From a virus (lineage: Duplodnaviria > Caudoviricetes), in the IMG/VR virus record IMGVR_UViG_3300015374_000002, positions 1 to 64,000 of that record: a stretch of 64,000 nucleotides of DNA. The stretch is one strand, 5' to 3'. A program made the position numbers and the translations under genes. Positions 1 to 64,000 of the stretch are shown here, one piece after another. Below the pieces are notes generated by a model. It was not told the origin of the DNA, made no database searches, and saw only the letters and a list, made by a program, of their open reading frames with translations. Numbering within the stretch: the first letter of the stretch is position 1; every line of letters starts with the position of its first letter.

Positions 1-48
1 CCCGCCAGCCGCCGACCACCCGCCACGCAACCGGCCGCTCCACCTCGT

Positions 49-1398
49 TCACTCGGCCGCCCCGTCGCCGCGTCGGACAGCACCCGGCACCCGATACACC
101 GTCTCCCCGGCCTGGGGCCGTTCCGGAAGGTCGTCCCGCACCGTCTTGCGGAGAATCCACTTCGGCCTCCGCACGAACGTCACCCCCTCGATCGCGTCCG
201 GCCCTTTCACCGGCCCCACAAGCCGATCGTGCTCGTCGCGGATGCCGACCCGGACCCGCCATCGCCAATGCCCACGCCGGGGATGCTGATACCGCAGCCC
301 TCGCCCGGGACGCTTCTGGTGCGGCTCAGCGTCGTCCAGGGCGTCCGCGCCGGGCGGCCGGTAGTTCAACACCCGAACCCGGTGAAAGGCCCCCTGCTTC
401 GCCTCAGGGGAGCGGGCTAGGGCCCGCCGGTGGGCGCGACTGCCCGGCTTGCCGCGCACACTCGGCATAGCGGGCGGCAGGCTCCAATCCTCCCAGCAGA
501 GCAACGCCGCATAATTCCACAGCACACCAGCGGCGCCCGAATCGACAGCCATCGGCACGGGGATGGGCCGCCACGAATACACCGGTTCCCCTGACAGGTA
601 ACGCTGCACTGTCGGCCTGGCCAGGATCAGAAAAGCTACCGAATGATCCACGGCCAGGTCGTCGTCGGCGGCGAGGAGCGCGCCCAGCAGCAGCGTGTCC
701 TCCCGGACCAGACCGTTTCCTGCCGCGTACGCCTCGACCGTGTCGTCATCACCGGCCACCACCGACAGCGGCACCCCATCGTGGAACACCATCACATACC
801 GGTCGGGCAGGCGAATGTCCTGCCAGCGCATCGGCGGGGGAGGCGTACCCGTCACCACGTCCAACGCGACAGGGGCCGGGATGAAGAACGGGGTGGCCAG
901 GTAACCGTAGGCGGCGCCGATCGCGTCCGAGACGCGCGCCAGACCGTCATCATAATTCCGATGTTCGAAGTCGAACGGCTTCATGACGTCCCTCGACATC
1001 ATGGTCCAGCGGATGGAACCGGCGTCAGCCGGAACGTACCCGGACACCCGGTCGGGGACCTTGCGCCATCGGTCGGTGGCCGTCTCGAACCGCTCGTCCG
1101 CAGCCTTCTTGGCGGCGAACATGGTCATCACGAACGAGATCAGATCGAGAGCGCCCTCAAGGTCCTTAAGGGCGTCGGGGACAACGTGGACGGGGACGGC
1201 GTCCTCGGGGAAATCATCCGGGTCGATCCCCAGCTTCCTCAGATGCGCACCAGCTCCCGAATCTTCGACCACGCGCTTGAAAGCGCGCGGCAGCATGCCC
1301 GAATCCTGAAGCCCGACCTTCTGATCTACATGTTCGCCGAACAGGAACCGCATGTCGGAGTCGGTCAAATTGATGGGGGTCCGGCCCGTTGGCGTCAT
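49..1398 (-). CDS. hypothetical phage protein (~449 aa)
   Basis: Long ORF; ATG at 1398 with AGGAGG RBS, GAGCGAC leader motif and motif-bearing promoter upstream. Confidence 0.8.
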   Translation of the reverse strand: MTPTGRTPINLTDSDMRFLFGEHVDQKVGLQDSGMLPRAFKRVVEDSGAGAHLRKLGIDPDDFPEDAVPVHVVPDALKDLEGALDLISFVMTMFAAKKAADERFETATDRWRKVPDRVSGYVPADAGSIRWTMMSRDVMKPFDFEHRNYDDGLARVSDAIGAAYGYLATPFFIPAPVALDVVTGTPPPPMRWQDIRLPDRYVMVFHDGVPLSVVAGDDDTVEAYAAGNGLVREDTLLLGALLAADDDLAVDHSVAFLILARPTVQRYLSGEPVYSWRPIPVPMAVDSGAAGVLWNYAALLCWEDWSLPPAMPSVRGKPGSRAHRRALARSPEAKQGAFHRVRVLNYRPPGADALDDAEPHQKRPGRGLRYQHPRRGHWRWRVRVGIRDEHDRLVGPVKGPDAIEGVTFVRRPKWILRKTVRDDLPERPQAGETVYRVPGAVRRGDGAAE

Positions 1399-1501
1399 GG
1401 CGTCTTTCCTCCTGGTGGTGTCGCTCCCACGCAACCCTACATCCATTTAGCGTAAAAGGTTGAGGGGGGGCGGCCAGTCGGCCGCCCCCCCTCTGTTCGA
1501 G

Positions 1502-1957
1502 TCAGACTTCCTGCGTATCCACGGTGAACACGGTCGCCGACGGCCGGAACAAACGATGGATGGGCCCGTACAGGTTGATGACCTCTTCCGGGCGGTGCGG
1601 GGATCCCGCTTCACCCAGTTGGTTGGGGACCAGCACCAGGTACCAGCCGTCCTTGTTGGTGCGCGCCAGCTCGTCCATCGGGCCGTCCACGTCCGGGTAG
1701 TGCGCGGCGGCGAACCACTGCATCCCGTCACGGTCCTGCCAGACGTCGCCGACCTCCGGCATGCCGTCAGCGGGCACCTTCCGGACGATCATGACGTTCT
1801 CGTCGTTGCGGTTGACATACACGAGCGCGCCTCGGTGCGGATCGGCGAAGACGAAGAACTCCGCACTGCCGTCGGGCTGGGATCCCTCCTCCAAGACGGT
1901 GACGTTCTTGAACGTGACGTCCAGCACTTCGCCCTTGAGATACTTCGGATTGTCCAT
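1502..1957 (-). CDS. hypothetical protein
   Basis: ATG at 1957 after AGAGCGACCAACCAGGAGG leader. Confidence 0.75.
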   Translation of the reverse strand: MDNPKYLKGEVLDVTFKNVTVLEEGSQPDGSAEFFVFADPHRGALVYVNRNDENVMIVRKVPADGMPEVGDVWQDRDGMQWFAAAHYPDVDGPMDELARTNKDGWYLVLVPNQLGEAGSPHRPEEVINLYGPIHRLFRPSATVFTVDTQEV

Positions 1958-2029
1958 GGATCCTCCTGGTTGGTCGCTCTTTGCCGACCCTGTCAGCATA
2001 CAGTCATTTAGCGCCATGTGCAATGGTGG

Positions 2030-2185
2030 TCATCGGGTGGACCGCCTGGCGTTCATGCGGTCTTTGATCTGCTGCTGAGTCGGGGGCGTGTAGCGGTGCC
2101 AGCCTGCGGCCGTGGTCCAGCGCTGGCCGTGGTCTCGCTGTTCAAGGCCGCAGTGGGTACAGCCGGACGGGGCGGGGTTCGCCAT
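2030..2185 (-). CDS. small hypothetical protein (CxxC, 51 aa)
   Basis: MANPAPSGCTHCGLEQRDHGQRW...; AAGGAG RBS. Confidence 0.6.
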   Translation of the reverse strand: MANPAPSGCTHCGLEQRDHGQRWTTAAGWHRYTPPTQQQIKDRMNARRSTR

Positions 2186-2267
2186 GTCTCACTCCTTGTT
2201 CGTCGTTCCGTCGGTGGCTTCAGAATGCAGACAGGACCCGGGTGTAGCACCCGGGTCCTGTGTCCTG

Positions 2268-2384
2268 CTACTTCTTGCCCTTGTTCTTGTCCGACTCCGG
2301 CACCCTCAGGGCCTTGCCCATGTCCTTGATGGCCTGACGTCCCCGCTCGGCCTGCTTGGCGGCCTCCGCCTTTTCGTCCTTCAT
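2268..2384 (-). CDS. small charged protein (38 aa)
   Basis: MKDEKAEAAKQAERG...; own promoter motif, GAGCGAC + AGGAG RBS, hairpin downstream. Confidence 0.55.
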   Translation of the reverse strand: MKDEKAEAAKQAERGRQAIKDMGKALRVPESDKNKGKK

Positions 2385-2471
2385 GCTGTGCTCCTGATGT
2401 TGTCGCTCTGCCAACACTTAAAGCATACAGGCATTTAGCGTCAGGCTCAAGGGGCTTCAGAAGCAAGATCC

Positions 2472-2942
2472 CTAGGGGTTCACGATCAGATCCCGCCCAC
2501 GGCCATACCAGCCGCAGTTGCAGAACACCCCCTCCCGGGGATGATCGGGACACCCGTCGCTGTACCGCTTCACGGCGGCCAGCAGTGACGGATGCGCCGT
2601 CTCCACCAGGGCGACGCTGCCCGTGGCCGCCGGATGCCCATTCCACGTCTTCACTACCGGCCGCCCGCGACCGGTCAGCCATTCGGCCAGCTCCTCCAAC
2701 TCGCCCAGCCGCAACGGGTTGGCGGGCCGCCCGCCGGGTCCCGACTCCCGGAGTCGGTCCGGAACGTTGAGCACCACGACCGGGTGGCCGTCCCAGCCGC
2801 GCGGGACGAAGTACAGGATCCGGTCAGGCTCGGCGTCCACCAGGACGCCGTGGTGGGAGATGAGCGCCCCGTCGGGCTGCTCCGTCTCATACAGCCAGCG
2901 CAGGCCGATCTCCAGGGCTGCGCTATGGGGATGGTCGTTCAT
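2472..2942 (-). CDS. hypothetical protein
   Basis: ATG at 2942 with GGAGG RBS and leader motif; C-terminal CPDH..FCNC motif. Confidence 0.7.
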   Translation of the reverse strand: MNDHPHSAALEIGLRWLYETEQPDGALISHHGVLVDAEPDRILYFVPRGWDGHPVVVLNVPDRLRESGPGGRPANPLRLGELEELAEWLTGRGRPVVKTWNGHPAATGSVALVETAHPSLLAAVKRYSDGCPDHPREGVFCNCGWYGRGRDLIVNP

Positions 2943-3107
2943 GATCTCCTCCGGGGCGTCGTCGCTCTGTCGATCCACAAGCATACAGTCATTTAGCGCA
3001 TACGAAAAGGGGGTTGGCGGCATCCACCAAACTTCCCGCCAACCAATCACGCGCCACACGCGTCTCACTCGTTGTTACGTTCCAACACCTCAAAAACTGG
3101 AGCAGCG

Positions 3108-3527
3108 TTGCTCAAGCAACTCCTCGCCGCCACCGTCCTCGCCGGATCCGCCCTGGCCGTCGGCGTCACCCCTGCCCTCGCGCAGACCGCGCCCACCATC
3201 CAGGCCGACGACCACCGGGACCACGACTGGCGAGGCCACGGCCGCGACCACCACCGGCCGTTCCTGCGCTGGATCACCGCCGCCACGCCGCTCGTCCAGC
3301 AGCCCACCTGCCACACCCCCGGCAAGATCGCAGCCCCGTCGGTCCGAGGCGTCCAGTACACCCTCAAGAGCCACTGGCGGCCCATGACCATGACCCCCGG
3401 CACCTGGTACGCCAAGGCGCCCGGCCACTACCAGGTGGAGGCCACCGCCGAACGCGGCTACCTCCTCCAGGGCCAGCGCTCCTGGACCATCGACCTGCGC
3501 CCCCCCCGCTGGTGCCACCACCGCTAA
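3108..3527 (+). CDS. putative secreted protein
   Basis: TTG start after GGAG; signal-peptide-like LKQLLAATVLAGSALAVGVTPALA. Confidence 0.65.
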   Translation: MLKQLLAATVLAGSALAVGVTPALAQTAPTIQADDHRDHDWRGHGRDHHRPFLRWITAATPLVQQPTCHTPGKIAAPSVRGVQYTLKSHWRPMTMTPGTWYAKAPGHYQVEATAERGYLLQGQRSWTIDLRPPRWCHHR

Positions 3528-3539
3528 CCCGTAACGCAC

Positions 3540-3572
3540 AAAGCGCCCGCCCCGGGGAAGGGCGGGCGCTTT
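3540..3572. terminator. bidirectional terminator-like hairpin
   Basis: aaagcgcccgccc / gggcgggcgcttt inverted repeat between convergent genes. Confidence 0.7.
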
Positions 3573-3583
3573 CGCGTGCAGAT

Positions 3584-4297
3584 CTAGTTGCGGATGACGG
3601 TAGCCCTACGAGTCTCCACCGCGATAGACCGCGCCGACCTCGACGGCGAACCGATCCTCTTCTCCGCCTCCGGCGCCGCGCCGGGCCCCAACAGCAGCGC
3701 CAACGCCTTACTGATGTCGCCGCCAGCCTCCCGGGACCGGTCAACCCCATCCACGATCACCTGAAGGCCGCCGATACCCCACTGCTTCCGGACCCGCGCA
3801 TACCCCAGACGCAGGACGCGGGTATCGGTTTCGACGCCGATCACCCAGCGCCCGTTCTCGTCCTCCCCGACCTCAACGGGCAGCTTCCCCGTCCGGGTCA
3901 TCGCCTGGTAGGCCGCCTGGACGATAGACGGCGCATCCTCGATCGGCCGCGCGGGCGGCATCGGCTCGATCACCGGCGGCTTCTCTTCCCCGGCGACGAC
4001 AGGGGCAGGATCCTGCCCGCTGTCCTCCTCCTTGAAGATCCTCACCAGGTCCTCAAAGCCCTGCGCCAGCGGCTGGGGAACCCCGCCGATGGCGAGCGTC
4101 GAACCCTTCCGCCGAACCTTCCCGTTGGCTTTGATGTCGAAGTCAACGGTTACCCGTACACGGTCGCTTTCGGTGGTCATCCGCCACGTACGGACGTCGA
4201 GCCGCTCGATGCGACCGTCATGACCGGTGGCCTCCTTCAGTCTGGCCACCAAGTCTGAGATGACCTTCGGCACGAACGTCTCTGCGGGATTTTCCAT
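3584..4297 (-). CDS. hypothetical protein
   Basis: 237-aa ORF, AGGAGG RBS, leader motif. Confidence 0.8.
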   Translation of the reverse strand: MENPAETFVPKVISDLVARLKEATGHDGRIERLDVRTWRMTTESDRVRVTVDFDIKANGKVRRKGSTLAIGGVPQPLAQGFEDLVRIFKEEDSGQDPAPVVAGEEKPPVIEPMPPARPIEDAPSIVQAAYQAMTRTGKLPVEVGEDENGRWVIGVETDTRVLRLGYARVRKQWGIGGLQVIVDGVDRSREAGGDISKALALLLGPGAAPEAEKRIGSPSRSARSIAVETRRATVIRN

Positions 4298-4439
4298 ACA
4301 CTGCCTCCTGGGGGCTGGGTCGCTCTTCCACCACCACTGTACGGCCGTTTAGCGTGAGCTGGCAGGAAAAAAGGGGCGACCGACTGGCCACCCCTCCCTT
4401 TCGGCGCTACGACCAGCCGGACGTCTTCACTGTCGGTGG

Positions 4440-5132
4440 TCAGGCGATGCGCTGGATGTCGGCGAAGACGACGGTCCCGGCGGCGTCACGGTCGAAGGTG
4501 CGCTCCCCAGAGTGGTGGACGAAGCGGTACGTCCCCGGCGGAACGTCCACGACGTTGTCACTCCAGCCCAGTTTCGCAGGGTCGCCGCCACGGCTCTTCC
4601 AATGCTCGAAGTCCGCGATGGAGTAGGCCCACAGGTCCGTGCAGATAGCCGCCAGCCGGTCGCTGTCCGGCAGCGACGGGTTCTCGTCCTCGTCATATTC
4701 CGGACTGGCGATGACGTACTCGTCCGGCCCTACGCGGTACAGGCCGGGGCAGGAGTTGCCCACTGGCCCGTACGCGCAGCCGACGGCGGCCATCGCCTCG
4801 ATCGCCTGCGCCTGACCCAGGGTCGAGTTGTAACCGGCGAACGTGCGCTCGTCCCAGTCGTAGAAGGGGCGAAGGTCGTCAGTTACGATGATCTTCCCGG
4901 ACGGCACGTCCAGCGTGATCGTCGTAGTGATGCCCTCCGGATAAGGGCACGGGTCCTGCGCATAGACGGCATCCGCGTCGATCCGGAGAGCCGGGCGCTG
5001 GTCGCAGACGGCGCAGTCACGCGCGTCCATAACGATCATCGGCGCCCCTTCGCCGGGCAACCGGAGCACGTCCACATCGCCCGTGTGGGAGATCAGGTGC
5101 CCGTTGGGGTTCAAAGGCAGTGTGTCGATCAT
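4440..5132 (-). CDS. hypothetical protein
   Basis: ATG at 5132 with AGGAGG RBS; promoter TTGTCT-17-TAGTCT upstream. Confidence 0.8.
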   Translation of the reverse strand: MIDTLPLNPNGHLISHTGDVDVLRLPGEGAPMIVMDARDCAVCDQRPALRIDADAVYAQDPCPYPEGITTTITLDVPSGKIIVTDDLRPFYDWDERTFAGYNSTLGQAQAIEAMAAVGCAYGPVGNSCPGLYRVGPDEYVIASPEYDEDENPSLPDSDRLAAICTDLWAYSIADFEHWKSRGGDPAKLGWSDNVVDVPPGTYRFVHHSGERTFDRDAAGTVVFADIQRIA

Positions 5133-5237
5133 CGGTCCTCCTGGTGGTGTCGCTCCATGCCAGACTACAGTCATTTAGCGCCACAGACAAGGGGGGGCGC
5201 TCCTGCTCGCCGACGTCGCCGCACATGCGCTCCAAAC

Positions 5238-5275
5238 AAACAACGCCCGGAGGCTAAGCTCTCCGGGCGTTGTTT
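5238..5275 (-). terminator. intrinsic terminator after major capsid gene
   Basis: 15-bp inverted repeat aaacaacgcccggag/ctccgggcgttgttt just past the stop at 5294. Confidence 0.8.
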
Positions 5276-5293
5276 GCGTTTCCTGGTCGAACC

Positions 5294-7172
5294 TTACGAC
5301 GGCGTGGTAAACGCGCCGACGACGAACGACTCAGGTCGGTCAACTACGAGGCCCAAGCGCTCCTCACATCTGCTCTCTGTTACCTCCCGCATCTGAGTGC
5401 GGGCGGCCAGGTCATTTCTGCCTGGCTCTACGTCTTTTCCATCGACGTAGGTCGGACTGTATCTTCAACTCCAGATCCACCCCGGCTATACCGGCCCGGA
5501 CGGACCTCTTGAAGTTGCCGCACGCACAAGTCTCTACGGACGCCCCGGTACGGGTTGCCTCGGTATTCCCCACGATTTTGGAGGGGTTCACCGATACAGT
5601 GCGGTTTTCACTGACACGTCACCGTGTCAGGCACCCAGATTGAGTGTGATGGCGTTGCGCTCGAACATGTCTCGGTTCTCAGTGCTGCATGTCTGTTACC
5701 TCTCGCCACAACAAGGACGAGTGGCCGGGTCGTTTCCGCCCGGCTCTGCACCTTTTCCATCGATGCAGTTCGGACTGTATCTTCGGCTCCAGTCCCGTCC
5801 GGCTTACACTGGCCGGGCCGGTCCTATCGGAGTCGCCTCGCGCACAAGTCTCTACGGAGTCCCCAGTGCGGGTTCCCTCGGTATTCCCCAGAAGTGGTCT
5901 CTATGCAGTTAGCGGCGGGGTTCACCGATACAGCGAGGTTTTCACTGACACGTCACCGTGTCAGGCGGCCAGCTCATATTCGACCGCGATGTTGATCTGT
6001 TCCCTGTCATACAGTTTGGCGCCGTACCCGAAGGCGCCCAGGAGGTATTGGCCTTCGTTCATGGCCGGGGTGGCGACGACATCCAGCCGCCACATGCGCT
6101 GCTCTGCCCCGATCGCGATGTTCATGACGAGGCGGTAGTGGCCGTCCTCGGTCATTTCGAGTTCGAGGTCTTCCCAGTCGAGCGGGTGGATGACGACGCC
6201 GGACGGGTTGAAGTAGGCGAGGGTCGCCTTGGTGATGGCCCGCCGGATTTGCGCGGTGAGCGGGTCGGCGCTGGATCCGGTGTAGGTCTGAATGCCGGGC
6301 GTGTTGATGATTCCGGTCAGATTGTCGCCGACGCCGTCGCCGTACAAAATCTGTTCGTCTTCGACCATCTTGATGCCGTCGACCAGTTCACGGTCGATAA
6401 GTCCGCGCATTCTCGGCTCGTCCGCCAGCGTCTGCTTGTGGACGTACATGATGTGGGCGATGGTGGCGAGCGGGTACGTGACCGGGGTGAGTGCGAGGTC
6501 GGACTTGGGCTTCAGTCCGTAGACGTCGGTCGGGCCTCCGGTCGCAGGTGAGACGCCGTCTGCAGCGGTGCGTTCGGGGACGACCGCCGCGTTGTTCGTG
6601 TAGCCGGTCTGGCGGATTCCGTAAAGGACGTTCGCGGTCGTGGTTTCCGCCGGGAATAGGTCGCGGACGCGGCCGGGGCGGAGCATTCGGGTGGTCCACC
6701 CGAGGTCTTGGGGGTGGCCCAGGGCGTTGATGTTCGGAATGGTTCCGGCCATCGAGCTGTAAATGTCTTTGCCTTCGAGGCGGCCGTCGAATGATGCGAC
6801 GGCGCCGACCTGGCGGAACCGGGATGCCTTCATTTCCTCCCACTCGTCGGAGTGGAGGAAGCGTTCGGACAGGGACTTGGTGGCCATCATTCCGGCGGCC
6901 TGCTGTGCCTGTTCGGTGGCGGCGGCGGGTGCGTCTCCGGCGGGCTGGTTGAGGAAGTCGAAGGTGCCGCCTGCCTTCTCTTCCAGCGTGATCATCCGCT
7001 GGATCTGTTCGGCTTCGGTGATGGCCTTCTCGTAGGCGGTGGCCTGTTCGGTGGAGATGGTGACGTTGCCGTCTTCGATCTTCCACGAGGTGGCGATGTC
7101 TTCGATCTGGGTGGCTTTGGCCTGAAGGGCGGAGTTCAGCTCCTTCAGGCGGGACTTGTCTACCGTGGGCAT
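5294..7172 (-). CDS. major capsid protein (HK97 fold), spliced: exons 5983-7172, 5643-5687, 5294-5372 (437 aa)
   Basis: HK97-type capsid sequence (..ILYGDGVGDNLTGI..). The missing C-terminus is restored in frame by removing two introns: ..QINIAV|STENRDMFERNAITL|RCEERLGLVVDRPESFVVGAFTTPS*. Confidence 0.92.
5373..5642 (-). ncRNA. group I intron 2 in capsid gene (270 nt)
   Basis: U at 5' splice site, terminal G; GGUG pairs CACU (P1) and AUCUG pairs CAGAU (P10); same R/S core as intron 1. Confidence 0.88.
5688..5982 (-). ncRNA. group I intron 1 in capsid gene (295 nt)
   Basis: Exon ends in U, intron ends in G; IGS GCCGC pairs with exon GCGGU (P1) and GCUG with CAGC (P10); R-like GUAGAGACU and S-like GAAGAUACAGUCCG. 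Confidence 0.88.
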
Positions 7173-7702
7173 GGATGCTCCAGGCGAACGGCGGCACGTC
7201 TCACGCTCGGGGGGGTTCACGTGGCGTTTCCGCTAACCACGGGGTGGTGGCTGCCGTTCGCCCGGTCAGCACCGGGACGACACGATCATGAGGACCGTAG
7301 ACCAGGACAGATGCTAAGGTCGCGGGCTGCGTCGATGAATTTTCAAGATTTCGTGCACGCGCACCTGTACGTAGCGTTACTCGGACACTACTGTGTGACC
7401 TCAGCGCACGACTCAAGGGCGGCGGCCGGGACAATGGGCCGTCGCAAGGGACACGGCGACGTGTCCCCGTGACGGCCAGACCCGGGGCGATCGTCGGGAG
7501 TCGGGGGCCGCGCTGCGAACCGTCATACTCCGGGGGGAGATCCGCCAAGGGGGTGCGGATGGCGGCGTGCAGGGCGGCCCCTCGCGCCTTTCTGCCGGGT
7601 CCGTGCACCGGCGGAGCATGCCCAGGTCGCCGGAGGGCACGTTCGGGGATTGCCTGCGCCACATCCCCCCGAGGGTGTTGTAGGCAATCCCCGTGAAGGG
7701 GC

Positions 7703-9415
7703 TCACAGGCGGCGTGCGGAAGCCTCCGCCAGCGCCCGGTAGCCGCGCGCCAGAAGTGTCGGGTCGATCGTCTTGGTGTCCGGCCGGGCTGATGGGGCGG
7801 TGGAGTCGGATGCCACGATCGGCTCAGAGGGGGCGTCGTCCAGTTCGTCGTCGGCCTGCTTCGGCCGGGCGTCGATCTCCAGTCCGGCCGCCTTCAAAAC
7901 CGCCACCAACGACTCCACCGCGCCGAGCAGGCGGCGTTCGTTGGCCGCCGACAGGACACGGCCCGCCTTGGTCTGCGGCGCGTGTGTCAGCCAGGCTTTC
8001 ACGCCGGAGGTGACGTCCTCGATCTGGGAGGGGAAGGGCAGCATCTTCTCGCCCGTCTCCTCCTGTCCGTCCACCGACACCAGCAGTTCGACCGGTTCCG
8101 GTTCGGCCAGGGCGATCGTCTCCGACGTCGTCTCGCCGCCGACGCTGTAGGGCACCTCGAACGCCTTGGCCGCGCCGTCCTCGGCGTAGACGTTCAGTAC
8201 GGCGTGGTCCGGCCAGGTGCCCATCACCTCTATGTGCACCGCGTTGGCGAAGGTCTTGGCCGCCTCCTGCCGGATCTGCTCGCGCAGCTCTTCGTAGGTG
8301 CCGGGCAGGTGCGGGAACAGGGTGGACTCGATCGTCTCCGCCTGGTCGTCCTTCTTGCCCGCGTGGGAGGTGGCTTTGAGCTTCTCCCATTCGGCGACCG
8401 CCTTGGCGGCCTTCGCCTGGGTGTCGGGGTTGACGCCGTCGCCGCCGCGCGCCCACTTCTTCACCGTGGCGATGGCGATGGGGATGGCCCGGTCCAGCGG
8501 GGTGCCGCGCTTCTCGTGGATGGAGCGGGCGATCTCCCGGATGTAGGCGGGTAGTTCGCCTGCCTTTTCGACCCAGTTCTGCTTGGGGGAGCGGTTCAGG
8601 CTGGCACTGGAACCCTTCCCCTCGGTGCTGCCGTCACCGTCGTTGTCGGCGTCACCGTCGGCTTCCTGGTCTTCTTCTCCCGGTTCCGCCGCCTCATCCT
8701 CTTCGGCGTCTTGGTCGGCTTCTTCCTCATCCGCCTCATCCGGGTCTGCGTCGTCGTCGGGCTGCTCCGGTACGGCCGCCTCGTCCAGCAGTTCGTCGTC
8801 GGGCACTGCTTCCGCTTCGGCGTCCAACTCCGTCAATTCCTCGACGTCCAGCGTCTTGACCGCCAGCGTGGACGACATGCTGTTCGCGCCGAAAAGCACC
8901 GGCGAGTATTCGAAAAGGTCAATCTCCTTGATGCGGCGTACGCCGTCCTTGCCCCGGGTGGACTTGCCCGCCGGGACGCGGTAGCCCACCGACCATTCGC
9001 ACTCCGGGCCGAAGAACTTCACGTTCTGGTAGGCGTCGGAACCTTCCTTGGTGGCGAGGTTGTACTGCGTCTTGACGTAGAGGGCCCCGGCGCCCTGCGG
9101 CCACGCCTGACCGTCCTTCGTCTGAGCAGGTAGACGTGAATCGCCCGGCATCCACTCTTCGATGACCAGCGTCTTACTGGCCCATCGATGCCAATCGTGG
9201 TGAAAGATCCCCTTGGGGGTGCGCGTCTTCAGCGTCTTGGCGTAGGCGCCCGGCTCAATGATGTCGTCGTCATGGTCGCGGACCCCGGTGACGGACACGA
9301 TCGCCTCGACCACGCCGGTGGCGTCGTCGGTGTCCAGCAGGCCGACATCGGGTGCGGTCGCCGCAGCCTTGCGCTCCAGCCCGCCCCGTCGTTGTTCTTC
9401 CGTGGCAGTGGACAC
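7703..9415 (-). CDS. HK97-family prohead (capsid maturation) protease with C-terminal extension
   Basis: DDDIIEPGAY, IFHHDW, WSVGY, IDLFEYSPVLFGAN motifs; directly upstream of capsid gene. Confidence 0.9.
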   Translation of the reverse strand: MSTATEEQRRGGLERKAAATAPDVGLLDTDDATGVVEAIVSVTGVRDHDDDIIEPGAYAKTLKTRTPKGIFHHDWHRWASKTLVIEEWMPGDSRLPAQTKDGQAWPQGAGALYVKTQYNLATKEGSDAYQNVKFFGPECEWSVGYRVPAGKSTRGKDGVRRIKEIDLFEYSPVLFGANSMSSTLAVKTLDVEELTELDAEAEAVPDDELLDEAAVPEQPDDDADPDEADEEEADQDAEEDEAAEPGEEDQEADGDADNDGDGSTEGKGSSASLNRSPKQNWVEKAGELPAYIREIARSIHEKRGTPLDRAIPIAIATVKKWARGGDGVNPDTQAKAAKAVAEWEKLKATSHAGKKDDQAETIESTLFPHLPGTYEELREQIRQEAAKTFANAVHIEVMGTWPDHAVLNVYAEDGAAKAFEVPYSVGGETTSETIALAEPEPVELLVSVDGQEETGEKMLPFPSQIEDVTSGVKAWLTHAPQTKAGRVLSAANERRLLGAVESLVAVLKAAGLEIDARPKQADDELDDAPSEPIVASDSTAPSARPDTKTIDPTLLARGYRALAEASARRL

Positions 9416-9532
9416 GGTTTGCCCCTCCTCGCACGTACGCGGGGGTGGGCGCGCGTGTCTCGGGGCAACGTAAGGGCCGCGACCCGTTTAGGTCGCGCCC
9501 TCCCGCCACGTGGAAGGGCGCGACAGTGGTGG

Positions 9533-9805
9533 TTAGACGCCGGGGTTCTCAGCGTCCAGCCCCTCCAGCCCGGCTACCCGCTCCTCCAGCGCGGTGAAGT
9601 CCACGGCGGGGTGGGCGGCCTTGATGTCGGCGATGTCCTGTCGGATGCCCGCCAGGGCCGCGTCGATGCGGCCTACGAAGGCGTCGAGGTCTTCCTGCTG
9701 CGTCATGATGATGGTCACCTTTCTGTCGATCTCCGTCAGAGTGCACTGTGCCCTGAACAGGAGATACCGGAGGTTCCGCCAGGCCCTGCGGATGAGGTTG
9801 CGCAT
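9533..9805 (-). CDS. small coiled-coil protein
   Basis: ORF in head module; start uncertain. Confidence 0.6.
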   Translation of the reverse strand: MRNLIRRAWRNLRYLLFRAQCTLTEIDRKVTIIMTQQEDLDAFVGRIDAALAGIRQDIADIKAAHPAVDFTALEERVAGLEGLDAENPGV

Positions 9806-9883
9806 CAGGCGGCTCTCTTCCTGGCGCGGTCTACATGGTCACCAGGATGACCCGGAGGGTTCGTTAGGGTCGCGGCCATGACG

Positions 9884-9918
9884 AAAGCCCGCCAGCCGGA
9901 CGGCGTGGCGGGCTTTTT
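9884..9918. terminator. terminator-like hairpin
   Basis: aaagcccgcca ... tggcgggcttt inverted repeat. Confidence 0.6.
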
Positions 9919-9928
9919 GTGGGGATGG

Positions 9929-10363
9929 TCAGTGTTGGGCGAGCCAGTGGGCAACGTCCTGCTTCAGCTCCAGCGGAGCCGCCTGCCAGGACGGCAGTTT
10001 GAGCAGGTTGATCAGGAAGTCGCGCTGCTCGGCCTCTGGGGCAGAGGACAGGCCCACGCCGTCCAGGAGGCTGGCCGTGGTGGTGGCCAGGCGCAGGATG
10101 CCGTCGTCGTAGGCCCAGACGTTCCAGGTGCTCTTGACGGCGTCGGCGACATCGGGTTCGGCCAGGACGTCGCCGGGCGGCGACCAGGTGGGAAGGGTGG
10201 TGGGTGCCGGGACCGCCATGTAAGTGCGGGCGATCATGATGTTGTCGGCGTATTCGCGGATCTCTGCTTCGACGGCGCCGGTGGCGTCGGGCAGGACCTT
10301 GCCGGTGGCGTCGGTGAAGGTGATTTCGGATCGGTCTCCACCGGCGGGGGTGCGCTCGTTCAT
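9929..10363 (-). CDS. hypothetical protein
   Basis: ORF with own promoter TTGCAT-18-TATACT (~10460-10489); start uncertain. Confidence 0.65.
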   Translation of the reverse strand: MNERTPAGGDRSEITFTDATGKVLPDATGAVEAEIREYADNIMIARTYMAVPAPTTLPTWSPPGDVLAEPDVADAVKSTWNVWAYDDGILRLATTTASLLDGVGLSSAPEAEQRDFLINLLKLPSWQAAPLELKQDVAHWLAQH

Positions 10364-10506
10364 TCTGGGGCTCTCGGCTTTCGTGTGCTGGGTTCGGTGG
10401 CTGCGTTGCAGGTGGTGGCCGACAACGTGGTCTCCTGGGATAGACGGGTCACCCACTCAGTATACAGTCATTTAGCGCCACGATGCAAGGGTGGTTTGAG
10501 GACCCG

Positions 10507-13500
10507 TCACAACATCTCCACCCGGATGTCGCCGTCAGCATCGAAGATCACGAACTCCTCCTCGTGCAGACACCCGAACCCGGTCCGCGCCGTACCCAGC
10601 ACCAGCTCTACCGGGAATGACGCCTTCAACATCACCTTGTGCTCGCCGCCGGACGCGAAACCCTTCGACGTCATGCGGTTGGTGGACCAGGAGTTGACTG
10701 GTTGCAGATGAACCGGCCGGTCACCCGCCGTCTTGGCCCACTCCGGCGTCGGCGCCCACTCCGGCGTCGGCGTCGGCTTCCCGTAGCTGGCAGAGGGGAA
10801 GAACTTCATGCCGCGATACACCGACACATGCGTGATCCCCGCCGCCTTGAACTCCTCCTGCGTGTGCTCGTACATTACCCGCGCCACCCGCTGGTACCAC
10901 GGCCCCGACGTCGGCCAACGCTCCGCCATCACCTTGTCGAAGTCCTCCTGGCTCATCCTCGGCGCCGACGGCGCGTTGAGTCCGAACTCCTGCTTGACCG
11001 CCTCCTGCATGACGACCGCGTTGGGACTACTGTCGCCGGAGGTTCCCGCCCACAAGCTGACCCGCTCGTTGATCTCATGGGCCAGGGACGCCTGTCGCGC
11101 ATCGCTGGACAACGACTCGAACGCGCCCACGTCGGTGGCGTGGGCGCGAGAGGCGCGGAACTTCTCCCAGTCGGTCGGGTTGTTCAACCGGGCGGCCAGC
11201 TCGGCGTGGATGTTGGCCTCCGTCTGCGCGGCTACTCCGCCCTGGTTCTTGGCCAGAGGGTGCACATTCTTACCCGCCTGCTTCAGCCACTTGTCGGCAG
11301 TTGCGTTCTCGGCGGAGGTGAAGTCCGGCAACACCTTCGGCAGGCCGCCGAAGGCGCCCAGCTTGAAGTGCTCGTGCATCAGCGACGTCTCAAACGCCGC
11401 CGCCATCTGCGCGACCTCGGCTTCGCTATAGCCCTGATCGCGCAGCTTGTTCTTGTACAGCGTGACCTTCAGCCGGAACTTCTTCGCGTCCGCCTTCTCC
11501 AGCTTCCCGTTCTCCAGGGCGGCCGTCACCGACGCCACCTCGGCCTCAGCCTTGGCCTTGGCGGCGGCCTGCTCGGCAGCGAACTTTTCAGCCGCCTCCT
11601 TGGCCTTCTTCTTCGCCTCCTGGTCCTTCTTGAAGTCGGCGTATCCGAGCTGGGCGCGGCTGAAAGCCGCAATCACCGCGTCACGCGGCAGGGCGGCCGT
11701 CGCGAACAGGTCCTCCGGCAGCAGCGCGTCAGTGGTGTCGTCGGCTTCGACGTCCTGCATGTTGGCCAGGAACCGATCTTCGACCACCTTGCTGTACTTC
11801 TTGCGCAGTGCGGTGTTGAAGTCGGTCGTCGTCCCCATGGCCGCGTCGAGGATCTTGGCCCGTTCGGGGAACAAGTCGGAAAAGCGCACCTTGTCGCCAC
11901 TGGGCGACAGCGCGCCCAGCCCGCCCTCCCGGCGGTCCTTCATCCACAGCCGCACCGACTCTGCGAAGTCCTCACGGGGGTCCACTGATCCGTACTCAGT
12001 GACGCCGTTCGTGCCCAGCGAGATCGGCTTGACGTAGTTGTAGACGGCGCTGGGGTTCAGGCCCGACGTCTCCTTGAACGTCTTGGCGAAGCGGCCAGCA
12101 ACGAGCTGGTCACGTTGCTGCGCTTCGTTCCAGGAGATCTCCTGGCCGTAGACGACCGGGCCGTCTGCCTGCGAAAGCCACTGATCGACGCCGAAGCCTT
12201 GGGAATCGACGGTGTGGCCGAACTCGTGCGCCAAAGTGGTCGGCTTCGGATCCTGCCCGGCCCAGATCGTGGTGCCGCCGAAGGCGCCGGTGGCTTCACT
12301 GTGGAAGCCCGGCATGTTGTACTTGGCGGCCCAGTAGGAGTCGGCCGGGTTGGCGCCCTGCAACAGTGCCAGGCCGCGCTGCAACGCGGCCTTGTCCTTG
12401 GGGGCGAAGTTCAGGACCGACTCCAGCATGGCCGCCGTCGCGTCGCCGCGCGCCTTCGCCGCGCCCGCCGTCTCTCCCGGCTTCAGCTCCACCAGGTAGG
12501 AGCGGCTCTTGTAGCGCCAGGCGATGCCGTTGGTGACGGTGTAACCCTCGATCGTCAGGTCAGTGACGGGGATGGGTTCGGTGTTGGCGCCGGTGAGTCC
12601 GAGCTGGTCGAACCATGGCACGGTGGACGGCACCCCGCCGGGGCCCTGTTGGGTCGCGGCGGCCGGGATGTCGGGGTCGGCCTTCTTCTCCCCGTCGGCT
12701 GCGATCAGGGCGTCCTTGAGCACCTGAACGGCTTCGTCGTCGTCGTACAGCGCCGACGGCTCGTCCCCGACATGCTTGGTCTTGTCGTCCACCTTCAACG
12801 CGTCGTCAAGGCCGCCGCCGGTGTCGTGGAACTTGTACAGCGGCGTACCCGGGCCGACGAACCTGATCTCGGTGTCGCCGTTGGCGTTGGTCATCGTGAA
12901 CTTGTGGACGCCGTACCACGGCACCGCTTCGGTCACGGTGCGGATGTCGGCCTTGCCGCCCTTGCCCGGCAGGGCGATCACGTCGCCGCCCTTGACCGTT
13001 TCCACGCCGATCGGAGACGCCTTGTCGGAGGTGGGGATCGCCGACGCCTTGAAGCCGCGAAGTTGCGCCACCACCGAGTCGAGCCATTCGGCGCCCTTTC
13101 TCAGGGAATTCGCCTTCGCCTTCGGCGTGGAGGAGGACTGGGCGCGGGCCCGCACTACGGCCGCCAGCGCCTCCGCCTGACTGGCGGTCAACGGCTGTTT
13201 GGCGCGCAACGCGGCGGCGCCCTCGCGGGCGTTGACGCCGTAGTTGAGCGCCGGATCGTCAATCGCCAGGTCATTGATCGCATTGCGCTGGGAGGCGGCC
13301 ATGTCCACCTTGGCCGCAGGGACGCCACCCGGCCCATCGACGATGGGCGACGGCGGCGACGGCTCCAGCGGGACCCTCGCCGGGGCAGGTTTCGCCGGAG
13401 GTTTCGCCGCCTGCGGCTGCGGCTGTGGCTTTGGCTGCGGTTTGCCGTCGAACGCCACATGCTGCCGCTGGACTAGCCGATCACGCCGCTCCCCGGCCAC

Positions 13501-13731
13501 CCGGACGCGAATGCGACCGGTCGCGGCATCGACGCCCTGGAATGTGCCGCGCGCACCGCCCAGTAGCCGGACCGGGTCACCGGTCTCCACGAACCGGCCA
13601 TGCCGGTCGCGCGGATGCTGGGCGGGCCGCCACTGGGGTCGCCGCACCTTGAAGGTGACCGGGCCGCTGCTCCATGTCTGCGACTGCGGCAACGCCTCGT
13701 AGACGGCGTCGCCGACCCCCCACCGTGACAA
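10507..13731 (-). CDS. head-associated multidomain protein: HPRDxxGRF motif, zincin metallopeptidase, C-terminal ADP-ribosyltransferase-like domain
   Basis: WRPAQHPRDRHGRF; LAHEFGH ... EYG..DPREDFAES; VYRG ... SWST ... HEEEF (R-S-E pattern). Confidence 0.75.
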   Translation of the reverse strand: MSRWGVGDAVYEALPQSQTWSSGPVTFKVRRPQWRPAQHPRDRHGRFVETGDPVRLLGGARGTFQGVDAATGRIRVRVAGERRDRLVQRQHVAFDGKPQPKPQPQPQAAKPPAKPAPARVPLEPSPPSPIVDGPGGVPAAKVDMAASQRNAINDLAIDDPALNYGVNAREGAAALRAKQPLTASQAEALAAVVRARAQSSSTPKAKANSLRKGAEWLDSVVAQLRGFKASAIPTSDKASPIGVETVKGGDVIALPGKGGKADIRTVTEAVPWYGVHKFTMTNANGDTEIRFVGPGTPLYKFHDTGGGLDDALKVDDKTKHVGDEPSALYDDDEAVQVLKDALIAADGEKKADPDIPAAATQQGPGGVPSTVPWFDQLGLTGANTEPIPVTDLTIEGYTVTNGIAWRYKSRSYLVELKPGETAGAAKARGDATAAMLESVLNFAPKDKAALQRGLALLQGANPADSYWAAKYNMPGFHSEATGAFGGTTIWAGQDPKPTTLAHEFGHTVDSQGFGVDQWLSQADGPVVYGQEISWNEAQQRDQLVAGRFAKTFKETSGLNPSAVYNYVKPISLGTNGVTEYGSVDPREDFAESVRLWMKDRREGGLGALSPSGDKVRFSDLFPERAKILDAAMGTTTDFNTALRKKYSKVVEDRFLANMQDVEADDTTDALLPEDLFATAALPRDAVIAAFSRAQLGYADFKKDQEAKKKAKEAAEKFAAEQAAAKAKAEAEVASVTAALENGKLEKADAKKFRLKVTLYKNKLRDQGYSEAEVAQMAAAFETSLMHEHFKLGAFGGLPKVLPDFTSAENATADKWLKQAGKNVHPLAKNQGGVAAQTEANIHAELAARLNNPTDWEKFRASRAHATDVGAFESLSSDARQASLAHEINERVSLWAGTSGDSSPNAVVMQEAVKQEFGLNAPSAPRMSQEDFDKVMAERWPTSGPWYQRVARVMYEHTQEEFKAAGITHVSVYRGMKFFPSASYGKPTPTPEWAPTPEWAKTAGDRPVHLQPVNSWSTNRMTSKGFASGGEHKVMLKASFPVELVLGTARTGFGCLHEEEFVIFDADGDIRVEML

Positions 13732-13820
13732 CCCGATCTCCTAGTCGTATGGGGGGAAGAGTCCCGGCGTGCCGGGGGGCCGAATCGCCGGGAATCTTCG
13801 ATTGCGAGGGGTTGAGAGTG

Positions 13821-14288
13821 TCAGGAGGTAGTGAAGGCGGACGTCTTGGTCGCGGTGCCGCCGGTCGTGGTGACGGCCACGCTGTAGGTCCCGGCGGTCT
13901 TCGCCGGAGACACCGCCGTGATCGTCGTGGGGTTGACGACGACGACGGACGTGGCGGCGGTGCCGCCCACGGCCACCGTGGCGCCGGGCGCGAAATACGT
14001 GCCGGTGACAGTGAAGGCGGTTCCGCCCGCCGCCGCACCGGCGGCCGGGGCCACCGTGGAGATGGTCGGCGTCGCGAACGCGGCGTCCCAGTCCTTCTGC
14101 TTGATGATCTGCCCGGCCCGGAACTTGAGCTGCTTCTTGACGGTCGGGTAATTGACGTGGTCGTAGGCGCTGTCCTCATACACGTTGACCAGCACCTTGA
14201 CGCGCGGCTCCGCTTCAGCCTGCGACTCCAGCACGCCGCCACCCGGAACCTTCGCCAGCGGCGTACCCGCAGCGTTCACCAAGGTCAT
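13821..14288 (-). CDS. IPT/TIG (Ig-like) domain virion protein
   Basis: PTISTVAP..G..AGGT..TVTGTYF ... pattern. Confidence 0.8.
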   Translation of the reverse strand: MTLVNAAGTPLAKVPGGGVLESQAEAEPRVKVLVNVYEDSAYDHVNYPTVKKQLKFRAGQIIKQKDWDAAFATPTISTVAPAAGAAAGGTAFTVTGTYFAPGATVAVGGTAATSVVVVNPTTITAVSPAKTAGTYSVAVTTTGGTATKTSAFTTS

Positions 14289-14530
14289 GGGAATACCCCC
14301 TCGATACGTAGTCGTGGGGGTGGTATCGGCGGCCATCATGCAGGCCGTGCGCGGTTAGCGTCGCGGGCTAACGCGGATACCCCACATGGCGAGGATTCGG
14401 GCGACGTCTGCCGGAAGGTCGGCGTCGGAGGTCGCCCGCAGGCAGGCTTCGGCCACCCGCATCCGGTCCCCGACCGAGGGGTTGTGATCGTGCAGTGCGC
14501 GGGCGATTCGGCGCGACAGCTCGGGACTGA

Positions 14531-15310
14531 TCATGCTTCCACCACCACCGCCGACCGGTTCAGTACGATCAAGAAGTCGCCCTTGCCAGCGCCCTTGGCA
14601 AGGATTGCGTCGTAGCCGTTCATGGCGGCGAACCTGCCGAAATCGGAGGTCAGGATGCCCAGTTGCCTGCCTGGCTTCTGCTCGTCCAACGGCAGCTTGG
14701 CCACCGCCGTCATCGCCTCATTCAGGTGGTCGAAAGTCGCCTTCATCAGCTCTTCATGCCCGATCACTTTGGCGTTGGGACGCAACGCCATCCTAATGAT
14801 CGTTTTGCCGTATTTGTCGGCGTCCTTCAGGTTCGTCGAGGAGTAGGTGCCATTGCCGAACACGCCGAGCCCAGCGAAGTAGTCGCCCGTCTTGAACTGC
14901 TCGGCATACTGTTCGGCGTCATCCCCACTCAGTCCTCGAAACAGCTCCGTCCCGCCATTCTTGACCACCTCATCGACGTCGCCGAGTTCCGGGAGGGCGT
15001 CGAATCCCTGCTTGCGGTAGATCTCTTTGAGCCCGTCGTCTCGATCTTTGGCTGCGTCAATGCTGGTGAGTGCGGCAATCGCCGGAGCCAAGTCTTCATC
15101 CTTCCAGTCGTTCATGCTCATACGCGGCGCGGCCCTATACCCACCAGCCGAGCCGCTGCCGCTAGAGAATCGTCCGCGTCCATCCCGTCGCCGCCCGGCA
15201 CCATCACGCCAGCCGCGTCCATGCGTGGACTGATCGTGACGGCCCGGAAGATGCTTCAGCACCAGGCGCAGCGTCACCTCTGACGACTGCCGGATCAGGA
15301 TCAGCTTCAC
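14531..15310 (-). CDS. head-associated ADP-ribosyltransferase-like protein
   Basis: GTG overlaps portal stop; KHLPGRHDQSTHG and RDGRGRF motifs; LFRG ... GVFGNGTYSS ... GYDAI. Confidence 0.65.
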   Translation of the reverse strand: MKLILIRQSSEVTLRLVLKHLPGRHDQSTHGRGWRDGAGRRRDGRGRFSSGSGSAGGYRAAPRMSMNDWKDEDLAPAIAALTSIDAAKDRDDGLKEIYRKQGFDALPELGDVDEVVKNGGTELFRGLSGDDAEQYAEQFKTGDYFAGLGVFGNGTYSSTNLKDADKYGKTIIRMALRPNAKVIGHEELMKATFDHLNEAMTAVAKLPLDEQKPGRQLGILTSDFGRFAAMNGYDAILAKGAGKGDFLIVLNRSAVVVEA

Positions 15311-17742
15311 CCCGCCAACACCTCCCGCTCGGCCCGGGTCGTCCGGATTCGGGCCCCGGCCGGGGTAGCCACGAACTGGCCGGTGACGGTGGAGCGGTGG
15401 TTCAGCCAGCAGCGGCAGCCGTACACCTCGTTCGGCGGCCCATCCGGGTCGCCCGGGTGACGCAGCCACGCCTTGCCCACCGCGAACATCTCCCCGAGGG
15501 GACGCTGCTGCCCCTGGGCCTTGACGTGGGTGGGCCGTACGTGGGTGTCGCGGCGGGTGTTCCACATCGCCTTCACCGCCCGGCCGGGCTCCAGGTCGGC
15601 CCACGCCTGCGCGGTGACGGCGCGGGCGCCGTTGATGGTGGCGGTGGCCGCCTGCACGGCGATCTGGTCCGACCAGGTGGCCAGGGCGGCGCTGTAGTCG
15701 TGCACCGCCTGCCCGATCTGCTCGATGGAGTCGCCGTCGGCGTCACGCTGCCGCATCAGCGCGGCCACCTTTCCCGCCTGGTCGGCCGCCGCCGCGCTGA
15801 GTTTGGCGACGATGACGGCCACGACCGGGGCGACGGTGTCGGCGACCGGTGGCGCGTCCGGGGTGCCGAAGTCGGCCAGCAGGGCGGCGGCGGCGGCGAT
15901 GGCGGCGGCTCCTACGATCGGGTGCGCCGTCTGGGCGGTCTCGTCCTGCCAGCGCTGCGGATCGACGGCCTGTTCGGCGTTGATCTCCTTGGTGCCGACG
16001 CGTAGATCCACGTCGTAGGCGGCGGTCCAGTGCCGGGTGCCCTTGCGCGTCTTGGGGGAGGACAGCCGGGCGGTGGTGCGGGCGGTCAGCCGGATCATGA
16101 GCGCGGTCAGGGCGGCCGACAGGGACGCTTCCAACTTGTCGAACATGGCGGGTGTCGGTGTGGAGTCGGCGTTGCGTTCGGCCGCCTTGGTCTCTGCGGC
16201 CGGGCGGATCAGCCGGATGACGGGCCGGGCCGTCGGTTCCGGTGTGGCTGGGACGGGCGGCAGGATCATCAGGTGCTTCTTGCGCGGCCCTGACGGCTCG
16301 CCTGCGGCCGGTTTCGGCCTGGCCGCGCCGTCCCCGCCCGAGGGCGTCGTTTCGGCGCCTGCGGCCGGTTCCTGCCCCGGCGGGGGCTGCTTCTGCGCCT
16401 GGGCGATCTCGATCTGTTGTTGCGCTTCCTCCTGGGCGGCCAGGCCGAAGGTTTTGGCGTCCTCTTCGGAGGTGGGGATTTCCTGCTTGGCCTGCGGCAG
16501 CCATAGGGAGCGGGTGTGCTCGTTGTCCACCGCGTCGTATCCGGCAGCCTCCCGGTATTCGTCGATGGAGATCAGTCCGGCTTCGAACTCTGTGCGGGCC
16601 TCCTCCCGGCGTAGCCGCTTGGCCCGCTGGAGGACGTCGATCTCTTCGGTGTCGAAGAAGCCTTCCAGGTCGTCGGAGGAGTCCTCATCCAGTCCGGTGA
16701 TGATCAGCGACAGGTGGGGGGGCATCGTGATCGACCAGTAGTTGTATTCCTCCTGCTCGGCATTGTCCCAGGTTCGGCCGGAAGCATCGCCAATGACCGA
16801 TTCGGGGACGCCGAACGCCGTCAAGATCTCTTTCTTGGCGATCGTCGCGGTCGTCTCGTGCGCCATGTCGCGCGGCTGGGCGGCCAGGTCCACGTAGGAA
16901 ACCTCACCGGCGATGACGGTCAGCTTGCCCGCCTCGACGGCACCCTTGCCGAACCGGTCCTCAATGCGGTCCATGGACGTCTCGTCCATCTCGCCGTTGA
17001 CGGCCAGAACGCCGCCAGGCCGGGCGTCGTTCTTCAAAAACGCCACGTTGTACAGGCGGGTGAAGAAGTCCAGCTCAACGCTCATTCCGGCGGCTTCGAG
17101 CGGGGACACGCCGGAGTAGGGGTCGAGCGGATGCGGGTCTCTGAACCATTTGACGTTCTCGGTCTCGATGCGGGTACGGGAGCCGTCGGCGCGCAGCACC
17201 TCATAGTGGGAGATGAGGTCCTGGCCGGTTCCGGGCACGGGCATGGTGCGGCCGGGCGGCAGCAGGTCCAGGCGGACGATGTCGCCGTTACGGGCCCGCG
17301 TCACCTCAACGAACGCACCACGCTTGCTCAGCAGTAGTTGCGCAGACAACCGCTTGCGGAACTGGCGGGCCGTCTCCATCGGGTTGGCCCGCCGGTTCAT
17401 CACCCGATACAGCGGATGATCGTCAAGGACGTCCTCGCCCTGCTTCAGCCGGAACGGCAGCGACGATGCGTGCCCGGAGATCGACTCGACCGCCTTGAAC
17501 ACCCACACCACACGCTCGTACGCCTCACACACAGCCCGCTCTACCGGCCACGGCCGCGACCGATAGCCCTGGTAGAGCCCAGCCGACTGCAACGCGGCGT
17601 AGTAGTCGGCCAGCACCACTTTGGTTTCTGGTGCAGGTGAGGGCGAACGGCCGCGCCCCATGAGCCGCCGCATCGCCTGACGTACCTCCACCGGCCCTCC
17701 CCGCTTCGCGTGCCGGTGGGGACGGTACGTCTCAGATGTCAT
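15307..17742 (-). CDS. portal protein fused to MuF (gp30-like) minor head domain
   Basis: HK97 portal motifs (YSGVSPL, FLKNDARPGGVL, FGVP); C-terminal WNT..D..VRPTH ... HPGDP..P.EVYGCRC. Start may be GTG at 17691. Confidence 0.9.
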   Translation of the reverse strand: MTSETYRPHRHAKRGGPVEVRQAMRRLMGRGRSPSPAPETKVVLADYYAALQSAGLYQGYRSRPWPVERAVCEAYERVVWVFKAVESISGHASSLPFRLKQGEDVLDDHPLYRVMNRRANPMETARQFRKRLSAQLLLSKRGAFVEVTRARNGDIVRLDLLPPGRTMPVPGTGQDLISHYEVLRADGSRTRIETENVKWFRDPHPLDPYSGVSPLEAAGMSVELDFFTRLYNVAFLKNDARPGGVLAVNGEMDETSMDRIEDRFGKGAVEAGKLTVIAGEVSYVDLAAQPRDMAHETTATIAKKEILTAFGVPESVIGDASGRTWDNAEQEEYNYWSITMPPHLSLIITGLDEDSSDDLEGFFDTEEIDVLQRAKRLRREEARTEFEAGLISIDEYREAAGYDAVDNEHTRSLWLPQAKQEIPTSEEDAKTFGLAAQEEAQQQIEIAQAQKQPPPGQEPAAGAETTPSGGDGAARPKPAAGEPSGPRKKHLMILPPVPATPEPTARPVIRLIRPAAETKAAERNADSTPTPAMFDKLEASLSAALTALMIRLTARTTARLSSPKTRKGTRHWTAAYDVDLRVGTKEINAEQAVDPQRWQDETAQTAHPIVGAAAIAAAAALLADFGTPDAPPVADTVAPVVAVIVAKLSAAAADQAGKVAALMRQRDADGDSIEQIGQAVHDYSAALATWSDQIAVQAATATINGARAVTAQAWADLEPGRAVKAMWNTRRDTHVRPTHVKAQGQQRPLGEMFAVGKAWLRHPGDPDGPPNEVYGCRCWLNHRSTVTGQFVATPAGARIRTTRAEREVLAG

Positions 17743-17754
17743 TAACGTCGCTGG

Positions 17755-18093
17755 CTACCCAGCGGCGGCCACCGCTTCGTCGCCGTCGTCATCCTTAGGC
17801 CGTTCGCAGCCCAGGGCGGCGCAGTTGTGCTTGTGGTGGGCGCGCTTCTTGCGCTGACCGATCGGCCCGCCCCGCAGGTGCTCGTTGCCGTCGGCCGCCT
17901 CACACAGTTCATCGGCCACGTCAGTCCAGGGCCGTCTGCATTGGGAACAGTAGACGTCGAGTATGTCGATGCGCAGGTCTCGCGGGTGACGGACGCAGTG
18001 GCGTAGGACGGCGCGGAGCGCCTGCCGGTCGTCCAGGGCGATGGTGGCCGCCCCTACCCACGTGTGCGTGCGGCTGTACTCCGGCATCGGCAT
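17755..18093 (-). CDS. hypothetical Zn-binding protein
   Basis: CxxC and His/Cys clusters; GGGAGG RBS. Confidence 0.7.
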   Translation of the reverse strand: MPMPEYSRTHTWVGAATIALDDRQALRAVLRHCVRHPRDLRIDILDVYCSQCRRPWTDVADELCEAADGNEHLRGGPIGQRKKRAHHKHNCAALGCERPKDDDGDEAVAAAG

Positions 18094-18426
18094 ATGGACC
18101 CTCCCCGATCTGGGTCAAAACGGGAGGCTTGTGAACAGCCCCCCGGGAATATGGCTTGGCGCCATCCGATCGCCCTCGGACGTCGATTTAGAGCCCCTCG
18201 GGGTAGGGCCGAAAAGATCACGTCCCGGCGGCTCCTCGACCGGCCGCCTGGGGGCGGGTCAGGCCCGACGGCAAGCCTTGGAAAATGCTGAGACGCGTGA
18301 TGTTCATGCGATTCGAATCTACGGTAGTCCCGCAGGAAACCCCGTGCCAAGCGGGGTTCTACCGCGACGGCAAAGGTTTAGTCACGCGGCACCGGCGCCG
18401 CGCACCGCATGCTTGACGACGACACG

Positions 18427-20184
18427 TCACACCACCAACGTCGCCTTCTTCCGGACGGCCTTCAACAGCGGTTCGTAGATCGCCATGAGGAGCGCTTCGG
18501 CCCGGTCCGGCGACGTCAACCCGCGTTCCTTCAACTTCTTCTTCTGCTCAATCACGGTGAAACCGGACGGGTCGGTGGACATCGTCGGCGCCCGCAACTG
18601 AGCCAGAGTCCGGGCGTCCACCCGCAACCTGACCCGGCCCGCCTCATGCTCGGCATCCGGCTGCAACAGGCTGCGCATGGCCAGCCACAGCTCATCCCGC
18701 TTACGGCGCGGCATCAGGGTGGCGCCGTCGGGCTCCCGGTTCGTCGATTCCGCGACGTTCACCGGCACAATCACGGCGTCGTGCATCGGCGTCCCCTTCC
18801 CTTCCGGGGACCAGTCCAGCAGCGTGTTGTAGACGCCCCAGCCAACCCCGATAACGTCGATCTTGACGCGGATGCGGGCCTTGGTACCGATCGCCCGCCG
18901 TACCGCCTCCGCCCGCCGGATCTCCTGAAGAACACGCCCCGCCACGTCATTGGAGTTGCTGTTCGCCGGGCCGGAGGAGGCGTGCTGGATCGTCGCCAGG
19001 TCGCCGATCGACCGGGCGATGACGAACTCATCGCCTCCGCCCGCCGCGACGTCCACGCCGAGGCGGATCCAGTCGTTCTCCCGCACCCGCCACGCCTCAG
19101 TCTCATCCGGCAGGCCCAGCTCGTTCAGGACGAACGTGTGCTCGCCCGCCTCCGGCTCCTCCATCGCGGCGGCCTGGTCCACCCACATCGACGGCAGGAC
19201 CCGGTTCGGGCCACCCTTCGGGAACCTGGCGTACACCTTGGCCTGGGCATAGTTGGAGTCTTCGCCGTGCTCGCCGATCGTTTCGGCGATCCACGACTTC
19301 TTCACCAGATGCCGGGTGACGCGATGGGTCAGCCCGCCGGTGCAGGTCCGGCAGATCGGCGCGTCCTCCCCGGACACCGACGGGGTGTCGAACGCGGAGA
19401 TCGGGATCACCTTGGCCGCCGGGGAGCCGTCCGGGTTCGTCCGGGTGCACAACCCCTCGAACCAACTGGCTTCGTCGTCGGTGGGCGGGTTGCCGATGGC
19501 CAGCAGGTGGGATCCGGCCGTCGAGGTCATACCCCGGAAGTTGCGGCCGATCACCTCGGAGATACCGCCCGCCTCATCCACGATCAGCAGCAGCGAGGGG
19601 GCGTGGATACCCTGCACGGCCGCCTCATTCCAGGGGGCGGCGGACAGACCGTAGGCGGCCACGTAGGCGTTGTCCAACGACGTCGGGATCTTGAGCTGCG
19701 CCATGTCCACACTGCCGGGCAGCCCGGCGCGGGAATGCGCCATCCGCACCTCGGCCCACAGCAGCCGGACCACCTGCCGCCACGTCGGCGCCATCGTGAT
19801 GACCTTGGCGGTGCCGGGCGCGTGCGTAAAGGCGAACCACAATGCGCAGCGGGAAGCTGACCAGGTTTTGCCCGAAGCGTAACAAGATGGTACGGCTACG
19901 GCATCATTGTCCGGAATGGCGGCGAGGATCTCACGCGGCTTGGACCACGTGGCCTCCTGCAACACGTCGGTGACGAACCCGACCGGATCATCCACCCACA
20001 GGCAATAGGGTGTGCCACCCTCCCGGGCGGCCACGGCCAGCACCTGAACCCAGTCGGCGGCGCTCAGCGTCTTCATGAAGCCGCGCCGGGCGGCCACCGG
20101 CGCGGCCACCAGATCGGCGAACAACCGGGCCGCCTCATTCGAACGGCCACGCACCCGCTCCCGGGCGGCGGTGACGACACTCAC
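18427..20184 (-). CDS. terminase large subunit
   Basis: Walker A-like SCYASGKT, Walker B LLIVDEA, nuclease LGVDVA..G.D and SPDRAEA; GTG start overlapping upstream stop. Confidence 0.9.
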   Translation of the reverse strand: MSVVTAARERVRGRSNEAARLFADLVAAPVAARRGFMKTLSAADWVQVLAVAAREGGTPYCLWVDDPVGFVTDVLQEATWSKPREILAAIPDNDAVAVPSCYASGKTWSASRCALWFAFTHAPGTAKVITMAPTWRQVVRLLWAEVRMAHSRAGLPGSVDMAQLKIPTSLDNAYVAAYGLSAAPWNEAAVQGIHAPSLLLIVDEAGGISEVIGRNFRGMTSTAGSHLLAIGNPPTDDEASWFEGLCTRTNPDGSPAAKVIPISAFDTPSVSGEDAPICRTCTGGLTHRVTRHLVKKSWIAETIGEHGEDSNYAQAKVYARFPKGGPNRVLPSMWVDQAAAMEEPEAGEHTFVLNELGLPDETEAWRVRENDWIRLGVDVAAGGGDEFVIARSIGDLATIQHASSGPANSNSNDVAGRVLQEIRRAEAVRRAIGTKARIRVKIDVIGVGWGVYNTLLDWSPEGKGTPMHDAVIVPVNVAESTNREPDGATLMPRRKRDELWLAMRSLLQPDAEHEAGRVRLRVDARTLAQLRAPTMSTDPSGFTVIEQKKKLKERGLTSPDRAEALLMAIYEPLLKAVRKKATLVV

Positions 20185-20423
20185 GACGTCGCGGCCACCG
20201 GGACCGTGTAGCAGTCCCGGCACAACCGTTCGGACGGCTCAGCCAGCATCAGGGCCCCGGCCAGGCCGCACACGGTGTCTCCGGAGCGGGTACGCCGGTG
20301 GGCGTAGGGGGCGCCGTCGCAGGTCCACCGCAGCGCCGGATGCATCACGGCGCCGTCAGCCAGTGCCCGGTTCAGTTCGCCACGGCGGCGGCGGGCGGCA
20401 TCCAGGGAAGCGATCTCGGCCAT
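20181..20423 (-). CDS. hypothetical Zn-finger-like protein
   Basis: H..T.CG ... CRDC; overlaps terminase start. Confidence 0.65.
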   Translation of the reverse strand: MAEIASLDAARRRRGELNRALADGAVMHPALRWTCDGAPYAHRRTRSGDTVCGLAGALMLAEPSERLCRDCYTVPVAATS

Positions 20424-20463
20424 GCAGAGCAGCGTGCATGGCCGGACTGGTTAGCGTCGCCCT

Positions 20464-20500
20464 GTGGCTATCGTACGGCTATCTGCCGTACGATAGCCAC
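20464..20500. promoter_or_regulatory. perfect 16-bp inverted repeat (operator-like) covering a leaderless -10 box
   Basis: GTGGCTATCGTACGGC-tatct-GCCGTACGATAGCCAC abutting ATG at 20501; contains TACGAT. Confidence 0.65.
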
Positions 20501-20710
20501 ATGGCTCATGTACGGCTTACCGTCAATCTGCTCATCAAGGTCGCCGACACACTGAAGGCGCTCCACCACCGCCTGGGACTCAGCCAGACCGACATCGTCA
20601 ACCGCGCCATCTCCTGCTACGACTTCATGGAGCAGGCGCGGTTGGAAGGCAGGGACATTCTGCTGCGGGACAAGGAGTCCGGCGAAATTGAACGGGTGAC
20701 CTGGTTTTAA
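20501..20710 (+). CDS. ribbon-helix-helix DNA-binding protein
   Basis: VRLTVNL ... L..L...LGLSQTDIVNRAI pattern. Confidence 0.75.
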   Translation: MAHVRLTVNLLIKVADTLKALHHRLGLSQTDIVNRAISCYDFMEQARLEGRDILLRDKESGEIERVTWF

Positions 20711-21174
20711 GCGGCCCGCCGACGCCGGGCGAACCCGCCGGGGCGCACTCCGGTCGCGGCGGCCTTCTCCTTAGCCTTGGCCCGCTGGGCTACCGTCAGT
20801 TCGATGACGACGGCAGCCCGCCGCCGTGTCCCGGTGTCGGCGATGGCGGCCAGTTCGGAGGCGATCCGGCCGGAGTAGTAGTCGGTCGGCCGCCACACGT
20901 CCACGTCGGCGCCGACCGCTTCCAGATGGGCGAGGACAAGTTTCTGCGCGGGAGTGAGGCGGCCCTTCTGCGCCTTCAACTCCCGGAACATGACGTGGGA
21001 TCCGATGATGGTCCAGTCGGGCCAGCCAGGGCGCATCCCGCCCACCCCGTCTGTCGGGTGGAAGGAGAACGGCGCCAGAAAAAGGTCGTTGAGAAGGGCC
21101 CGGACCTTCAGGTCCAGACTCTTCTCGTTCATCTTCGCCGCACGGGACGTGAACGCGTCCACCAGTTTGGCCAT
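20707..21174 (-). CDS. VRR-NUC (PD-(D/E)xK) nuclease
   Basis: GWPDW ... FRELK..KGRLTPAQ. Confidence 0.8.
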   Translation of the reverse strand: MAKLVDAFTSRAAKMNEKSLDLKVRALLNDLFLAPFSFHPTDGVGGMRPGWPDWTIIGSHVMFRELKAQKGRLTPAQKLVLAHLEAVGADVDVWRPTDYYSGRIASELAAIADTGTRRRAAVVIELTVAQRAKAKEKAAATGVRPGGFARRRRAA

Positions 21175-21179
21175 GACGG

Positions 21180-21968
21180 TTACGCGGCTGCGGCGCGGCG
21201 GGCGCTGGGCGTGGCGCCGGTGCGGATCAGTGCGACCATCGCGGTGGACAGCGTGCCCAGGCGGGCCAGCTCCGCGTTGGAGTAGATACGGCCGACCGGC
21301 TTCTCCGCCTCCCGCCGACCGGTCATCTCCGCGTCGGTGAGCCGGTGCCACCGGACGCGCTTCTTCTCCCACCGGCCTTCGGCCAGTTCATGCAGCAGCG
21401 CGTCCCGCAACGGGCGGGCCACCTCGCCGTATTCGCTGCACCGCACATACTGCTGGTGGGCGGACTCGGCGACCTCGGCGGCGCGCTTCTCCGTCCACCG
21501 GGGCAGCGTGGTCCGGTCGGCGTTCATGATGGCGAAGTCGATGATCCGGCGCTCGTCCGCCCCCATCTTCCTGATGATCGCAATCGGCTTCCAGCCGTAG
21601 TTGAACTTCAGGTTCTGGATCGCCGTGCGCCGGTCGGCGCGCAGCTTGTCCATCGTCCGGTGCTTCGTCCACGCCGCACCGGACAGCGTGCCCAGCACGA
21701 TGAAGCGGTGTACCGGATGCTCGATCGCCGCCGCGATCTCCGGAGCGATCTGCTTCGTCTCCGTCTGCGGGTCGAACGACCCGTAACGCTCCTCCAAAGC
21801 CTCGACGGCCGCGTTGCGCAGGGCCTCTATCTCCTCCTTGGAGGGAAGTTGCCGGGGCGGCAGCGTCGCTGCTGCGATGAACGCCTCGATCGGGTCTGCG
21901 GGCTCCTGCCCGGTTCCCGTGTCAGGCTCATCGCGAACATCGGTTGGCTCGATTACGTCGGTGTTCAT
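21180..21968 (-). CDS. hypothetical protein
   Basis: 262-aa ORF with GGAGG and motif-bearing promoter. Confidence 0.75.
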   Translation of the reverse strand: MNTDVIEPTDVRDEPDTGTGQEPADPIEAFIAAATLPPRQLPSKEEIEALRNAAVEALEERYGSFDPQTETKQIAPEIAAAIEHPVHRFIVLGTLSGAAWTKHRTMDKLRADRRTAIQNLKFNYGWKPIAIIRKMGADERRIIDFAIMNADRTTLPRWTEKRAAEVAESAHQQYVRCSEYGEVARPLRDALLHELAEGRWEKKRVRWHRLTDAEMTGRREAEKPVGRIYSNAELARLGTLSTAMVALIRTGATPSARRAAAA

Positions 21969-22135
21969 TGGCCTCAGCCTCCGTTCTGGTCGTGGTCTCT
22001 CCTTCTAATTCAGTTACGAGTGTACAGGGATCTAGCGCGAGAGCAAGATTCCCGGGTGCCCAATTTTGTCCGATGTAACGCTCCGTCGCCGACCGATGTC
22101 CGCGTACAGGGATTTAGCGTCACAGACCGTGCAGG

Positions 22136-23314
22136 TTACGCGGCCCGGTACGGCTGAATCATGTGCCGGGACGCCGGACCATCGCCGACAGGACCGATCA
22201 GCACCGGCTTGACCGCCCCGTAGATCGACACCGACGCCACCGGGCTGCGCAGCCCGATCAGCGCGTTGAGCAGATATCCGAGATTAAGGCTCACCTCGAC
22301 ATCCTCGCCGTCCACGTCCGCCGCCACCGTGGAGGCGGAGCGGGCCAACGTCCCGACCGTGTTGCCGCCGGTCAGCCGGATACCCTTGCCGGACAGGGCC
22401 AGTCGCAACGTGGGCGGCGGGGCGTCCGCCCCGCCGCCGCCGAGTACCGTTCCCGCCTTCTTCAGCGCCCGCATCAGCGCGTCGGTCTCCACCGTCATCG
22501 CGGTCGCCGTACCTTCGGCCCGCATCGCCTCGAACGACATCTCGGCGTTGGCGAAGTAGTTCCGCCAATTCGGGAACTGGCCGTCGATCACGCGGACGGT
22601 GGAGACGCGACCCTCGCCCGACAGCGACACCATCGTCACCTTGTCCTGGTAGCCGCGCACGAACGCCACCCCCACCCGGCCGGTTGCCGAACCGGTGAAG
22701 TCGGCCAGCAGGCGCGGCGGCACGATCGCGCCGCACTCCACCGCCTTGGCAACCGGCTTCCACGACAGTTCCGTGGCCGCGATCTGGTAGCGGTTGGTGG
22801 CGGCCAGGCTCATTACCTCATTGGCCACCTCGACGAACACGCCGGTGTGCTCAACTTGGGCGCCCTTGCCCTTGCCGACGGCACCACCGACCTGTTTGAA
22901 CGCCTGCTGAAGCAGCTCGGCGTCCACCCAGCCGACCGGCTCGCCCGCCTCCGGCAGTGACGGGTAGTCGTAGGCGGGCATGAGCGCCAGTTCCCAGGAG
23001 TCCTCACCGCAGGTGATGACGGCGGCCGTCTCCTCGGCGACTACTTCGACTTCGTCGCCGTCGGCCGCCTCACACACTTTGTGCAGCAGCGCGGCGGGCA
23101 GGAGACCGTCGCCACCCTCCAGGATGATCGCGGGGATGGTGGCGCGGGACGCCAGTTCGTAGTCGTTGGCGGCCAGACTCAGGACGCCCGTCTCGCCGTC
23201 GGCGTCGATGAGCAGACCAGCCATGATCGGCTGTACGCCGTGGCTGGTGTCTGCCGCGCGGGCGACCCAGGCGACCGCCTCGGCGAACCGGATCCGGTCA
23301 ACGGTGAACTTCAC
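22136..23314 (-). CDS. dnaN: DNA polymerase III beta sliding clamp
   Basis: KFTVDR..FAEAVAWVAR, AATNRYQIA, IDGQFPNW, KPVLI..HMIQP. Confidence 0.85.
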   Translation of the reverse strand: MKFTVDRIRFAEAVAWVARAADTSHGVQPIMAGLLIDADGETGVLSLAANDYELASRATIPAIILEGGDGLLPAALLHKVCEAADGDEVEVVAEETAAVITCGEDSWELALMPAYDYPSLPEAGEPVGWVDAELLQQAFKQVGGAVGKGKGAQVEHTGVFVEVANEVMSLAATNRYQIAATELSWKPVAKAVECGAIVPPRLLADFTGSATGRVGVAFVRGYQDKVTMVSLSGEGRVSTVRVIDGQFPNWRNYFANAEMSFEAMRAEGTATAMTVETDALMRALKKAGTVLGGGGADAPPPTLRLALSGKGIRLTGGNTVGTLARSASTVAADVDGEDVEVSLNLGYLLNALIGLRSPVASVSIYGAVKPVLIGPVGDGPASRHMIQPYRAA

Positions 23315-23354
23315 GGGGATACCTCCGAACGGGGGTGTGGGGTGGTCGTGAACA

Positions 23355-23513
23355 TCAGGCGGCCTCGTCGGCGGCGGGCTGCTCAGGGTTGGCGGCCTGC
23401 GCTGAGCGCTCCAGCGCATCAGCGATCATGGCGTCGATGCCGGGCAGTACCGGCACCGGACCCCAGCGCCTCGTCTGCTCAACCTTGTACTCGTCGGGCG
23501 CGTATTCGGTCAT
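23355..23513 (-). CDS. small hypothetical protein
   Basis: MTEYAPDEYKVE...; GGGAGG RBS. Confidence 0.55.
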   Translation of the reverse strand: MTEYAPDEYKVEQTRRWGPVPVLPGIDAMIADALERSAQAANPEQPAADEAA

Positions 23514-23549
23514 GGTTCCTCCCTTCTGCTGCAGTCATTGACATCGGGG

Positions 23550-23900
23550 TTATGCGGCCATCCGCAGGGTGGCGGCGGCCGGGTGGGGAGTGCAGGCGAT
23601 GGACGTCAGTAGCGCCTCGATCTGCTCGGCGACCTGCTCCTTGACCAGGTCGGGGTCTTCGGGGCGGCCGTCGTCGTCGCGTCCCGCGTCGGCGCCGTCC
23701 TCCAGGGCGGTGAGCCATTCGCTCAGGTCGATCAGTTCCCGCCACATGCTCAGCCGGGTGTCGTCGGTTGCGTGGTTGTCGAGGATTCCGGCGAGAACCA
23801 CCGCGTTGTCGGCCTCTTCGACGAACGGATCTTCCAGCAGTAGCTCTACGGCGGCACGCCGGGCCTGTGCGCGAACCTCATCGAATCCGATGGACTGCAT
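23550..23900 (-). CDS. hypothetical protein
   Basis: MQSIGFDE...; AGGAG RBS, leader motif, promoter motif. Confidence 0.7.
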   Translation of the reverse strand: MQSIGFDEVRAQARRAAVELLLEDPFVEEADNAVVLAGILDNHATDDTRLSMWRELIDLSEWLTALEDGADAGRDDDGRPEDPDLVKEQVAEQIEALLTSIACTPHPAAATLRMAA

Positions 23901-24030
23901 GATTAACTCCTGTCCGCGCCGTGGTCGCTCTACCTGGCGCTTCATCACCATCAGTGTACATCCATTTAGCACTAGGGGGAAGGGGTGGGGTGCGGTTTCC
24001 ACGCACCCCACCGTGGACCCCGGCCGGGCC

Positions 24031-24339
24031 TTAGGTCGCCCGCTCCTGCCAGAGCCGATCCTGTGCCGCGCACCGCATCCGGCCCGCCTCCCGCCACGTG
24101 ATCGCTTCGGCGCCCGCCGCAATGGCCTCCAGGCGCTTCGACTCCACCACGTCGTAATGCCGCCGCAACTGAAGCGGATCGTCGGCCTTATGGAACCAGG
24201 ACCGCCGCAGCCCAATCCGTTGCGCGAACTCGTGCAACTCCTCGTCGGAGGTGTCGGAGAACAGGTGCGACCAGCGGCCCCGACCCTTGCCTACGGTGGC
24301 CTGCTGCCGCCAGTCGTCTACGTAGACGGTCACGGTCAC
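24031..24339 (-). CDS. DUF4031 family protein
   Basis: TVYVDD ... WSHL.SD..EELHEFA.RIGLRRSWF ... HYDV. Confidence 0.85.
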   Translation of the reverse strand: MTVTVYVDDWRQQATVGKGRGRWSHLFSDTSDEELHEFAQRIGLRRSWFHKADDPLQLRRHYDVVESKRLEAIAAGAEAITWREAGRMRCAAQDRLWQERAT

Positions 24340-24689
24340 CCCCAGGACATGGCGCAGTCGCATTCGGCGCAGAACTGCATGCCGCGCACGAGCGCCACCA
24401 GGTTGGACCGGTCGTAGGCAGACAGGTGGTCACCCAGAAACTTCAAGATCGCCTCGAAGCGGGGGACCATCATCCGGCACTGTGAGGCGGAGAAGAAGCC
24501 GTGCACGTCCCCAGAGTCCAGCCACGGCATCAGCGGCGTACCGCTGCCCTCATCGCCCTGATACGGAGCGCGATTCTTCCACCACGCCTCCAGGTCCATG
24601 ATCCCCTCGAACTCGGCGATTTGCTTCCGCAGGGCGGCGAAGCCGTGGTAATCCCACGAGGCGCCACCGGGCCGGTAGGACAGTCCCAT
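24336..24689 (-). CDS. hypothetical protein
   Basis: MGLSYRPGG...; AAAGGAAG RBS. Confidence 0.7.
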   Translation of the reverse strand: MGLSYRPGGASWDYHGFAALRKQIAEFEGIMDLEAWWKNRAPYQGDEGSGTPLMPWLDSGDVHGFFSASQCRMMVPRFEAILKFLGDHLSAYDRSNLVALVRGMQFCAECDCAMSWG

Positions 24690-24711
24690 ACGATCACTTC
24701 CTTTCATGGGG

Positions 24712-27700
24712 TTAAGCGGCTGCTGCCATCTCTCTGGACGGTTCCAGGTCGGCCGCGATCAGGTCTTCCAGGCGCTTGCGCTCGGCCATCGCCTCATTCA
24801 GCTCCTCCTCGTAGTCGAACGTCTTCTTGAGTTCCGAATCGATCGCCTCAGCCCGCCGCTGCAACGTCTGGGCGTAGTCCAGCGCCGTAGCCGCCTCGCG
24901 CCCGGCCGTGTTGATGGCGTTGTCGATGTAGCGCAGCAGCGCCATCTCATAGCCCTTGCGCAGCAGTTTGATCTGGGGGTTGCCGATCGGCGTCCACTTC
25001 CAGGAGTTCTTGGAGGTCAGTGAGACGGTCAGGATCGGGGCGCCGCCGGACCAGGTGACGGAGAATTTGACCCGGACGCCGCGCCATGTGCCCGCCTCCT
25101 GCTCGCAGCGGTGGGCGCGGGCGAAGCGGCCCGCTTCTGCCAGCGCGGCGGCGGCCTCCTCCTCCACGTCGATTCTGGTGGAGTGCTTCTCGTAGACCCG
25201 GTCGTGTTCGGCGGCGGCGATGCCTTCCCAGGAGGAGGCGTAGGACTTGTGGGTGCGGGCCGCCTGTTGGTAGTGGTGCTGGTCGGCCTTCATGCGGGCC
25301 AGGTCCCGGTGGTGGGCGGCGTACAGGTTGCGCAGCCGGGCCACTTCAGCTTGGGCGCGGGCCAGATCCAGGACCAGTTCCTGTCCGGTCGCGGCGGCCT
25401 TGATCTGGGCGTAGTCGAGGGTGTCGTCGCTGATCAGGTCGTCCACCTGGCGTACGTCCAGCTCCCCGGACAGGATCTGGAAGATGAAATGGCTCTTCCG
25501 TTCCAGGTGCTGCCACATGTAGGAGTCGAAAGATCCTTCGGTCACGTACCGGAAGACCCACATGGTGTCGCAGAGGTTGCCGGGCCGGTCGCCACGGCCG
25601 TCTCTCTGCTCCACATCGGCCGGGCGCCAGGGGGCGTCCATGTGATGGATGGCGACCAGCCGGTCCTGGGCGTTGACGCCCGTGCCGCCCTTCTCCGTGG
25701 ACACGAACAGGACCGCGATGTCGCCGTCACGGCACTGCTTGAACAGGAACGCCCGCTCCAGGTCGGTTTTGGCGGCGTGGATGAACTGGATCAGGTGGCG
25801 GGGTACGCCAAAGTGAACCAGCAGGTCACGTGTTTCGCCGTACACCTGCGGGTCGCCGTCACGCGGGGTACCCAGGTCGCAGAAGATGAACTGACAGGTT
25901 CCGGGTTTGCCGTCGCCCCACAGCAGACCCTTGGAGGAGTCCGGCCACGTCCAATCCTTCGTCTGGTGGTAGATGCGGGCGACGTTGGCCGCGACCACGT
26001 CCGGCTTGCCCGGCTCGGCGGAGTCGAGGCCGACCAGCGGCAGCCACAGGGCGGCCTTCCTGCCGTCGTTGCAGACCGACAGCATGTTGTCGTCCACCAT
26101 GCGCTGCTTGGTCTCGGAGTAGCGCGGTAGCGGCTTTCCGAGGCGAATCTTGTCGGCCCGGCGTACCAGCTCTTCGATGAACGGCTTCAGCTCCGGCTGG
26201 CCCTGCACCTTGACGATCTCGCGGACGACCCGGCCCGGCCCGTCCAGTTTGAGCTGGTGACGGGTGCGCACATCCATCGTCTCGCCGAGCATCAGCCGCA
26301 GTTCGGGGACGTTGACGAACTTGGACGGGCGGCGGTGCATCCGGAATCCGGCACCGTCCGGCGTAACCTCGATCTTCGATTCGAAGGTGACGAACATGCC
26401 TGCGAACGCGTCGAAGCTGCACAGGTCCCACTCCTTCAGCCGTTCCACGGTGTTGGTGTAGCGCAGCAGCGTGTACGCCTCAGCCAACGTGTTGGAGATC
26501 GGCGTGCCGGTGAACCCGGCGAAGGCGCGGCCGTACGTGGTCAGCAGCCAGGAGATCTTCATGAAGGCGTCTTCGGCCCGCTTGGACGCGGGCATCGCGA
26601 AGCCTTCGGTACGGCAGGGAGAGAACAGGTTCTTGAAGTAGTGGAACTCGTCGATCATCAGGAAGTCGATGCCGAGAAGATCGAAGAACAGGCCGTCGTC
26701 GCGGCCCGGCCGCTTACGCGTGTGCCGCATCGCGGCGGCTTCTTCGTCCAGAACGAAGCACTCGCCCTCGAACACCTCCGGCTGCGGCTTGCCCCAGCTG
26801 GACAGGGCGGCGTGCCGCTGCTTCAGCTTCATGACCTGCTTGGCCAGCCGCTTGACGGTGCGCGAGTTGTCCAGGCCGTCAGCGGTCATCGCCTCTTCGA
26901 TGGCGGCGATCTGGTCGGCGATGAAGTCCGCTTCGAGCGCCGGACTGACCGGGATGGAGGTGAACTGCTGAACCGTCATCACGATCATGTCCCAGTCGGC
27001 GGAGGCGACCTTGGCGGCGAAGTACTTGCGCCGCTTCGGGTTCAGGTCGGCCTTGGTGACCATGAGGATGCGGGCGCCCGGGTAGACGCGCCGGAATTCG
27101 GCCGCCGTCTGTTCCAGTAGGTGGTTGGGGACGACCGCGCACGGCTTGTTGATCAAACCGAGTCGTTTCATCGTCTGACCGATCATGATCATCATGGCGG
27201 TTTTTCCGCCACCCACCGCCGTCGCCACGATCGTCGTCGGTGACGCCGACGCCCGCGCCACCATCGCGTTCTGATGGTCATACGGCGTGAACCCGGCCGC
27301 CATGCCGGGATAGGTGAACATGGAGCCGTCGAACTTGCGCAACCGGACCGCGTTGTAGGCCCAGTTGTACAGGTGGCACAGCCGGTCGGAACGGTCCGGG
27401 TTCGTCCACACCCACGTGCCGAACGTCTCCTGAATCGCCTTCGTGCGCTCCTCGGCGAGCTGCGTCTCCGCCTGATTGCGGACCTTCTTCGTCTTCGTCT
27501 TGCCCGGCCGGTCCGGGTCGGGCACCTCCACCTCATCCCAGGCGACCGGCGCGCTCCCGTTCAACGCCTTCTCGATCAGATCGACGGCGTTGAACCGGGC
27601 GGTTCCCCACCTGGTTGTCGCGGTCACCTTGTGCCGTGCCGGGGGCGCCGACACCTCCCACGACGCCGTCAGCTTCTCGTGCCGGACCGTCACCTTCTCC

Positions 27701-29697
27701 GACTCGTCATTGGAGAAGCTGGTGGACAGTCCGAACAGGGCGACGATGAAGTCCTTGACCACGTCAGCGGGGACCCATGGTGCGCCGAGCCGGGCGGCGA
27801 TGTCGGACGGGCCCAGATCCACCGGCTGAACCTGCGTCAGCGCGGCCACATTCGCCCACCACCGCTCCGGCTCCTCATCGTTGGCGACCATGTCCTCGGC
27901 GACCTGCAACTTCTCGCGGACGTTGCCGGACAGGTACTCTTCCGCCGGAACCCACCGGTCGTCAGCCGGGTCGCAGAAGGCGAGGCCGGTCAGGTGATTC
28001 GGCACCTCAGCCTCGGAGACGTCGAGGAGGCGGGCCAGCGTCGGCAGATCCAGGTAGCCGTGTTCGTCCCAGCACAACGCGACAGCCTCGGCCGGATTGT
28101 CGGCCCGCTGCTTACGCACCGGCCGCCGGTTGACGCGGCGCAGCAGAATGTCGGCGGGCTCCTCGGTCCGGTCCTCCTCACTCCACCGGCCCAATGCCAG
28201 CACCGTCGGATAGTCCGGGTCGCCCGGCCGGTCTCCGATGCCCCGGAAGCCGCCCAGGTTCGGGGTGCGCCGGTTGAAGGTCGGAAACCCGGTCTCCTCA
28301 TCGACGGGCCCGGCGGTGAGCGTGGACCGGTTCAGCGGGCCGAACCGGTCCACATAGGAGCGGTAGAGCGTCGCCGTGTGCTCCCGCAGTGGCGTGATGT
28401 CGGCGTCCGGCTTGTCAAGGTCGGCGTCGGCGGTGAACAACTCGACGGCGGCGTCTCGCAGCAGGATCAGATGCTTCAGCTCATCGGACGGCTTGGAGAC
28501 CGGCTCATGGTTGCCGTTGAGGACTTGCGTGACCGCGCCGTCCTCGCCCAGGTGGAACGAGCCTTCTTTGTCGTCGGTGGTGGTCACTTGGATGGTGTCG
28601 GTAAGCCGTTCGGCCGCCTGCCACACCTTCCCGCCCGCGTGGGCGTGCGCGACCAACTTGTTCACTGCGTTGGCCAGCAGCTCTACCGGGTCGGCTCCGG
28701 CGGGCGGGATGACGTCCAGGGTGGCGCCGTGCTGCTGCCCGCCGCGCGGGTGCATGGCGCCCAGCACCATTTCCGGATGGGCGCCCCAGTAGTCGTTGAC
28801 GGTGGTGAGCAGGTGGTCATGCGTGCGTGCGTGCTTCCAAGCGCCCACCTCCACCCCGTCGTCGGCGTACGGGCGGCGCCGCAACACCACGATGTCGGCC
28901 ACGCCCCGGAATCCGAGACTTGAGAACGCCCCCGACGGCAGACGGATCGCGCCGACGAACTCACCGAGCCGGGAGTAGAACGTGCGCGCCAACGGGTTTT
29001 CGGCGTCCATCGTGTAGCGGGAGGTGATGAGGATGGCCAGCCCGCCCGGGTGCAGCCCTTTCAGAGCTCTCCACAGGAAGTAGCTGTGCAGGGTGGGCGT
29101 GAATCCGGCTTCGTCGGCGGGCCAGGCGGCGTCATAGATCGGCACCTTGGCGAACGGGACGTTGCCGATGGCGGCGTCAAAGGCGCCGATCCGGAACGCG
29201 GTCCGTTCCAGCGGCTTGTTGATGATGGTCGCGCCGTGGTGCAGGCGGGCGGCGATCCCGGCGGAGGTGGGGTCGATCTCGACGCCGGTCCAGTCCACGT
29301 CCAGGCCGGGCGGGGTGGCGGCGATGAAGTTGCCCGACCCGCAGCCCGGCTCCAGTACCCGGCCGCCGGGGAACCCGAGCCGGATCAGCAGATCCCACAT
29401 GGCCGCCGAGATCGCCGGGGTGGTGTAGAAGCTGGTGGCGGTGGCTTCCTTGGCCGCCGTCTCCTCCTGCGGCGATAGAAGCTCCGACAGCTCATCCACG
29501 ACGTCTTTCCAGCCGCCGGTCAGCCGATGCCGCTTGTAGGGGTCTACGGCATCGGCCAGCGGCCCCCAGCCGGTCCAGCCGGACAGGTCGGCGCGTTCGT
29601 CAGCGGCCAGTACACGGCCGGGCGGGATGGTTTTGTGGGCGCGTAGTGCGGCCAGGCTTGCTTGGGCAAGGGCCAGCGGCCCCAGGGTGTCAGACAA
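24712..29697 (-). CDS. DarB-like N6-adenine methyltransferase / SNF2-type helicase fusion
   Basis: VLEPGCGSGNF, IGNVPF, EYLSGNVREKL, VGGGKT, IDEFH, TGTPISN, EQRDGR. Confidence 0.9.
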   Translation of the reverse strand: MSDTLGPLALAQASLAALRAHKTIPPGRVLAADERADLSGWTGWGPLADAVDPYKRHRLTGGWKDVVDELSELLSPQEETAAKEATATSFYTTPAISAAMWDLLIRLGFPGGRVLEPGCGSGNFIAATPPGLDVDWTGVEIDPTSAGIAARLHHGATIINKPLERTAFRIGAFDAAIGNVPFAKVPIYDAAWPADEAGFTPTLHSYFLWRALKGLHPGGLAILITSRYTMDAENPLARTFYSRLGEFVGAIRLPSGAFSSLGFRGVADIVVLRRRPYADDGVEVGAWKHARTHDHLLTTVNDYWGAHPEMVLGAMHPRGGQQHGATLDVIPPAGADPVELLANAVNKLVAHAHAGGKVWQAAERLTDTIQVTTTDDKEGSFHLGEDGAVTQVLNGNHEPVSKPSDELKHLILLRDAAVELFTADADLDKPDADITPLREHTATLYRSYVDRFGPLNRSTLTAGPVDEETGFPTFNRRTPNLGGFRGIGDRPGDPDYPTVLALGRWSEEDRTEEPADILLRRVNRRPVRKQRADNPAEAVALCWDEHGYLDLPTLARLLDVSEAEVPNHLTGLAFCDPADDRWVPAEEYLSGNVREKLQVAEDMVANDEEPERWWANVAALTQVQPVDLGPSDIAARLGAPWVPADVVKDFIVALFGLSTSFSNDESEKVTVRHEKLTASWEVSAPPARHKVTATTRWGTARFNAVDLIEKALNGSAPVAWDEVEVPDPDRPGKTKTKKVRNQAETQLAEERTKAIQETFGTWVWTNPDRSDRLCHLYNWAYNAVRLRKFDGSMFTYPGMAAGFTPYDHQNAMVARASASPTTIVATAVGGGKTAMMIMIGQTMKRLGLINKPCAVVPNHLLEQTAAEFRRVYPGARILMVTKADLNPKRRKYFAAKVASADWDMIVMTVQQFTSIPVSPALEADFIADQIAAIEEAMTADGLDNSRTVKRLAKQVMKLKQRHAALSSWGKPQPEVFEGECFVLDEEAAAMRHTRKRPGRDDGLFFDLLGIDFLMIDEFHYFKNLFSPCRTEGFAMPASKRAEDAFMKISWLLTTYGRAFAGFTGTPISNTLAEAYTLLRYTNTVERLKEWDLCSFDAFAGMFVTFESKIEVTPDGAGFRMHRRPSKFVNVPELRLMLGETMDVRTRHQLKLDGPGRVVREIVKVQGQPELKPFIEELVRRADKIRLGKPLPRYSETKQRMVDDNMLSVCNDGRKAALWLPLVGLDSAEPGKPDVVAANVARIYHQTKDWTWPDSSKGLLWGDGKPGTCQFIFCDLGTPRDGDPQVYGETRDLLVHFGVPRHLIQFIHAAKTDLERAFLFKQCRDGDIAVLFVSTEKGGTGVNAQDRLVAIHHMDAPWRPADVEQRDGRGDRPGNLCDTMWVFRYVTEGSFDSYMWQHLERKSHFIFQILSGELDVRQVDDLISDDTLDYAQIKAAATGQELVLDLARAQAEVARLRNLYAAHHRDLARMKADQHHYQQAARTHKSYASSWEGIAAAEHDRVYEKHSTRIDVEEEAAAALAEAGRFARAHRCEQEAGTWRGVRVKFSVTWSGGAPILTVSLTSKNSWKWTPIGNPQIKLLRKGYEMALLRYIDNAINTAGREAATALDYAQTLQRRAEAIDSELKKTFDYEEELNEAMAERKRLEDLIAADLEPSREMAAAA

Positions 29698-29763
29698 GGG
29701 GGGACTCCTGTTCTGTCCCGGGGGTCGCTCAACCCTGGGACTACCCTCCGATTATACAGTCAT

Positions 29764-30321
29764 TTAACGCTTGTCGGTAGGGGTTTGAATGGTGGGCTGA
29801 ACCTCCTCCAGGCCCAGGCGGCGGGTGAAGATGCCGCGCGGCAAGAACCGGGCCTCATGAGCCTCGTACTCGCCGATCGCGAAGACGTACTCCCACGCCT
29901 TCGGATCCTTGCGAGATACCCACAGCCGGGCGCGGTCCTGGTTGGCCTCCGCCCGCTCCGGGTCCGCGTACGGGCCCAGTAGTTGCAGCGTCTTACCCCG
30001 ATAGGTGGCGGTCACGTAGAAGCCGTGGGTGAGCGGTTCAGGCTGCGGCCACGGCCGCGAACCGGCCGGAACCTCCTCCGGGTCGGCCTTATACCAGGAG
30101 CAGTCGTAGCGGCCCTCCAGGCTTCCTGGGGCCGTCTCCGTCCACTCCGCCGGGGTTCGACCCAGCAGGGCGGTCAGGATCAGCCCACATTCGCCGCCGC
30201 CGCTTCCGCGTGCGCCGCTGTCTCGGATGCAGGTTCCGCACCAAGCGTCCATCCAGGCTTCGCCCTCGGTGCTGTTGGAGAAGGGCGAACCCTCGCGGGG
30301 TTCGCCCGGGATGCACGTCAT
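29764..30321 (-). CDS. hypothetical protein
   Basis: MTCIPGEPREG...; ATGA overlap with upstream gene. Confidence 0.65.
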   Translation of the reverse strand: MTCIPGEPREGSPFSNSTEGEAWMDAWCGTCIRDSGARGSGGGECGLILTALLGRTPAEWTETAPGSLEGRYDCSWYKADPEEVPAGSRPWPQPEPLTHGFYVTATYRGKTLQLLGPYADPERAEANQDRARLWVSRKDPKAWEYVFAIGEYEAHEARFLPRGIFTRRLGLEEVQPTIQTPTDKR

Positions 30322-30527
30322 GCCTCCTGCTTTCCGGCGATCCGGTTGAGGATGTCGGCCGACATCCAATCCGGCACGACACCGTTCGCGATGGCCGCCA
30401 GGCCAGCGAACTCGCGGGCCAGTTCCACGCGGTTCTTGTTCAGCGTGTCCCGGTATTCCACGTTGACATCTTCGTTCGTCTTGACGGCCTTGCGTAGCAA
30501 CACCGCCGCTTCTTCCAGGTAGCTCAT
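30318..30527 (-). CDS. hypothetical protein
   Basis: 69-aa ORF, GGGAG RBS. Confidence 0.65.
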   Translation of the reverse strand: MSYLEEAAVLLRKAVKTNEDVNVEYRDTLNKNRVELAREFAGLAAIANGVVPDWMSADILNRIAGKQEA

Positions 30528-30551
30528 GTTTTGCTCCCTTTTCTGTGGTGG

Positions 30552-30944
30552 TCAGGCGGCGATCGGGATGACCGCCGCCGTGGGGAAGGAGAACCAGATC
30601 GTCGTCTGCTCCCCGGCGACGTCGATGCCGTAGGCGGGGGCGAGGGCGGCCATGAGGCTGAGTCCGCGCCCGTTCTCCGACTCGACGTCGGCGAAGCCGG
30701 TGTCGATCGCCTGCGGCTGCCAGGGCAGGCCGGTGTTGGTGAACGTCACCGTGACGTCGGCGCCGTGGTCGATGGCCACGGAGAAGCGGGCGCCAAGCCC
30801 GTGCCGTACGGCGTTCTGCGCCAGTTCGGACGCCAGGAGGCGGGCGTCTTCCATGTCGGGGTGTCCGGCAAAGTGGTCCGCGACGAATGCGCGGGCGGCG
30901 GGCACCATCGCGGCGGTGGCCGCGTACTCCTTGAACGTGTCCAT
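30552..30944 (-). CDS. HATPase_c / RsbW-like anti-sigma-type ATP-binding protein
   Basis: VPAARAFV ... LLASELAQNAVRHG ... ENGRGL..M..LA. Confidence 0.85.
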   Translation of the reverse strand: MDTFKEYAATAAMVPAARAFVADHFAGHPDMEDARLLASELAQNAVRHGLGARFSVAIDHGADVTVTFTNTGLPWQPQAIDTGFADVESENGRGLSLMAALAPAYGIDVAGEQTTIWFSFPTAAVIPIAA

Positions 30945-31099
30945 GGTCGCTCCTCCTGGATCGTTCCTTCTGTCTATACAATAGATACCATCATTTAGCG
31001 TGTTCAACCATCTAGCGCGTGTCGAAATGGCGATGTCACCAAAAAGGAAGCCCCCTTCCCAGATTGGGGAAAGGGGCTTCCGTCGGCGGAAGGCTGTAG

Positions 31100-31819
31100 T
31101 CAGCGCGGCAATGCCCGCTGCCGGTTCTCCAGGCCGGTGCCGCCCAGGTTCGCCCGCGAACCCGCCGCCTCGCCGTCCTGCCATCCGGCGGCGCTCGACG
31201 ACGGCGCCGTTTTGCGGCGCTTCAGGCCAGGATTGGCTTCCTTGAAAAATGCCTCCACCCGCTGCTCGCGACTGGCCAGGACGAGCGCTTTGCTGGTGCC
31301 AACCTCCGAATCCTCCGCTTCGTTGACTGCTTGCGCTTCTCGTGCCATGACCATCTGAACGGCCTTCCAGATGAACCCCTTGATCCATGAGTTGCGGTAT
31401 GCGCGGCTGTTCTCCCCGTAGGGCGTCTTCAGCCGGTTCAGGGCTGAGGTGACCTGTAGTAGTAGCGACGTATAGAGCAGTTCAACTCGGTCGATGTCCG
31501 ACTCGAACCCGTAGATGTGCGCGATCCGGTAGTGACGGCCGCTGGTCGTGAACATCACCTTGCATCGCATGGCGTCGGCCAGCCAGGAGAACAGCTCCAT
31601 TCGGCGAGCCGCGTGTTGGCCGCCGTGCATCTCAATCCGCCGCATGGTCGGCTTGTCCTGCTTTGTCTCGGCTCCAAGCATGGCCTGGTCGATGCCGTAT
31701 TTGGCGATCAGGGCGGCGGCGGCGCTGGTGAACGTGTCGCGCTCGTGCTCGTTGTCGGTCCGCTCCGCCTTGGCCAGTAGGTTGCGGATGCGCTCCAGGG
31801 TCTTGGTGGGGATGGTCAT
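31100..31819 (-). CDS. DUF2786 domain protein
   Basis: LERIRNLLAKAE...E....AAALIAKYGID; YGFESD. Confidence 0.85.
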   Translation of the reverse strand: MTIPTKTLERIRNLLAKAERTDNEHERDTFTSAAAALIAKYGIDQAMLGAETKQDKPTMRRIEMHGGQHAARRMELFSWLADAMRCKVMFTTSGRHYRIAHIYGFESDIDRVELLYTSLLLQVTSALNRLKTPYGENSRAYRNSWIKGFIWKAVQMVMAREAQAVNEAEDSEVGTSKALVLASREQRVEAFFKEANPGLKRRKTAPSSSAAGWQDGEAAGSRANLGGTGLENRQRALPR

Positions 31820-32067
31820 GCGGCTTCTCCTGTCAGGACGGAAAGGGTGTGGGCACCGACGCGGACGATATAGCCCGCTTCGGTCAGGGTGTGGTGCAGG
31901 TGGGCCGCGTCGTCCAGGGGGATCGAGGCCCAGGCGCGGCGTGGACCGCCGCCGTGGTGGCCGGTCACGGCGAGCTGGAAGTTGGTGAGGCCGTGCTGGA
32001 TCAGGACGGTCAGCAGGGTCTGCTTCTCGCGCCGCAGTCGTGCGGCGTCGGTTTCGTGGTTGGCCAC
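31816..32067 (-). CDS. hypothetical protein
   Basis: GTG start with AGGAG RBS and leader motif. Confidence 0.6.
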   Translation of the reverse strand: MANHETDAARLRREKQTLLTVLIQHGLTNFQLAVTGHHGGGPRRAWASIPLDDAAHLHHTLTEAGYIVRVGAHTLSVLTGEAA

Positions 32068-32191
32068 AGTGTCTTCTCCTGGTTCGGGGTCGCTCTCCCG
32101 TGGTGCTTCCACCACCCTAACACACGCGCTAAATGGTTGTATAGAGACAGGGGAAGATAGGACAGTCATTTAACATCATCGACGAAAACCC

Positions 32192-32220
32192 TTGCGCCCC
32201 ACACTGGGGCGCGGTACCTT
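32192..32220 (+). promoter_or_regulatory. sigma70/HrdB-type promoter for Y RNA-TROVE unit
   Basis: TTGCGC-17 nt-TACCTT about 10 nt before first RNA. Confidence 0.6.
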
Positions 32221-32230
32221 CGGATCAGCA

Positions 32231-32307
32231 CCTCACCGAGATGCAGGCACCGGATACTTCACATCATTTGGGATACAAAAGTCCCGGCGCCGTCTTGATT
32301 CGGGAGG
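32231..32307 (+). ncRNA. Y RNA-like hairpin 1
   Basis: Terminal stem CCGAGAUGCAGG...GUCUUGAUUCGG, shared with RNA 2; directly upstream of TROVE gene. Confidence 0.7.
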
Positions 32308-32326
32308 GGCCCACACAAGCGCATAG

Positions 32327-32457
32327 CGTGTCCGAGATGCAGGTATCGGTTACTTCATCCTTCGAAATGATGACACTTAGGTTCGACTCCTGACTCCGGC
32401 CCAGGCCGGAGGCCGATGGCGGCAGTCTGTTACCGGCACCGACTTGATTCGGACACG
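32327..32457 (+). ncRNA. Y RNA-like RNA 2 (YrlA-type, with T-arm)
   Basis: CGUGUCCGA/UCGGACACG stem, same internal motif, and a T-arm AGGUUCGACUCCU. Confidence 0.75.
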
Positions 32458-32563
32458 ACCCTCATACGCAGATGGCCCTTCACCTCCACCGGTGAAGGGC
32501 CATCTGCGTATCCGCACGCCAAACGGGCGTATGAGCGACACGCCCCAACGAAAGGAGTCCCCC

Positions 32564-34249
32564 ATGGCCAAGTTCAACCGCAAGCCCACCGCTACGGACG
32601 CCGCCCAGGCCGCCGGAATCCCACTACCCGACCTCTCTACCGCCGACGTCGCCGTCCCCCAGGCGGTCGGCCACGAAGGCGCACCCGGCTTCCTGCGCAC
32701 CCCCGAGGGCGAACTTTTCATGCTCGGCGTCGTCAACATGGTCGGGGAGGACACCTTCTACGAGAAGGCCGCCGCCCGCGACAACCGGTTCGCTGAGCTG
32801 GTCCGCACCGTGGCCGTCACCAACCCCGAATGGCTGATGCAGTTCATCGGCTGGCTGCGCAACAGCGCCAACATGCGGAGCGCGTCCGGCGTCGCCGCCG
32901 TCGAAATGGTCATGGCCCGCAAGGAAGCGAAGCTGCCCGGCTACGGCCGCCAGGCGGTCGCGCACGCGTGCGCCCGCGCCGACGAGCCCGGCGAGATCCT
33001 GGCCTACTGGCTGAACCGCTACGCCCCACAGGGCGGCAAGGCGGCCAAGTCCATGCCCGCCGCACTCCGGCGCGGCCTGGCCGACGCCGTGGCGAAGCTG
33101 TACAACGAGCGCAACCTGATCAAGTACGACTCCGACAAGGCCACCGTCCGGTTCGGTGACGTCGTGGAACTGGTACGCCCGACCACGTTCCGGCCGGAGA
33201 TGCGCGGCACCGCGCAGGGCGAACTGCTGGAGTTCGCGATCGACGTCCGGCACAACCGCGACAACGGCATCCCCGCGTCGCTGACCGTGCTGCGCAACCG
33301 GGCGGAGATTCTGGCCGTTCCGCAGGAGGCACGAGCCCTGTACCTGGTCTCTCCGGAGCGGTACGGCGAACTGAAGGCGGCCGGGTTCACCTGGGAGCAG
33401 TTGGCCGGATGGCTACATGGCCCGATGGACGCCCTGGCATGGCAGACCATCCTGCCGTCGATGGGCTACATGGCCCGATTGCGGAACTTGCGCAACTTCG
33501 ACAAGGCGGGCGTGCCTGACGACGTGGCCGCCGGTGTGGCCGCCTACCTGGCAGACCCGGACAAGGTGGCCAAGAGTCGCCAGTTCCCCTACCGGTTCCT
33601 GTCCGCGTACCTGGCCACCGACACCGAGCGGTGGCGTGACGCGTTGGAGAAGGCGCTACAGGCGTCCGTGGCCAACATTCCGGCCCTGCCCGGCCGCACA
33701 CTCGTCCTGGTGGACACCTCCGGCTCCATGGAGGGGATGGGCCTCTCCGCCCGGTCGAAGATCAAGCCGGTGATGGCGGGCGCTCTGTTCGGCGTCGCAC
33801 TGGCCGCCAAGGGCGACGGGGTGGACCTGTACGGGTTCGCCGACGGCTACCGGCCGTTCCGGCACGACGTCCGTACCGGCGCCTCCGTGCTGCGGCACAC
33901 GCAGGCGTTCTGCGACAGGATCGGCCAGGACGGGCACGGTACGGCTATCGCTGAGTCGGTCCGCAAGACGTACCAGGGTCACGACCGGGTCGTCATCGTC
34001 ACCGATATGCAGACGTTCGCCTCCGACCACTGGGGCACCGGCGACGTCTCCTCGCAGGTCCCGGCGGAGATCCCGATGTACGCCTTCAACCTGGGCGGCT
34101 ACAAGGTGACCGGCATCGACACGTCGCAGCCGAACCGGTACGAACTGGGCGGCCTGACGGACGCCACGTTCAAGATCTTGGGCGCGTTGGAGAACGGGGT
34201 AGACGGTCTGATGGCGATCGACGGGACACCGGCGGCGCTGACGCCGTAA
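32564..34249 (+). CDS. Ro60/Rsr TROVE-domain RNA-binding protein with vWA domain
   Basis: DTFYE, RADEPGE, MARLRNLRNF, SRQFPYRF, VDTSGSM, TDMQ; AAAGGAG RBS. Confidence 0.93.
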   Translation: MAKFNRKPTATDAAQAAGIPLPDLSTADVAVPQAVGHEGAPGFLRTPEGELFMLGVVNMVGEDTFYEKAAARDNRFAELVRTVAVTNPEWLMQFIGWLRNSANMRSASGVAAVEMVMARKEAKLPGYGRQAVAHACARADEPGEILAYWLNRYAPQGGKAAKSMPAALRRGLADAVAKLYNERNLIKYDSDKATVRFGDVVELVRPTTFRPEMRGTAQGELLEFAIDVRHNRDNGIPASLTVLRNRAEILAVPQEARALYLVSPERYGELKAAGFTWEQLAGWLHGPMDALAWQTILPSMGYMARLRNLRNFDKAGVPDDVAAGVAAYLADPDKVAKSRQFPYRFLSAYLATDTERWRDALEKALQASVANIPALPGRTLVLVDTSGSMEGMGLSARSKIKPVMAGALFGVALAAKGDGVDLYGFADGYRPFRHDVRTGASVLRHTQAFCDRIGQDGHGTAIAESVRKTYQGHDRVVIVTDMQTFASDHWGTGDVSSQVPAEIPMYAFNLGGYKVTGIDTSQPNRYELGGLTDATFKILGALENGVDGLMAIDGTPAALTP

Positions 34250-34294
34250 CCTGGAACGGTTGTGCTAGCAACCAGCTGGGGCTTGCCCCGGCAA

Positions 34295-34336
34295 GTGAAA
34301 CGCCCCGGCCCTGGGGAGGGTCCGGGGCGTTTTCAC
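34295..34336. terminator. bidirectional terminator-like hairpin
   Basis: gtgaaacgccccgg ... ccggggcgttttcac. Confidence 0.7.
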
Positions 34337-34343
34337 GTCTCTG

Positions 34344-34538
34344 TCAACTGCCGTCGAGGTCGTAGACGAACGTGTTGCAGTACTCGTCAAGGGTCGAGTT
34401 CTCCCGTACGCGGTCGAACACTGAAAAGGCACGATTGAATGCGGCCCGGTCGCCGTTCTGACGGGCCTCCGCCATGTCGCGGCGGGCATTGATCATCCGA
34501 GTGGTGTTGTTGCTTCGACTGGGCTGCGATCTGGCCAT
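34344..34538 (-). CDS. hypothetical protein
   Basis: 64 aa, AAGGAG RBS, leader motif. Confidence 0.7.
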   Translation of the reverse strand: MARSQPSRSNNTTRMINARRDMAEARQNGDRAAFNRAFSVFDRVRENSTLDEYCNTFVYDLDGS

Positions 34539-34770
34539 GGCGATTCTCCTTTGCCTGTGTCGCTCATCAGGTACAACACCAGCCTAGGCTACGCTAAATG
34601 GGTGTGCAAGAGCATGGTGGAAGGAGGAAACGGGAAACACCGGCGGACGACAAGACGCCCGACCGCTCGCGGGCAGCCGGGCGTCAGGGAAGGGTTACAG
34701 ATCGGCATAGGTGGCTATCTGATAGGCCAGGTAGCCGACCGCAGGTCGAACTCCTGCTCGCCGATCTCGT

Positions 34771-35157
34771 TCACGGCGCCACCTCCAGCGGGCCGACGGC
34801 CGCCCATACCCGGCACAGCGGGATGTCGCATTCGCTCCAGTCCTTGCGGGACAAAATCGGCTGGGTGTCGGGGTCGGCGTGGAAGCCGCCTGCGTATTGC
34901 CACAGGTCGCCGTGGCAGTCACGGAGATCGCGGCGGAGGTCCCAGACGATGCGACCGGTGGCGTCCTTCCACGTATCCGGGTCGCTCTCGCCATAGCCCT
35001 TCTGCATGTCGCAGTCGGGGTGTGGGGCGACATGCTCGGCGGCGCCCAGGGCGATGAGCAGGGCGCCGGTCATCGACGTATTGAGGTCGCCGTCCTGGTG
35101 GAGCTGACGAACAAGCGCGGCCGTATCGCGCAGCCGCATCTCAGTCACGACGCTCAC
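34771..35157 (-). CDS. hypothetical protein
   Basis: 128-aa ORF overlapping upstream gene end. Confidence 0.6.
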   Translation of the reverse strand: MSVVTEMRLRDTAALVRQLHQDGDLNTSMTGALLIALGAAEHVAPHPDCDMQKGYGESDPDTWKDATGRIVWDLRRDLRDCHGDLWQYAGGFHADPDTQPILSRKDWSECDIPLCRVWAAVGPLEVAP

Positions 35158-35518
35158 CTGCTTCTTCTTCCTGGGCCCGCTGCGCCGTGGCGGCGGCTTC
35201 GCCGATAGACTGGACTTCGGCGAGCAGGTCGTGAGCGGCGTTTTTGACCGCGTCTACACCGCTTTTCCAGCCGAGGTCGTACGCGGTCCTGGCGCGGCGC
35301 TCGGCCCATCCCCACAGGAGTGCGACGATGCCCGCCATGGCGAACGCGAACCCGGCCTCACGGTCGCCGGAGGTGACATGGCCGATGGTCAGGCCGACCA
35401 TGACAGCGGCGACGGATGTAGCCAGACTTTCCAGGATGGCGGAGGCGAGGGGGCGATGCGCGAGGACGCGCCGCCCGGTGTGGGCGACGCGCTCCGCGAT
35501 CTGGTGAAACCTGTTCAC
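35141..35518 (-). CDS. membrane protein
   Basis: Two hydrophobic segments; GTGA overlap. Confidence 0.7.
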   Translation of the reverse strand: MNRFHQIAERVAHTGRRVLAHRPLASAILESLATSVAAVMVGLTIGHVTSGDREAGFAFAMAGIVALLWGWAERRARTAYDLGWKSGVDAVKNAAHDLLAEVQSIGEAAATAQRAQEEEAGERRD

Positions 35519-36390
35519 AGGTTCTCGTATCCTTCCTCTGCGGCGATCTGCTCCTCATGTCTGGCCTGAAGTGCTTCCTGGATCTGGTCGTACAGCACGT
35601 CCTCGCTTTCGCCGGTCAGCATGCAGAACGCCTTCTCCAGCCCCCGGACGTAGCCGCCCCGATCCTCAGACTGGCAAGAGTGGGAGGCGTCCAGGATTTC
35701 GGTGAACAGGCGCTGGCCCATCTCTGCGGAGACGCGGTGCTTCAGCGGGATGCGCACGTCGCCCTCGTAGGCGAATACCTTCGAGTGATCGACGCCCCGG
35801 GCGGGGCTGAAGACGACCTGGAGGTTGACCACATGGCCACGCTGTCCGTCGCCAGTCTTCTCGACGACCGTGTGGTCTGCACCGTGCAGGGTGACTACGT
35901 CGCCCGACTTGACGTTGCGCATGGCAACGGTGGGGTAGGCGGCGGTCAGCTCGTGCATGTGCAGGGCGAACAGGTGCCGCAGCGCGGCGTCCTTGGTCTC
36001 CTGGTCGGCCTGCGCCACGGCGTCGTCTGCGGCGGTCCAGAGGTTTTCCGGGGCACCGTGGTTCCAGGGGGGGCCGACGGGGGTGGCGTTGAGAAGGCGG
36101 CGCACGGCGGAGGCGCCGTGCATGCGGCCCTGGGGGTCGGCGCCTCCGGGTTCGTCGCGGTGCAGCGGGGAGGTCGTCGGCGGGACCTGTATGCGGTAGT
36201 AGTCGTTGCCGGGGTATGCCTGGTTGTTCTGGGCGTCGCCGGGGCCGTAGTCGGCGCACTGCCAGCGGCCGTTGTGGTCGTGCACCCAGCGGCCGTAGCT
36301 GGGGCCGGTGATGTAGTGGATCGGCAGGCCACAGGTGGGTCTGGCGCAGGTGGCGTTGCGGGGGCTCTGGATGGGGGCCGGGTCGGGCAT
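35515..36390 (-). CDS. hypothetical protein
   Basis: MPDPAPIQ...; AGGAGG RBS. Confidence 0.75.
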   Translation of the reverse strand: MPDPAPIQSPRNATCARPTCGLPIHYITGPSYGRWVHDHNGRWQCADYGPGDAQNNQAYPGNDYYRIQVPPTTSPLHRDEPGGADPQGRMHGASAVRRLLNATPVGPPWNHGAPENLWTAADDAVAQADQETKDAALRHLFALHMHELTAAYPTVAMRNVKSGDVVTLHGADHTVVEKTGDGQRGHVVNLQVVFSPARGVDHSKVFAYEGDVRIPLKHRVSAEMGQRLFTEILDASHSCQSEDRGGYVRGLEKAFCMLTGESEDVLYDQIQEALQARHEEQIAAEEGYENL

Positions 36391-36441
36391 GTTTCCTCCT
36401 GTGGTGGTGTCGTGCCGCTCTATCGACACCACCACCATACA

Positions 36442-36813
36442 TCACGCGCTAAATGCCTGTACAGCTTTACTGGTGGACGCCTCAATCAATTCCGACCAGA
36501 CACTCACAGACAGCAGCTCCCCAGCCGCCTCCACGCGCACGCGCACGACCCGAATGGAACAGTCCTGACACAGCCCGTACTCCACCAGGTAGGCGGCCGG
36601 GCCGATCGACTCCGCCTGGCCACGCCGCACTACGACGGCGGTGGGGTGGTCGCATTCCAATGGCTCCAGCGCGGCCGTCACCTCCCGGTAGGGGGCTCCG
36701 CCGCCGATCGGCGTGGTGATACCGCTGGCCTGGGTGACGTACATGACACGGTCGAGGTGCGCGATGGCGGCCTGGATGTCGTCCGGCCGCCCGGTGACCC
36801 GGATGTGAACCAT
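36442..36813 (-). CDS. hypothetical protein
   Basis: MVHIRVTGRPDDI...; GGAGG RBS. Confidence 0.55.
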   Translation of the reverse strand: MVHIRVTGRPDDIQAAIAHLDRVMYVTQASGITTPIGGGAPYREVTAALEPLECDHPTAVVVRRGQAESIGPAAYLVEYGLCQDCSIRVVRVRVEAAGELLSVSVWSELIEASTSKAVQAFSA

Positions 36814-37316
36814 GGGGAAGTGTCCTCCGGCGGGTGTCGCAGGAGACTCGCGGCGTCTCCTGTACACATAGTGACGCATGAGATCTCAAATGGTGATGCA
36901 TGAGATCCAAAAACCTGGCCGGGAAAAGACGGCATCTTGGCCGTCTCCTCGGGCTCAAGGAAGCACTCCTCAGCGGGAATCCGCGCCCGGCTCCTAAAAC
37001 ACGCCAGCGGGGCCTGGTGAGGTTGCACCCTCTCCAGATCCCCGCCCGTACGTGCAACTGCCAGCGCGGCTGATGTGAAGTAGAGGCCCCGGGATCAGAA
37101 GTGCACCTGGACCGGGGTTCTACTGTCATCCACTCTAATTGATCCCCGTCGGGAGCGCTGCGCGAACAGAATGTTCCTCCAGGCACCCACCCTACCGGCC
37201 GGTAACTTGCGAGAACTTAGCATTCCCGCAAGTTCGCGACCGAGAGCACTGCTCCAGAAAACGAGCGGCCGACACCCTGGCGCGAGCGTTGGTCGAATGG
37301 GATACTCCGGTTTCGA

Positions 37317-37988
37317 TCACCAGCCTGCGCGCCTCTGGTCTAGCCAGAGATCAACGGATCGTACGATCTTCTTCTGCTGGTCTCCCGGCCCCTCGATCAG
37401 ATCAAGCAGCCACTCCTCGTCACCGTCTCGCAGTCGCCCACCCGCCTCTCCAAGACGCTTCATGGCGTAGGCCAGTCGATGCGCCGCCACCATCAGCGGA
37501 TGGTCAGCCACAGCCCCCTTGCGCGAGAATGCGCCACCACCACGGCGGGCCACACGGTCCAGGTTCGCCGAAAGCGTCAGCCGCTCCCGGTGTTCCAGCA
37601 CCTCTTCGACCCCGACAGAGAAGAGTCGGCCCAATGCCGTCCTTCGAGCCGCATGAGCTGGACCAACGAGGATGTCCCGTACGGTGGTGGTGTCCACGAG
37701 CACCTTCAAGGTCGCACCATCCGGGAAGTCGCGCAGACCCATCCGCAGGGCGTGCAGCTCGCAGACGTCCGTCCGCATACGACCCTCATGCGTAGCCAGC
37801 GCCGGGGGGCAGGTGAACCAACCGCCCGAGACACCGCCACTACCGTCCACCGTGCCGTAAGCGCCGATCAGCATCCGACTGGATACCGAACCGTCCACGG
37901 CCAACAGCCACTCGTCAAGATCCAGGGCGGCGGAATCAAGGTGTACCGTGCCCACGTCAGAGACATCGGGCGCTGAGGTGCCCATCAT
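37317..37988 (-). CDS. RNase H-like protein
   Basis: AVDGS ... CELHAL ... LVDT ... HPLM.AAHRLA resembles the RNase HI active-site layout. Confidence 0.6.
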   Translation of the reverse strand: MMGTSAPDVSDVGTVHLDSAALDLDEWLLAVDGSVSSRMLIGAYGTVDGSGGVSGGWFTCPPALATHEGRMRTDVCELHALRMGLRDFPDGATLKVLVDTTTVRDILVGPAHAARRTALGRLFSVGVEEVLEHRERLTLSANLDRVARRGGGAFSRKGAVADHPLMVAAHRLAYAMKRLGEAGGRLRDGDEEWLLDLIEGPGDQQKKIVRSVDLWLDQRRAGW

Positions 37989-38047
37989 CCTCCTTGAAAG
38001 CCTGGCCCGCGATAAGCGGTGTTATCACGGGTCAGGCGACTGATGAC

Positions 38048-38470
38048 CTAGAGATTCTTGAGCGCCACAGCCAGGGGCTCGCGAGAGTTGGGGATGAGGT
38101 CGAGGTCGAGAACCTCGTCCTTGGGGACCCACCTGTAGCCGTCGATGAAGTCGCCCGGCCCGTGGCGGCTCATGTCCACCTCGTCGCCGCCCGCCTCGCA
38201 GAGTCGGGCAACGGCCACCACCGTCGGGCTGTCGGGCTGATTTCCGAGACGCCATGACCAGACGGCCAGCGGGCGTCCAGGGGACACCTCCAGGCCCACC
38301 TCCTCGTACACCTCCCGGATAAGTGCTTCGTCTGGCGTTTCGCCGTTCTGCATGCGTCCGCCCGGCAGCTCCCATCGACCCGGTTGATGCGGGTCGTCCA
38401 TGCTCTTTCTGACCAGCAGCAGCTTGCCTTGCCACTGGATTACGGCCTTCTGCGCGAATTGCACGTACAT
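38048..38470 (-). CDS. NUDIX hydrolase
   Basis: WELPGG..QNGET..EALIREVYEEVG Nudix box. Confidence 0.9.
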   Translation of the reverse strand: MYVQFAQKAVIQWQGKLLLVRKSMDDPHQPGRWELPGGRMQNGETPDEALIREVYEEVGLEVSPGRPLAVWSWRLGNQPDSPTVVAVARLCEAGGDEVDMSRHGPGDFIDGYRWVPKDEVLDLDLIPNSREPLAVALKNL

Positions 38471-38511
38471 GGATCCCCTTCTTCGGCGGGGGGTTATTGT
38501 CCGCCCTCAGG

Positions 38512-39015
38512 TCATCCTTTCCGGCTGTAGTAGCGGGCTGCGATGATGAAGGCGATGGTGTGGGTTACCAGGGCGGCGTTGGAGATGCCGAGTCCCAGGG
38601 CCAGCCAGTCGCCGTCGTCGGTGATGGTGGCTCCCGCCAGGGACGCGAACTCCGCACCGAAGATCGCGAAAAGCACGGGGATGACCATGGCGACCACTCC
38701 GGCGAGGAATCCCGCCTTGTCCTGGAGGCGACTCTGGCGTTCGTCCTGCCACGGCCCGCCTTCGGCAATCATGGCGGCATCGCTCCTCGGCGGCTTCTTG
38801 CGGAGCAGCCGGATTATGAAGTAGGCGTTACGGGCGAGGAGGGGGATAGCGAGCGCGCCGAGCATCGAGATGCGGACGTCCCAGGAGGCGTCACTGGCGA
38901 TGCTGTAGCCGACGATGACCATCCCCGCGACCCAGAGCAGGATCAGGGCCAGGTTGCCGAGGCGGTAGGCGGCGGCACCGTCAGCTTCCGGTGCCGTTGA
39001 CGCTGTGGTCTTCAT
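38512..39015 (-). CDS. membrane protein
   Basis: Four hydrophobic segments; coupled to HTH gene. Confidence 0.75.
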   Translation of the reverse strand: MKTTASTAPEADGAAAYRLGNLALILLWVAGMVIVGYSIASDASWDVRISMLGALAIPLLARNAYFIIRLLRKKPPRSDAAMIAEGGPWQDERQSRLQDKAGFLAGVVAMVIPVLFAIFGAEFASLAGATITDDGDWLALGLGISNAALVTHTIAFIIAARYYSRKG

Positions 39016-39199
39016 AGAAGATCTCCCGAAGGTCGATGACGCCGAAAAGGTCTGCGATCTTGAGCGCCAGTGGCAGGGACGGGTTATATCGGCCCTGCTC
39101 GATGGAGATGATCGTCTGACGGCTCACGCCGAGTTTCTCGGCCAGGTTCTCCTGGCTCATGTCGCTTCCTTTGCGGAGCTGTTCGAGGTTGTTCCGCAT
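38981..39199 (-). CDS. XRE-family HTH transcriptional regulator
   Basis: MSQENLAEKLGVSRQTIISIEQGRYNPSLPLA. Confidence 0.9.
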   Translation of the reverse strand: MRNNLEQLRKGSDMSQENLAEKLGVSRQTIISIEQGRYNPSLPLALKIADLFGVIDLREIFYEDHSVNGTGS

Positions 39200-39391
39200 G
39201 TCGAGTAGCGTATGTAAAGGTCCCTTGACTGTCAAGGTCGCTTTACATACGCTCGCTGTGTGTCGATGATTGTTCGAAGGTGTTTCGATCCGTCCAACCC
39301 CCCGGCGCCACCCCCGGCGCGCACGGCATCATAGACACACACCCGATTTCCGATCCCGGCAGAGCGAACCGGGAACCACCAGGAGACCCCC

Positions 39392-39985
39392 ATGACCATG
39401 GCCAGCGACAGCGGCAAGCAGCCCGGCATTCTGATGGCCATCGGCCACTACCTGGACCCGGTATGGCCCCCCGCCATGGTGGCGTCCGGCGTAGCGTCCA
39501 CCCTCATCCCCTCCGGCTCCGCACTGTCGTGGACATTCAGCGCCGCCTACTTCGCCGTCTTCTTCGGCGCCCTGGCCTGCGACCTCTTCGTCCACATGGG
39601 GAACCTATGCGAGCGGTGCATCCGAGCCATCCCCCTGGATCCACAGGCCGCCATCGAACGCGACCGCATGTGGTTGAAGCTCTTCCACCGAACCTCCAGC
39701 CAGATCTGGGTGCACATCCGGTCCGTCCGTGTTCCGGTACCGAACAAACTCCTCGCCCTCATGCTGCTCGGAACGGCCGTCCTTACCGCGATCCGGCTCA
39801 CCTTCGACCCCGGCGAGCAGGCGCTGAAGTTCGTCGCCCTGCTCACATGGACCACCCCTCTTGCCAGCATTTTCTGGGCAACCTACCGGCACAACCGGCT
39901 TCAGCCATGGTGCCCGTTCTGCCCACGTGACGACGGCGACGACAGGGTGGAGGCTCCGGAACCTGACCCGTCGATCAGCAGTTAG
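39392..39985 (+). CDS. membrane protein
   Basis: Hydrophobic segments, CERC and WCPFC motifs; AGGAG RBS. Confidence 0.75.
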
Positions 39986-40622
39986 CCCGCGACGGACCCC
40001 CGGAACCCCTTCCAGTTGCTTTACCGGGTATCCTCAGCGTCGGTCGGCTGGGCCCTCGCCAGTCGGAATCCAGGAACGAGCGTGACTCCACCGGCCCATG
40101 CTGCCCCTGATATCGCGATCCCAGACCTGGGCTTCCGTACGGCCGGGCGGCAGGCGACGACATCCGCATGAAGCAGAGCTGACCCACCTTCATCCCCGGG
40201 TGCAGCAGGATCGGCAGGGCGGCCACGTTCGACAGCTCCAGGGTGATGCGGCCGGTGAAGCCGGGGTCGATGAATCCGGCCGTGGAATGGGTCAGCAGCC
40301 CCAACCGGCCGAGCGACGATTTCCCCTCCAGGCGGGCGGCCAGGTCGTCGGGCAGCGTCACCTCCTCCATGGTGGAGGCCAGCACGAATTCGCCCGGGTG
40401 CAGCACGAACGGCTGACCGTTGCCGACGCGCACCAGCCTGGTCAGATCAGGTTGGTCGGTCGCCGGGTCGATGGCCGGGTGCCGGTGGGTCTCGAACACC
40501 CGGAACAACCGGCTCAGCCGAACATCCACACTCGCCGGTTGGATCATGGCCGGGTCGTACGGGTCGATCCCGAGTGCGCCCGTATCCAGGCACATCTTGA
40601 TGTCGGCATCCGACAGCAGCAC
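39975..40622 (-). CDS. dcd: dCTP deaminase
   Basis: [44 protein letters not shown]. Confidence 0.95.
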
Positions 40623-40639
40623 AGCTTCCCCTCGATCTA

Positions 40640-41116
40640 TCAGCGTGCCGGTAGCGGCGGCACGGCCTGCTGCGGCACGAACCATGACGGCCGCCGCCCG
40701 CCCGGGTTGCGCATCCACTCCGGCCGTCGCGCCGCCCGGCCCTGCATCGCGCCGACCACCCGGAAGGTCGGAGGGTCGGCGATGACCAGCACGTACCAGC
40801 GGTCTTCCGGGTCGTTGTCTCGGACGATCAGGCAGCCGTCGGCGCGGGGGGTGGCCCGGATCTCCCAGGCGCGGCCCGCGTCCGGCTTGCCGTGGAAGGT
40901 GTTGACGGAGCCGTCCCAGTACAGCGACCGCACCTTGCAGAATGCCCGCTCCGCGCACGCCCCGTAAATCTCGTCGGCCAGACGCTCCATCCAGGAGCGC
41001 GGGCTGCCGGTGGATTGGTGCGGGTCCAGGTTCTGCAACCCGGAGGTGGCGAACCGGAGGAGGCCGACATGGGCGGCGCCCAGGAACTCGTACCAGTTCA
41101 GCCGGACCTCGCTCAC
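40640..41116 (-). CDS. hypothetical protein (possible PD-(D/E)xK-like)
   Basis: GACAE ... KPD ... WEIRAT pattern. Confidence 0.65.
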
Positions 41117-41640
41117 CCGGGGAAGGACCTGCCGGGCAGCAGGGGAGGAGGCGGCGGCATCGCGGCGACGTCGTCCTGGATCGCCAGTTTGAACTCCGCC
41201 AACGTGATGTTCAGGGGGGACGACCCGGAATGCTTGATCATCAACCCGATCGGTGTGTTCGGAAACACGAAAATCTCATGCGCATAGTGCCGGTACTGGC
41301 CGCCCGGCGTCGGGCTGTCGTCCACCGTAGCCGTGGAGTCGGCGCCGGTGGTCAGGTTGAGGGGGTCACGGACGAACTGGGCCCGGTACTCCGTGGAGCT
41401 ACCGGCGGCCCAGAACACCATCGCCGTCAGGCTGCCCCACCCAGCCGTGATCGGCCAGATCAGCCCTGAGCGGGCGTCGGGATAGGTGGAGGCTCCACCC
41501 ACGGGCTGGGCGGCGGGGTGCATGTTGTGCGGGTCGAACGACTCGGCCGCGCCGTACGGGAAACGCACCAGGTAGTAGTCGCCGCTGACCGGCACCACCT
41601 GCGGATCCACGACCTTCAGGGAGCAGACGTTAAGTGTCAC
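41113..41640 (-). CDS. hypothetical protein
   Basis: 175-aa ORF, translationally coupled. Confidence 0.7.
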
Positions 41641-41948
41641 CCGCCCAGGGTGGTAGGCAGCGGCCGGTAGCGTCGCGGTCTAACCGCATCATCCTTTCGC
41701 TGACTCAACCGTGGAAGAAGACGATCACGCCGGTTGCTGCGGTGGCACCTGCTACATTGATGCGCGGAGCGTCGTTGCCCGAAATGCCGAACCCCGGGGA
41801 ACTTCCCAGGCTTTGCCGGGGCGTACTGAAACATCTGATGGCAGCCTTATCAAGGGCAAAAGTAGTAAGACCCGCGATTGACTGCTAATTGGACTAATAG
41901 GGAAAACTCGTCGTCTGGGCGGGCAACGGCGCTCCGCCTTCTTTTCGA

Positions 41949-42020
41949 AGCCTGAGGGGGGATCGAACCCCTGAACCGACGGCTTTGCAGGCCGCCTCCC
42001 GCGCCAGCGAGAACCCAGGC
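41949..42020 (-). tRNA. tRNA-Cys(GCA)
   Basis: Cloverleaf, anticodon loop CUGCAAA, U73. Confidence 0.8.
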
Positions 42021-42244
42021 TATGTATTCAGACGTATGGCTGCCGCCCATACGATCAGGAGGACCAGGGCCGCCAATTTGATGAACGTCCACACGCCGCG
42101 CTTGGCGTCCTGCTCCATTTTCGGAAGTGCGGCCAGAGTACCCTGCCATCTGCGCCACAGGTCCAACATCACCTGGAATCGTCTGCCGACGATGAATAGC
42201 ATCATTCCGACGATGATGAGCAGCAGGACCCATTTGTGTGCCAA
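42020..42244 (-). CDS. small membrane protein
   Basis: Two TM segments; GGGAG RBS. Confidence 0.6.
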   Translation of the reverse strand: MAHKWVLLLIIVGMMLFIVGRRFQVMLDLWRRWQGTLAALPKMEQDAKRGVWTFIKLAALVLLIVWAAAIRLNT

Positions 42245-42474
42245 GTCTCACTCCCGCAGGTCAGAGGACTGCAAAGCGCCTCCGCCAACGTACGCGCGGA
42301 CGTCTCCGAATGTGGGGCGTTCAGTGTCATCGGGTCGCGTCGAATCGTACGGCGCCGCCCGGCTGCGACTGCTCCAGGTCCACCACGGCAGCCAGAAATC
42401 CGGCGGCGTCCAACTCTCCTCGCTGCAACCGCGCGACCAGATCGGACGCGTCCAGAATCACCACTTCGTTCATG

Positions 42475-42558
42475 TGCGCCAGGAGAGATTCGAACTCCCA
42501 ATGCCCGGAAGGGCCACAGCTTTACAGGCTGCTGAGCGACCAACTGCTCAACTGACGC
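42475..42558 (-). tRNA. tRNA-Tyr(GTA)
   Basis: Loop CUGUAAA, long variable arm. Confidence 0.9.
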
Positions 42559-42559
42559 T

Positions 42560-42647
42560 TGGGGTGACCGACGGGACTCGAACCCGCATGAACCTTTCGG
42601 CTCCGGGGGTTCACAGCCCCCTTCCTCAACCAATTCGGATCGGTCAC
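42560..42647 (-). tRNA. tRNA-His(GTG) with long variable arm
   Basis: Loop CUGUGAA, C73+CCA, extra arm GAGCCGAAAGGUUC. Confidence 0.8.
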
Positions 42648-42649
42648 AG

Positions 42650-42721
42650 TCGGCCTGGAGGGAATCGAACCCACACCTGATCTTTAGGAGAGATCTGCTC
42701 GGTCCTTCGAGCTACAGGCCG
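42650..42721 (-). tRNA. tRNA-Arg(CCT)
   Basis: Loop CUCCUAA. Confidence 0.85.
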
Positions 42722-42730
42722 TGCCGCCGG

Positions 42731-43072
42731 TTACTTCGCCAGGCGGCTCGCGGTACGCCGCGCCGCTTCCGCCGAGTCGGGCGACGCCCTGAACACGTTG
42801 ACCTCGTAGACGTCAACCTGCTCACCCAGCACCGGGAGCGTCTCCAACGTCCGCACCGTGGCGACGCCCGCATCACGCGCTTCGACGACGAAGGTCGCTT
42901 GCACCGCCGTATTGGCGGGGTCTCCCACCCAGGTCAGGTGCATAACGTTCGGCACCACGTCCCTGCCGGGGGGCAGAGACGACAGCCTGGTGCGCGCCTC
43001 CTCCGCATCCGCCTTCGTCGCGAAGCCCCCCAGGATCAGTTTGACGTGCCAATTCTGCATGTCAGTCACCAC
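42731..43072 (-). CDS. hypothetical protein
   Basis: 113-aa ORF between tRNAs. Confidence 0.6.
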   Translation of the reverse strand: MVTDMQNWHVKLILGGFATKADAEEARTRLSSLPPGRDVVPNVMHLTWVGDPANTAVQATFVVEARDAGVATVRTLETLPVLGEQVDVYEVNVFRASPDSAEAARRTASRLAK

Positions 43073-43224
43073 CCATTCCCTCGCAAGATCTTGGCGCGTT
43101 CCTCGCTCCGCCGCAGCGCCTTGAAGCCGTACTTGTCGTCTTCCGCCACGGCCCTCTGGCGGCGCCAGATCTTCGGAGCCTTCTTCGGCTTGTCGTCCTC
43201 GCTCGCGCTCTTGCCGAATCCCAT
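43066..43224 (-). CDS. small basic protein
   Basis: MGFGKSASEDD...; GAGCGAC + AGGAGG. Confidence 0.6.
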   Translation of the reverse strand: MGFGKSASEDDKPKKAPKIWRRQRAVAEDDKYGFKALRRSEERAKILRGNGW

Positions 43225-43255
43225 GCGTTCCTCCTGTGGTTGTGTCGCTCTGACG

Positions 43256-43326
43256 TACCCGGTGAGGGAGTCGAACCCCCTCCTTCGCCTTGTAAGGGCG
43301 TTGCTCTCCCGTTGAGCTAACCGGGC
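43256..43326 (-). tRNA. tRNA-Val(TAC)
   Basis: Loop CUUACAA. Confidence 0.85.
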
Positions 43327-43369
43327 TTGACCATACACCAAACAGCGTACAGTCATTTAGCGTTCAAGT

Positions 43370-43804
43370 CTAGGTTGTTTTGTGATCGTGACCGCAACCG
43401 CTGACCAGCGGCGGCACCTGAACGCGGACGACTTGTTCTCGATCGCCATAGCGGATCTGGATGAGTTCGTTCAGCGATGCCTTACCGGCCCGCTTCGACG
43501 CCTTGTCCTCGCCGAGCAGGACGGCGGCCAGTTCGTCAAAGGTCTGATTGACGCGGGCGACCGCGTGACGCATCGCCGCTTCGGTCGCATCCGCCAGCTT
43601 GGCGACTTCGGCCTTCAGCCGGTCGTTGACCGCCTGGTCGGTGAGCTGGGGGATGCGGTCGATGAGCGCTTGCAGCGCCTTGCGTTCGGCGATCATATCC
43701 TTCAGGACGCCCCTGGCCTCACTAGTCGCCTCCCGCAGGCTCTCCTCTGTCGTGATTGCCGATGAGATGTCGTCTGGCCGCTGCTGACGGCGTTTGGTTC
43801 CCAT
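43370..43804 (-). CDS. hypothetical coiled-coil protein
   Basis: ORF starting right after tRNA-Val 3' end. Confidence 0.6.
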   Translation of the reverse strand: MGTKRRQQRPDDISSAITTEESLREATSEARGVLKDMIAERKALQALIDRIPQLTDQAVNDRLKAEVAKLADATEAAMRHAVARVNQTFDELAAVLLGEDKASKRAGKASLNELIQIRYGDREQVVRVQVPPLVSGCGHDHKTT

Positions 43805-43805
43805 G

Positions 43806-43878
43806 TAGTCGCGGCAGGATTTGAACCTGCGACCTTCGCTGTGTCGAAGCGGTGCTCTACCAGCTGAGCTACACGACC
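43806..43878 (-). tRNA. tRNA-Val(GAC)
   Basis: Loop UCGACAC (C33). Confidence 0.85.
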
Positions 43879-44020
43879 TTTTGTGGTCGAACCCGGATCC
43901 CGGCATGCAGGGTAGTCCCTTGCGTTCCCTGTCTGCCGTCGGCGGGCCCGGCCGGTCGGCCCAGGCTTTCAGGGGGCGATACAGCCGTGGGTATCGCTAG
44001 GTTGGTCCGGGTTCGACCAG

Positions 44021-44093
44021 CACCGGTGGGAGGGTTCGAACCCCCGGCCTTCCGCTTTGGAGGCGGCTGCTCTACCAACTGAGCTACACCGAT
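44021..44093 (-). tRNA. tRNA-Trp(CCA)
   Basis: Loop CUCCAAA, G73. Confidence 0.9.
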
Positions 44094-44199
44094 CGGGCGC
44101 GAGTGAGGTATCGCGCAGCTTTTTGCAGGACTTCCGGATCGTCGCTCCTGACGATGAAGGCCGACGCCTGAGACGGGATCCAGGCGTCGGCCCGCTGAG

Positions 44200-44273
44200 T
44201 GGCGGGGGCAGGATTTGAACCTGCGACCTCTGGGTTATGAGCCCAGCAAGCTACCGAACTGCTCCACCCCGCT
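44200..44273 (-). tRNA. initiator tRNA-fMet(CAT)
   Basis: Three G-C pairs in anticodon stem, 1:72 mismatch. Confidence 0.9.
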
Positions 44274-44283
44274 ACGTCCCATC

Positions 44284-44634
44284 CTACTTGGGACGCTCCA
44301 CTACGTGGAGATCCTTTAGTGCGTCCTCGATCGCACGGTTCGTCGTCGCCGTCTCAATGACGGCGACACGCTGCTCATGCTCTACGAGGCTCAGGCGCCG
44401 ATCGGCATAGGCGTCGGCCACCTGCTGCAACGCGTGGTCACGGTCGTCGCCGGTCGGCCTGGCGGCCAGCCAGCGTTCCATCTGCCGGGAGCGCCGCGCG
44501 TCCTGGATTACCTGCCTCTTCCGCTTCGCGTGGTCGATCTTCTCGGTCATCCACGGAATAGCCACAACGATCACAATTACGGCTATGGCCAGCCACAGGA
44601 TGGCGAATGCCGGTAGAGCTGCCTTCATCATCAC
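44284..44634 (-). CDS. membrane-anchored protein (DUF1707-like C-terminus)
   Basis: N-terminal TM; DDRD.A...A.AYAD.RL...E...R pattern. Confidence 0.65.
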   Translation of the reverse strand: MMMKAALPAFAILWLAIAVIVIVVAIPWMTEKIDHAKRKRQVIQDARRSRQMERWLAARPTGDDRDHALQQVADAYADRRLSLVEHEQRVAVIETATTNRAIEDALKDLHVVERPK

Positions 44635-44668
44635 TCATCTCCTTCGGGTGGGTCGCTCTCCACCAACG

Positions 44669-44742
44669 TGCCGCCGACGGGATTCGAACCCGCAAAACCC
44701 CAGATTGAAAGTCTGGTGACTCTACCCTTCGTCCACGGCGAC
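44669..44742 (-). tRNA. tRNA-Glu(TTC)
   Basis: Loop CUUUCAA. Confidence 0.85.
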
Positions 44743-44754
44743 CAGGGACTTACG

Positions 44755-44826
44755 TACTCCGCGCGGGGATCGAACCCGCACCTCCTGATTGAGAATCAGG
44801 TATCCAGACCACCAGACCAGCGGAGC
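44755..44826 (-). tRNA. tRNA-Glu(CTC)
   Basis: Loop UUCUCAA. Confidence 0.8.
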
Positions 44827-44892
44827 TTGTAGGGCCAGGCAGCGCATACCCAGATCACCCCTCCGATTCCTGGGGATGGCGCCTGACCCTTC

Positions 44893-45408
44893 TCACGCAA
44901 CAGTTGCCGACTCTACTCGGAACCATTCGCGAGCCTGTGCGAAATGCTTGGCCGATACACCATGCTGCCACCCGGTGTGAATCAGCCGGAAGTCGCCGAC
45001 GCCCGGATGCCCTTTCAGCCACACCTTGTCACGCCTGGTCAGCTCGTCATCGAACCAGACGAACGGCCGCCCCTGCACGAACTTCGCCACCCTCGGCGTC
45101 TTGCGGTGCACCCGGTAGTCATCCCCCGGCTCCACCGCCTCCCGCATGTCGATGACCGGCAACTGAGGCAGCCCCAGAAGGGGAGCGATATGCGCGTTTG
45201 CGTCGTGGCTCCACATGGTCGCCCACACCAGGTCGGCGCCGACCGTCTCGGCCAGCTCCAGCAGCACCGGTCCATGTTCGGGGTTGAGCAGGACGTTGTA
45301 CGTCTCGCCCTGGCAGGTCAGCCTGTGCGCCTGCCACTGCGGACCGGGACGCCCGAACGGTGCGAGCACACCATCCACGTCCAACAGGATCAACTTGTCC
45401 ACGTGCAC
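44893..45408 (-). CDS. HAD-superfamily phosphatase (RNA-repair-associated HAD type)
   Basis: LLDVDGVL, LVWATMW, PFVWFDDE. Confidence 0.85.
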   Translation of the reverse strand: MHVDKLILLDVDGVLAPFGRPGPQWQAHRLTCQGETYNVLLNPEHGPVLLELAETVGADLVWATMWSHDANAHIAPLLGLPQLPVIDMREAVEPGDDYRVHRKTPRVAKFVQGRPFVWFDDELTRRDKVWLKGHPGVGDFRLIHTGWQHGVSAKHFAQAREWFRVESATVA

Positions 45409-45470
45409 ATCCTCTCCTTCGCGCGGGGTCGCTCTTCCCGCACCCGCGAAGACGTAGACCGTCTTCGCCG

Positions 45471-45543
45471 TACCCCCGCCGGGATTCGAACCCGGATTTC
45501 GACGCTTAAAAGGCGCCTACTCTGCCAATTGAGCTACAGGGGC
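45471..45543 (-). tRNA. tRNA-Lys(TTT)
   Basis: Loop CUUUUAA. Confidence 0.9.
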
Positions 45544-45546
45544 ATG

Positions 45547-45690
45547 TCACGCAGGATTGGCGATCACCATCCCGCAGTCCTCACAGTGCGGCGGCCAGAC
45601 CAGCCACCCCATCCACTCCTCCGAACGATCCAGTCCCTCCGGAACGATCCTGCCGCCGCACTGCTGACAGTCGGGATAGAACCAGGTCAT
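45547..45690 (-). CDS. small Zn-ribbon protein
   Basis: CQQCG ... CEDCG; GGAGG RBS. Confidence 0.6.
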   Translation of the reverse strand: MTWFYPDCQQCGGRIVPEGLDRSEEWMGWLVWPPHCEDCGMVIANPA

Positions 45691-45704
45691 AGACCCTCCG
45701 TACG

Positions 45705-45777
45705 TGCGCCGTGAGAGATTCGAACTCCCAACCATCCGGGTAGAAACCGGCCGCGCTATCCATTGCGCCAACGACGC
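45705..45777 (-). tRNA. tRNA-Arg(TCT)
   Basis: Loop UUUCUAC. Confidence 0.9.
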
Positions 45778-45805
45778 GAACCTTTCACGATCCGAAACGA
45801 TCGTT

Positions 45806-45988
45806 TCATTCCATCGCCACGCCCGGTCCTAGAACCGGGCAGAACGACACTGGCACCAGCCGCCCGGTGGCCATGTCGCTGCACGCGAGGCAGATCTCCG
45901 CCGGGATCGTGTGGCGGCTTTCCCCGTCGGGCCGGTAGTCGATCGACTCGTGCCAGCCCGACTCCGGGTCGTCCGGGTCATAGCCCAT
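45806..45988 (-). CDS. small hypothetical protein
   Basis: MGYDPDDP...; overlaps upstream gene. Confidence 0.5.
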   Translation of the reverse strand: MGYDPDDPESGWHESIDYRPDGESRHTIPAEICLACSDMATGRLVPVSFCPVLGPGVAME

Positions 45989-46385
45989 ATTTCGCCTCAT
46001 CCTTCACGTACACCATGTAGGCGATCACGCCCGCTTCGTAGGCGGCCCGCCGAGCGTCGGCGTCGGTGTCGTACTTGGTGCCGTCCAACGGGTGCCTGAT
46101 GATGTCGCAGCCGCCTTCGGGCTTGTACTTGATCTGTCTGATACTCAGCTCGATCTTGCCGTCGTCGGCTGCGACCACGGACGGCGAGGACATCACCTTG
46201 CACAGTCGCGGGAACGACACTCCCCACTCGGCGTGAGTCACTATCGGCGGCCCGCCGTCGGCGTAGGTCGGGAAGCGGCCGTAGGGGGCTTCATTGAAGG
46301 TCCAGATGCGGTAGCGACCGTCGTGCCAGTCGTATTCCTGGCCCTGCATCGGCGGGTAGTCGGTAACGTTCTGTGGCGTGTCCAT
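45978..46385 (-). CDS. hypothetical protein
   Basis: Promoter TTGACC-18-TATCTT, GAGCGAC + GGAGG. Confidence 0.75.
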   Translation of the reverse strand: MDTPQNVTDYPPMQGQEYDWHDGRYRIWTFNEAPYGRFPTYADGGPPIVTHAEWGVSFPRLCKVMSSPSVVAADDGKIELSIRQIKYKPEGGCDIIRHPLDGTKYDTDADARRAAYEAGVIAYMVYVKDEAKYGL

Positions 46386-46457
46386 GGGGTCCTCCGTGGG
46401 GGTTGGTCGCTCTCCAACACCCCAAAGATACATCCATTTAGCGTCTTAGGTCAAGGG

Positions 46458-46548
46458 CGGAAAATGGAGGACTCGAACCCCAGGGCCGTTCACACCAGCC
46501 CTCATCCGGTTTAAATCGGCGGCCACCTCCTTGGTGGCGTCATTTTCC
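46458..46548 (-). tRNA. allo-tRNA-like 8/4 tRNA, 8-nt anticodon loop AUUUAAAC
   Basis: 8-bp acceptor GGAAAAUG/CAUUUUCC, 4-bp T stem, 6-bp D stem, long variable arm, G73. Confidence 0.7.
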
Positions 46549-46574
46549 CCCACCGTGTTGAGGGGTGGGTCCAG

Positions 46575-46658
46575 CGGAAGGCGGAAGACTCGAACTTCGG
46601 CCGCCGCCGACGGCCACGCGGATTCCAGCCGCGTCCCGGCACCTGCCGGTCACCTTCC
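46575..46658 (-). tRNA. 8/4 tRNA-Ser(GGA)
   Basis: 8-bp acceptor, 4-bp T stem GAAG/CUUC, 5-6-bp D stem, loop CUGGAAU, G73. Confidence 0.8.
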
Positions 46659-46659
46659 A

Positions 46660-46735
46660 TGGTCCTCGGAGCAGGAGTCGAACCTGCCGTCGCCCGGTTA
46701 TCAGCCGGGTGCCTTCACCGCTTGGCCACCCGAGG
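46660..46735 (-). tRNA. tRNA-Ile(GAT)
   Basis: Loop CUGAUAA, ACCA end encoded. Confidence 0.85.
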
Positions 46736-46739
46736 AAAG

Positions 46740-46824
46740 CGGAGAGGGAGGGTATCGAACCCCCGCCGGTGTGACCCGGGCAGCGGCGTAGCAAGCCGTC
46801 CCATTACCTCTCTGGCACCTCTCC
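46740..46824 (-). tRNA. tRNA-Ser(GCT)
   Basis: Loop UUGCUAC, long variable arm. Confidence 0.85.
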
Positions 46825-46925
46825 ACGATACTTCCATCTAGCGCCTGCCGGTGCTACCTTGGAGTGGTACGCCCCTGGTCCGGCTCTGCACCGCATCCCG
46901 CCAGGGGCACGGCCATTTCTGGGAC

Positions 46926-47024
46926 TGGTGCCGACCCCGGGATTCGAACCCGCCCTACCGCCTTGGCAAGGCGATGTGCGACCGCTGACACTTCACCCAC
47001 AAGTTCCGTGACCGGTGGACCGAC
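46926..47024 (-). tRNA. tRNA-Gly(GCC)-like with displaced 5' acceptor strand
   Basis: D, anticodon (UUGCCAA) and T arms plus ACCA are intact; the best acceptor partner lies about 24 nt upstream. Confidence 0.55.
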
Positions 47025-47073
47025 GACTCGGGTGTGGACGGGGCCGGGGCGACCATCCTCCGGTCACGGAAAG

Positions 47074-47143
47074 AGCCCAACCCCGGAGTCGAACCGGGCA
47101 GGCCGTTCGTACCAAGAACGGGTGCACACCAGGTGCGAAGGGC
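47074..47143 (-). tRNA. tRNA-Thr(GGT), atypical
   Basis: Loop UUGGUAC; U.U mismatches in acceptor. Confidence 0.65.
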
Positions 47144-47192
47144 AAACGGGTAGGGGTGTCCGGGCCGTGAACGCCCGGCCCGGACACCACCG

Positions 47193-47265
47193 CTCTGGGA
47201 TCAGGAATCGAACCTGAGCAAACCGGAACCAAAATCCGGCCGCCGAGCCAGCACGGCATCCCAGA
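47193..47265 (-). tRNA. tRNA-Gln(TTG)
   Basis: U1-A72, loop UUUUGGU. Confidence 0.8.
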
Positions 47266-47270
47266 ATGCG

Positions 47271-47341
47271 AGCCCAAGGGCGGAATCGAACCGCCTCGAA
47301 CGCCTTACGGGGGCGCTGCTCTGCCAGTGAGCTACAAGGGC
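47271..47341 (-). tRNA. tRNA-Thr(CGT)
   Basis: Loop CCCGUAA; U.U mismatches in acceptor. Confidence 0.75.
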
Positions 47342-47356
47342 GTGACCCCGAAGGGC

Positions 47357-48034
47357 CTACATGTCCGGCCGGGGCTGAAACTCCGGCCTGGAGCTGATCT
47401 CCTCAACCCAGTCCGACAGGGAGATCTCTTCGCCGGAGCCACTATAGAAGGCGAGATCGTCCACCTTCGCATGCAGTTCCACGTCATGCGGCATTGGCAG
47501 GATGCCTTCTGCTTCGGCGGTGTCGCGGTGCTTAACGACCGCGAAGGCGAGGCGGAACAGGGTGTCCTGGTTCCGTTTGCGCTTGTCCGGATTAGGTTCT
47601 GCCGGATGCCTGCCGTTCAGCTTGTTCGGCCCGGAGGCTGCGCGGATCCGTTTGATGTCGGAATGCCGCAAGCTGATGATCTGCTTGTCTTTGAGGATTT
47701 TCGTACGCCACAGGTCATATTCGCCCTTGGCGGCGAAATACTTGCGTTTCCCCTCTTCGCCCAGATTCCAGCACTGCTGATGGTAGGAGTCCATCTCTGC
47801 TCTCCGCGTCGCGATCTGGTCGTCCAGGGCACGCAGCAGACGAACCAGAGCCTGCTCGGTCCGTTCGATCAGCGACGGCCCGGAGAGCATCCCCCAAAGC
47901 TGTTGACGCTTTTCGGTCACCGAGACGTCGTCGTGGCGACGAGGGTCGGGATAGCCGATGTTTTGACGGATCAGCAGGTCGAAGCCTTCAGGCTCCAGCT
48001 CTTGAATGGCGGCAAGGCTCACGGGGATGGCCAT
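47357..48034 (-). CDS. hypothetical protein
   Basis: 225-aa ORF, lower GC than flanks. Confidence 0.7.
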   Translation of the reverse strand: MAIPVSLAAIQELEPEGFDLLIRQNIGYPDPRRHDDVSVTEKRQQLWGMLSGPSLIERTEQALVRLLRALDDQIATRRAEMDSYHQQCWNLGEEGKRKYFAAKGEYDLWRTKILKDKQIISLRHSDIKRIRAASGPNKLNGRHPAEPNPDKRKRNQDTLFRLAFAVVKHRDTAEAEGILPMPHDVELHAKVDDLAFYSGSGEEISLSDWVEEISSRPEFQPRPDM

Positions 48035-48109
48035 GGGTGGCGTGTTCCTTCTTCCGGGGGTTGCCGTCCCGGCGCCGGACAAGACACCGGGACGATCCTG
48101 TGTGGTGCG

Positions 48110-48182
48110 TGCGCCCGCCGGGACTCGAACCCGGATCATCCGCATCCTTAGTGCGACGCCTCTGCCATTGGGCCACAAGCGC
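48110..48182 (-). tRNA. tRNA-Leu(AAG), short variable loop
   Basis: Loop CUAAGGA; A34; no long variable arm. Confidence 0.75.
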
Positions 48183-48218
48183 TTCAGGACGGTTCTACAG
48201 GCCGCCACCGACAAAACG

Positions 48219-48287
48219 AGCCGCCCCCCGGAATCGAACCGGGCCTACCCCCTTACAAGGGGGGCGTCGCATCCATGGCGCGGCGGC
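48219..48287 (-). tRNA. tRNA-Thr(TGT), atypical D arm
   Basis: Loop CUUGUAA. Confidence 0.65.
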
Positions 48288-48297
48288 AGACGGAAGA

Positions 48298-48604
48298 GGG
48301 TGGCGACGGAAAGGATTCTGCAGCCAAACCGCCCAACCAGCCCGGCGGTCTCCTTCCCGTTCTTCTGTGGCTGTCCACGCCACCCCCGTGTGGACCCGGC
48401 GGGATTCGAACCCGCATCTCCGGCTCTCCCTATGACGCACACCGCCCCCGGACGGAGGTGGCCACCTCGTATCCGGATCGCGCGGTCACGCCCGATTGAG
48501 TTACGGGCCCTGGCAGATGATGGCGACGAGGGGGACAAAGCCTCCAAAGCGCCCAACCAGCCCGGCGCGCTCCCTCTCGTCCTTCTGCGGCTGTCCACGC
48601 CACC
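48298..48604 (-). repeat. two diverged copies of a structured ~87-nt element (48298-48385, 48519-48604)
   Basis: Shared cgcccaaccagcccggcg and ttctgYggctgtccacgccacc; each copy closed by a GGUGGCG/CGCCAYC stem. Confidence 0.75.
48391..48510 (-). ncRNA. 120-nt tRNA-Ala-like RNA (G3.U70 acceptor + T arm, non-canonical centre)
   Basis: GGGCCCG/CGGGUCC-A acceptor, GCGGGUUCGAAUCCCGC T arm, no recognisable anticodon loop. Confidence 0.6.
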
Positions 48605-48610
48605 ACCTGA

Positions 48611-48685
48611 GCTGTCGGGCGGAGAATCGAACTCCGGCCGCCCCTCGCGCGAGGAGAACGACCCTGCCACACGTCTCAACGACGC
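48611..48685 (-). pseudogene. degenerate tRNA (CGC anticodon)
   Basis: T arm and anticodon arm present; poor acceptor stem. Confidence 0.45.
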
Positions 48686-48878
48686 GACCCGACACCGTGA
48701 CGGTTCCTCCGGATCACCTCGGGAGCAGCCGACAAGCCCGAGAGGGCGGGAGCGACCCTATTCGGTACCCTTCCGTCGCGAGCCGGTGCGGACTCGAACC
48801 GCCGTTGACCGTCACCGGCCGTCCCCACTCGCGACGCGGGGACGGTCGGCCGCCGGAGTCGAACCGGCATACCCAATG

Positions 48879-48948
48879 CTCCCGGACCAGGAATCGAACC
48901 TAGAGACACAGGGGCCAGAACCCTGCTGACGGCCACCGCCATCCGGGA
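48879..48948 (-). tRNA. tRNA-Gln(CTG), short D arm
   Basis: U1-A72, loop UUCUGGC. Confidence 0.75.
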
Positions 48949-49010
48949 AGGAGCAGACCCGGTTGCAGCCGGGCCCGCCAATTATCCGCCTGCTCTACGG
49001 ACGGGCAAAT

Positions 49011-49439
49011 CTACCAGGAGTCCCACACGCCGAAGTGGCGGTGGCGCGGGTCCGGGGATTCGACGTCCCAGGCGGCCTGTACGGCATCCTGGGCGCCTCG
49101 CAGCATCTTGCCGACCTCCCGGCCAACGGCCCGATCGGCAGCGCGCAGGGCGCGTTCCTGACGGTTGGAGATGCCGCCGATCACGTGCCCCAGGTTGAAG
49201 GTACGCGGGTAGGTGCCCGCCTCCAGGCGGCGGGTCACCCGGTCCGGGCGCGGACGGTGCCCGGCGCGCTCAGCCTGGGCCAGCGCGGCGGCGCTGTAGC
49301 GCAGCGCGGACCGGATCTCGTTGGCGGTGCTCGGGTAGGTGGCACGCCACCAGGCGAAGATGTAGAGGCGACCGTCGGCGTCGTAACGCCGGGTGCCAGT
49401 GCGGTGGTTGTAGGGGACGTGGTGAACAGTACGGGACAT
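49011..49439 (-). CDS. hypothetical basic protein
   Basis: MSRTVHH... 142 aa, GGAG RBS. Confidence 0.65.
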   Translation of the reverse strand: MSRTVHHVPYNHRTGTRRYDADGRLYIFAWWRATYPSTANEIRSALRYSAAALAQAERAGHRPRPDRVTRRLEAGTYPRTFNLGHVIGGISNRQERALRAADRAVGREVGKMLRGAQDAVQAAWDVESPDPRHRHFGVWDSW

Positions 49440-49524
49440 TCGGACTCCGACGTGCGGGCCCGCCCCGGATGGGCAAGCCGTCTACGTCTCACCCGCCGTG
49501 AACATCACATTCGCCTCCTTCGCG

Positions 49525-49597
49525 TAGGGGTGGCCGGATTTGAACCGGCATCATCCGCATTTTGAATGCGGCGCCTCTGCCGTTGGACTACACCCCC
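49525..49597 (-). tRNA. tRNA-Leu(CAA), short variable loop
   Basis: Loop UUCAAAA; no long variable arm. Confidence 0.8.
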
Positions 49598-49598
49598 G

Positions 49599-49670
49599 TG
49601 CGCCGTCAGGGACTCGAACCCTGCTCTCTCGATTAAGAGTCGAGTGCATAACCATCCATGCTCACGGCGC
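49599..49670 (-). tRNA. tRNA-Lys(CTT)
   Basis: Loop CUCUUAA. Confidence 0.9.
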
Positions 49671-49778
49671 TTTCCGTCCGGCCGGTTAGCGTCGGCCTGC
49701 CGGACGATCCCTGACCCGCCCGGGGGACGCCAATCCCGCCGGTGCAGTATCAGGGCACCCCACCCAAGTGGGGTGTAG

Positions 49779-49849
49779 AGCCGTACCGGAGAGTCGAACT
49801 CCGCTCCCCGCGTTGGAAGCGCGGGACATCGCCACAATGCTTGTACGGC
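49779..49849 (-). tRNA. tRNA-Gly(TCC)
   Basis: Loop CUUCCAA, U73. Confidence 0.85.
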
Positions 49850-49850
49850 A

Positions 49851-49918
49851 TGGGGACCAGGCGGGGAATCGAACCCCGCTTTCCTAGGATTTCCGTGCCC
49901 TTTCCGGGGGCCTGGTCC
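49851..49918 (-). pseudogene. tRNA-like element lacking a proper anticodon arm
   Basis: Acceptor, D and T arms and CCA present; anticodon arm collapsed. Confidence 0.5.
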
Positions 49919-50084
49919 ACGGCGGGAAACGGCCCGGGTGCCCACGAGTGATCAGCTCGCAAACACTGACGGTATCCGTAGGGGTTTCCCCCTTTCCGAT
50001 CCGGTTCATCCCGCGTGCTCGACGACGCTCCGGATCCCCCTTCGCTGGCAACCCAGCTACTAAGTTCACCTGCACCGTCGTGCG

Positions 50085-50156
50085 TGGCTCCCCAGAGAGT
50101 CGAACTCTGTCCTCTGGATCTTCAGTCCGGCGCTCATCCCCATGAGCTTGAGAGCC
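50085..50156 (-). tRNA. tRNA-Phe(GAA)
   Basis: Loop CUGAAGA. Confidence 0.8.
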
Positions 50157-50370
50157 TTTCGATCTCACCCGGCCGCAGAAGCTAGTGGTCGGGTGTCTTG
50201 TTCTCGTCGTCTATGACGCGTGTGGCCGCTGCCGCTGTGGCATCCTTCTTGGCCGCTATCCGCTTATTGATCTCTCTTATGTCTGCCTCGATCTCACGCA
50301 GTTCGCGTGCCTTTCGTCCGAACATGTCGCCTCCTGGCTAGGGGGGTGTCAACCTGGCGGGGAATTTTCG

Positions 50371-50589
50371 TTACGGTGCCTGGTCGAAGTATCGGCGGCC
50401 ACGTTCGAACGCCGTCGTCCGATGTACGCCGTGCACGCCCTCCGTTGCCGCCAGGACGCGTCCCAGCGCCGTCTTGTAGGCGCTACGGGCGGTCGCCGCT
50501 CCAGGGAGTGGCCCGTCCGCGTTGTTGACTCTGGCGTCTTCACGGGCGATGTCAGCCAGCAGGTCTTCAACAAGCTTCTGTATGTCCAT
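50371..50589 (-). CDS. hypothetical protein
   Basis: GAGCGAC + AGGAG leader. Confidence 0.6.
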   Translation of the reverse strand: MDIQKLVEDLLADIAREDARVNNADGPLPGAATARSAYKTALGRVLAATEGVHGVHRTTAFERGRRYFDQAP

Positions 50590-50719
50590 GGTTCTCCTGT
50601 CGGGTCGCTCTCCCGTTGGGTGGTGGGCTGCTGTACAGCGCCGCCCACCAGGCGCTCCCCCGCACGGCCGTGCGGGGGCCGGTCACCCATACTCGATGAC
50701 TTTCAGGTGATTCCGGACG

Positions 50720-50791
50720 TACCCGCGACAGGATTCGAACCTGCATCCTCGACGTTCGTAGCGTCGCGCTCATCCATTGAGCTACACGGGC
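50720..50791 (-). tRNA. tRNA-Arg(ACG)
   Basis: Loop CUACGAA. Confidence 0.9.
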
Positions 50792-50910
50792 ATGATGCAC
50801 GACAGGGCCAGGGACTTCCGTCGCAATGCGTGTTACCGCTCTTCCAGCCCTGCCGTGCACGATCTCCTGGCCGACCACGCGGGCGTCTCACCCCGCGACC
50901 GGACCCCCAC

Positions 50911-51138
50911 CTAACCGGCCAGGTCGTTCTCACCGCCCAGTGCGGCGCATTCCGTGCACGGGCGCGTCCTCAGCGGACCAGGCCGCCAGAACAGGATCAG
51001 CGCCCCGAACGGCGGAATGATCGCCGCTATGGACGGGTTGCAGAACTCGTCCTCACCCTTGAAAATCGTTGGCTTCCACCAGCAGGTGAGCGTGGTGGGC
51101 GACCACCACATCAGGCGGCCGATGTTGAACTGCTTCAC
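50911..51138 (-). CDS. hypothetical protein
   Basis: 75-aa ORF, AAAGG RBS. Confidence 0.5.
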   Translation of the reverse strand: MKQFNIGRLMWWSPTTLTCWWKPTIFKGEDEFCNPSIAAIIPPFGALILFWRPGPLRTRPCTECAALGGENDLAG

Positions 51139-51165
51139 ACTCGCCTTTCGGATCAGCCGGGAAGG

Positions 51166-51339
51166 TCACTTCTTGTTGTTGATCTTTGCGCTACGGGCGA
51201 CCGTCCTGGCCCGCTCGTAATGCGCATCCGACTCCGCCTTGTCGCCGTCCAGCTCCGCGATGAAACCCTTCGCGGCATGCTTGGCGACCTGGTCAAGCTG
51301 CTTGTCGGTCAACTTCCCATACTCCGCATTGCCCGCCAT
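51166..51339 (-). CDS. hypothetical protein
   Basis: MAGNAEYG...; GAGCGAC + AGGAGG. Confidence 0.65.
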   Translation of the reverse strand: MAGNAEYGKLTDKQLDQVAKHAAKGFIAELDGDKAESDAHYERARTVARSAKINNKK

Positions 51340-51507
51340 GGGCGCCTCCTGTGAGACTCCCGAGTCGCTCAACCGGGAGAAGGTGCGGGTGCCGCTTCAC
51401 TACGGCCTAGGCCACGACCGACCGGCTTTCTCCGCAACGCGTACGCTTCGCCGACCAGCCTCCCAAGGGCCAGAGCCCGGGGTAAGGGTTCCCGGGCGCT
51501 CCCGCCG

Positions 51508-51662
51508 TCCCTGGTGCTGGATTCGAACCAGCAACTTCCGCCCCCGTATTCGGGATTACCCGGCCAGGTCCCCGCCCTGCCCGACTAGTACGGGCTGAAC
51601 GGTTTACCCCTGACAAACGGGCCCCGGCGGGACGATGCCTCTACCAATTGGGCTACCCAGGG
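51508..51662 (-). ncRNA. 155-nt tRNA-like RNA with ~88-nt structured insert in place of the anticodon loop
   Basis: Canonical 5' half (CCCUGGGUAGCCCAAUUGGUAGAGGCA) and 3' half (GCUGGUUCGAAUCCAGCACCAGGGA). Confidence 0.7.
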
Positions 51663-51695
51663 CTGGAGTGAGGCGTGATGTGCCTCACTCTCGCG

Positions 51696-51771
51696 TACCC
51701 GCAGCAGGATTCGAACCTGCACCATGCCCCACTCCGGAGGTGGGTGCCCTGTCCAGTTGGGCGATACGGGC
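51696..51771 (-). tRNA. tRNA-Arg(CCG)
   Basis: Loop CUCCGGA. Confidence 0.85.
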
Positions 51772-51831
51772 GTGCGTCAGATCGTGGACGCCTGTCGAGG
51801 GTCGAACCGGCTCACGATCTGACTTGCGACG
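51771..51831 (-). ncRNA. bulged-stem RNA with T-loop, copy 1
   Basis: GUCAGAUCGUG/CACGAUCUGAC stem enclosing GGUUCGA. Confidence 0.55.
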
Positions 51832-52032
51832 TCACGTGTCGTCGCCGTCCGAAGCGTACGGGTTCACCTGGTAGAGCTGCTCCCGAAGCTTGTCGTAGTC
51901 GAGAACGAGGGCCTCAGTTCGACCGTCACTGGGGATTCGCATGAGGACGGCATGCCCGTCCTCATCCCACCCCAACTCGTAGGGGTTGCCGACTTTGTCA
52001 TGACACGTTTTCCACGATCCACTGAACTTCAT
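51832..52032 (-). CDS. hypothetical protein
   Basis: AAAGGAGG RBS, 66 aa. Confidence 0.65.
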   Translation of the reverse strand: MKFSGSWKTCHDKVGNPYELGWDEDGHAVLMRIPSDGRTEALVLDYDKLREQLYQVNPYASDGDDT

Positions 52033-52056
52033 GCTGTCCCTCCTTTCTCTGTGACG

Positions 52057-52132
52057 TACCGCTGGCCGGAATTGAACCGGCGACCTTCAGATTGAGAATC
52101 TGACGACCCGAACCAGCAGAGTCTTCAGCGGC
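52057..52132 (-). tRNA. tRNA-Glu(CTC)
   Basis: Loop UUCUCAA. Confidence 0.8.
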
Positions 52133-52242
52133 CTTGTGACATCCGGACTCGAACGAGCCGGTACGTATGCCCACCGTACGAATTACCGCGCGGACCTTCG
52201 TACAGTGCGGTACCGCTGGGGAGTGCCACGCCCCCCGGGCCG

Positions 52243-52315
52243 TGCTCGCAGCAGGATTCGAACCTGCGGTCTCCTCCTCCGGAGGGAGGCGCCTTGTCCT
52301 CTGGGCCATACGAGC
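52243..52315 (-). tRNA. tRNA-Arg(CCG)
   Basis: Loop CUCCGGA. Confidence 0.85.
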
Positions 52316-52431
52316 GTGCGTTAGATCATGGGCGCCTGCCGGGGAGTCGAACCCCTCTACGACTTGGATGCGCATCCGCTGCCGCTTCGCCGGACCTGGA
52401 GTCGAACCGGATCATGATCTAACTTGCGACG
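52315..52431 (-). ncRNA. bulged-stem RNA with two T-loops, copy 2
   Basis: GUUAGAUCAUG/CAUGAUCUAAC stem (compensatory changes versus copy 1). Confidence 0.55.
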
Positions 52432-52447
52432 TTGTACACCGTCGCCG

Positions 52448-52522
52448 TGCCGCTGACCGGAATCGAACCGGCGACCTCCAGGGTGAAAGCCTGGCAACCC
52501 AACCAGCAGGGTCTTCAGCGGC
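52448..52522 (-). tRNA. tRNA-Glu(TTC)
   Basis: Loop CUUUCAC. Confidence 0.8.
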
Positions 52523-52560
52523 ATTGCCCGATTGCGGCTCGGGGCGGCCGTCGGACAACG

Positions 52561-52710
52561 TCAACTCTTCCCCTTGGAAGCACGGGCCGCGAGGCGCCTT
52601 TCGTAGTTCTGTTTGGCCCTAGCGTTCGACTCCCTAAGGTCCTTCCTCATCTGAGCTACGCCCTCGATCAGCACGACGACGGCGTCACCAACTGTCAACT
52701 TTCTGCGCAA
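52561..52710 (-). CDS. small hypothetical protein
   Basis: TTG start after AGGAGGTGATC. Confidence 0.5.
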   Translation of the reverse strand: MRRKLTVGDAVVVLIEGVAQMRKDLRESNARAKQNYERRLAARASKGKS

Positions 52711-52947
52711 TATGATCACCTCCTCCTGGTCATATTCACGATCGGCCCTCGGTCCCACCCCTGCGCGGCGCGTGTACACCACGCCGCACAGGCTCCCGAG
52801 GTCTCTCCGCCCCGTCCGCCGATCGCTAAGCCGCCTTCTGTCCGAGGGTGACGGCCCCCATACCCATGGGTGGACACTGTGCTGAGAGGGCCGCAGGTCC
52901 CCGCGTACGGCGTACCTGCGCTGCCAGGCCAAAGGACCCTCTCACCG

Positions 52948-53018
52948 CGCCTGCGACGGGATTTGAACCCGCGCCCCCCACGCTGACAACGTGGTGCTCT
53001 GCCTTGAGCTACACAGGC
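52948..53018 (-). tRNA. tRNA-Asp(GTC)
   Basis: Loop UUGUCAG, G73. Confidence 0.9.
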
Positions 53019-53051
53019 TTGCCGTGCAGGCGGTCACCCGCACGGGGATGG

Positions 53052-53183
53052 TTACTCGTCGTGCCAGGAACCTGGCCCGCACGGGTTCTTCTTGCAGTCA
53101 GCGCACACGCCCGGATTGGCGATGTCGTTGACCATCATGTGAACGCCGCAACAGGTGCAGTCCGCAACGCCGGATTCAGCCAT
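53052..53183 (-). CDS. small Cys-rich protein
   Basis: CTCCG ... CADC; GAGCGAC + AGGAGG. Confidence 0.6.
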   Translation of the reverse strand: MAESGVADCTCCGVHMMVNDIANPGVCADCKKNPCGPGSWHDE

Positions 53184-53219
53184 ATCGTCCTCCTGGTAAA
53201 GGGGTCGCTCTCCCTTTGC

Positions 53220-53401
53220 GATCACAGGCATTTTGCGGGGGAGTGGCCCTCCTGGCTGACGTCCGGACGTCTCCAGGTCAGTTCCCCCTCCGTGATGGGA
53301 TTGCCTCGATTGAGGACGACCGGCCACCTCACCGGATCCCCGGCGGTTCCCGGCAGGCGACCGAAGCCGCCTACCGGACTGGAGACTCATCACGGGTGAT
53401 C
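53220..53401 (-). ncRNA. candidate pseudoknotted ncRNA
   Basis: Two interleaved perfect 8-bp helices, closing stem and a C(UUCG)G hairpin. Confidence 0.55.
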
Positions 53402-53450
53402 GGCGCGTTTTCCCGGGAACCACCCCGAAGATTGGCGCCGAACCACTGCG

Positions 53451-53522
53451 TAGCGACAGCAGGGTTCGAACCTGCGACCTTCTCGTTATGAGCGAGGCGC
53501 TCTACCACTGAGCTATGCCGCC
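53451..53522 (-). tRNA. tRNA-Met/Ile2(CAT)
   Basis: Loop CUCAUAA, elongator-type. Confidence 0.85.
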
Positions 53523-53541
53523 AGAAATCATCGACAGACGT

Positions 53542-53766
53542 CTACGCCAGGTCATAGCCGCCACGCGGGTCGATATCGTCAATAGCGATTCCTTCGGCAA
53601 GACACAGGGCTCCGCGAGCATCTGCCATCGACGTTCGCAGATCAGCCAACGCCACCGAGTCACCGCGCTCCTTCGCCAAGCGCATGTCACCTGCCAGACT
53701 GAGCATCAGGTACTTGGGGTGAAGTTCCAACCCAAGGGGGATCTTGGTCACATGAACCTCCAGCAT
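53542..53766 (-). CDS. hypothetical protein
   Basis: 74-aa ORF; start uncertain. Confidence 0.45.
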   Translation of the reverse strand: MLEVHVTKIPLGLELHPKYLMLSLAGDMRLAKERGDSVALADLRTSMADARGALCLAEGIAIDDIDPRGGYDLA

Positions 53767-53897
53767 TGGGGGTGGTAAAAACGGACCCCCCGGCGAACGG
53801 GTTACCCCCGCCCTACGCGGCCCTCAGGGGCTCTCAGGTCCGCGATTTCGCATGGATCGGGGGATCCGGTCGGGACGTCCGCGAGAACGTCCCTGCG

Positions 53898-53969
53898 TGC
53901 GGATGACAGGATTCGAACCTGCGCACTCCTCGCCCCAAACGAGGTGGGCTACCACTGCCCTACATCCAC
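53898..53969 (-). tRNA. tRNA-Pro(TGG)
   Basis: Loop UUUGGGG; G1-C72. Confidence 0.8.
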
Positions 53970-53974
53970 AGTGA

Positions 53975-54043
53975 CGGGTACTTCGGGGGCTGTTTCCTCT
54001 TGCGTCGGAGCGACCAACCACGGAGCGCTCCCCGAAGTACCCG
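53975..54043 (-). ncRNA. 14-bp hairpin with 41-nt loop antisense to the GAGCGAC leader
   Basis: cgggtacttcgggg/ccccgaagtacccg perfect stem; loop contains CUCCGUGGUUGGUCGCUCC. Confidence 0.5.
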
Positions 54044-54046
54044 AAG

Positions 54047-54116
54047 TGGACCGGCGGGATCCGAGCCCCCGCATCCGCCCCCCGTCGGAGGCGAGTCTTC
54101 CTTAGACTGACGGCCC
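54047..54116 (-). pseudogene. degenerate tRNA-Ala-like element
   Basis: GGGCCG/CGGUCC-A acceptor; altered T loop. Confidence 0.4.
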
Positions 54117-54156
54117 TGATGATGTTCCGATCATCTGCGGTGTGTGCGCAACACAG

Positions 54157-54229
54157 TGGACCTGAGAGGACTCGAACCTCCCGCCTACGCCCTGCCGAGG
54201 CGTCGCTCTACCTGATGAGCTACAGGCCC
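54157..54229 (-). tRNA. tRNA-Ala(GGC)
   Basis: G3.U70, loop UCGGCAG. Confidence 0.85.
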
Positions 54230-54415
54230 ATATGGGACGGGCGCCGGGTACAGCCGGTTCTCCCGGTGTGGCGATCGGCTTCTGCTTCTCGCCCGTCCAG
54301 AGGGGACTTACCCGACCCCTCGGCGGTGGGACATATCCGGTCCCTGCGGAGGCAGCCTTTCCAGTGTTTTTGAAAGGAGATTCCGGTCGGCTGCCACCCA
54401 CCTGTCTTCTCCTTG

Positions 54416-54481
54416 TGGACCGGCCAGATTCGAACTGGCGACTATCCCCGCTAAGGGTTGCCACGCCAACGGCTGCGGTCC
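54416..54481 (-). pseudogene. degenerate tRNA-like element (AGC?)
   Basis: 6-bp acceptor, good T arm, irregular anticodon loop. Confidence 0.45.
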
Positions 54482-54559
54482 TGGGGATCATCCACGAGGT
54501 GCTAGACCGAACGTCGGTGACTAGTACGACGCTCACGCTTGCCTCCCGGCTTCACCCTT

Positions 54560-54632
54560 GCGCACCGACGGGATTCGAACCCGCACCCTTCCCCTGGCCT
54601 TACGGGGTGCTCTCGCCATGAGCTGCGGCGCG
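54560..54632 (-). pseudogene. tRNA-like element with 9-nt anticodon loop
   Basis: Cloverleaf with loop GUAAGGCCA. Confidence 0.5.
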
Positions 54633-54771
54633 TCCGACGGTCAGGTGTGCAGGTGGCCTGCCTGCGTCTGCCGCCGGAAGTTGGTGGGGCCCGCAGGTGA
54701 GCGCCGTGGCGCAGGAACCCCTTCGCGTCTGACTGTGCGCCAGCGCGTCGGGCACCGTATTGGACCCCGCG

Positions 54772-54841
54772 TGGACCTGGAGAGATTCGAACTCGTCTTC
54801 CCGCACCTTGCAAGGGTGGGGCGTCCCCTGGACTCAAGCCC
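54772..54841 (-). tRNA. tRNA-Ala(TGC), short D arm
   Basis: G3.U70, loop CUUGCAA. Confidence 0.7.
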
Positions 54842-55323
54842 GTGGGGGTGGATGCCGGTCGCCGGGTGCACGAATCGTGCGCCGACCGGTAGCGGGAATC
54901 ACTGACCATCTGGGGTTAGCTACCCGCCGGGCCATGGCGCCGCGTCATCGCGGAACCTGTTGGCTTCCGGCATCCACCCGATCCCCTTGCCTCATTCGCG
55001 GCGCATGACAGTTACCGGCGGACCGGGTTGTGGGCTGTGAATGAGGTTCGGGAATTCTTTCATATGCCCCGGGATGGCGCCCGGGGCGAAGTCGGCGTGT
55101 ACGGGACCGTGGGTCGCCGGAAGCGAGTCGGCGCGGTGTTGCCGCGTTCGCTTGGCCCGTGAGGCGTTTGCTTGGCGACAGGTCCGGGCTAGGGTCGCAT
55201 ATCCGGCGGCCCACGGAGCCCGTGCACACCTTTCTTAGGTGTCTTCTTCCACTGTTGAGTTTTCAACGCGCCCCGGCTGGGGCTCCTACCCGTACACACC
55301 CCGTGGTGGCGGTGTGGGGTGCG

Positions 55324-55395
55324 CACCGATGGCTGGATTCGAACCAGCAGTCCTCGCCTTAACAGGGCGGCGCTCTGCCATTGAGCTACATCGGT
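55324..55395 (-). tRNA. tRNA-Asn(GTT)
   Basis: Loop CUGUUAA, G73. Confidence 0.9.
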
Positions 55396-55633
55396 ATGGA
55401 GTTTGGGGCCGGGGCGGTGGTGAAGCCGCCCCGGGATTCAGGTTCCCGGTCGGGCGGCTTCGGTGTCATCCGGTTTTCCGGATTTACACGTCTGCCACCC
55501 GTTCGGAGGCGAAGCCCGTGTCGGGGTGCACCAGGCGCGTGTGGCTCTGGGTCCCGGTGTTCGGGTCTGTGGCCTGTCGGTTGGTCACCTGCTGTGCACC
55601 TCCTGCCGTGTTCTTCGTTCTTTCGATAACCCA

Positions 55634-55663
55634 AAGGTACAGTCATCTAGCACGAGACGTCAA
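55634..55663 (-). promoter_or_regulatory. promoter at head of tRNA array
   Basis: TTGACG-18-TACCTT with GCTAGATG in spacer and an AT-rich UP-like tract. Confidence 0.7.
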
Positions 55664-55704
55664 GAGGTATTTCTGGTTTCTTTTGTATAGACAAGAACCG
55701 CAGG

Positions 55705-56124
55705 TCAGGCCGCTGCCAGGCCCTCCTCCGGCTCGCCCTCGGCCAGGACGGATCCGGCGGGCAGCGTCTCCTGCTCCGGCGGAGACGGCGGGGAGACCAT
55801 GTCGGCGAGGCGGCCGACCGTGGCGGCGGCGGCCACCGGGTCGGCACGCAGCAGCAGCCCGGCCAGTTCGCCGACCACCTGCGCAACCATGGCGGGGGGT
55901 AGGAGGTAGAGGGCGCGGACCCGGTCGGTGGTGTCGTCCACCACGCCGCCGACGGCGTAGGCGATAGTGATCTCTCCGGCGACGGGGTGTTCGATGAGGC
56001 ATCCGTCGGTGCCAGTGACGACGATGCCGTAGCGGGTGTCCACCTTGCGGCCGTTGTCGTCGTGGGTCATGGCCTGTCCGGAGATACTGCCGGGCAGGAA
56101 CCGGGGGTTGGTGGTTTCCATCAT
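55705..56124 (-). CDS. hypothetical protein
   Basis: 139 aa, GAGCGAC + GGGAG leader. Confidence 0.7.
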   Translation of the reverse strand: MMETTNPRFLPGSISGQAMTHDDNGRKVDTRYGIVVTGTDGCLIEHPVAGEITIAYAVGGVVDDTTDRVRALYLLPPAMVAQVVGELAGLLLRADPVAAAATVGRLADMVSPPSPPEQETLPAGSVLAEGEPEEGLAAA

Positions 56125-56217
56125 GTGGTGCTCCCAGGGGTCGCTCTTACCCGTTGAAGATTGGCCGCATCATGACACAGGGGTGCGGCGGGCGGTAGCG
56201 AGGCGGTAACGGGGCGT

Positions 56218-56547
56218 TTACGGGACATTGCCGGGCAGAACATCAGAATCGATGATCAGGGTGACGCCGAACAGCTTCGCCCACGCCATCCCCGGTCGGG
56301 GAGAAACGGCCAGGTTGAACCGGGTCGTACGGGGCTGCGCCCCGGCCGGGGTCTCCATGAACATCTCCCATGCTTCACCCTGGGCACAATCCAGCAACAA
56401 AAAAGCTTCACCCGACGTGATCAGCATGGCGGCGCGCACCGTTGCGGTATCCAGCCCACCCGACTGCAACGCCATGGCGAAGGCGTAGACCCGCTGGATC
56501 AGCTCACGGGCACCCGGCGGCAGCGACGCGGTCATGACGGCCAGCAT
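56218..56547 (-). CDS. hypothetical protein
   Basis: 109-aa ORF; may extend upstream. Confidence 0.55.
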   Translation of the reverse strand: MLAVMTASLPPGARELIQRVYAFAMALQSGGLDTATVRAAMLITSGEAFLLLDCAQGEAWEMFMETPAGAQPRTTRFNLAVSPRPGMAWAKLFGVTLIIDSDVLPGNVP

Positions 56548-56856
56548 GGGAGGAGCGAGGCGCTTACGTCTCGCCCTGACCGGCGGCCGATACGCTAAAT
56601 AACGGCTACCATGGGCCCGTCACTTGCCGCCCTTTGCATGGGGTGGCTGGTGGTCGGAGATATCCCTCTTGGGAGTCGGCGGACCCACCTTGCCCCGCAG
56701 GCGCCCGCGATGAGGGAGGCGGCACATCGAGGGCCTGACGGCGGCCAAAGAGTCGCGCACCCCTTCGGCGTAAGACCTACCCGTTGAGCCCAGCTCCGGG
56801 GGGCGGTCGAGGATCGCGCGGACCGCGCTGTCAGATCACCCTCGATGTTGTCGTTT

Positions 56857-57177
56857 TCAGGCGGCCACACGTACCCGGCGGCTGGTGTTCAGTCGTCCGG
56901 CGGCGTGCAGTCTCTCCACGACCACCCGCGCCCGGTCCCGGTCGGTGACGCGGTCGGTCCACATGTCGGCGAGTGCCTGAGTTCCCATCTCGACGCAGGC
57001 GTCAATACCGGCGCGGTCGGCGGGGTCGATGGCGGCCGGACGCACCGCCTCGTTAATGTGCCGCAGAGTGGGCCCGATGCCGGTAATCGGGGTCGGGCAC
57101 TTCAGGCACTCACGGTAGCCGTCTTCGTTCCGCCATTCGACGGCCTGGTGGTCGTAGGGCTTCACCACGGTCATCAC
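56857..57177 (-). CDS. hypothetical protein
   Basis: 106-aa ORF with CxxC. Confidence 0.65.
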   Translation of the reverse strand: MMTVVKPYDHQAVEWRNEDGYRECLKCPTPITGIGPTLRHINEAVRPAAIDPADRAGIDACVEMGTQALADMWTDRVTDRDRARVVVERLHAAGRLNTSRRVRVAA

Positions 57178-57273
57178 CCCTCTGACCTGATCATACCCAG
57201 ATGTCGTTGCACACGCACTTAGTTTCCAAGTGGGGTAATCTTCGCTCCCCTGCGGCGGAACCAGGCGGCGGCC

Positions 57274-57570
57274 TCACCCCTTGCCGGACCGGTTCTTCGC
57301 CGCCAGGACGCGAGACAGACCCTGCACGGTGAGCCGGTACCGGCGGCGGGGGAGTATCTCCTCCCCATACTGGTCGATCTCTGTCATCTCCCAGTGGGAG
57401 TTGATCCAGTCGGAGCGTTCCAGCCTGGCCAGATCGGGATACAGGTTGCCCGACCACGACAGGTTCAGCGCGTGGTAGAGGTCGATCCCCGTCATCCCCC
57501 CATCGGGCCCGTTGAACAGGGCGACCAGGATCGCCACCTGTCGCTTGACCCGCCGCTTCCTCCCGAACAT
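57274..57570 (-). CDS. PadR-like winged-helix regulator
   Basis: GNLYPDLARLE..DWI.SHWE ... RRRYRLT..G. Confidence 0.8.
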   Translation of the reverse strand: MFGRKRRVKRQVAILVALFNGPDGGMTGIDLYHALNLSWSGNLYPDLARLERSDWINSHWEMTEIDQYGEEILPRRRYRLTVQGLSRVLAAKNRSGKG

Positions 57571-57935
57571 CACGCGGACTCCTTCAGGGCCTTGTCGTAC
57601 TCGATCAGGGCGGCGGCCAGGGCCGACTGGTGGATGTCGGTGTAGAACGCCTGCCAGGATTCGCCGAACTCGTGTTGGGCCCATGAGCGGACGATATGGA
57701 AGGCGGCCCAGGCGCGCGCCTCCGGGCCGTCCTGGTCGGCGTGGACCTGGCCGCGCCGTTCCTGCATGGCGGCCAGCGCCGGTCCGCCGAGGAGGCGGGC
57801 GCATTCGGTGCAGTTGAGTCCGGCGGGGTGGTTGACGCTGCGGCAGGGCCGCAGCCCCTTCTCATCTTCGGGGTGCGCCGGTGTGGGGTGGCCGCACATG
57901 GTGCAGTGGGTGAACTCCGTGTCCGTGTCGCTCAT
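57570..57935 (-). CDS. hypothetical protein
   Basis: MSDTDTEF...; AGGAGG RBS. Confidence 0.7.
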   Translation of the reverse strand: MSDTDTEFTHCTMCGHPTPAHPEDEKGLRPCRSVNHPAGLNCTECARLLGGPALAAMQERRGQVHADQDGPEARAWAAFHIVRSWAQHEFGESWQAFYTDIHQSALAAALIEYDKALKESA

Positions 57936-57958
57936 ACGGACCTCCTCATGTGTTGGTG

Positions 57959-58240
57959 TTACGGCGTTTGGGTGATCTTCTTCTCTGCTTGCCGCAGGCA
58001 CGTCTTACAGGTGCGTGAATCCCGGGGCCAGTCAATCTTGCGGTAGTCGCGGTCGGTGGGCAGCCAAACCTGGCGCCCACACAACGCCCTGTAGGGAACC
58101 TTGTAACCTTCGAACCGGGCAGGCCGGGGGCTGCCTGCGGTGGTGGAGCCCTGCGGCACGGCATGGTCTGTGAATCCGACGCCGAAGTCCCGCCCCACCC
58201 AGAAGGTGGCCGGGGCGGCTGGGCGGCCGTTGCCGGTCAT
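57959..58240 (-). CDS. hypothetical Zn-binding protein
   Basis: H ... ALCG ... TCKTC; ATGA overlap. Confidence 0.6.
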   Translation of the reverse strand: MTGNGRPAAPATFWVGRDFGVGFTDHAVPQGSTTAGSPRPARFEGYKVPYRALCGRQVWLPTDRDYRKIDWPRDSRTCKTCLRQAEKKITQTP

Positions 58241-58695
58241 GGCGTTTCCGGGGTTTGCCGGTCGATGGCATGCCGTGCTGCGTCGGCGGCCATGGCGAGC
58301 ATGGCCAGGAACAGTTTGGCCAGCCTGTCAGACTCCTCCTGCCAGTAGGGCTTCAGGATGGCGGCCATCATCTGGTGGTCGTCGTTCTTGTAGCAAGTGA
58401 CCAACCTGATGACGTCGCGCCCTTCCGGTGACATGGTGGTCTGGTCAAGGGTGACGGGCTGCCCGGTGGTGACGTCGATGATTTCGACGTACCAGAAGTC
58501 TCCGCCAGATGGGCCGTCGCTCATCTGGTCGGCTATGAGGTGGGCCCAGGCGCACATGGCGCCGTGGACGGCCCTAATGCCATGTTCGACGATCAGTGAG
58601 GTTGCGGTGGCGGCCATTTCGCGGTCGCCTGCGAGGGCGGCGATGAGGGCCGTCTTGACGGCTTCGCCCACCTCGGGTGGCATGGTCTTGGACAT
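58237..58695 (-). CDS. hypothetical protein
   Basis: 152-aa ORF downstream of dnaB. Confidence 0.7.
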   Translation of the reverse strand: MSKTMPPEVGEAVKTALIAALAGDREMAATATSLIVEHGIRAVHGAMCAWAHLIADQMSDGPSGGDFWYVEIIDVTTGQPVTLDQTTMSPEGRDVIRLVTCYKNDDHQMMAAILKPYWQEESDRLAKLFLAMLAMAADAARHAIDRQTPETP

Positions 58696-58704
58696 TGGTG
58701 GTCC

Positions 58705-60060
58705 CTAGGAGTTGTGGGGCTGGGCCATATCGACGAATCTGCTGTAGTGGCCCTGGAAGGCGACGGTGATCGTCGTTGTGGGGCCATTGCGGTGTTTCGC
58801 GACAATAAAGTCCGCTTCGCCTGCGCGGGGGCTTTCCTTTGTGTAGGCGTCTTCGCGGTGCAGCAGGAGAACCATGTCCGCATCCTGCTCTATCGATCCG
58901 CTTTCACGTAGATGGACCAATTCAGGGCGTTTGTCGGCTTTCTGCTCCGGGCCCCGGTTCAGCTGCGACATCGCCACCACGGGAATCTCCAGCTCCTTGG
59001 CCAGCAGCTTGATCGACCGGGAGATCTCCGACACCTCATTCTGCCGATTCTCCGACCGGCTGCTGCCCGACGACATCAACTGCATGTAGTCGATGACGAC
59101 GAACCGCAGGTCGTGCCGCTCCTTCAACCGGCGGGCCTTGGCCCGGATCTGCATCATGTTCTGATTGGCGGTGTCGTCGATGAACAGCGGCGCCTCGGTG
59201 ATGGCGGCCATCCGCTTGGCCATGCGGGTCCAGTCGTCTTCGCCGAGTGTGCCGCTTCGGATGCCGTGCAGGACGACGCGCGCCTCGGCGGCCAGCAGGC
59301 GTTGCACGATCTCCAGCCGGGACATTTCCAGGCTGAAGATGGCGGTGGTCAAACCATGCTTGATGGCGGCATTTCGGGCGAAGTCGAGTCCGAGGGTCGA
59401 TTTGCCGATGGCGGGCCTGGCCGCCACGACGATCATCTGCTGTGGGTGGAGTCCCCCGGTGAGCCGGTCCAGATCCTCGAAACCGGTCGGGATGCCGACC
59501 AGCTCGCCGCCCCGGCCGCCCGCCGCCTCGATCTCGTCCAGGGCGCCCGGCATGATGTCGGACAGCGGGGCGTAGTCGTCGCTGGGCCGCAGCCCTGGCA
59601 CCTTGCCCAGCTCCGCCTGGGCCCGCTCCAGAACCGCGTCAGCGCTTTCCCCAGCCGGGTTCCGCGCCCAGCTCTGCACCCGGATCGTTGCTTCCAGCAG
59701 GCGGCGCAGCACCGCCTGCTCACGCACGATCTTGGCGTAGTGGGAGGCGTTGACAGCCGTCGGCGTCACCGCCGTCAGCTCATGCAGATACAGCGGCCCG
59801 CCGACGCGACCCCCTTCCCCGTTGTTCTGCAGCACGCTGTAGACGGTGACGGTGTCGGCCGGTTTGCCCTTGCCGAACAAGTCCACGACCACGTCGTAGA
59901 TCATCTGGTGGGCTGGGCGGTAGAAGTCGTCCGCCTTCACCACCTCCACCACGTCGGAGATGGCGTCGCGGGACATCAGCATGGCGCCCAGCACCGACTG
60001 CTCCGCTTCGATGTTGTGCGGCGGAGGCGTCTCGAAATCCGCCTCCAGCATGTCGGTCAC
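58705..60060 (-). CDS. dnaB: replicative DNA helicase
   Basis: PPHNIEAEQSVLG, AARPAIGKS, IDYMQLM, SQLNR, LRESGSIEQDAD, AKHRNGP. Confidence 0.97.
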   Translation of the reverse strand: MTDMLEADFETPPPHNIEAEQSVLGAMLMSRDAISDVVEVVKADDFYRPAHQMIYDVVVDLFGKGKPADTVTVYSVLQNNGEGGRVGGPLYLHELTAVTPTAVNASHYAKIVREQAVLRRLLEATIRVQSWARNPAGESADAVLERAQAELGKVPGLRPSDDYAPLSDIMPGALDEIEAAGGRGGELVGIPTGFEDLDRLTGGLHPQQMIVVAARPAIGKSTLGLDFARNAAIKHGLTTAIFSLEMSRLEIVQRLLAAEARVVLHGIRSGTLGEDDWTRMAKRMAAITEAPLFIDDTANQNMMQIRAKARRLKERHDLRFVVIDYMQLMSSGSSRSENRQNEVSEISRSIKLLAKELEIPVVAMSQLNRGPEQKADKRPELVHLRESGSIEQDADMVLLLHREDAYTKESPRAGEADFIVAKHRNGPTTTITVAFQGHYSRFVDMAQPHNS

Positions 60061-61115
60061 GCAGCCTCCAGTTTCGGCTTGCCGTCCAGGGACGTCCACA
60101 GGCGGGCGTCCATCATGCCCAGCTCTACGCAGAAGGGGTGCGGGTCAGCCAGTTCACCGGCTTGCCGCCACCGCTCCACCACGTCCAGGATCTGGGCGAT
60201 GCGCTCCTCCTGGCCGGGCTTCGGGCCGTGGGCTTTGCCGCCGTCCCAGGCCAGGCCGAGCGCCTTGCGGGCCCGCCTGATCGTATGGTCCTCGACGGCG
60301 GGCGTCGTCAGGCGCAACTGCTTGGCTATCTCGCCCAGGCTCATGTTGTACTGGACCGCCATCCGGGCCACCTGCATGTGCAGCAGCGCTTCCCGGTCGC
60401 GGCGGGCCCAACGCTCCTCGATCTTCTCGTTGCGGATGTCGCCCTCCCACAGCAGCCCGTCTGGGGCGTAGTCGTCGGGAGTGCGGAACCCGTACCGGCG
60501 GGCCAGGTCCTTGGCGCGGATGTGGTGGATGCCGGTGTAGGGGATCGCGCACATCTGGTCAAAGAAGGCGTTGACGTCGTCAAGCATGTCGCGGGCGACG
60601 CGACGACGATGTCCCGTAACGATCTGGAGGATGGTGGTGTAGCCGTATCCGAGGCGGGAGCCCTGCACGGCGGCGGGCCAGCCATTGGCGCACAGCGAAC
60701 CCAGCTTCCACCTGATGAGACGGGCGGGGACGCTCGTCGTAGATGCCGCGATCAGGTCGTCTTCGGTGATGGCCGCGATGCGGCGTCCGGTACTGACGAG
60801 GACAGAGTCCACCTGCCCGTTGAGGATCTTTTCGAGGCCATGGCGGGACAGTCCAGCTGCGCGAGCCACAGGCTGGTGCACCCACTCTTTGTCGTCGATC
60901 CAGGTCCGCAGGATGGTGCGAAGTTCGGATACGCGGTAGCGGCGCGGAACTCCTTGACGGACCTTCTGCCGACGTTCGGCGTCGGCAAGGCGGATGATCT
61001 CCGAACACGTGGAGGCTCCGGGGCAAGGGTAGGTGGCCCGGCATCCGGCCCGGTAGCCGAGTGCGGTGCCGTGCGGGAAGTCGGGGTCGTTGGGGTCACG
61101 CGGACGTGCGGGCAT
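60057..61115 (-). CDS. multi-HTH hypothetical DNA-binding protein
   Basis: HGT..GY..GC N-terminus; HTH-like VARAAGLSR..L..I..G and LGEIAKQL. Confidence 0.75.
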   Translation of the reverse strand: MPARPRDPNDPDFPHGTALGYRAGCRATYPCPGASTCSEIIRLADAERRQKVRQGVPRRYRVSELRTILRTWIDDKEWVHQPVARAAGLSRHGLEKILNGQVDSVLVSTGRRIAAITEDDLIAASTTSVPARLIRWKLGSLCANGWPAAVQGSRLGYGYTTILQIVTGHRRRVARDMLDDVNAFFDQMCAIPYTGIHHIRAKDLARRYGFRTPDDYAPDGLLWEGDIRNEKIEERWARRDREALLHMQVARMAVQYNMSLGEIAKQLRLTTPAVEDHTIRRARKALGLAWDGGKAHGPKPGQEERIAQILDVVERWRQAGELADPHPFCVELGMMDARLWTSLDGKPKLEAA

Positions 61116-61463
61116 GCAGCATCACTCCTTGAGGGTGGACCCGGTCGCTCACGGGTACACTCATTTAGTATGACCGCTCGTTGCGGAATCTGGCAAGGAC
61201 GTCAGCCTCCATCGCTGCCGCGTTCGCTCTCATGACCTGCACCAACGCTTCACAGATCTCGCGTGCCTGACGCCGGGTGAAGGCGTGGCCTTCCTCGTCT
61301 GAACGGGCGGCGTCCCACCTCTGCACCACCCCCGTAGCGTCCCTGATTTCGACGCTGGGGCGGGTCAGGCGGATGGCGTGCCGGTGGATACGGAAGGGCC
61401 GGGATGGGCGCCACCGGGTGCGTTCCAGGGCCGCAGACAGGGCGTCGTGGAGGTCGTACGGGT

Positions 61464-61724
61464 TCAGGATCGCTCCTCCTCTTCTGCGGTCAGTGGGCCG
61501 GTCGGGTGCGCCTCCGCCGTAGTGGCTTCATCGGAGCAGGCCCAGACGGCGAGCATCGCCGGGAGGGTGGAGTCGTAGGAGTTGACGCCCACCACGTCGC
61601 CGGTGGGACGCAGGCGGCACACGACGGCCAGGGCTGGGGCGTAGAGCAGGTCGGCGAACGCCGCCACCACGATGTCGATGGCGGCGTTCGACGGCATTTC
61701 GGGCATGGGTATAGCAGGGCTCAC
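61464..61724 (-). CDS. hypothetical protein
   Basis: GTG start with GGAG, leader motif and promoter motif. Confidence 0.5.
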   Translation of the reverse strand: MSPAIPMPEMPSNAAIDIVVAAFADLLYAPALAVVCRLRPTGDVVGVNSYDSTLPAMLAVWACSDEATTAEAHPTGPLTAEEEERS

Positions 61725-61815
61725 AGGGGGTCTCCAAAGGTATGCCCGGGTCGCTCTACCGGGCCGGTCGGACCCCTCAATTCTACAATCATTTAGCGGA
61801 TCGGGTGTGGCTTTG

Positions 61816-62532
61816 TCATATCGGCACACCCCAGCCCTGAAACAGCGTCGCCGTGTAGGTGAGCCGGACCTGCCCCGCCCGTCCGGCAGCGCCCGCCAAG
61901 GTGCCCGAGTTGGTGCCGCCCGCCCCGCCACCACCACCGCCAGGGCCGGATGCTGGAGTTGTCGCGTTGTTGGACCCCTGAGTGCCGCCGGTACCACCAG
62001 GCCCACCGCCGGTGACTGCCGTCGCACCCGCGCCTCCGGCGCCGCTGCTCGTTGACGCGTTACTCCCCGCGTTGCCAACGGCGGCGGTACCAGCGGAACC
62101 TCCTCCACCTCCACCGCCGCCCCAGGAGGAGTTGCCCGCACCGCCCGCACCGCCGTTGAAATGCGTGCCTGTCGCCGTGCCGGTGCCGCCTGCACCGCCC
62201 GCACCCGCCGCAGCGGAAGCGCCTCCGCTGCCGCCGTGTCCCGTCACCGTGACGGACGTGCCCGTGAAAGTCGAGCTCCCTCCGGAGCCGCCGGTCGCCT
62301 GGGCTACGCCGGTGCCGCCCGCACCGACCGTGTAGGAGTAGCCGGTGCCGGGCGAGACCGCCACGCCGGTCACCTTGGCGTACTCGCCGCCGCCGCCTCC
62401 TCCGCCGTTCTTGGACGTGGACGCGCCACCGCCCGCGCCGCCGCCGCCCCAGCATTCGACGTCAACGCTGGTGACCCCGGATGGGCAGGTCCACGTAGAT
62501 GTGCCCGCCGTGGTGAACGTGTCGGTCGCCAT
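61816..62532 (-). CDS. glycine-rich virion (tail/baseplate-associated) protein
   Basis: T..WT.P.GV..V.VE.WGGGG.GG glycine-rich domain. Confidence 0.8.
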   Translation of the reverse strand: MATDTFTTAGTSTWTCPSGVTSVDVECWGGGGAGGGASTSKNGGGGGGGEYAKVTGVAVSPGTGYSYTVGAGGTGVAQATGGSGGSSTFTGTSVTVTGHGGSGGASAAAGAGGAGGTGTATGTHFNGGAGGAGNSSWGGGGGGGGSAGTAAVGNAGSNASTSSGAGGAGATAVTGGGPGGTGGTQGSNNATTPASGPGGGGGGAGGTNSGTLAGAAGRAGQVRLTYTATLFQGWGVPI

Positions 62533-63020
62533 CAGCAGAGAATCTGCACTACTAGGTCCGCCCCGGCCACGGTGCTCCCAATTTGATCTATGTCCACGGT
62601 GAAGTAGGCCCCATCGGCGATCGTCGTCGTGTTCATGTTCGTGACCTTGCCGGAGGTGTTTCCGCTGATCGCGATCGTCGGCCGGTTGCCCTGCGTAGAG
62701 AAGATCGTGGTGCCGTTGACGTTGATGTCCACGATGATCGCGGCGCCCGTGGGGGCCGTGCCGACACTCGCGCGTACGCCCTTGATGTCGAGGGTGGCGG
62801 TGGTGTCGTTGTAGATCCGGAACGTCCCGGCGCCCGTGGTCAGAGTGCCAGCGCGGGAGAACGGGAACAGAATCCCCGCCTCGACAAGGTGTTCCGCACC
62901 TGCACTGTTACGCGTCCACAGCACCGCATTGGGCCTGGCGAATACGGCGCACCATCCGGACGGCGGATTGCCCGGACTGGCTTGCTCCGGCAGCGCCACC
63001 GCGCTCGCGAACTTCGGCAT
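62532..63020 (-). CDS. putative minor tail / virion protein
   Basis: ASVGTAPTGA.I.VDIN ... TVDIDQIGSTVAGADL pattern. Confidence 0.75.
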   Translation of the reverse strand: MPKFASAVALPEQASPGNPPSGWCAVFARPNAVLWTRNSAGAEHLVEAGILFPFSRAGTLTTGAGTFRIYNDTTATLDIKGVRASVGTAPTGAAIIVDINVNGTTIFSTQGNRPTIAISGNTSGKVTNMNTTTIADGAYFTVDIDQIGSTVAGADLVVQILC

Positions 63021-63214
63021 CAGACGTCCTTGGTTTCGAGCCCCTCCGGGCGCCAGCCGACTCCGTGACAGTGATCACACTGCACGAGGCGTTGTGCGAC
63101 GGCCAGGGCGCGCAGCCGGTGCGGGAACGGACGTGGCTCGTCGGTGGAGGTGGAGTAGCACGGCTCCCCTGGCTCGGCCAGGCAGCAGGAGCAGGTCGCC
63201 TCCAGCGGATCCAT
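63020..63214 (-). CDS. small Zn-finger protein
   Basis: CSCC.A.PG.PC ... H..R ... CDHCHG.G. Confidence 0.55.
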   Translation of the reverse strand: MDPLEATCSCCLAEPGEPCYSTSTDEPRPFPHRLRALAVAQRLVQCDHCHGVGWRPEGLETKDV

Positions 63215-63216
63215 GT

Positions 63217-64000
63217 TCACGCCCTGGCCTGCACGACGACGCGGTAGACGGCGGAGGAGGCGGAGTTGGCTGAGGTCAGGGAGATGTTGTTGGTGTCCAC
63301 CACGATCTCGTCCATGTAGACGCGGGCGCCGCCGGTGTTCTCGTACACGAACACCTGGACGTCCTTGGTCCCCAGGTTGTGGGTGATATTGAGGGCGCTG
63401 CCGCCGGTCAGCGCGCCGACGTCGGCGGCGTAGGCGGTGACGGCGACCAGGTTGGTACGGGCGGCCGACGCGCTGGTGGCGTTGGTGCCGCCCTTGCTGA
63501 GGGGTACCAGGCCCACGGTGATGTCGTTCGAGTTCACCGTCAGGCTGCCGTCGGCGGCCACGACGTCGAACGTCGAACCGGTCAGGGTCAGACCGGCCCC
63601 GGCGACGTAGGTGGTGCCGGAGGTCGTGTAGACGGTCCACGTCTGCGTCCACGAGCCTGGCGAGCCTGACGGGGTGGCCGTCTGGATGTACTGGCCGCCC
63701 GCGTAGGTGCCCTCGGCTACGGCGACGAGGGTGCCGTCCAGGATCTCCCCGGTGGCGTCGGCGTCGGGAGCGCGGGTGGCGGCGGAGCCGGACCCGTTGA
63801 AGACGTAGATGCCGTTCTGGGTGCCGGTCGTCTGCCCGGCGGCCAGGAATCGGTCGCCGCTGGTCAGGGTGACGCCGTCCACGGTCGTGCCGGGGCCGGA
63901 CAGGGTGACGTTGGATTGGGTGGCCACCCTGACGGGGTCCTTGACGCCCACGATCCCGGCCCGCGCATCGTCAACGTACTGTTTGTTGGCGGCGTCGGTG
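63217..64000 (-). CDS. putative virion/tail-fibre-associated protein (5' end outside window)
   Basis: DAANKQYVD..., K..VRVAT..N..LSG....DGV.L..GDR.L...Q....NGIY motif; ORF open at window edge. Confidence 0.8.
   Translation of the reverse strand, partial: TDAANKQYVDDARAGIVGVKDPVRVATQSNVTLSGPGTTVDGVTLTSGDRFLAAGQTTGTQNGIYVFNGSGSAATRAPDADATGEILDGTLVAVAEGTYAGGQYIQTATPSGSPGSWTQTWTVYTTSGTTYVAGAGLTLTGSTFDVVAADGSLTVNSNDITVGLVPLSKGGTNATSASAARTNLVAVTAYAADVGALTGGSALNITHNLGTKDVQVFVYENTGGARVYMDEIVVDTNNISLTSANSASSAVYRVVVQARA

Follow-up and report, generated by a model that had tools for sequence, protein, structure and literature searches.

A GAGCGAC motif upstream of ribosome-binding sites as a candidate RNA leader tag in an uncultivated soil phage

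Cluster K mycobacteriophages carry a start-associated sequence (SAS), a short asymmetric repeat found in one orientation in about 10-20 copies per genome, which sits closely upstream of start codons, for the most part not those of virion structural genes, and is conserved across diverged relatives, where it precedes unrelated genes (PMC3203893, PMC12699233; available parts of both papers). According to the available text of the 2025 paper, the function of the SAS is still without experimental test (PMC12699233), and the available text of the other contrasts it with the L5 stoperators (PMC3203893).

The present analysis concerns GAGCGAC, a motif in the DNA of an uncultivated soil phage known from a record of 85,789 bp, of which the window, the whole stretch analysed here, covers positions 1 to 64,000. 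Several other systems bear on its interpretation. The T4 RegA sites, the MS2 and PP7 coat-protein hairpins and the E. coli thrS operator are translational operators read by proteins, a single protein controlling many messages in the case of RegA and one message in those of MS2 and thrS. Lambda boxB/nut is a small hairpin in nascent RNA read by a small basic protein, with two nut sites per lambdoid phage, and at the 13-bp stoperators of L5 and Cluster A a repressor binds duplex DNA. Mitochondrial transcripts show tRNA punctuation, and tRNA-like 3' elements are processed by RNase P and RNase Z.

Distribution and position of GAGCGAC

The window contains 31 copies of GAGCGAC (26 minus-strand, 5 plus-strand), a number reached in none of 100 dinucleotide shuffles (mean 19.4, maximum 29), and the whole record 45 (38 minus, 7 plus). 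It is the top-ranked 7-mer at -45 to -1, outranking all Shine-Dalgarno (SD) 7-mers, and was found upstream of 27 of the 125 genes called by our own crude caller, against 1.27 expected (binomial p = 1e-27). The composite pattern GAGCGAC-N3-16-GGAG-N4-12-ATG has 28 matches (27 minus, 1 plus; two sites match twice) and its reversed control none, which confirms the position and sense orientation described in the sequence-only reading. All 21 sites listed in that reading, before 20 minus-strand starts and the plus-strand TROVE gene, proved real, each being followed by a GGAG-type SD and a start codon.

The record holds 32 sense-oriented leader copies, curated by exact 7-mer match, and two variants; 31 of the leader copies are on the minus strand (those in the window are given in Table 1). 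Both clear plus-strand genes bear the motif on the plus strand, one of them as the GAGCGAA variant. The base 5' of the motif at the 32 curated sites is A in 21, T in 8, G in 3 and C in none. In the rule-scored set used for spacing and stems (n = 28), the motif ends 4-15 nt before the SD core at 27 sites and 14-28 nt before the start codon at 27 sites; the close SD spacing could partly stem from compact leaders and not from a need of the ribosome. Across the phage and its environmental relatives, about one third of genes have GAGCGAC before the ribosome-binding site.

Table 1. Leader motifs, variants and predicted promoters in the window
Feature	Position	Strand	Start or gene	Context
Leader GAGCGAC	1420..1426	-	1398	weak stem GTGG/CCAC; -10 hexamer just 7 nt before
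Leader GAGCGAC	1973..1979	-	1957	stem imperfect; promoter upstream
Leader GAGCGAC	2402..2408	-	2384	GTGTTG/CAACAT loop; promoter upstream
Leader GAGCGAC	2961..2967	-	2942	promoter upstream
Leader GAGCGAC	4319..4325	-	4297	variant promoter (GCTAAACGGCCGTACAGT) upstream
Leader GAGCGAC	5149..5155	-	5132	no good stem; -10 hexamer just 6 nt before, so predicted RNA would start at motif
Leader GAGCGAC	23924..23930	-	23900, first gene of clamp-gene unit	promoter upstream
Leader GAGCGAC	29724..29730	-	TTG 29697, 1661-aa DarB-like gene	promoter upstream
Leader GAGCGAC	32089..32095	-	GTG 32067	CGGG/CCCG loop
Leader GAGCGAC	32533..32539	+	32564, TROVE/Ro	GGGCGT/ACGCCC loop; preceded by 21-bp hairpin at 32464-32511
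Leader GAGCGAC	34559..34565	-	34538	CCTG/CAGG loop
Variant GAGCGGC	36414..36420	-	36390	loop of long GGTGGTGTCG/CGACACCACC hairpin
Variant GAGCGAA	39362..39368	+	gene 39392-39985	CCCGG/CCGGG loop; 20.9 bits, E 0.012
Leader GAGCGAC	43244..43250	-	43224	no stem; tRNA-Val 3' end at 43255
Leader GAGCGAC	44652..44658	-	44634	GGTGG/CCACC loop; tRNA-Glu 3' end at 44668
Leader GAGCGAC	45428..45434	-	GTG 45408, HAD_SAK_2 RNA-repair-type protein	GTGCGGG/CCCGCGC loop; behind tRNA-Lys
Leader GAGCGAC	46406..46412	-	46385	GTTGG/CCAAC loop; promoter upstream, hairpin predicted from ~+1
Leader GAGCGAC	50604..50610	-	50589	CGGG/CCCG loop; two strong hairpins precede
Leader GAGCGAC	51364..51370	-	51339	CTCCCGG/TCGGGAG loop
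Leader GAGCGAC	53204..53210	-	53183	AAAGGG/CCCTTT loop
Leader GAGCGAC	56140..56146	-	56124	
Leader GAGCGAC	61144..61150	-	61115, unit running into DnaB	ACCCG/CGGGT loop; 5' stem overlaps predicted -10
Leader GAGCGAC	61750..61756	-	GTG 61724	GCCCGG/CCGGGC loop; promoter upstream; top covariance-model score (31 bits)
GAGCGAC directly 3' of ATG	57927..57933	-	57935	perfect GTCCGT/ACGGAC hairpin; possible functional copy, start codon within loop; covariance model 27.3 bits, outside seed
GAGCGAC, status ambiguous	30946..30952	-	30944, anti-sigma-like HATPase gene	between SD and ATG
Predicted promoters (AAATG starts)	61794, 61166, 46439, 43358, 29765, 23967	-		
Predicted promoters (AAATG starts)	10473, 5176, 2994, 2436, 2009, 1448	-		
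Predicted promoters (AAATG starts)	32131, 36451	+		
Sigma-A-like promoter, example	46425..46454 (approximate)	-		TTGACC, spacer with GCGCTAAATG, TG, TANNNT

No GAGCGAC occurs on either strand from 5156 to 23923, the stretch of the major capsid, protease, portal and large terminase genes. This agrees with the earlier remark that no motif was seen before head genes, whereas a tag of non-structural mRNAs only is less certain, as six consecutive tagged genes at 49-5132, none with a recognisable family, adjoin the capsid gene. Sense copies inside coding sequence number 5, compared with 8.1 +/- 2.6 in synonymous-codon shuffles; since the motif is not avoided there, strong harm from stray copies is not evident.

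Promoters, 5' ends and processing sites are predictions throughout. A conserved sigma-A-like promoter was predicted in 22 copies in the record, including 14 within the window, and the motif lies downstream of 18 of these 22, so that its hairpin is predicted to start near mRNA +1. Between the -10 hexamer and the motif lie 1 to 26 nt overall and 11-15 nt at 11 of the 18 promoter-linked sites; at three promoters the motif follows the hexamer by merely 1-7 nt, and the 5' stem or part of the motif might therefore escape transcription. This type of promoter is absent at 14 of the 32 curated sites. Among the four untagged promoters, at least two of which drive something other than a protein, that at 43358 leads into tRNA-Val, with the motif returning before the next reading frame (43250), that at +32131 leads into a non-coding stretch of about 400 nt ahead of Ro, with the motif returning at 32533, and that at +36451 has no evident reading frame downstream. 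The presence of the motif tracks the SD and the reading frame instead of the promoter. Copies also lie 4, 9 and 35 nt past the ends of tRNA-Val, tRNA-Glu and tRNA-Lys, in agreement with the earlier report of the motif right behind tRNA 3' ends, and further copies come after strong hairpins.

Hairpin context and conservation in relatives

The motif is usually found in a hairpin loop, the stem sequence of which varies between sites. A contiguous flanking stem of at least 4 bp is present at 18 of 28 sites, compared with 24% of 20,000 random positions (p = 6e-6) and 15% of motif-less genes at the same offset (p = 1e-7). All seven stem pairs are changed on both sides across a set of 18 copies, in which the figure of 89% paired is circular, these copies having been picked for pairing in that register. 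GAGCGA is predicted to be unpaired with a mean probability of 0.70, whereas same-offset controls reach 0.45 (p = 4e-6), shuffled flanks give 0.47 and nine other occurrences 0.40. Because 10 of the 28 sites have at most three contiguous flanking pairs and the mean unpaired probability is below 0.4 at 3 of 32, the hairpin is frequent but not obligatory. A near-identical stem, GGTGTTGG-A-GAGCGA-CCAAC, recurs at 46412, 75930 and 80789, each time with the same promoter.

Conservation in related phages, which the sequence-only reading had put forward as a check, was found in diverged metagenomic relatives: 20 distinct metagenome loci (64.5 kb) retain 58 copies, of which 43 precede an SD and a start, whereas 209 permuted 7-mers average 1.3 and never exceed 6. 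Several of these loci encode homologues of the phage's own proteins (36-83% identity), and matching genes combine an unchanged motif with compensating changes in the stems, for example GCGGC/GCCGC versus GCGAC/GTCGC. Locus L033, which has no nucleotide similarity to the phage, contains 15 sense copies in 13 kb. The motif in relatives often lies 6-8 nt after tRNA-like mini-elements consisting of an acceptor stem and T-arm, which were observed in relatives only (L033, L020, L027 and L031) and were not called as tRNAs by ARAGORN and Rfam. Five named phages with related head genes have no motif.

A proposed protein-read leader tag and its alternatives

The preferred reading, to which we assign a probability of about 0.5, is that GAGCGAC is an RNA leader tag, read by a sequence-specific protein, which sets ribosome access or mRNA fate of the non-head genes. 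The motif would be a cis-acting leader signal of about 34 protein-coding units, displayed single-stranded mostly in the 7-10-nt loop of a 4-9-bp hairpin with free stem sequence and, at the remaining sites, in an A/C-rich unstructured leader. It would usually lie 4-9 nt from the predicted message 5' end and 4-15 nt before the SD, this end being either the start site of a sigma-A-type promoter or a putative cut behind a tRNA or tRNA-like element. A phage or host RNA-binding protein may dock on the tag at the edge of the 30S binding site, where it could set ribosome access, by activation or timed repression, or guard the 5' end from decay. If true, one shared post-transcriptional control would extend across the non-head genes.

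We infer that the active form is RNA from the gene-tied orientation, the transcribed leaders, the site-specific complementary stems, their predicted exposure of the motif and the link to the SD and reading frame. These features favour the RNA-level action proposed in the sequence-only reading, of which the translational effect is a putative part. In a host genome that is large and G+C-rich, seven nucleotides are too few for a DNA operator, whereas a core of this length is typical of RNA loop recognition. Pfam and PHROGs searches of the phage proteins returned no S1, S21, KH or other RNA-binding family except TROVE, and no candidate reader; the phage sequence was looked for in RNA runs, none of which contains it.

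An unlikely alternative would make the hairpin a pure stabiliser against 5'-end-dependent RNases (RNase E, RNase J), or the cut site of a shut-off endoribonuclease, with no direct ribosome recruitment. Bacterial mRNAs are stabilised by 5'-terminal stem-loops and T4 RegB cleaves early messages at a short motif. The hairpin is predicted from about +1 at 11 of 18 promoter-linked sites, and copies lie 4-9 nt past tRNA ends and 6-8 nt past tRNA-like ends, points at which a message would be left with a vulnerable 5' monophosphate after processing, with others after strong hairpins. A mere protective hairpin needs no fixed loop, yet seven letters are invariant in 32 of 32 sites (picked by exact match) while stems vary, and stemless sites still keep the motif; Pfam and PHROGs gave no nuclease candidate among the phage proteins, and the motif is not avoided in coding sequence. 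Promoter-proximal placement at 18 of 22 promoters would also suit a nut/boxB-like antitermination site, at which a small phage protein on the nascent hairpin lets polymerase read through tRNA structures and terminator-like hairpins. The conserved purine-rich loop could take a GNRA-like fold, copies recur behind tRNAs, where cleavage would cut the RNA tether, and a 47-aa arginine-rich protein (pI 12) is encoded at 75088-75231. This role is improbable, given that the motif is absent at the promoters of tRNA-Val and of the non-coding stretch before Ro and is back before the next frame, that there is almost one copy per gene in places (the six consecutive genes and L033), that no second conserved linear (boxA-like) element lies beside it, and that Pfam and PHROGs found no NusG-like or N-like family.

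Slightly less probable again is a DNA site like the Cluster A stoperators, an asymmetric operator at which a phage repressor blocks elongating or escaping polymerase in one orientation. The asymmetry and single orientation relative to genes, the approximately 34 intergenic copies, their location at about +5 to +12 of many promoters and the HTH and PadR-like regulators encoded by the phage agree with this, whereas the core is just 7 bp (13 bp in stoperators) and lies anywhere between 1 and 26 nt behind the -10 hexamer, and site-wise complementary flanks predicted to expose the core would be meaningless for duplex DNA; the longer conserved GCGCTAAATG in the promoter spacer already resembles a protein-binding site of the promoters. 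It is very improbable that the motif is read by base pairing, whether to 16S rRNA, which would make it a translational enhancer, or to a small RNA of the phage. The motif is predicted to be exposed and single-stranded at the 5' edge of the 30S footprint, and six of its nucleotides have a complement (GTCGCT, position 1320) in one Arthrobacter 16S rRNA, but this position belongs to a conserved part of the head domain, well away from the mRNA exit, chance alone is estimated to give such a 6-mer match in 1.5 kb about one time in three, and one Arthrobacter and three cyanobacterial 16S rRNAs, which may not be the host's, contain no 7-nt complement with G:U allowed. The antisense-RNA reader offered by the sequence-only reading is not supported, as the complement GTCGCTC, present six times on the sense strand of minus-strand genes, is confined to coding sequence (three), the D-arm of tRNA-Tyr (one) and hairpin stems (two); it is also rare in relatives (one in L033 against 15 motif copies). 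That the motif is a functionless passenger of a duplicated promoter-leader cassette, as the stem and promoter shared by 46412, 75930 and 80789 might suggest, is already hard to hold and scarcely probable, with the promoter missing at 14 of 32 sites, many unrelated stems around an invariant core, and the core retained in relatives without nucleotide similarity.

Relation to known systems

The closest known case is the Cluster K SAS, from which GAGCGAC differs in motif, position and structure. Both are short, asymmetric, in one orientation, upstream of starts, largely away from the virion structural genes, and conserved in diverged relatives ahead of unrelated genes. The SAS, in the available parts of its descriptions, is 13 bp long (GGGATAGGAGCCC), includes the SD and lies 3-7 bp from the start (PMC3203893, PMC12699233), whereas GAGCGAC is a 7-nt core that does not include the SD and precedes the start by 14-28 nt. 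The extended SAS has inverted repeats that its authors, in the available text, judge not to support RNA pairing, while the flanks of GAGCGAC pair and vary by site. The earlier remark that the SAS of mycobacteriophages has another consensus is borne out, the SAS consensus being absent from the phage when looked for.

As in tRNA punctuation, the start of a tagged leader is often found 4-9 nt past a tRNA or 6-8 nt past a tRNA-like unit, and tRNA-processing enzymes could then cut a long transcript into single messages; unlike it, processing here is putative, and the mini-elements are those of the relatives, not called as tRNAs by ARAGORN or Rfam. The many asymmetric intergenic copies in one orientation to transcription recall the stoperators, from which GAGCGAC differs in its 7-nt core and in stems that are complementary at each site and differ between sites. 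As in lambda boxB, a small hairpin presents a conserved purine-rich loop close to the 5' end of early transcripts, whereas the phage has about 34 copies against two nut sites, no boxA partner, and a link to reading frames, not promoters. Protein-read translational operators have unrelated loop sequences, and GAGCGAC lies upstream of the SD, not over the start codon (57927-57933 possibly excepted), but the likeness is that of a short RNA signal, or of a loop-specific hairpin with a free stem, at or just upstream of the ribosome-binding site.

Placement of the core and its promoters

The window contains 31 copies of the heptamer GAGCGAC, 26 of them on the minus strand, and none of 100 dinucleotide shuffles reached that total of 31. 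The whole IMG/VR record, a linear sequence of 85,789 bp and 66% G+C whose initial 64 kb form the window, has 45 copies (38 minus, 7 plus); the crude gene caller of this analysis placed nearly all of its genes on the minus strand. Upstream of 125 crudely called genes it is the most enriched 7-mer in the -45 to -1 windows (27/125 genes against 1.27 expected, p 1e-27), exceeding all Shine-Dalgarno (SD) words. The composite pattern GAGCGAC-N3-16-GGAG-N4-12-ATG has 28 matches (27 minus, 1 plus; two sites counted twice), and its backward-read control has none. The sequence-only reading, which had listed 21 genes with the motif just upstream of the SD and staked its claim on positional enrichment, is borne out in both respects, as all 21 sites were found with an SD and a start codon downstream of each.

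The motif ends 4-15 nt before the SD core and 14-28 nt before the start codon in 27 of the 28 rule-scored sites, with a separate GGAG between. At the 32 curated leader sites of the record (21 inside the window), the base 5' of the motif is A in 21, T in 8, G in 3 and never C, and the two bases 3' of it are mainly C or A. Every leader copy, 31 on the minus strand and one on the plus strand together with a plus-strand variant, lies in the sense of its gene. Among minus-strand genes the motif precedes 24 of the 67 with an upstream gap of at least 40 nt and 3 of the 54 with a smaller one. The head-gene block (5156-23923) contains no GAGCGAC on either strand, so the earlier statement that the tag stays outside head genes stands for that block; it is less secure for six tagged genes adjoining the capsid gene, which match no PHROG or Pfam family, and for a record estimated by CheckV to be ~74% complete. 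Two of these six genes (49-1398 and 3584-4297) gave no phage homologue by tblastn.

A regular expression for the associated promoter gave 27 matches, five of which lacked the conserved core and were apparently due to chance, leaving 22 near-identical predicted promoters, ccCTTGACc-N7-GCGCTAAATGnnTGTAnnnT. Its elements correspond to a sigma-A-type -35 (TTGACC), a conserved block within a spacer of 18 nt, a TG and a TANNNT -10. A phage regulator might bind the spacer block, GCGCTAAATG, which recurs in inverted form in the promoters preceding 32095 and 34565. On DNA this rich in G+C, a simple consensus scan for promoters and terminators yielded no useful information.

The motif lies downstream of 18 of the 22 promoters. 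At 11 of these 18 sites, 11-15 nt separate the end of the -10 hexamer from the motif and, since actinobacterial transcription starts 6-8 nt past this hexamer, the hairpin described below is predicted at or beside +1. The gap shrinks to 6, 7 and 1 nt at sites 5155, 1426 and 61150, so that the predicted RNA would have its 5' end at the motif or stem, or within one of them. The four promoters without a motif are characterised in the table. Both clear cases of plus-strand genes have a plus-strand element: the Ro (TROVE) gene and the gene at 39392-39985, which has the variant GAGCGAA. The element tracks the reading frame and not the promoter. This pattern speaks against a role at promoter level or in transcription alone and in favour of one tied to the translated message.

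Coordinates of promoters, genes and tRNA-like units (promoters by AAATG start; L-numbers are metagenome loci)
Feature	Position	Strand	Remark
Promoters, window	61794, 61166, 46439, 43358, 29765, 23967, 10473, 5176, 2994, 2436, 2009, 1448	-	
Promoters, window	32131, 36451	+	
Promoters, rest of record	66.8-83.6 kb		eight more
Promoter without motif	43358	-	leads directly into tRNA-Val; motif past the tRNA, before next frame (43250)
Promoter without motif	32131	+	followed by ~400 nt non-coding, T-arm-like hairpin (32377), 21-bp hairpin, motif hairpin (32533), Ro gene
Promoter without motif	36451	+	downstream reading frame not evident
Promoter without motif	10473	-	within head block
Major capsid protein	5961-7172		
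Maturation protease	7703-9415		
Portal	15307-17691		
Large terminase	18427-20154		
Sliding clamp	22136-23314		
DarB-like protein	24712-29697		1661 aa, methyltransferase-helicase; gene carries leader tag
TROVE/Ro protein	32564-34249	+	
Nudix hydrolase	38048-38470		
dCTP deaminase	39975-40622		
tRNA genes	41.9-55.4 kb		37, ARAGORN
DnaB	58705-60060		
tRNA-like units, L033	10153-11435, 2410-2478		
tRNA-like units, L020	873-941, 2172-2240, 3223-3291		
tRNA-like unit, L027	1787-1855		
tRNA-like units, L031	1112-1180, 1866-1934		

Hairpins and tRNA context

The majority of copies form the loop, 6-12 nt long, of a small hairpin whose stem sequence varies between sites (GTTGG-A-GAGCGA-CCAAC; GCCCGG-TA-GAGCGAC-CCGGGC; GTGCGGG-AA-…-CCCGCGC; AAAGGG-A-…-CCCTTT; GGGCGT-AT-…-ACGCCC; GCGTCGG-TT-…-CCGACGC). 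Of 28 sites, 18 are flanked by a contiguous stem of at least 4 bp; such stems flank 24% of 20,000 positions drawn at random (Mann-Whitney p 6e-6) and, in motif-less genes, 15% of 485 positions at equal offset (p 1e-7). The other ten sites have at most three contiguous pairs, and their leaders tend to be A/C-rich and unstructured. GAGCGA has a mean predicted unpaired probability of 0.70; the corresponding values are 0.45 for same-offset controls (p 4e-6), 0.47 after shuffling of the flanks (p 9e-7) and 0.40 for nine occurrences elsewhere.

Alignment of 18 copies of common loop geometry, picked for pairing in that register, showed changes on both sides in all seven stem pairs and 21 further types of pair; shuffles gave 14.8 ± 1.7 such types, and none of 500 had as many as 21. 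Sliding the stem partners lowered pairing from 89% to 36-47%, the 89% being circular because the copies were chosen for that pairing; the alignment shows the variety of the stems, not a pairing percentage. A covariance model seeded with these 18 copies found copies outside its seed, namely one at a start codon (57920-57942, 27.3 bits), sites 29717, 73884 and 4312, and, at 39353-39375, the plus-strand variant (20.9 bits, E 0.012). It also gave an intragenic and probably chance match at 78240; all distinct hits at E <= 0.1 lie in the sense of the local gene. The start-codon copy, on the minus strand, is a perfect 6-bp hairpin (GTCCGT/ACGGAC) with the loop ATGAGCGAC, and gene 57570-57935 starts at the ATG in this loop. 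The same loop recurs at the Ro site and, with one additional base, at the 34565 site, and its ATG is a start at neither.

In the tRNA region the motif lies 4 nt past tRNA-Val and 9 nt past tRNA-Glu, neither of which has an encoded CCA. In four related metagenome loci (L033, L020, L027 and L031), 11 copies sit 6-8 nt after a compact tRNA-like unit, between small genes. This unit, as described by a rule-based scan, has an acceptor-like stem of 5-7 bp and varying sequence (GCCCCG/CGGGGC, GGCTTC/GAAGCC, GCCCTC/GAGGGC), a middle hairpin of 9-19 nt, a T-arm-like 5-bp stem (5/5 pairs in six copies, 4/5 in five) with a YTCRNNN loop, and a tail starting ACG in 9/11; the MAFFT and RNAalifold consensus of the 11 copies was poor. 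ARAGORN and Rfam did not call these units tRNAs, and Rfam 15 at gathering score gave only tRNA hits in the window and in four other stretches (L001, L002, L033 and L020), the element matching no family. The tRNA-like units might act as punctuation that RNase P and RNase Z recognise. Processing of the tRNA type would leave the motif a few nt from the resulting 5' end, as it would lie a few nt from the predicted transcription starts.

Several other RNA features were observed. The minus strand of the tRNA region has five T-arm-like hairpins (48391-48650, 49878, 51532 and 54439; loops TTCGAAT or TTCGATT) outside the 37 ARAGORN calls, two of them followed by the word GGTGGCGTGGACAGCC, and Rfam reports a 'tRNA' of 120 nt at 48391-48510; these hairpins may belong to unusual or interrupted tRNAs, or to tRNA-like units. 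The tRNA-Cys (GCA) called by ARAGORN at 41947-42021 (minus strand) has tRNA-Sec as its best Rfam model (47.8 bits against a threshold of 47). Between tRNA-Met and tRNA-Trp, a sense GAGCGAC (44141-44147, minus strand) occurs in a small hairpin with an ATCG/CGAT stem and is followed by neither an SD nor a reading frame. Upstream of the Ro gene, 32131-32532 on the plus strand contains, besides the T-arm-like hairpin at 32377, a perfect 21-bp hairpin at 32464-32511, making its transcript a candidate Y-RNA-like partner of Ro; an Rfam search of 32100-32570 gave no match even at E <= 1.

Relatives and the phage genome

Megablast of 6 kb against public phage collections gave no match, and IMG/VR scans by a 19-mer, by the portal protein and by the promoter-plus-motif pattern GCTAAATGNNTGTANNNTN{5,26}GAGCGAC gave nothing, in collections that may leave out the record itself. 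Five genome-contig matches of this pattern came from bacteria of lower G+C (0.41-0.57) and were taken as chance. In metagenomes it matched 34 stretches, of which seven are the same phage at 99.97-100% identity and were excluded from the relatives (L012, L014, L015, L021, L025, L034 and L037), seven are of low G+C and were set aside as chance (L008, L016, L018, L024, L029, L032 and L038), and 20 are distinct G+C-rich loci.

These 20 loci (64.5 kb) contain 58 copies of the motif, 43 followed by an SD and a start codon, whereas 209 permutations of its letters averaged 1.3 such sites and never exceeded 6; conservation in related phages, which the sequence-only reading had named as a test of its claim, is thus found. 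Of the 43, 25 lie behind the promoter, a number to which the design of the search contributed, and 10 follow tRNA-like units; stems of at least 4 bp occur at 24, against 25% of random positions (p 3e-5). Homologues of proteins of this phage (36-83% identity) were found in seven or eight loci. L033, a locus with no similarity to this phage at the nucleotide level, carries 15 sense copies within 13 kb.

The closest named phages, Streptomyces phage Gilgamesh, Gordonia phages DalanDe, GMA6 and ChisanaKitsune, and Brevibacterium phage Cantare, share only head-module proteins (portal/protease) at ~40-50% identity. All five (477 kb in total) lack composite-pattern matches, and DalanDe has no strand bias of the motif (16 vs 10). 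A 1.35-Mb Arthrobacter replicon has one composite match against two for the reversed control, so the pattern is not a general actinobacterial signal there. These results indicate a trait of this uncultivated lineage and not of actinophages or actinobacteria generally.

Gene names were taken from PHROG and Pfam scans. Past the window end, the record encodes SSB, endolysin, small terminase and a 7-deazaguanine DNA-modification set (FolE, QueE, QueD, QueC-like and DpdA/TGT-like genes at 80.8-85.8 kb), and it also has a ParB-like protein. A DnaB in an 11.85-Mb Nonomuraea gerenzanensis record matches the phage DnaB at 72.7% identity over 97% of the latter's length, and DnaB proteins from Pseudonocardia and Arthrobacter replicons do so at ~60%, a similarity that hints at the host lineage. 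The sequence is present in DNA runs labelled rhizosphere and soil, and no RNA run was found to contain it. One metagenome contig (L021 1-3802), 99.98% identical to the record start, reaches 3.8 kb past its left end, which agrees with an incomplete record, and adds one more promoter-plus-motif copy at 488-524. The divergent region 39199-39392, between an HTH_3 (Cro/CI-type) gene on the minus strand and a 197-aa gene on the plus strand, holds a long palindrome (TGTAAAG…TTGAC-TG-TCAA…CTTTACA) and looks like an operator or switch region.

Reading of the element and comparison with known systems

The leader element is real, conserved in the lineage, strongly non-random and backed by RNA structure; its mechanism we infer. 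The best fit, at a probability of about 0.5, is a leader tag: the short core would be displayed single-stranded next to where the 30S subunit lands, and a sequence-specific RNA-binding protein would read it, setting ribosome access or protecting the 5' end. One candidate for the reader is an arginine-rich protein of 47 aa encoded at 75088-75231. This reading rests on a core that is short, invariant, predicted to be single-stranded beside the 30S landing place, attached to reading frames and conserved in the lineage. Counted against it are the hairpin, which is frequent and not universal, about a third of sites being without a clear stem; the 101-121 proteins scanned with Pfam and PHROG, which include no RNA-binding family other than TROVE; the copies within coding sequence (5 sense against 8.1 ± 2.6 expected, 3 antisense against 3.5), which give no significant avoidance; and the short motif-SD distance, which may come partly from compact leaders.

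Protection might come from structure in itself, as stabilising 5'-terminal stem-loops are hairpins located only a few nt from the start of the mRNA and the -10 gaps predict such a hairpin at the 11 promoter-linked sites; the tag reading rests on the core, and a pure stabiliser or nuclease target is considered unlikely. A nut-like antitermination site would also be an RNA hairpin and is decidedly improbable: the lambda nut site joins a boxB hairpin with a 5-nt GNRA-like loop to a nearby linear boxA, whereas the loops here are longer and no boxA-like column is conserved from 15 nt upstream to 22 nt downstream of the motif, the SD aside. The L5-type stoperator is a 13-bp asymmetric duplex DNA site bound by the phage repressor, and the leader copies resemble it in lying in short intergenic gaps in a single orientation relative to transcription; only 7 positions are invariant here, in contrast to its 13 bp, and stems that vary between sites yet remain complementary argue for RNA, and a DNA site of this kind is rated a little lower still. 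Reading of the motif by base pairing has a very slim chance, as no 7-nt complement occurs in one Arthrobacter and three cyanobacterial 16S rRNAs, which may differ from that of the true host. In matching genes of relatives the core is unchanged and the stems compensate (GCGGC/GCCGC here vs GCGAC/GTCGC in L013; GGGTGTTGG/CCGACACCC here vs GGGGTGTCG/CGACACCCC in L007), and a functionless cassette passenger is the least probable explanation of all.

The leader tag might form part of a larger scheme, proposed tentatively and held to be rather doubtful, in which a soil-actinophage lineage has a two-part post-transcriptional system. The tRNAs and stripped-down tRNA-like units would punctuate long transcripts, which host tRNA-processing enzymes would cut into single messages; each message, whether processed or promoter-started, would bear a 5'-proximal GAGCGAC tag, and a dedicated phage protein would read the tag, licensing or timing translation. 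If true, this would be a virus-specific mRNA address system distinct from the SD interaction, and a dedicated reader, should one exist, would represent a novel means by which viruses label their messages. The tRNA-like units seen in the relatives are a possible bacterial-virus counterpart of tRNA punctuation, and in G+C-rich actinobacteria the element could find use as a portable expression tag. It offers a cleaner handle on the function of start-associated motifs, with a core that is short, invariant, separate from the SD and linked to reading frames, a variable complementary stem, and conservation of the core in relatives without other common nucleotide sequence.

A literature search found no description of a GAGCGAC element, and the papers listed for the bare 7-mer were all unrelated. 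A paper on Cluster M mycobacteriophages reportedly describes other repeated motifs. Genome-wide phage start-associated motifs have been known since 2011, with a function still awaiting experiment (PMC3203893; PMC12699233). The start-associated sequence (SAS) of Cluster K mycobacteriophages has a 13-bp consensus, GGGATAGGAGCCC, from which it departs at no more than two positions, contains the SD, lies 3-7 bp from the start codon and has no support for RNA pairing (PMC3203893). The SAS and this element are alike in being short asymmetric repeats ahead of gene starts, those of mostly non-structural genes in the SAS and, apparently, here as well. The sequence-only reading had rightly expected a different consensus: the SAS 13-mer is absent here, the core being GAGCGAC with weak flanks, and the element does not occupy the ribosome-binding site but precedes a separate GGAG. 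Given these differences in consensus, position and RNA pairing, the element is not filed as an SAS. Like the RegA, MS2 and thrS operators, it is a putative RNA signal adjoining the ribosome-binding site, predicted to be exposed just 5' of the SD. The element belongs with the start-associated motifs, as a new variant, and by analogy its working principle resembles that of protein-read RNA operators and boxB.

Follow-up and report, generated by a model that had tools for sequence, protein, structure and literature searches.

Two compact group I introns of the Cluster J mycobacteriophage family around a 45-nt exon in the predicted capsid gene of an uncultured phage

In 2013, Pope et al. described a family of group I introns in phage virion genes, present in the capsid gene of LittleE and in a tail gene of BAKA and Optimus, all Cluster J mycobacteriophages (PMC3706429). 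According to that paper, a U precedes and a G ends each intron, the 265-nt BAKA intron has no endonuclease gene, and splicing was proven by RT-PCR for the BAKA and LittleE introns and also by N-terminal protein sequencing for LittleE; an intron in the capsid gene of Tuc2009 is cited there as another case. Neighbouring group I introns are likewise on record. In Staphylococcus phage Twort, orf142 contains three; the second and third closely resemble each other, lie around a 23-nt exon and are associated with exon skipping (Landthaler and Shub 1999, cited in PMC10136302), and the 23S rRNA gene of Coxiella burnetii contains two around a 34-nt exon (also cited in PMC10136302). In the Zeta group of crAss-like phages, the capsid gene is described as lying in five pieces with multiple group I introns (Yutin et al. 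2021, PMC7886860). Introns in capsid genes, pairs of similar introns enclosing a micro-exon, and capsid genes with several introns have thus all been published, and the novelty of a capsid location implied by the preliminary description of the present locus was overstated, the LittleE capsid intron and the BAKA and Optimus tail introns having been in print, with RT-PCR, since 2013.

The locus analysed here lies on an 85,789-base viral contig (74% complete in CheckV), high in GC and derived from the rhizosphere, which represents an uncultured phage; the whole stretch of DNA that was analysed, the first 64 kb of this contig (64,000 nucleotides), is called the window. On its minus strand, an ORF opening with GTG at 7220 (alternative start ATG at 7172) ends at a TGA at 5963-5961 after 419 aa, the early stop that had been claimed. 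This unspliced ORF generated a hit on Phage_capsid (PF05065, E = 2.3e-25, from exon 1 alone) that covered only profile positions 23-242 of 280 in Pfam. Its upstream neighbour in the head module, also on the minus strand, is a prohead protease-containing ORF at 7703-9415 (Peptidase_S78, E = 4.1e-07 in Pfam). The closest capsid relative among cultured phages was the major capsid protein of Streptomyces phage Gilgamesh (43% identity in tblastn), and megablast against cultured phages with 5200-7300 returned zero matches.

Excision of two inserts, 5688-5982 (295 nt, termed intron 1) and 5373-5642 (270 nt, termed intron 2), joins three exons in frame, again on the minus strand: exon 1 at 5983-7220, with the 3′ end GCGGU; exon 2 at 5643-5687, whose 45 nt provide 15 codons in phase with both junctions; and exon 3 at 5294-5372, with the last 25 codons and the stop TAA at 5294-5296. 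The resulting gene of 1238 + 45 + 79 = 1362 nt reads ..IAV/STENR.. and ..AITL/RCEER.. across its two junctions (slashes) and has the C-terminus of intron-less relatives, as the preliminary description had anticipated. The restored C-terminal 41 residues aligned without gaps with five cultured-phage capsid proteins and with four intron-less metagenomic homologues (L012, L131, L133 and L134), and the C-terminus of the predicted spliced protein, including its exon 3 part, thereby aligned with nine full-length homologues. The alleles L134 (92% identical) and L131 (85%), to which the translation of exon 2 also aligns, are continuous across both intron sites and have the same C-terminal residues, and the more distant L133 and L012 are likewise continuous. 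As exons 2 and 3 together differ from L131 synonymously in 26 of 40 codons and non-synonymously in only 2, they have been kept as coding sequence under protein-level constraint. A terminator-like hairpin at 5237-5277 (minus strand) begins 17 nt past the exon 3 stop and is followed by UUUGUUUGG, a U-rich run; its folding energy was -36.7 kcal/mol (z = -5.9), and 0 of 200 shuffled sequences were equally stable, although the consensus terminator scan did not flag it.

The ends of both inserts follow the rule described for Cluster J, exons 1 and 2 each ending in T and both inserts in G, as had been noted. Because each intron and the exon after it share C as their first base, every boundary can be moved by one base with no effect on the spliced product; the exact boundaries given above were chosen by the U/G rule. 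The guides proved to be insert-specific, as the preliminary description had stated, with P1 and P10 complete for an insert's own exons and poorer for those of the other. In intron 1, GCGGU/CG pairs with UGGCCGC in P1 (7 of 7 pairs, guide at 5965-5971) and CAGC pairs with GCUG in P10 (4 of 4 pairs, guide at 5970-5973). The counterparts in intron 2 are CACU/CA with UGGGUG in P1 (6 of 6 pairs, of which only 4 are on the exon side; guide at 5632-5637) and CAGAU with AUCUG in P10 (5 of 5 pairs, guide at 5636-5640). When the partners were swapped, 2 of 5 and 3 of 4 pairs formed in P1 and 3 of 4 and 3 of 5 in P10. A U.G wobble, in which the U of the upstream exon faces a guide G, occupies the same aligned guide position in both introns.

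The identification of both inserts as paralogous group I introns was upheld by core helices, guides and homology. The shared blocks reported earlier are real: the inserts align over their full length, with 76% identity in BLAST and 80.5% identity over 226 core columns. P2, P3, P4, P5, P6, P6a, P7, P8, P9, P9.1 and P9.2 were placed by hand and are all paired in both inserts. Among the 61 pairs compared between the two, 47 are identical, 8 are altered on both sides yet paired, 4 are altered on one side yet paired, and 2 are broken in one insert. The group I covariance search that had been suggested as a check gave a divided answer. Intron 2 matched Rfam RF00028 over the full model length with 34.9 bits (E = 5.2e-07), below the gathering score of 50, and intron 1, searched twice at E ≤ 10, did not match RF00028. 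As the BAKA intron, verified by RT-PCR, scored only 28.6 bits with the same model, lower than intron 2, the gathering threshold of RF00028 evidently misses this intron lineage. A search of the whole window at Rfam gathering thresholds returned tRNAs only. These belong to a dense array on the minus strand at 41947-55395, in which ARAGORN found 37 genes and Rfam 29 at the gathering score. Its tRNA-Arg(UCU) at 45704-45777 and tRNA-Ser(GCU) at 46739-46824 read AGA and AGC, which are the first codons of exon 3 and exon 2, respectively. At 41950-42020 (minus strand), an Rfam tRNA-Sec match of 47.8 bits (threshold 47) coincides with a tRNA-Cys(GCA) in ARAGORN and is probably not a selenocysteine tRNA, and a weak Rfam tRNA match of 120 nt (31.5 bits) at 48391-48510 (minus strand), where ARAGORN predicted no gene, could be a decayed or interrupted tRNA.

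The absence of a homing endonuclease from the inserts, also claimed earlier, held: the five ORFs that overlap them matched no Pfam family at E ≤ 0.01, so that intron 1, like intron 2, has no ORF with a known domain, and searches with PF01844, PF13392 and PF02945 found no HNH or endonuclease VII gene on the incomplete 85.8-kb contig. Each intron contains an in-frame UGA on the minus strand, at 5961-5963 in intron 1 and 5627-5629 in intron 2, in the same structural place at the start of P2. Such in-frame stops are well known from the group I introns of coding genes and are regarded as keeping ribosomes out of the ribozyme (PMC3984707).

By sequence, both introns of the window belong to the intron family of the Cluster J mycobacteriophages BAKA and LittleE. 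In blastn against cultured phages, Cluster J mycobacteriophages were the only matches (30 records, 69.5-73.7% identity over the core), and the matches fell at the BAKA-type minor tail gene intron and the LittleE capsid gene intron; the alignment with BAKA spans P2-P9.1. As in BAKA and LittleE, a U closes the upstream exon and a G the intron, the host genes are late virion genes and the size is compact; BAKA, with the guide UGGCCGCC and the exon end GGCGGU, nearly matches intron 1 in both. Cluster J genes have one intron each, whereas the window has two placed 45 nt apart, and the LittleE capsid intron carries an endonuclease ORF, unlike either intron here. The capsid family, the insertion sites and the host lineage also differ, and splicing is proven in Cluster J but is predicted from sequence and fold here. 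In Twort orf142, too, a very short exon of one phage gene lies between similar group I introns, but these are of the IA2 lineage, different from that of the window, and the exon is 23 nt rather than 45 nt long; the P1/P10 guides of the window introns differ from each other, and exon skipping is reported for Twort. The Zeta group of crAss-like phages resembles the window in a major capsid gene cut by several group I introns, although those introns, in Bacteroidetes phages, were recognised by encoded endonuclease domains, in contrast to the window type of 265-300 nt without an ORF. The Coxiella 23S gene, as cited, likewise combines tandem group I introns with a micro-exon, but it is an rRNA gene of a bacterium, not a phage, and its introns are of different subgroups.

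We consider it very probable that this HK97-type capsid gene is split by two compact endonuclease-free group I introns, each most likely removing itself from the late mRNA. The internal guide would pair with the end of the upstream exon to form P1, with the U.G wobble at the splice site, where free guanosine would cut; the guide would next hold the start of the downstream exon in P10, and the upstream exon would attack after the terminal G. The in-frame UGA at the start of P2 would meanwhile halt ribosomes before they reach the ribozyme core of either intron. As both inserts interrupt the frame-joined gene, full-length capsid protein would need two splicing events, in agreement with the preliminary description. 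Given their differences in P1, P10 and several helices, the two introns should react independently of each other and retain the 45-nt exon; in engineered tandem introns, differing P1/P10 elements suppressed exon skipping (PMC10136302), and inclusion of exon 2 is expected here for that reason. Splicing in this phage, its efficiency and the inclusion of the exon are in this sense predictions from the features described above.

Since the window derives from a metagenome assembly, a repeat might have been duplicated artificially, but we give this explanation almost no credence. Identity between the two copies is no higher than 76-80%, both introns recur in a second assembly record (L130), and contigs from four runs (X1-X4) cover the two-intron region with 0 differences, although the window itself may derive from two of these runs. 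Single contigs of X1 and X2 bridge the whole region, and contigs of X3 and X4 bridge exon 2 and both flanks. The runs listed for the capsid-region sequence are DNA runs, and the intron-less joined form was absent from the four aligned to it. One joint in X4, from 5429 to 5763 (side 22, 10 other letters between), resembles another family member and was set aside. It is also improbable, in our estimate, that the inserts are decayed relics that no longer splice, leaving the capsid gene broken and either the phage defective or its capsid protein truncated at 5961. Such a reading would be compatible with splicing being inferred only, with the missing Rfam match of intron 1 and with a contig only 74% complete. 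Decay is, however, hard to reconcile with core helices that are all intact in both inserts and show compensatory changes, with the excess of synonymous over non-synonymous codon differences from L131 in exons 2 and 3 (26 versus 2), with the retention of the C-terminal 41 residues in 9 of 9 homologues, or with the identical sequence in contigs from four runs.

More than one product could instead be made from the gene, the truncated protein from unspliced mRNA and, from exon skipping, a form shorter by 15 residues that would serve as a minor capsid or regulatory component. The preliminary description was right that skipping of exon 2 leaves the reading frame intact; in addition, both downstream exons begin with CAG, 3 of 4 pairs remain when the P10 guide of intron 1 is matched to exon 3, and skipping is reported for the similar tandem introns of Twort and Coxiella, as cited in PMC10136302. 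The differences between the introns in P1 and P10 are, on the other side, of the kind that suppressed skipping in the engineered tandems of that study, and the 15 residues are conserved in all homologues, with no relative lacking them, so we regard a functional set of products as about as improbable as decay. Two self-removing introns that yield a single full-length capsid protein remain the preferred reading.

The preliminary description had further proposed that a single intron duplicated or reverse-spliced 45 nt away and that its guide was then retuned. The paralogy and the distinct guides stood, but the sister grouping that such a local copy would produce was weak and conflicting between trees: FastTree placed introns 1 and 2 as sisters with a local support of 0.17, whereas maximum likelihood in IQ-TREE, from whose input three partial rows were dropped, paired intron 1 with the L081 intron (38% bootstrap) and did not recover the two window introns as sisters. 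Each has relatives elsewhere at 81-82% identity, compared with 80.5% to its partner, and a 28-nt P2 block common to both also occurs in L064 and L101, and hence is not unique to the pair. Comparison with other alleles of the capsid gene bears on the order of arrival. The capsid gene of L132 (67% identical) has one intron exactly at the intron 1 site, after ..GCGGU and in the same codon phase, and none at the intron 2 site, while both sites are empty in the closer alleles L134 and L131. Such patchy sharing of the intron 1 site is what an element that is mobile or has been lost repeatedly should show, and intron 2, whether derived from intron 1 or from another family member, probably arrived later than intron 1, as its site is occupied only here. 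In P3 and P9.1 the L132 intron is like intron 2, but in P8 and P9.2 it is like intron 1, a mosaic pattern that hints at exchange among intron copies. At L132:2305-2357, about 50 extra nt past the model end form an inverted repeat that precedes the true 3′ splice site.

The exons downstream of the introns also depart from those of the intron-less alleles. Exons 2 and 3 both start with CAG, owing to synonymous codon switches: where L134 and L131 have TCC (Ser) and CGC (Arg), the window has AGC and AGA. The CAG bases are those that pair in P10. Synonymous divergence from L131 is raised in exons 2 and 3 (26 of 40 codons, compared with 110 of 397 in the rest of the gene; Fisher p = 7e-06), and these exons (within 5294-5687) have 74% DNA identity to L131 and L134, compared with 85-86% in the two preceding 126-nt blocks, with the protein almost unchanged. 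The CAG switches and the raised divergence would fit either of two processes, co-conversion with a diverged donor or an adjustment of the exons to the guides.

The distribution of the intron family was surveyed in IMG/VR, where a search with the core motif retrieved 117 stretches. A covariance model seeded with both window introns and BAKA (termed R1) then found 196 copies in 120 sources, tallies that count loci rather than lineages because some sources duplicate one another or cultured phages. Intron 1 scored 309.6 bits and BAKA 248 bits, both being seeds, and LittleE scored 190 bits; the scores of the window introns are circular, as both seeded the model. No R1 copy was found in the intron-less L012, L131, L133, L134 and L135. 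Across 129 distinct copies, 95.5% of cells were paired, compared with 39-41.5% when the partners were slid by 1-3 columns, and 54 of 56 family pairs had two-sided changes, with 0 of 500 shuffles matching the observed values, in an alignment that was fitted to the model and therefore favours it.

Host genes were surveyed in 77 sources from the longest open frames beside the introns, which are not validated genes. Major capsid or head families were found in the flanking ORFs of 39 sources (29 by Pfam and 10 more by PHROGs), the Pfam families being PF05065, PF13252, PF25209, PF03864 and PF17236. Matches to tail proteins occurred in three sources (L002, L035 and L042) and phrog_13692, of unknown function, in another three, and the 32 sources with none of these mostly matched no family, two of them being nuclease-only (DUF559 in L114, HNH in L127). 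One branch of the family, lower in GC (48-49%) and with introns of about 248 nt, comprises L035, L042 and about a dozen near-identical members (L057, L067, L075, L077, L080, L094, L100, L105, L108, L121, L122 and L129), and the downstream part of its host gene matches the major tail protein phrog_4574. ORFs adjacent to introns match nucleases at L017:3258-3695, L114:3396-4346 and L127:276-914 (endonuclease VII, DUF559 and HNH, respectively); whether free-standing or intron-associated, these could possibly mobilise introns.

At nine single-intron loci, predicted splicing (from P1 and the model end) restores continuous capsid ORFs, with the sites at conserved motifs. At least two copies were present in 41 sources, always on one strand within a source, and multi-copy arrays on one strand within a few kilobases include L039 and L072 with five copies each and L064 and L059 with four each. 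Splicing is predicted to yield a PF25209-type capsid protein in L039, L072 and L064, and the five copies of L039 and of L072 lie within one capsid gene in each. The largest arrays are those of L090 and L115 (six copies each) and L103 (eight). Very short enclosed exons were also found elsewhere, of about 18 nt in L025, 39 nt in L072 and 42-44 nt in L014 and L060, in addition to the 45 nt of the window. Exon lengths at loci other than the window are approximate, since the automatic splice-site picker placed the 3′ end of window intron 1 off by one and left out-of-frame stretches in parts of L048, L064, L072 and L081; L090, L059, L027, L061, L089 and L116 were left out of splice-site prediction. 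With at least two copies in 41 sources, several of them around micro-exons, twin introns are a recurrent state in the family and not a peculiarity of the window.

In a tally of P1 over 174 rows, which is descriptive and had no chance control, most family copies have the guide GCCG(C), pairing with (G)CGGU; these include intron 1, BAKA and the L132 intron at the same site. A scenario that we put forward only tentatively, and hold to be rather unlikely as a whole, is that the pair is a snapshot of an endonuclease-free lineage spreading through virion genes by guide-directed insertion, through reverse splicing or an equivalent process. Intron 2 would then descend from a copy whose guide changed at three positions and which then reached a CACU site 45 nt further downstream, repeated events would build arrays of 3-8 copies, and the raised divergence and codon switches of exons 2 and 3 would be traces of this process.

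As a single case, the window adds little that is new in kind, and the broader lead, a compact endonuclease-free intron family concentrated in capsid genes and often in tandem, is of more interest. The literature searched contained no description of arrays of this family in the capsid genes of phages with high GC; further capsid introns may be given in Table S4 of PMC11878797 and in Supplementary Fig. 12 of PMC7886860. For annotation, gene callers will report a 419-aa capsid protein minus its last 41 residues at the present locus, and because the capsid genes of related contigs are cut into up to six pieces, capsid surveys of soil viromes will miss or mis-size such genes. For intron biology, the family provides many natural compact endonuclease-free introns in the most highly expressed late genes, often adjacent to one another and with different guides, and thus material for asking how such introns move and how tandem ribozymes avoid skipping the exon they enclose.

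What the first reader, a model, noticed from the sequence alone, without database searches (positions are those of the whole stretch)
53975..54043. tRNA-array hairpin whose loop is antisense to the GAGCGAC + RBS leader: candidate trans-acting master sRNA
Seen: between two tRNA-like genes, a perfect 14-bp stem displays the loop sequence CUCCGUGGUUGGUCGCUCC on the transcribed strand. This pairs with the 1957 leader (GAGCGACCAACCA, 13 contiguous bp, then GGAG across one bulge). It also pairs with the 46385 leader (GAGCGACCAACC..CACGGAG) and, via the 7-8-nt core, with the other motif leaders. Inference: tRNA processing would release a small stable RNA able to occlude or remodel many phage RBSs at once, acting as an early-gene switch. 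Caveat: the 7-mer alone is expected by chance at this GC content, and GUCG/CGAC in the loop can self-pair.
Basis: inference. Interest (0 to 1): 0.7.

Follow-up and report, generated by a model that had tools for sequence, protein, structure and literature searches.

The report
Anti-leader hairpin in phage tRNA array
A very stable hairpin sitting in a tRNA-sized slot of a soil phage's tRNA gene array carries, in its loop, the mirror image of a short signal found in front of about thirty of the phage's genes, so it may be a small RNA that switches some of them off, but nobody has yet seen the RNA and a distant relative lacks it.

Summary
Arms 53975-53988 and 54030-54043 form a perfect 14-bp stem with a 41-nt loop (z about -5). 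The hairpin fills a 76-nt slot between a non-canonical tRNA-like gene (54046-54117) and tRNA-Pro, on the strand of all 37 tRNA genes. The loop is antisense to GAGCGAC plus the RBS. It pairs 13+4 bp with the gene-1957 leader and 12+6 bp with the gene-46385 leader.

GAGCGAC is the loop of a stem-loop with variable stems, found in 31 leaders. The "CAACC" extension is therefore only one stem variant, and most leaders offer only about 8-9 bp.

Evidence for an antisense RNA:
- The extended match is unlikely by chance (about 0.003).
- UCGCU is exposed in an inner pentaloop.
- Motif leaders pair preferentially (0 of 100 shuffled loops match this).
- A relative keeps the spacer.
- A second relative has another long hairpin that displays GUCGCUC.

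Evidence against:
- There are no RNA data.
- The best predicted energy is ordinary (16 of 100 shuffles are as good).
- The 7-mer occurs at chance frequency.
- A 127-kb relative has the same leader motif and a syntenic tRNA array but no anti-motif.

Verdict: a plausible narrow-spectrum anti-leader RNA (confidence about 0.4). "Master switch" is not supported. A functionless inverted leader copy remains nearly as likely.

The parts
54030..54043 (-). 5' arm of the hairpin as read in the minus-strand RNA (CGGGUACUUCGGGG)
   Evidence: (I7)
53975..53988 (-). 3' arm of the hairpin (CCCCGAAGUACCCG)
   Evidence: (I7)
53989..54029 (-). 41-nt loop that holds the inverted leader copy
54008..54014 (-). anti-motif GUCGCUC (plus strand reads GAGCGAC). 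The central UCGCU is predicted to be unpaired, with opening energy 0.21 kcal/mol
54022..54025 (-). anti-Shine-Dalgarno CUCC (plus strand reads GGAG)
   Evidence: duplexes
54001..54020 (-). inner 7-bp helix (UGGUUGG / CCGAC.CA) that closes the UCGCU pentaloop. It sequesters the flanks of the antisense stretch
54046..54117 (-). tRNA-like gene with an 8-nt anticodon loop ('gacg'). Its 3' end lies 2 nt before the hairpin
   Evidence: ARAGORN at relaxed threshold. Not called
53897..53969 (-). tRNA-Pro(tgg). Its 5' end (RNase P site) lies 5 nt after the hairpin
54156..54229 (-). tRNA-Ala(ggc), upstream end of the 186-nt spacer
1953..2037 (-). promoter-leader cassette of gene 1502-1957. It is the best predicted partner (13+4 bp, about -13.3 kcal/mol)
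46380..46464 (-). promoter-leader cassette of gene 45978-46385, the second extended partner (12+6 bp, about -9.2 kcal/mol)
55596..55668 (-). nearest upstream promoter-like cassette on the tRNA strand. No terminator-like site on the minus strand lies between it and the hairpin

Best explanation
The hairpin is a non-tRNA member of the phage's tRNA polycistron.

Proposed mechanism (each step is inferred, none is shown):
1. It is transcribed with the tRNAs on the minus strand.
2. It is cut out as a stem-closed RNA of about 76 nt. The 3'-end processing of the tRNA-like gene in front frees its 5' end, and RNase P cleavage at tRNA-Pro behind frees its 3' end.
3. It acts as a short-range antisense RNA against the phage's own leader stem-loops.
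4. Its inner pentaloop UCGCU meets the exposed AGAGCGA loop of a leader hairpin in a loop-loop contact.
5. Where the flanks also match, pairing spreads over the 3' stem strand and the Shine-Dalgarno sequence and blocks ribosome binding. This is strongest for the leader of gene 1957. It is weaker for genes 1398, 5132, 56124, 2942 and 46385.

The hairpin, its position, the complementarity and the predicted accessibility are shown. I read it as a narrow regulator of a handful of promoter-proximal genes, not as a switch for all motif-bearing genes.
For: 1. Structure. The stem is a perfect 14 bp with z about -5. In 308,562 bases of this phage group only 3 hairpins have perfect stems of 13 bp or more and loops of 25 nt or more. 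Two of these 3 carry GUCGCUC on the gene-sense strand (this one and L100 905-966). That compares with 0.014 copies expected on the given strand in their 122 loop nt. For perfect stems of 12 bp or more it is 2 of 15, with 0.048 expected. The thresholds were chosen after seeing the data.

2. Placement. The hairpin fills a 76-nt slot, 2 nt after a tRNA-like gene and 5 nt before tRNA-Pro. It lies on the strand of 37 of 37 tRNAs and 1.6 kb downstream of a promoter cassette. No minus-strand terminator-like site lies between.

3. Complementarity beyond the 7-mer. An anchored 13-mer is expected 0.126 times genome-wide and 0.02 times in the array. A nearby GGAG adds a factor of 0.022.

4. Accessibility. 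Opening UCGCU costs 0.21 kcal/mol. Opening GAGCGAC in 27 leaders costs a median of 2.2 kcal/mol.

5. Preference. The 4 best of 98 predicted 5' regions all carry the motif (-13.3, -12.1, -11.4, -10.9). The mean is -4.2 for 27 motif leaders against +1.6 for 71 others. Against 100 dinucleotide-shuffled loops, 8 targets at or below -9 is reached by 2 of 100. The motif-minus-non-motif gap is reached by 0 of 100.

6. Relatives. In run X5 a 3129-nt contig of a relative aligns colinearly over 53781-54229 (48 substitutions, 6 gaps). The same contig has lost three neighbouring spacers (52720-52946, 53220-53448, 53523-53781).

7. Second example. In relative contig L100, the MFE fold leaves GUCGCUC as the only 7-nt single-stranded bulge of a hairpin with a stem of about 18 bp. 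This hairpin lies between a stop codon and a terminator. Its flank (GCCUGG) also matches a GAGCGAC-CCAGGC site 260 nt upstream.
Against: - No RNA evidence of any kind exists. All 7 runs that hold the DNA are DNA runs kept as contigs.
- The best single energy is unremarkable: 16 of 100 shuffled loops do as well.
- The preference test is partly circular, because the hairpin was picked for its complement to the motif.
- Opening the full 18-22-nt antisense stretch costs 11.6 kcal/mol, because an inner helix holds it.
- The 7-mer alone is at chance frequency on this strand: 7 seen, 9.8 expected.
- Leader stems vary and covary: mean 4.74 bp against 3.49 ± 0.22 with swapped partners, 0 of 500. This argues that selection acts on each leader's own hairpin, not on pairing of the flanks with one common RNA.
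- In relative L113 the orthologous leader of gene 46385 reads GAGCGACCGACACC, not ...CCAACC.
- G001 has DnaB 66% identical, a syntenic 33-tRNA array and the same leader motif. It has no GUCGCUC in its array. Its 91-nt RNA in the same slot shows no leader preference: +11.1 for 35 motif leaders against +10.3 for 123 others.
- The differences of the X5 relative inside 53975-54043 could not be read, because the table was cut.
- A profile of 18 promoter-leader cassettes does not hit the plus strand at 54008 even at E 10.
Confidence: 0.4

Rival explanations
1. The hairpin is a structural spacer element with no trans-acting role. Stable stem-closed hairpins abut tRNA ends elsewhere in this array and may help processing or insulate the folding of neighbouring tRNAs. 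On this view the loop happens to hold an inverted, partly decayed copy of one of the many repeated leader cassettes. That copy would have been brought in by recombination or template switching, and kept similar by gene conversion among repeats.
For: - Other strong hairpins sit 1-7 nt from tRNA ends: 47004-47071, 47155-47188 and 44159-44192.
- G001 keeps a stem-closed structured RNA in the same slot (z -2.95) but not the anti-motif. What is shared between the two phages is therefore structure, not the antisense sequence.
- Promoter-leader cassettes are repeated about 18-30 times at 80-88% identity, which gives ample substrate for recombination.
- The tRNA array is inverted relative to the genes in G001 compared with this phage, so inversions have happened in the lineage.
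- Cluster K mycobacteriophages likewise carry a single start-associated repeat in the reverse orientation with no known role (PMC3203893, passages).
Against: - The 13-mer is perfect and the match extends on both sides, so a neutral remnant would have to be recent.
- A perfect 14-bp stem is itself improbable without selection.
- A second, unrelated long hairpin with the anti-motif exposed exists in a relative.
- The spacer is kept in a relative that deleted three neighbouring spacers.
Confidence: 0.35
2. The element works at the DNA level. The 14-bp inverted repeat would be a protein-binding or recombination site, or the repeats would flank a small invertible or mobile segment. On this view the orientation of the leader copy is incidental.
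For: - Both strands fold equally well, so nothing in the energy favours RNA over DNA.
- Two hairpins with different arms but a GAGCGAC-bearing core occur in different contexts in related phages, here and in L100.
Against: - The arms of the two hairpins are unrelated in sequence.
- No contig in 4 runs shows the flipped form or a joint at the arms (table 5).
- 41 bp is short for recombinase-mediated inversion (established knowledge, recalled).
- The motif's 38:7 strand bias shows that it acts in an orientation-dependent way.
Confidence: 0.08
3. It is the remnant of a plus-strand gene start (leader plus RBS) whose gene has decayed. The antisense relation to the tRNA strand would then be an accident of history.
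For: On the plus strand the order GTCG-GAGCGACCAACC-ACGGAG is that of a leader. A TGTTTCCT lies where the cassettes have TGTATCTT.
Against: - No start codon follows the GGAG within 5-12 nt. The first GTG is 20 nt away and opens a 20-codon frame.
- The cassette profile gives no plus-strand hit here at E 10.
- No sigma-70-like site occurs on either strand in 52800-56200.
- The local alignment does not extend beyond the RBS.
- This reading does not explain the perfect 14-bp stem around it.
Confidence: 0.06
4. It is a Y-like RNA that partners the phage's Ro60 (TROVE) protein: a long stem plus a large loop, next to a tRNA-like module.
For: - The phage encodes a TROVE-domain protein at 32564-34249(+) (Pfam 3.4e-15; phrog_850).
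- Y RNAs are described as 80-130 nt with a long stem and a large internal loop (PMC4201824, passages).
Against: - The hairpin lies 20 kb from the Ro60 gene, whereas YrlA RNAs are encoded next to it (PMC4201824).
- Better candidates lie directly upstream of the gene at about 32200-32460(+). They have GUCCGAG...UUCGGAC closing helices and a GGTTCGACTCC T-arm (my reading).
- The GNCGAAN0-1G motif near the 5' end is absent from the hairpin.
- No Rfam family hits it.
Confidence: 0.03

Closest known systems
Regulatory RNAs cut from tRNA precursor spacers (3'ETS-leuZ of the E. coli glyW-cysT-leuZ transcript)
   Same: Both are non-tRNA pieces of a tRNA polycistron that are freed by tRNA maturation and act by base pairing with other RNAs (PMC8383071, passage).
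   Different: 3'ETS-leuZ is a sponge for the Hfq-bound sRNAs RyhB and RybB. This element would pair directly with mRNA leaders. It is phage-encoded, lies between two tRNA(-like) genes, and is closed by a 14-bp stem. The likely hosts are actinobacteria, which lack Hfq (recalled). Release and pairing are untested here.
Loop-loop ('kissing') antisense control, as in CopA/CopT of plasmid R1 and RNA I/RNA II of ColE1 (recalled, not read here)
   Same: Complementary sequences are presented in hairpin loops on both partners: UCGCU here and AGAGCGA in the leaders. An RBS would be occluded after the helix spreads.
   Different: Those systems are cis-encoded with full complementarity and one target. This one is trans-encoded, has 8-13 contiguous bp and up to about 30 potential partners.
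Start-associated sequences (SAS/ESAS) of Cluster K mycobacteriophages
   Same: Both are short asymmetric repeats just upstream of many start codons, often with an adjoining inverted repeat, in one orientation. In four phages a single copy lies in the opposite orientation and is not tied to a gene start. The authors leave open whether an RNA or a protein binds them (PMC3203893, passages).
   Different: The sequence differs (GGGATAGGAGCCC against a GAGCGAC loop 6-20 nt upstream of the RBS). No hairpin around the reverse SAS copy, and no position in a tRNA array, is described in the passages I read.
Stable non-tRNA RNAs of the phage T4 tRNA cluster (species 1 and 2) and tRNA-like-plus-hairpin units of murine gammaherpesvirus 68 (both recalled; searches found no paper to read)
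   Same: A viral tRNA gene cluster also yields small structured non-tRNA RNAs through tRNA-processing enzymes. In the herpesvirus case a tRNA-like gene directly precedes a hairpin.
   Different: No sequence or structural relation was tested. No target is known for the T4 RNAs. The herpesvirus hairpins feed the eukaryotic microRNA pathway, which does not exist here.

Membership tests
tRNA-transcript-derived regulatory RNA (3'ETS-leuZ type) | Encoded in a spacer of a tRNA polycistron, on the tRNA strand | tested here: met
   It lies between tRNA-like gene 54046-54117 and tRNA-Pro 53897-53969, and all 37 tRNAs are on the minus strand. A promoter cassette lies upstream with no minus-strand terminator-like site between.
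tRNA-transcript-derived regulatory RNA (3'ETS-leuZ type) | Accumulates as a discrete processed RNA | not testable with these tools
   No RNA run holds the sequence, and all runs are kept as DNA contigs.
tRNA-transcript-derived regulatory RNA (3'ETS-leuZ type) | Base-pairs with defined partner RNAs, with a regulatory effect | tested here: inconclusive
   Complementarity and preference for motif leaders were computed. The best energy is not exceptional (16 of 100 shuffles), and no functional assay was possible.
Kissing-loop antisense RNA | Complementary bases are exposed in hairpin loops of both partners | tested here: met
   Opening UCGCU costs 0.21 kcal/mol, with unpaired probability 0.71-1.0. 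The leader GAGCGAC has a median opening energy of 2.2 kcal/mol in 27 leaders. The leader flanks form stems beyond the partner-swapped control.
Kissing-loop antisense RNA | Cis-encoded, fully complementary to a single target | tested here: not met
   The partners lie 7.6 and 52 kb away and the match is 13+4 or 12+6 bp.
   G001 keeps the motif (42 copies against 13) and a syntenic array. It has no GUCGCUC in the array and no leader preference in the same slot. The closer relative in run X5 keeps the spacer, but its loop could not be read.
tRNA | Cloverleaf recognised by ARAGORN or Rfam RF00005 | tested here: not met
   No call covers 53970-54045 at the default or relaxed ARAGORN setting, or in Rfam at E 10.
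Y RNA / YrlA | Encoded next to the Ro60 gene; GNCGAAN0-1G near the 5' end; internal T- and D-like arms | tested here: not met
   It lies 20 kb from the TROVE gene. The motif is absent (against PMC4201824). No T arm lies inside the hairpin. There is no Rfam hit. I do not know whether Rfam holds a YrlA model. The paper's supplementary table of phage YrlA RNAs could not be seen.
Intrinsic terminator | G+C-rich stem with a short loop, followed by a U run | tested here: not met
   The loop is 41 nt. The stem is followed by UCACU and then tRNA-Pro. The scan finds no minus-strand site in 52800-56200.

The most novel reading that the evidence does not exclude
This phage group runs a two-part RNA code. 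About 30-40 genes per genome begin with a leader hairpin that shows the loop AGAGCGA. The phages also make dedicated 'anti-leader' RNAs: long perfect-stem hairpins that expose GUCGCUC. One is cut from the tRNA array here, and another lies in a 3' UTR in relative L100. These RNAs would dock on the leader loops by kissing and then zip into the RBS of the leaders whose stems match. That would time the shut-off of promoter-proximal genes once the tRNA array is expressed.
Probability: 0.15. Interest if true: 0.8.

Novelty: new variant of a known kind. Interest (0 to 1): 0.5.

Why it matters
Large tRNA arrays in phages are usually read only as codon-supply devices. If one slot of such an array makes an antisense RNA aimed at the phage's own leader signal, the array would also be a timing device. 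It would also give a concrete binding partner for a class of unexplained repeats. These are the 'start-associated' repeats upstream of many actinophage genes, whose partner (RNA or protein) has been an open question since they were described in Cluster K mycobacteriophages (PMC3203893). The claim can be tested directly with a reporter and compensatory mutations. If the rival reading is right, the hairpin is just a structured spacer with a recombination scar, which is ordinary.

Tried and rejected
- Rfam. No family other than weak microRNA-shaped hits (E 0.29-6) covers the hairpin.
- RNA evidence. No RNA holder is listed among 7 runs.
- Reading the relative's hairpin. Read laying showed that the X5 contig spans it, but the difference table was cut ('88 more are not shown').
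- Close relatives in IMG/VR. The neighbouring protein 55705-56124 found none. The promoter-plus-motif pattern found none.
- Species genomes. There were 36 single, apparently chance, pattern matches.
- RNAcofold and plain duplexfold were uninformative. cofold cannot place intermolecular pairs inside a closed loop, and duplexfold gave -25 to -54 for everything. They were replaced by duplex energy plus opening energies.
- A Markov simulation timed out and was replaced by an analytic expectation.
- Extended homology of the plus strand to gene 1957 beyond the RBS was not supported.
- MAFFT alignment of the slot elements of this phage and G001 shows no reliable homology outside the tRNA(-like) genes.
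- The third long perfect-stem hairpin of the group (G001 106711-106783, loop with two CCUCC) looked like an anti-SD RNA. It pairs worse than 39-40 of 40 shuffled loops, so it gives no support.
- Y-RNA reading: rejected (see rival explanations).
- Literature. 'GAGCGAC' plus phage gave only primer hits. 'tRNA array' plus 'small RNA' plus phage gave nothing relevant. The T4 stable-RNA search found no paper to read.
- A protein comparison of the L100 reading frames with this genome was not carried out, so the genomic counterpart of the L100 hairpin in this phage is unknown.
- Earlier findings of this scan were not open.

Full report
**What the window is.** The window is the first 64 kb of an 85,789-base IMG/VR virus record, estimated 74% complete. 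GC content is about 66%. Nearly all predicted genes run on the minus strand. PHROG hits identify a major head protein, a portal-MuF fusion, a terminase, DnaB, a sliding-clamp-like protein, dCTP deaminase and a 1661-aa DarB-like protein. The portal is about 42% identical to those of Streptomyces phage Gilgamesh and of Gordonia and Brevibacterium phages. This is therefore an uncultured actinophage-like virus. The DNA occurs in rhizosphere and soil metagenome runs. ARAGORN finds 37 tRNA genes, all on the minus strand, between 41947 and 55395.

- The arms 53975-53988 and 54030-54043 are 14 nt long, perfectly complementary and 41 nt apart.
- The RNA folds at -41.5 kcal/mol with z -4.8 to -5.5. The plus strand folds equally well.
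- No Rfam family explains the hairpin.
- In transcription order the spacer reads as follows:
  - tRNA-Ala(ggc), 54229-54156
  - 38 nt
  - a cloverleaf with an 8-nt anticodon loop, 54117-54046, which ARAGORN calls only at a relaxed threshold
  - 2 nt
  - the hairpin
  - 5 nt
  - tRNA-Pro(tgg), 53969-53897
- The hairpin therefore occupies a 76-nt slot, the size of a tRNA, bounded by the sites where tRNA 3' and 5' processing enzymes cut. That such cuts would free a stem-closed RNA is an inference from established tRNA maturation, not something observed.
- A promoter-like cassette lies 1.6 kb upstream on the same strand. The terminator scan finds nothing on the minus strand in between.

**What the loop is antisense to.**
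- Listing every GAGCGAC in the genome changed the picture. The 7-mer occurs 38 times on the minus strand and 7 times on the plus strand, with 9.8 expected per strand.
- 31 copies (30 minus, 1 plus) sit 6-20 nt upstream of an RBS and a start codon.
- 18 of them follow a conserved promoter box, CGCTAAATGNNTGTA.
- The bases flanking the motif are complementary to each other and differ from leader to leader. The mean stem is 4.74 bp. With partners swapped it is 3.49 ± 0.22, and 0 of 500 swaps reach the observed value.
- The motif is thus the loop (AGAGCGA) of a leader stem-loop with variable, covarying stems.
Exactly two leaders share it, those of genes 1957 and 46385. Their proteins are unrelated.

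**Is the extended match chance?** Under a first-order Markov model, an antisense 13-mer anchored on the motif and identical to any leader is expected 0.126 times in the genome. It is expected 0.02 times in the array. A GGAG within four offsets multiplies this by 0.022. The loop is best read as an inverted copy of a 1957-type leader with two small indels: GTCG-GAGCGACCAACCA-c-GGAG. However, a profile of 18 cassettes does not find it at E 10. Homology also stops at the RBS.

**Can it pair?**
- In the predicted fold the antisense stretch forms an inner 7-bp helix that leaves UCGCU in a pentaloop. Opening that loop costs 0.21 kcal/mol. Opening the whole 18-22-nt stretch costs 11.6 kcal/mol.
- In the leaders, GAGCGAC is also accessible, with a median opening energy of 2.2 kcal/mol in 27 leaders. 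Loop-loop docking is therefore structurally reasonable. This follows automatically, though, if one hairpin is the mirror of the other.
- I scored 98 predicted 5' regions with duplex energy plus opening energies. The four best all carry the motif: genes 1957, 1398, 5132 and 56124, at -13.3 to -10.9. Gene 46385 scores -9.2. Motif leaders average -4.2 (n=27) against +1.6 (n=71).
- I compared these scores with 100 dinucleotide-shuffled loops:
  - The best energy is ordinary: 16 of 100 shuffles do as well.
  - The breadth, 8 targets at or below -9, is reached by 2 of 100.
  - The motif preference is reached by 0 of 100.
- The preference is partly circular, since the hairpin was chosen for this complement.

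**Relatives.**
1. Contigs of the source metagenome are the same phage at 99.98-100% identity.
2. Run X5 holds a relative. Its 3129-nt contig aligns colinearly across 53781-54229 with 48 substitutions and 6 gaps. It has lost three nearby spacers. The hairpin-bearing spacer is therefore retained, but the table was cut and I could not see what changed in the loop.
3. G001 is an IMG/VR record of 126,865 bases, 95% complete, with DnaB 66% identical. Its array of 33 tRNAs is in largely the same order, although it is inverted relative to its genes.
   - It has the same leader hairpin, GGTGTTGGGAGAGCGACCCGACACC, behind a different promoter box, with 42 copies on one strand and 13 on the other.
   - Its slot between a homologous tRNA-like element and tRNA-Pro(tgg) holds a 91-nt stem-closed Y-shaped RNA (z -2.95). 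That RNA has no GUCGCUC.
   - No anti-motif occurs anywhere in that array.
   - The slot RNA shows no leader preference: +11.1 against +10.3.
4. In 89,925 bases of same-system contigs, contig L100 carries a hairpin on the gene-sense strand, just after a stop codon and before a canonical terminator. Its stem is 13 bp perfect, extending to about 18 bp. Its MFE fold leaves exactly GUCGCUC as a 7-nt bulge. The neighbouring GCCUGG matches a GAGCGAC-CCAGGC site 260 nt upstream.
5. In a survey of 308,562 bases of the group, only 3 hairpins have perfect stems of 13 bp or more and loops of 25 nt or more. Two of them carry the anti-motif, against 0.014 expected. With perfect stems of 12 bp or more it is 2 of 15. 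With one mismatch allowed it is 2 of 131, with 0.55 expected and P about 0.10. The thresholds were set after the fact, so this is suggestive only.
6. The third such hairpin, in G001, has CCUCC-rich loops but pairs worse than shuffled controls.

**Weighing.**
- For a real anti-leader RNA:
  - the improbable perfect stem
  - the processing-ready slot
  - the non-chance extended complementarity
  - the exposed pentaloop
  - retention of the spacer in X5
  - the independent L100 example
- Against:
  - no RNA data
  - an ordinary best energy
  - leaders whose stems evolve for their own folding rather than for a shared partner
  - an orthologous leader in L113 with a different stem
  - absence from G001
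- I put a narrow antisense function at about 0.4. I put a structured spacer carrying a functionless inverted leader copy at about 0.35. Smaller shares go to a DNA-level element, a decayed plus-strand gene start, or a Y-like RNA.
- The Y-RNA idea arose because the phage encodes a TROVE/Ro60 protein. Likelier Y RNAs lie directly upstream of that gene, as the literature leads one to expect (PMC4201824, passages).

**Comparison with known systems.**
- It would work like spacer-derived RNAs of tRNA precursors (3'ETS-leuZ; PMC8383071, passage). It would also work like kissing-loop antisense RNAs (recalled).
- It fails the cis-encoded, single-target criterion of the kissing-loop family. Its accumulation and effect, which define the spacer-derived family, are untested.
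- The leader motif itself resembles the start-associated sequences of Cluster K mycobacteriophages. These also include a lone reverse-oriented copy of unknown meaning (PMC3203893, passages).
- I found no paper that describes an anti-leader RNA in a phage tRNA array. The library lacks most subscription journals, and supplements were closed.

Noticed in passing
window-wide, e.g. 1953-2037, 2379-2466, 46380-46464 (-); genome 64001-85789 as well: A phage-wide leader system. 31 GAGCGAC copies sit 6-20 nt upstream of an RBS and start codon, as the loop of a stem-loop with covarying stems. 18 of them lie behind a conserved promoter box, CGCTAAATGNNTGTA. The distant relative G001 has the same loop with a different promoter box (TTAAATACCGGTAC). 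The loop-plus-stem also resembles the D-arm region of tRNAs (GTTGG.AGAGCGAC).
   Followed up: partly
window 32564-34249 (+) and about 32200-32460 (+): A TROVE/Ro60-like protein gene lies on the minority strand. Directly upstream are two repeated modules with GUCCGAG/CACCGAG ... UUGAUUCGGAC/GGG closing helices and a tRNA-like T arm (GGTTCGACTCC). These are probably Y (YrlA-like) RNAs. Rfam gave no hit there at E 5.
   Followed up: partly
window 54046-54117 (-): A tRNA-like gene with an 8-nt anticodon loop (four-base 'anticodon' gacg), seen only at a relaxed ARAGORN threshold. Its counterpart in G001 (L009 about 17817-17889, minus) has a 7-nt loop, CUUGCAA. It is either a decaying tRNA or a quadruplet-reading or processing-signal tRNA mimic.
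   Followed up: partly
loci L174, L122, L150, L160 (relatives); window 46458-46549 (-): In related contigs many GAGCGAC leaders follow a tRNA-like T-arm-plus-acceptor element (cccggTTCgcGAccggg cggggcacg) instead of a promoter. This suggests tRNA-like punctuation that lets tRNA-processing enzymes cut polycistronic mRNAs just ahead of the leader hairpin. In the window a weak tRNA-Sec-like hit (37 bits) sits just upstream of the 46385 cassette.
   Followed up: no
L100 905-966 (relative contig, sense strand is minus): A hairpin with a stem of 13-18 bp lies between a stop codon and an intrinsic terminator. Its predicted fold leaves exactly GUCGCUC single-stranded. Its flank also matches a GAGCGAC-CCAGGC site 260 nt upstream in the same transcript.
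   Followed up: partly
window 48750-48756 (+): A second antisense copy of the motif lies in a non-coding part of the tRNA array (minus RNA reads GGGUCGCUCCC, predicted as a 3-bp mini-hairpin with loop UCGCU). The surrounding fold is not better than shuffles (z +0.41).
   Followed up: partly
window 47004-47071, 47155-47188, 44159-44192: Other strong hairpins (12-16-bp stems) start 1-7 nt from tRNA ends in the array. 47004-47071 has z -3.09 and contains GGGCGACCATCC on the plus strand, a 2-mismatch copy of the 12-mer.
   Followed up: partly
window 48391-48510 (-) and 48778-48865 (-): Rfam calls a 120-nt tRNA (31.5 bits), which may carry an insertion or intron. ARAGORN's 88-nt tRNA-Ala(cgc) nearby is not confirmed by Rfam.
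   Followed up: no
window 44893-45408 (-): A small protein inside the tRNA array hits the HAD domain of 'Swiss Army Knife' RNA-repair proteins (PF18143, 2.7e-10). Together with Ro60, this points to an RNA repair or quality-control theme.
   Followed up: no
L009 12395-18130 against window 41947-55395: The tRNA arrays of this phage and G001 are syntenic (for example Pro-Arg-Phe-Lys-Leu-Gln-Thr-Gln-Thr-Ser-Ile-Ser-Lys-Glu-Glu-Met-Val-Val-His-Tyr). They have opposite orientation relative to DnaB. G001's array is far more compact, with no small genes between the tRNAs.
   Followed up: partly
window 42534-42545 (+), inside tRNA-Tyr 42474-42558 (-): The mature tRNA-Tyr would contain AGUUGGUCGCUC, an 11-of-12 complement of the leader 12-mer. 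It is probably inaccessible inside the folded tRNA.
   Followed up: no
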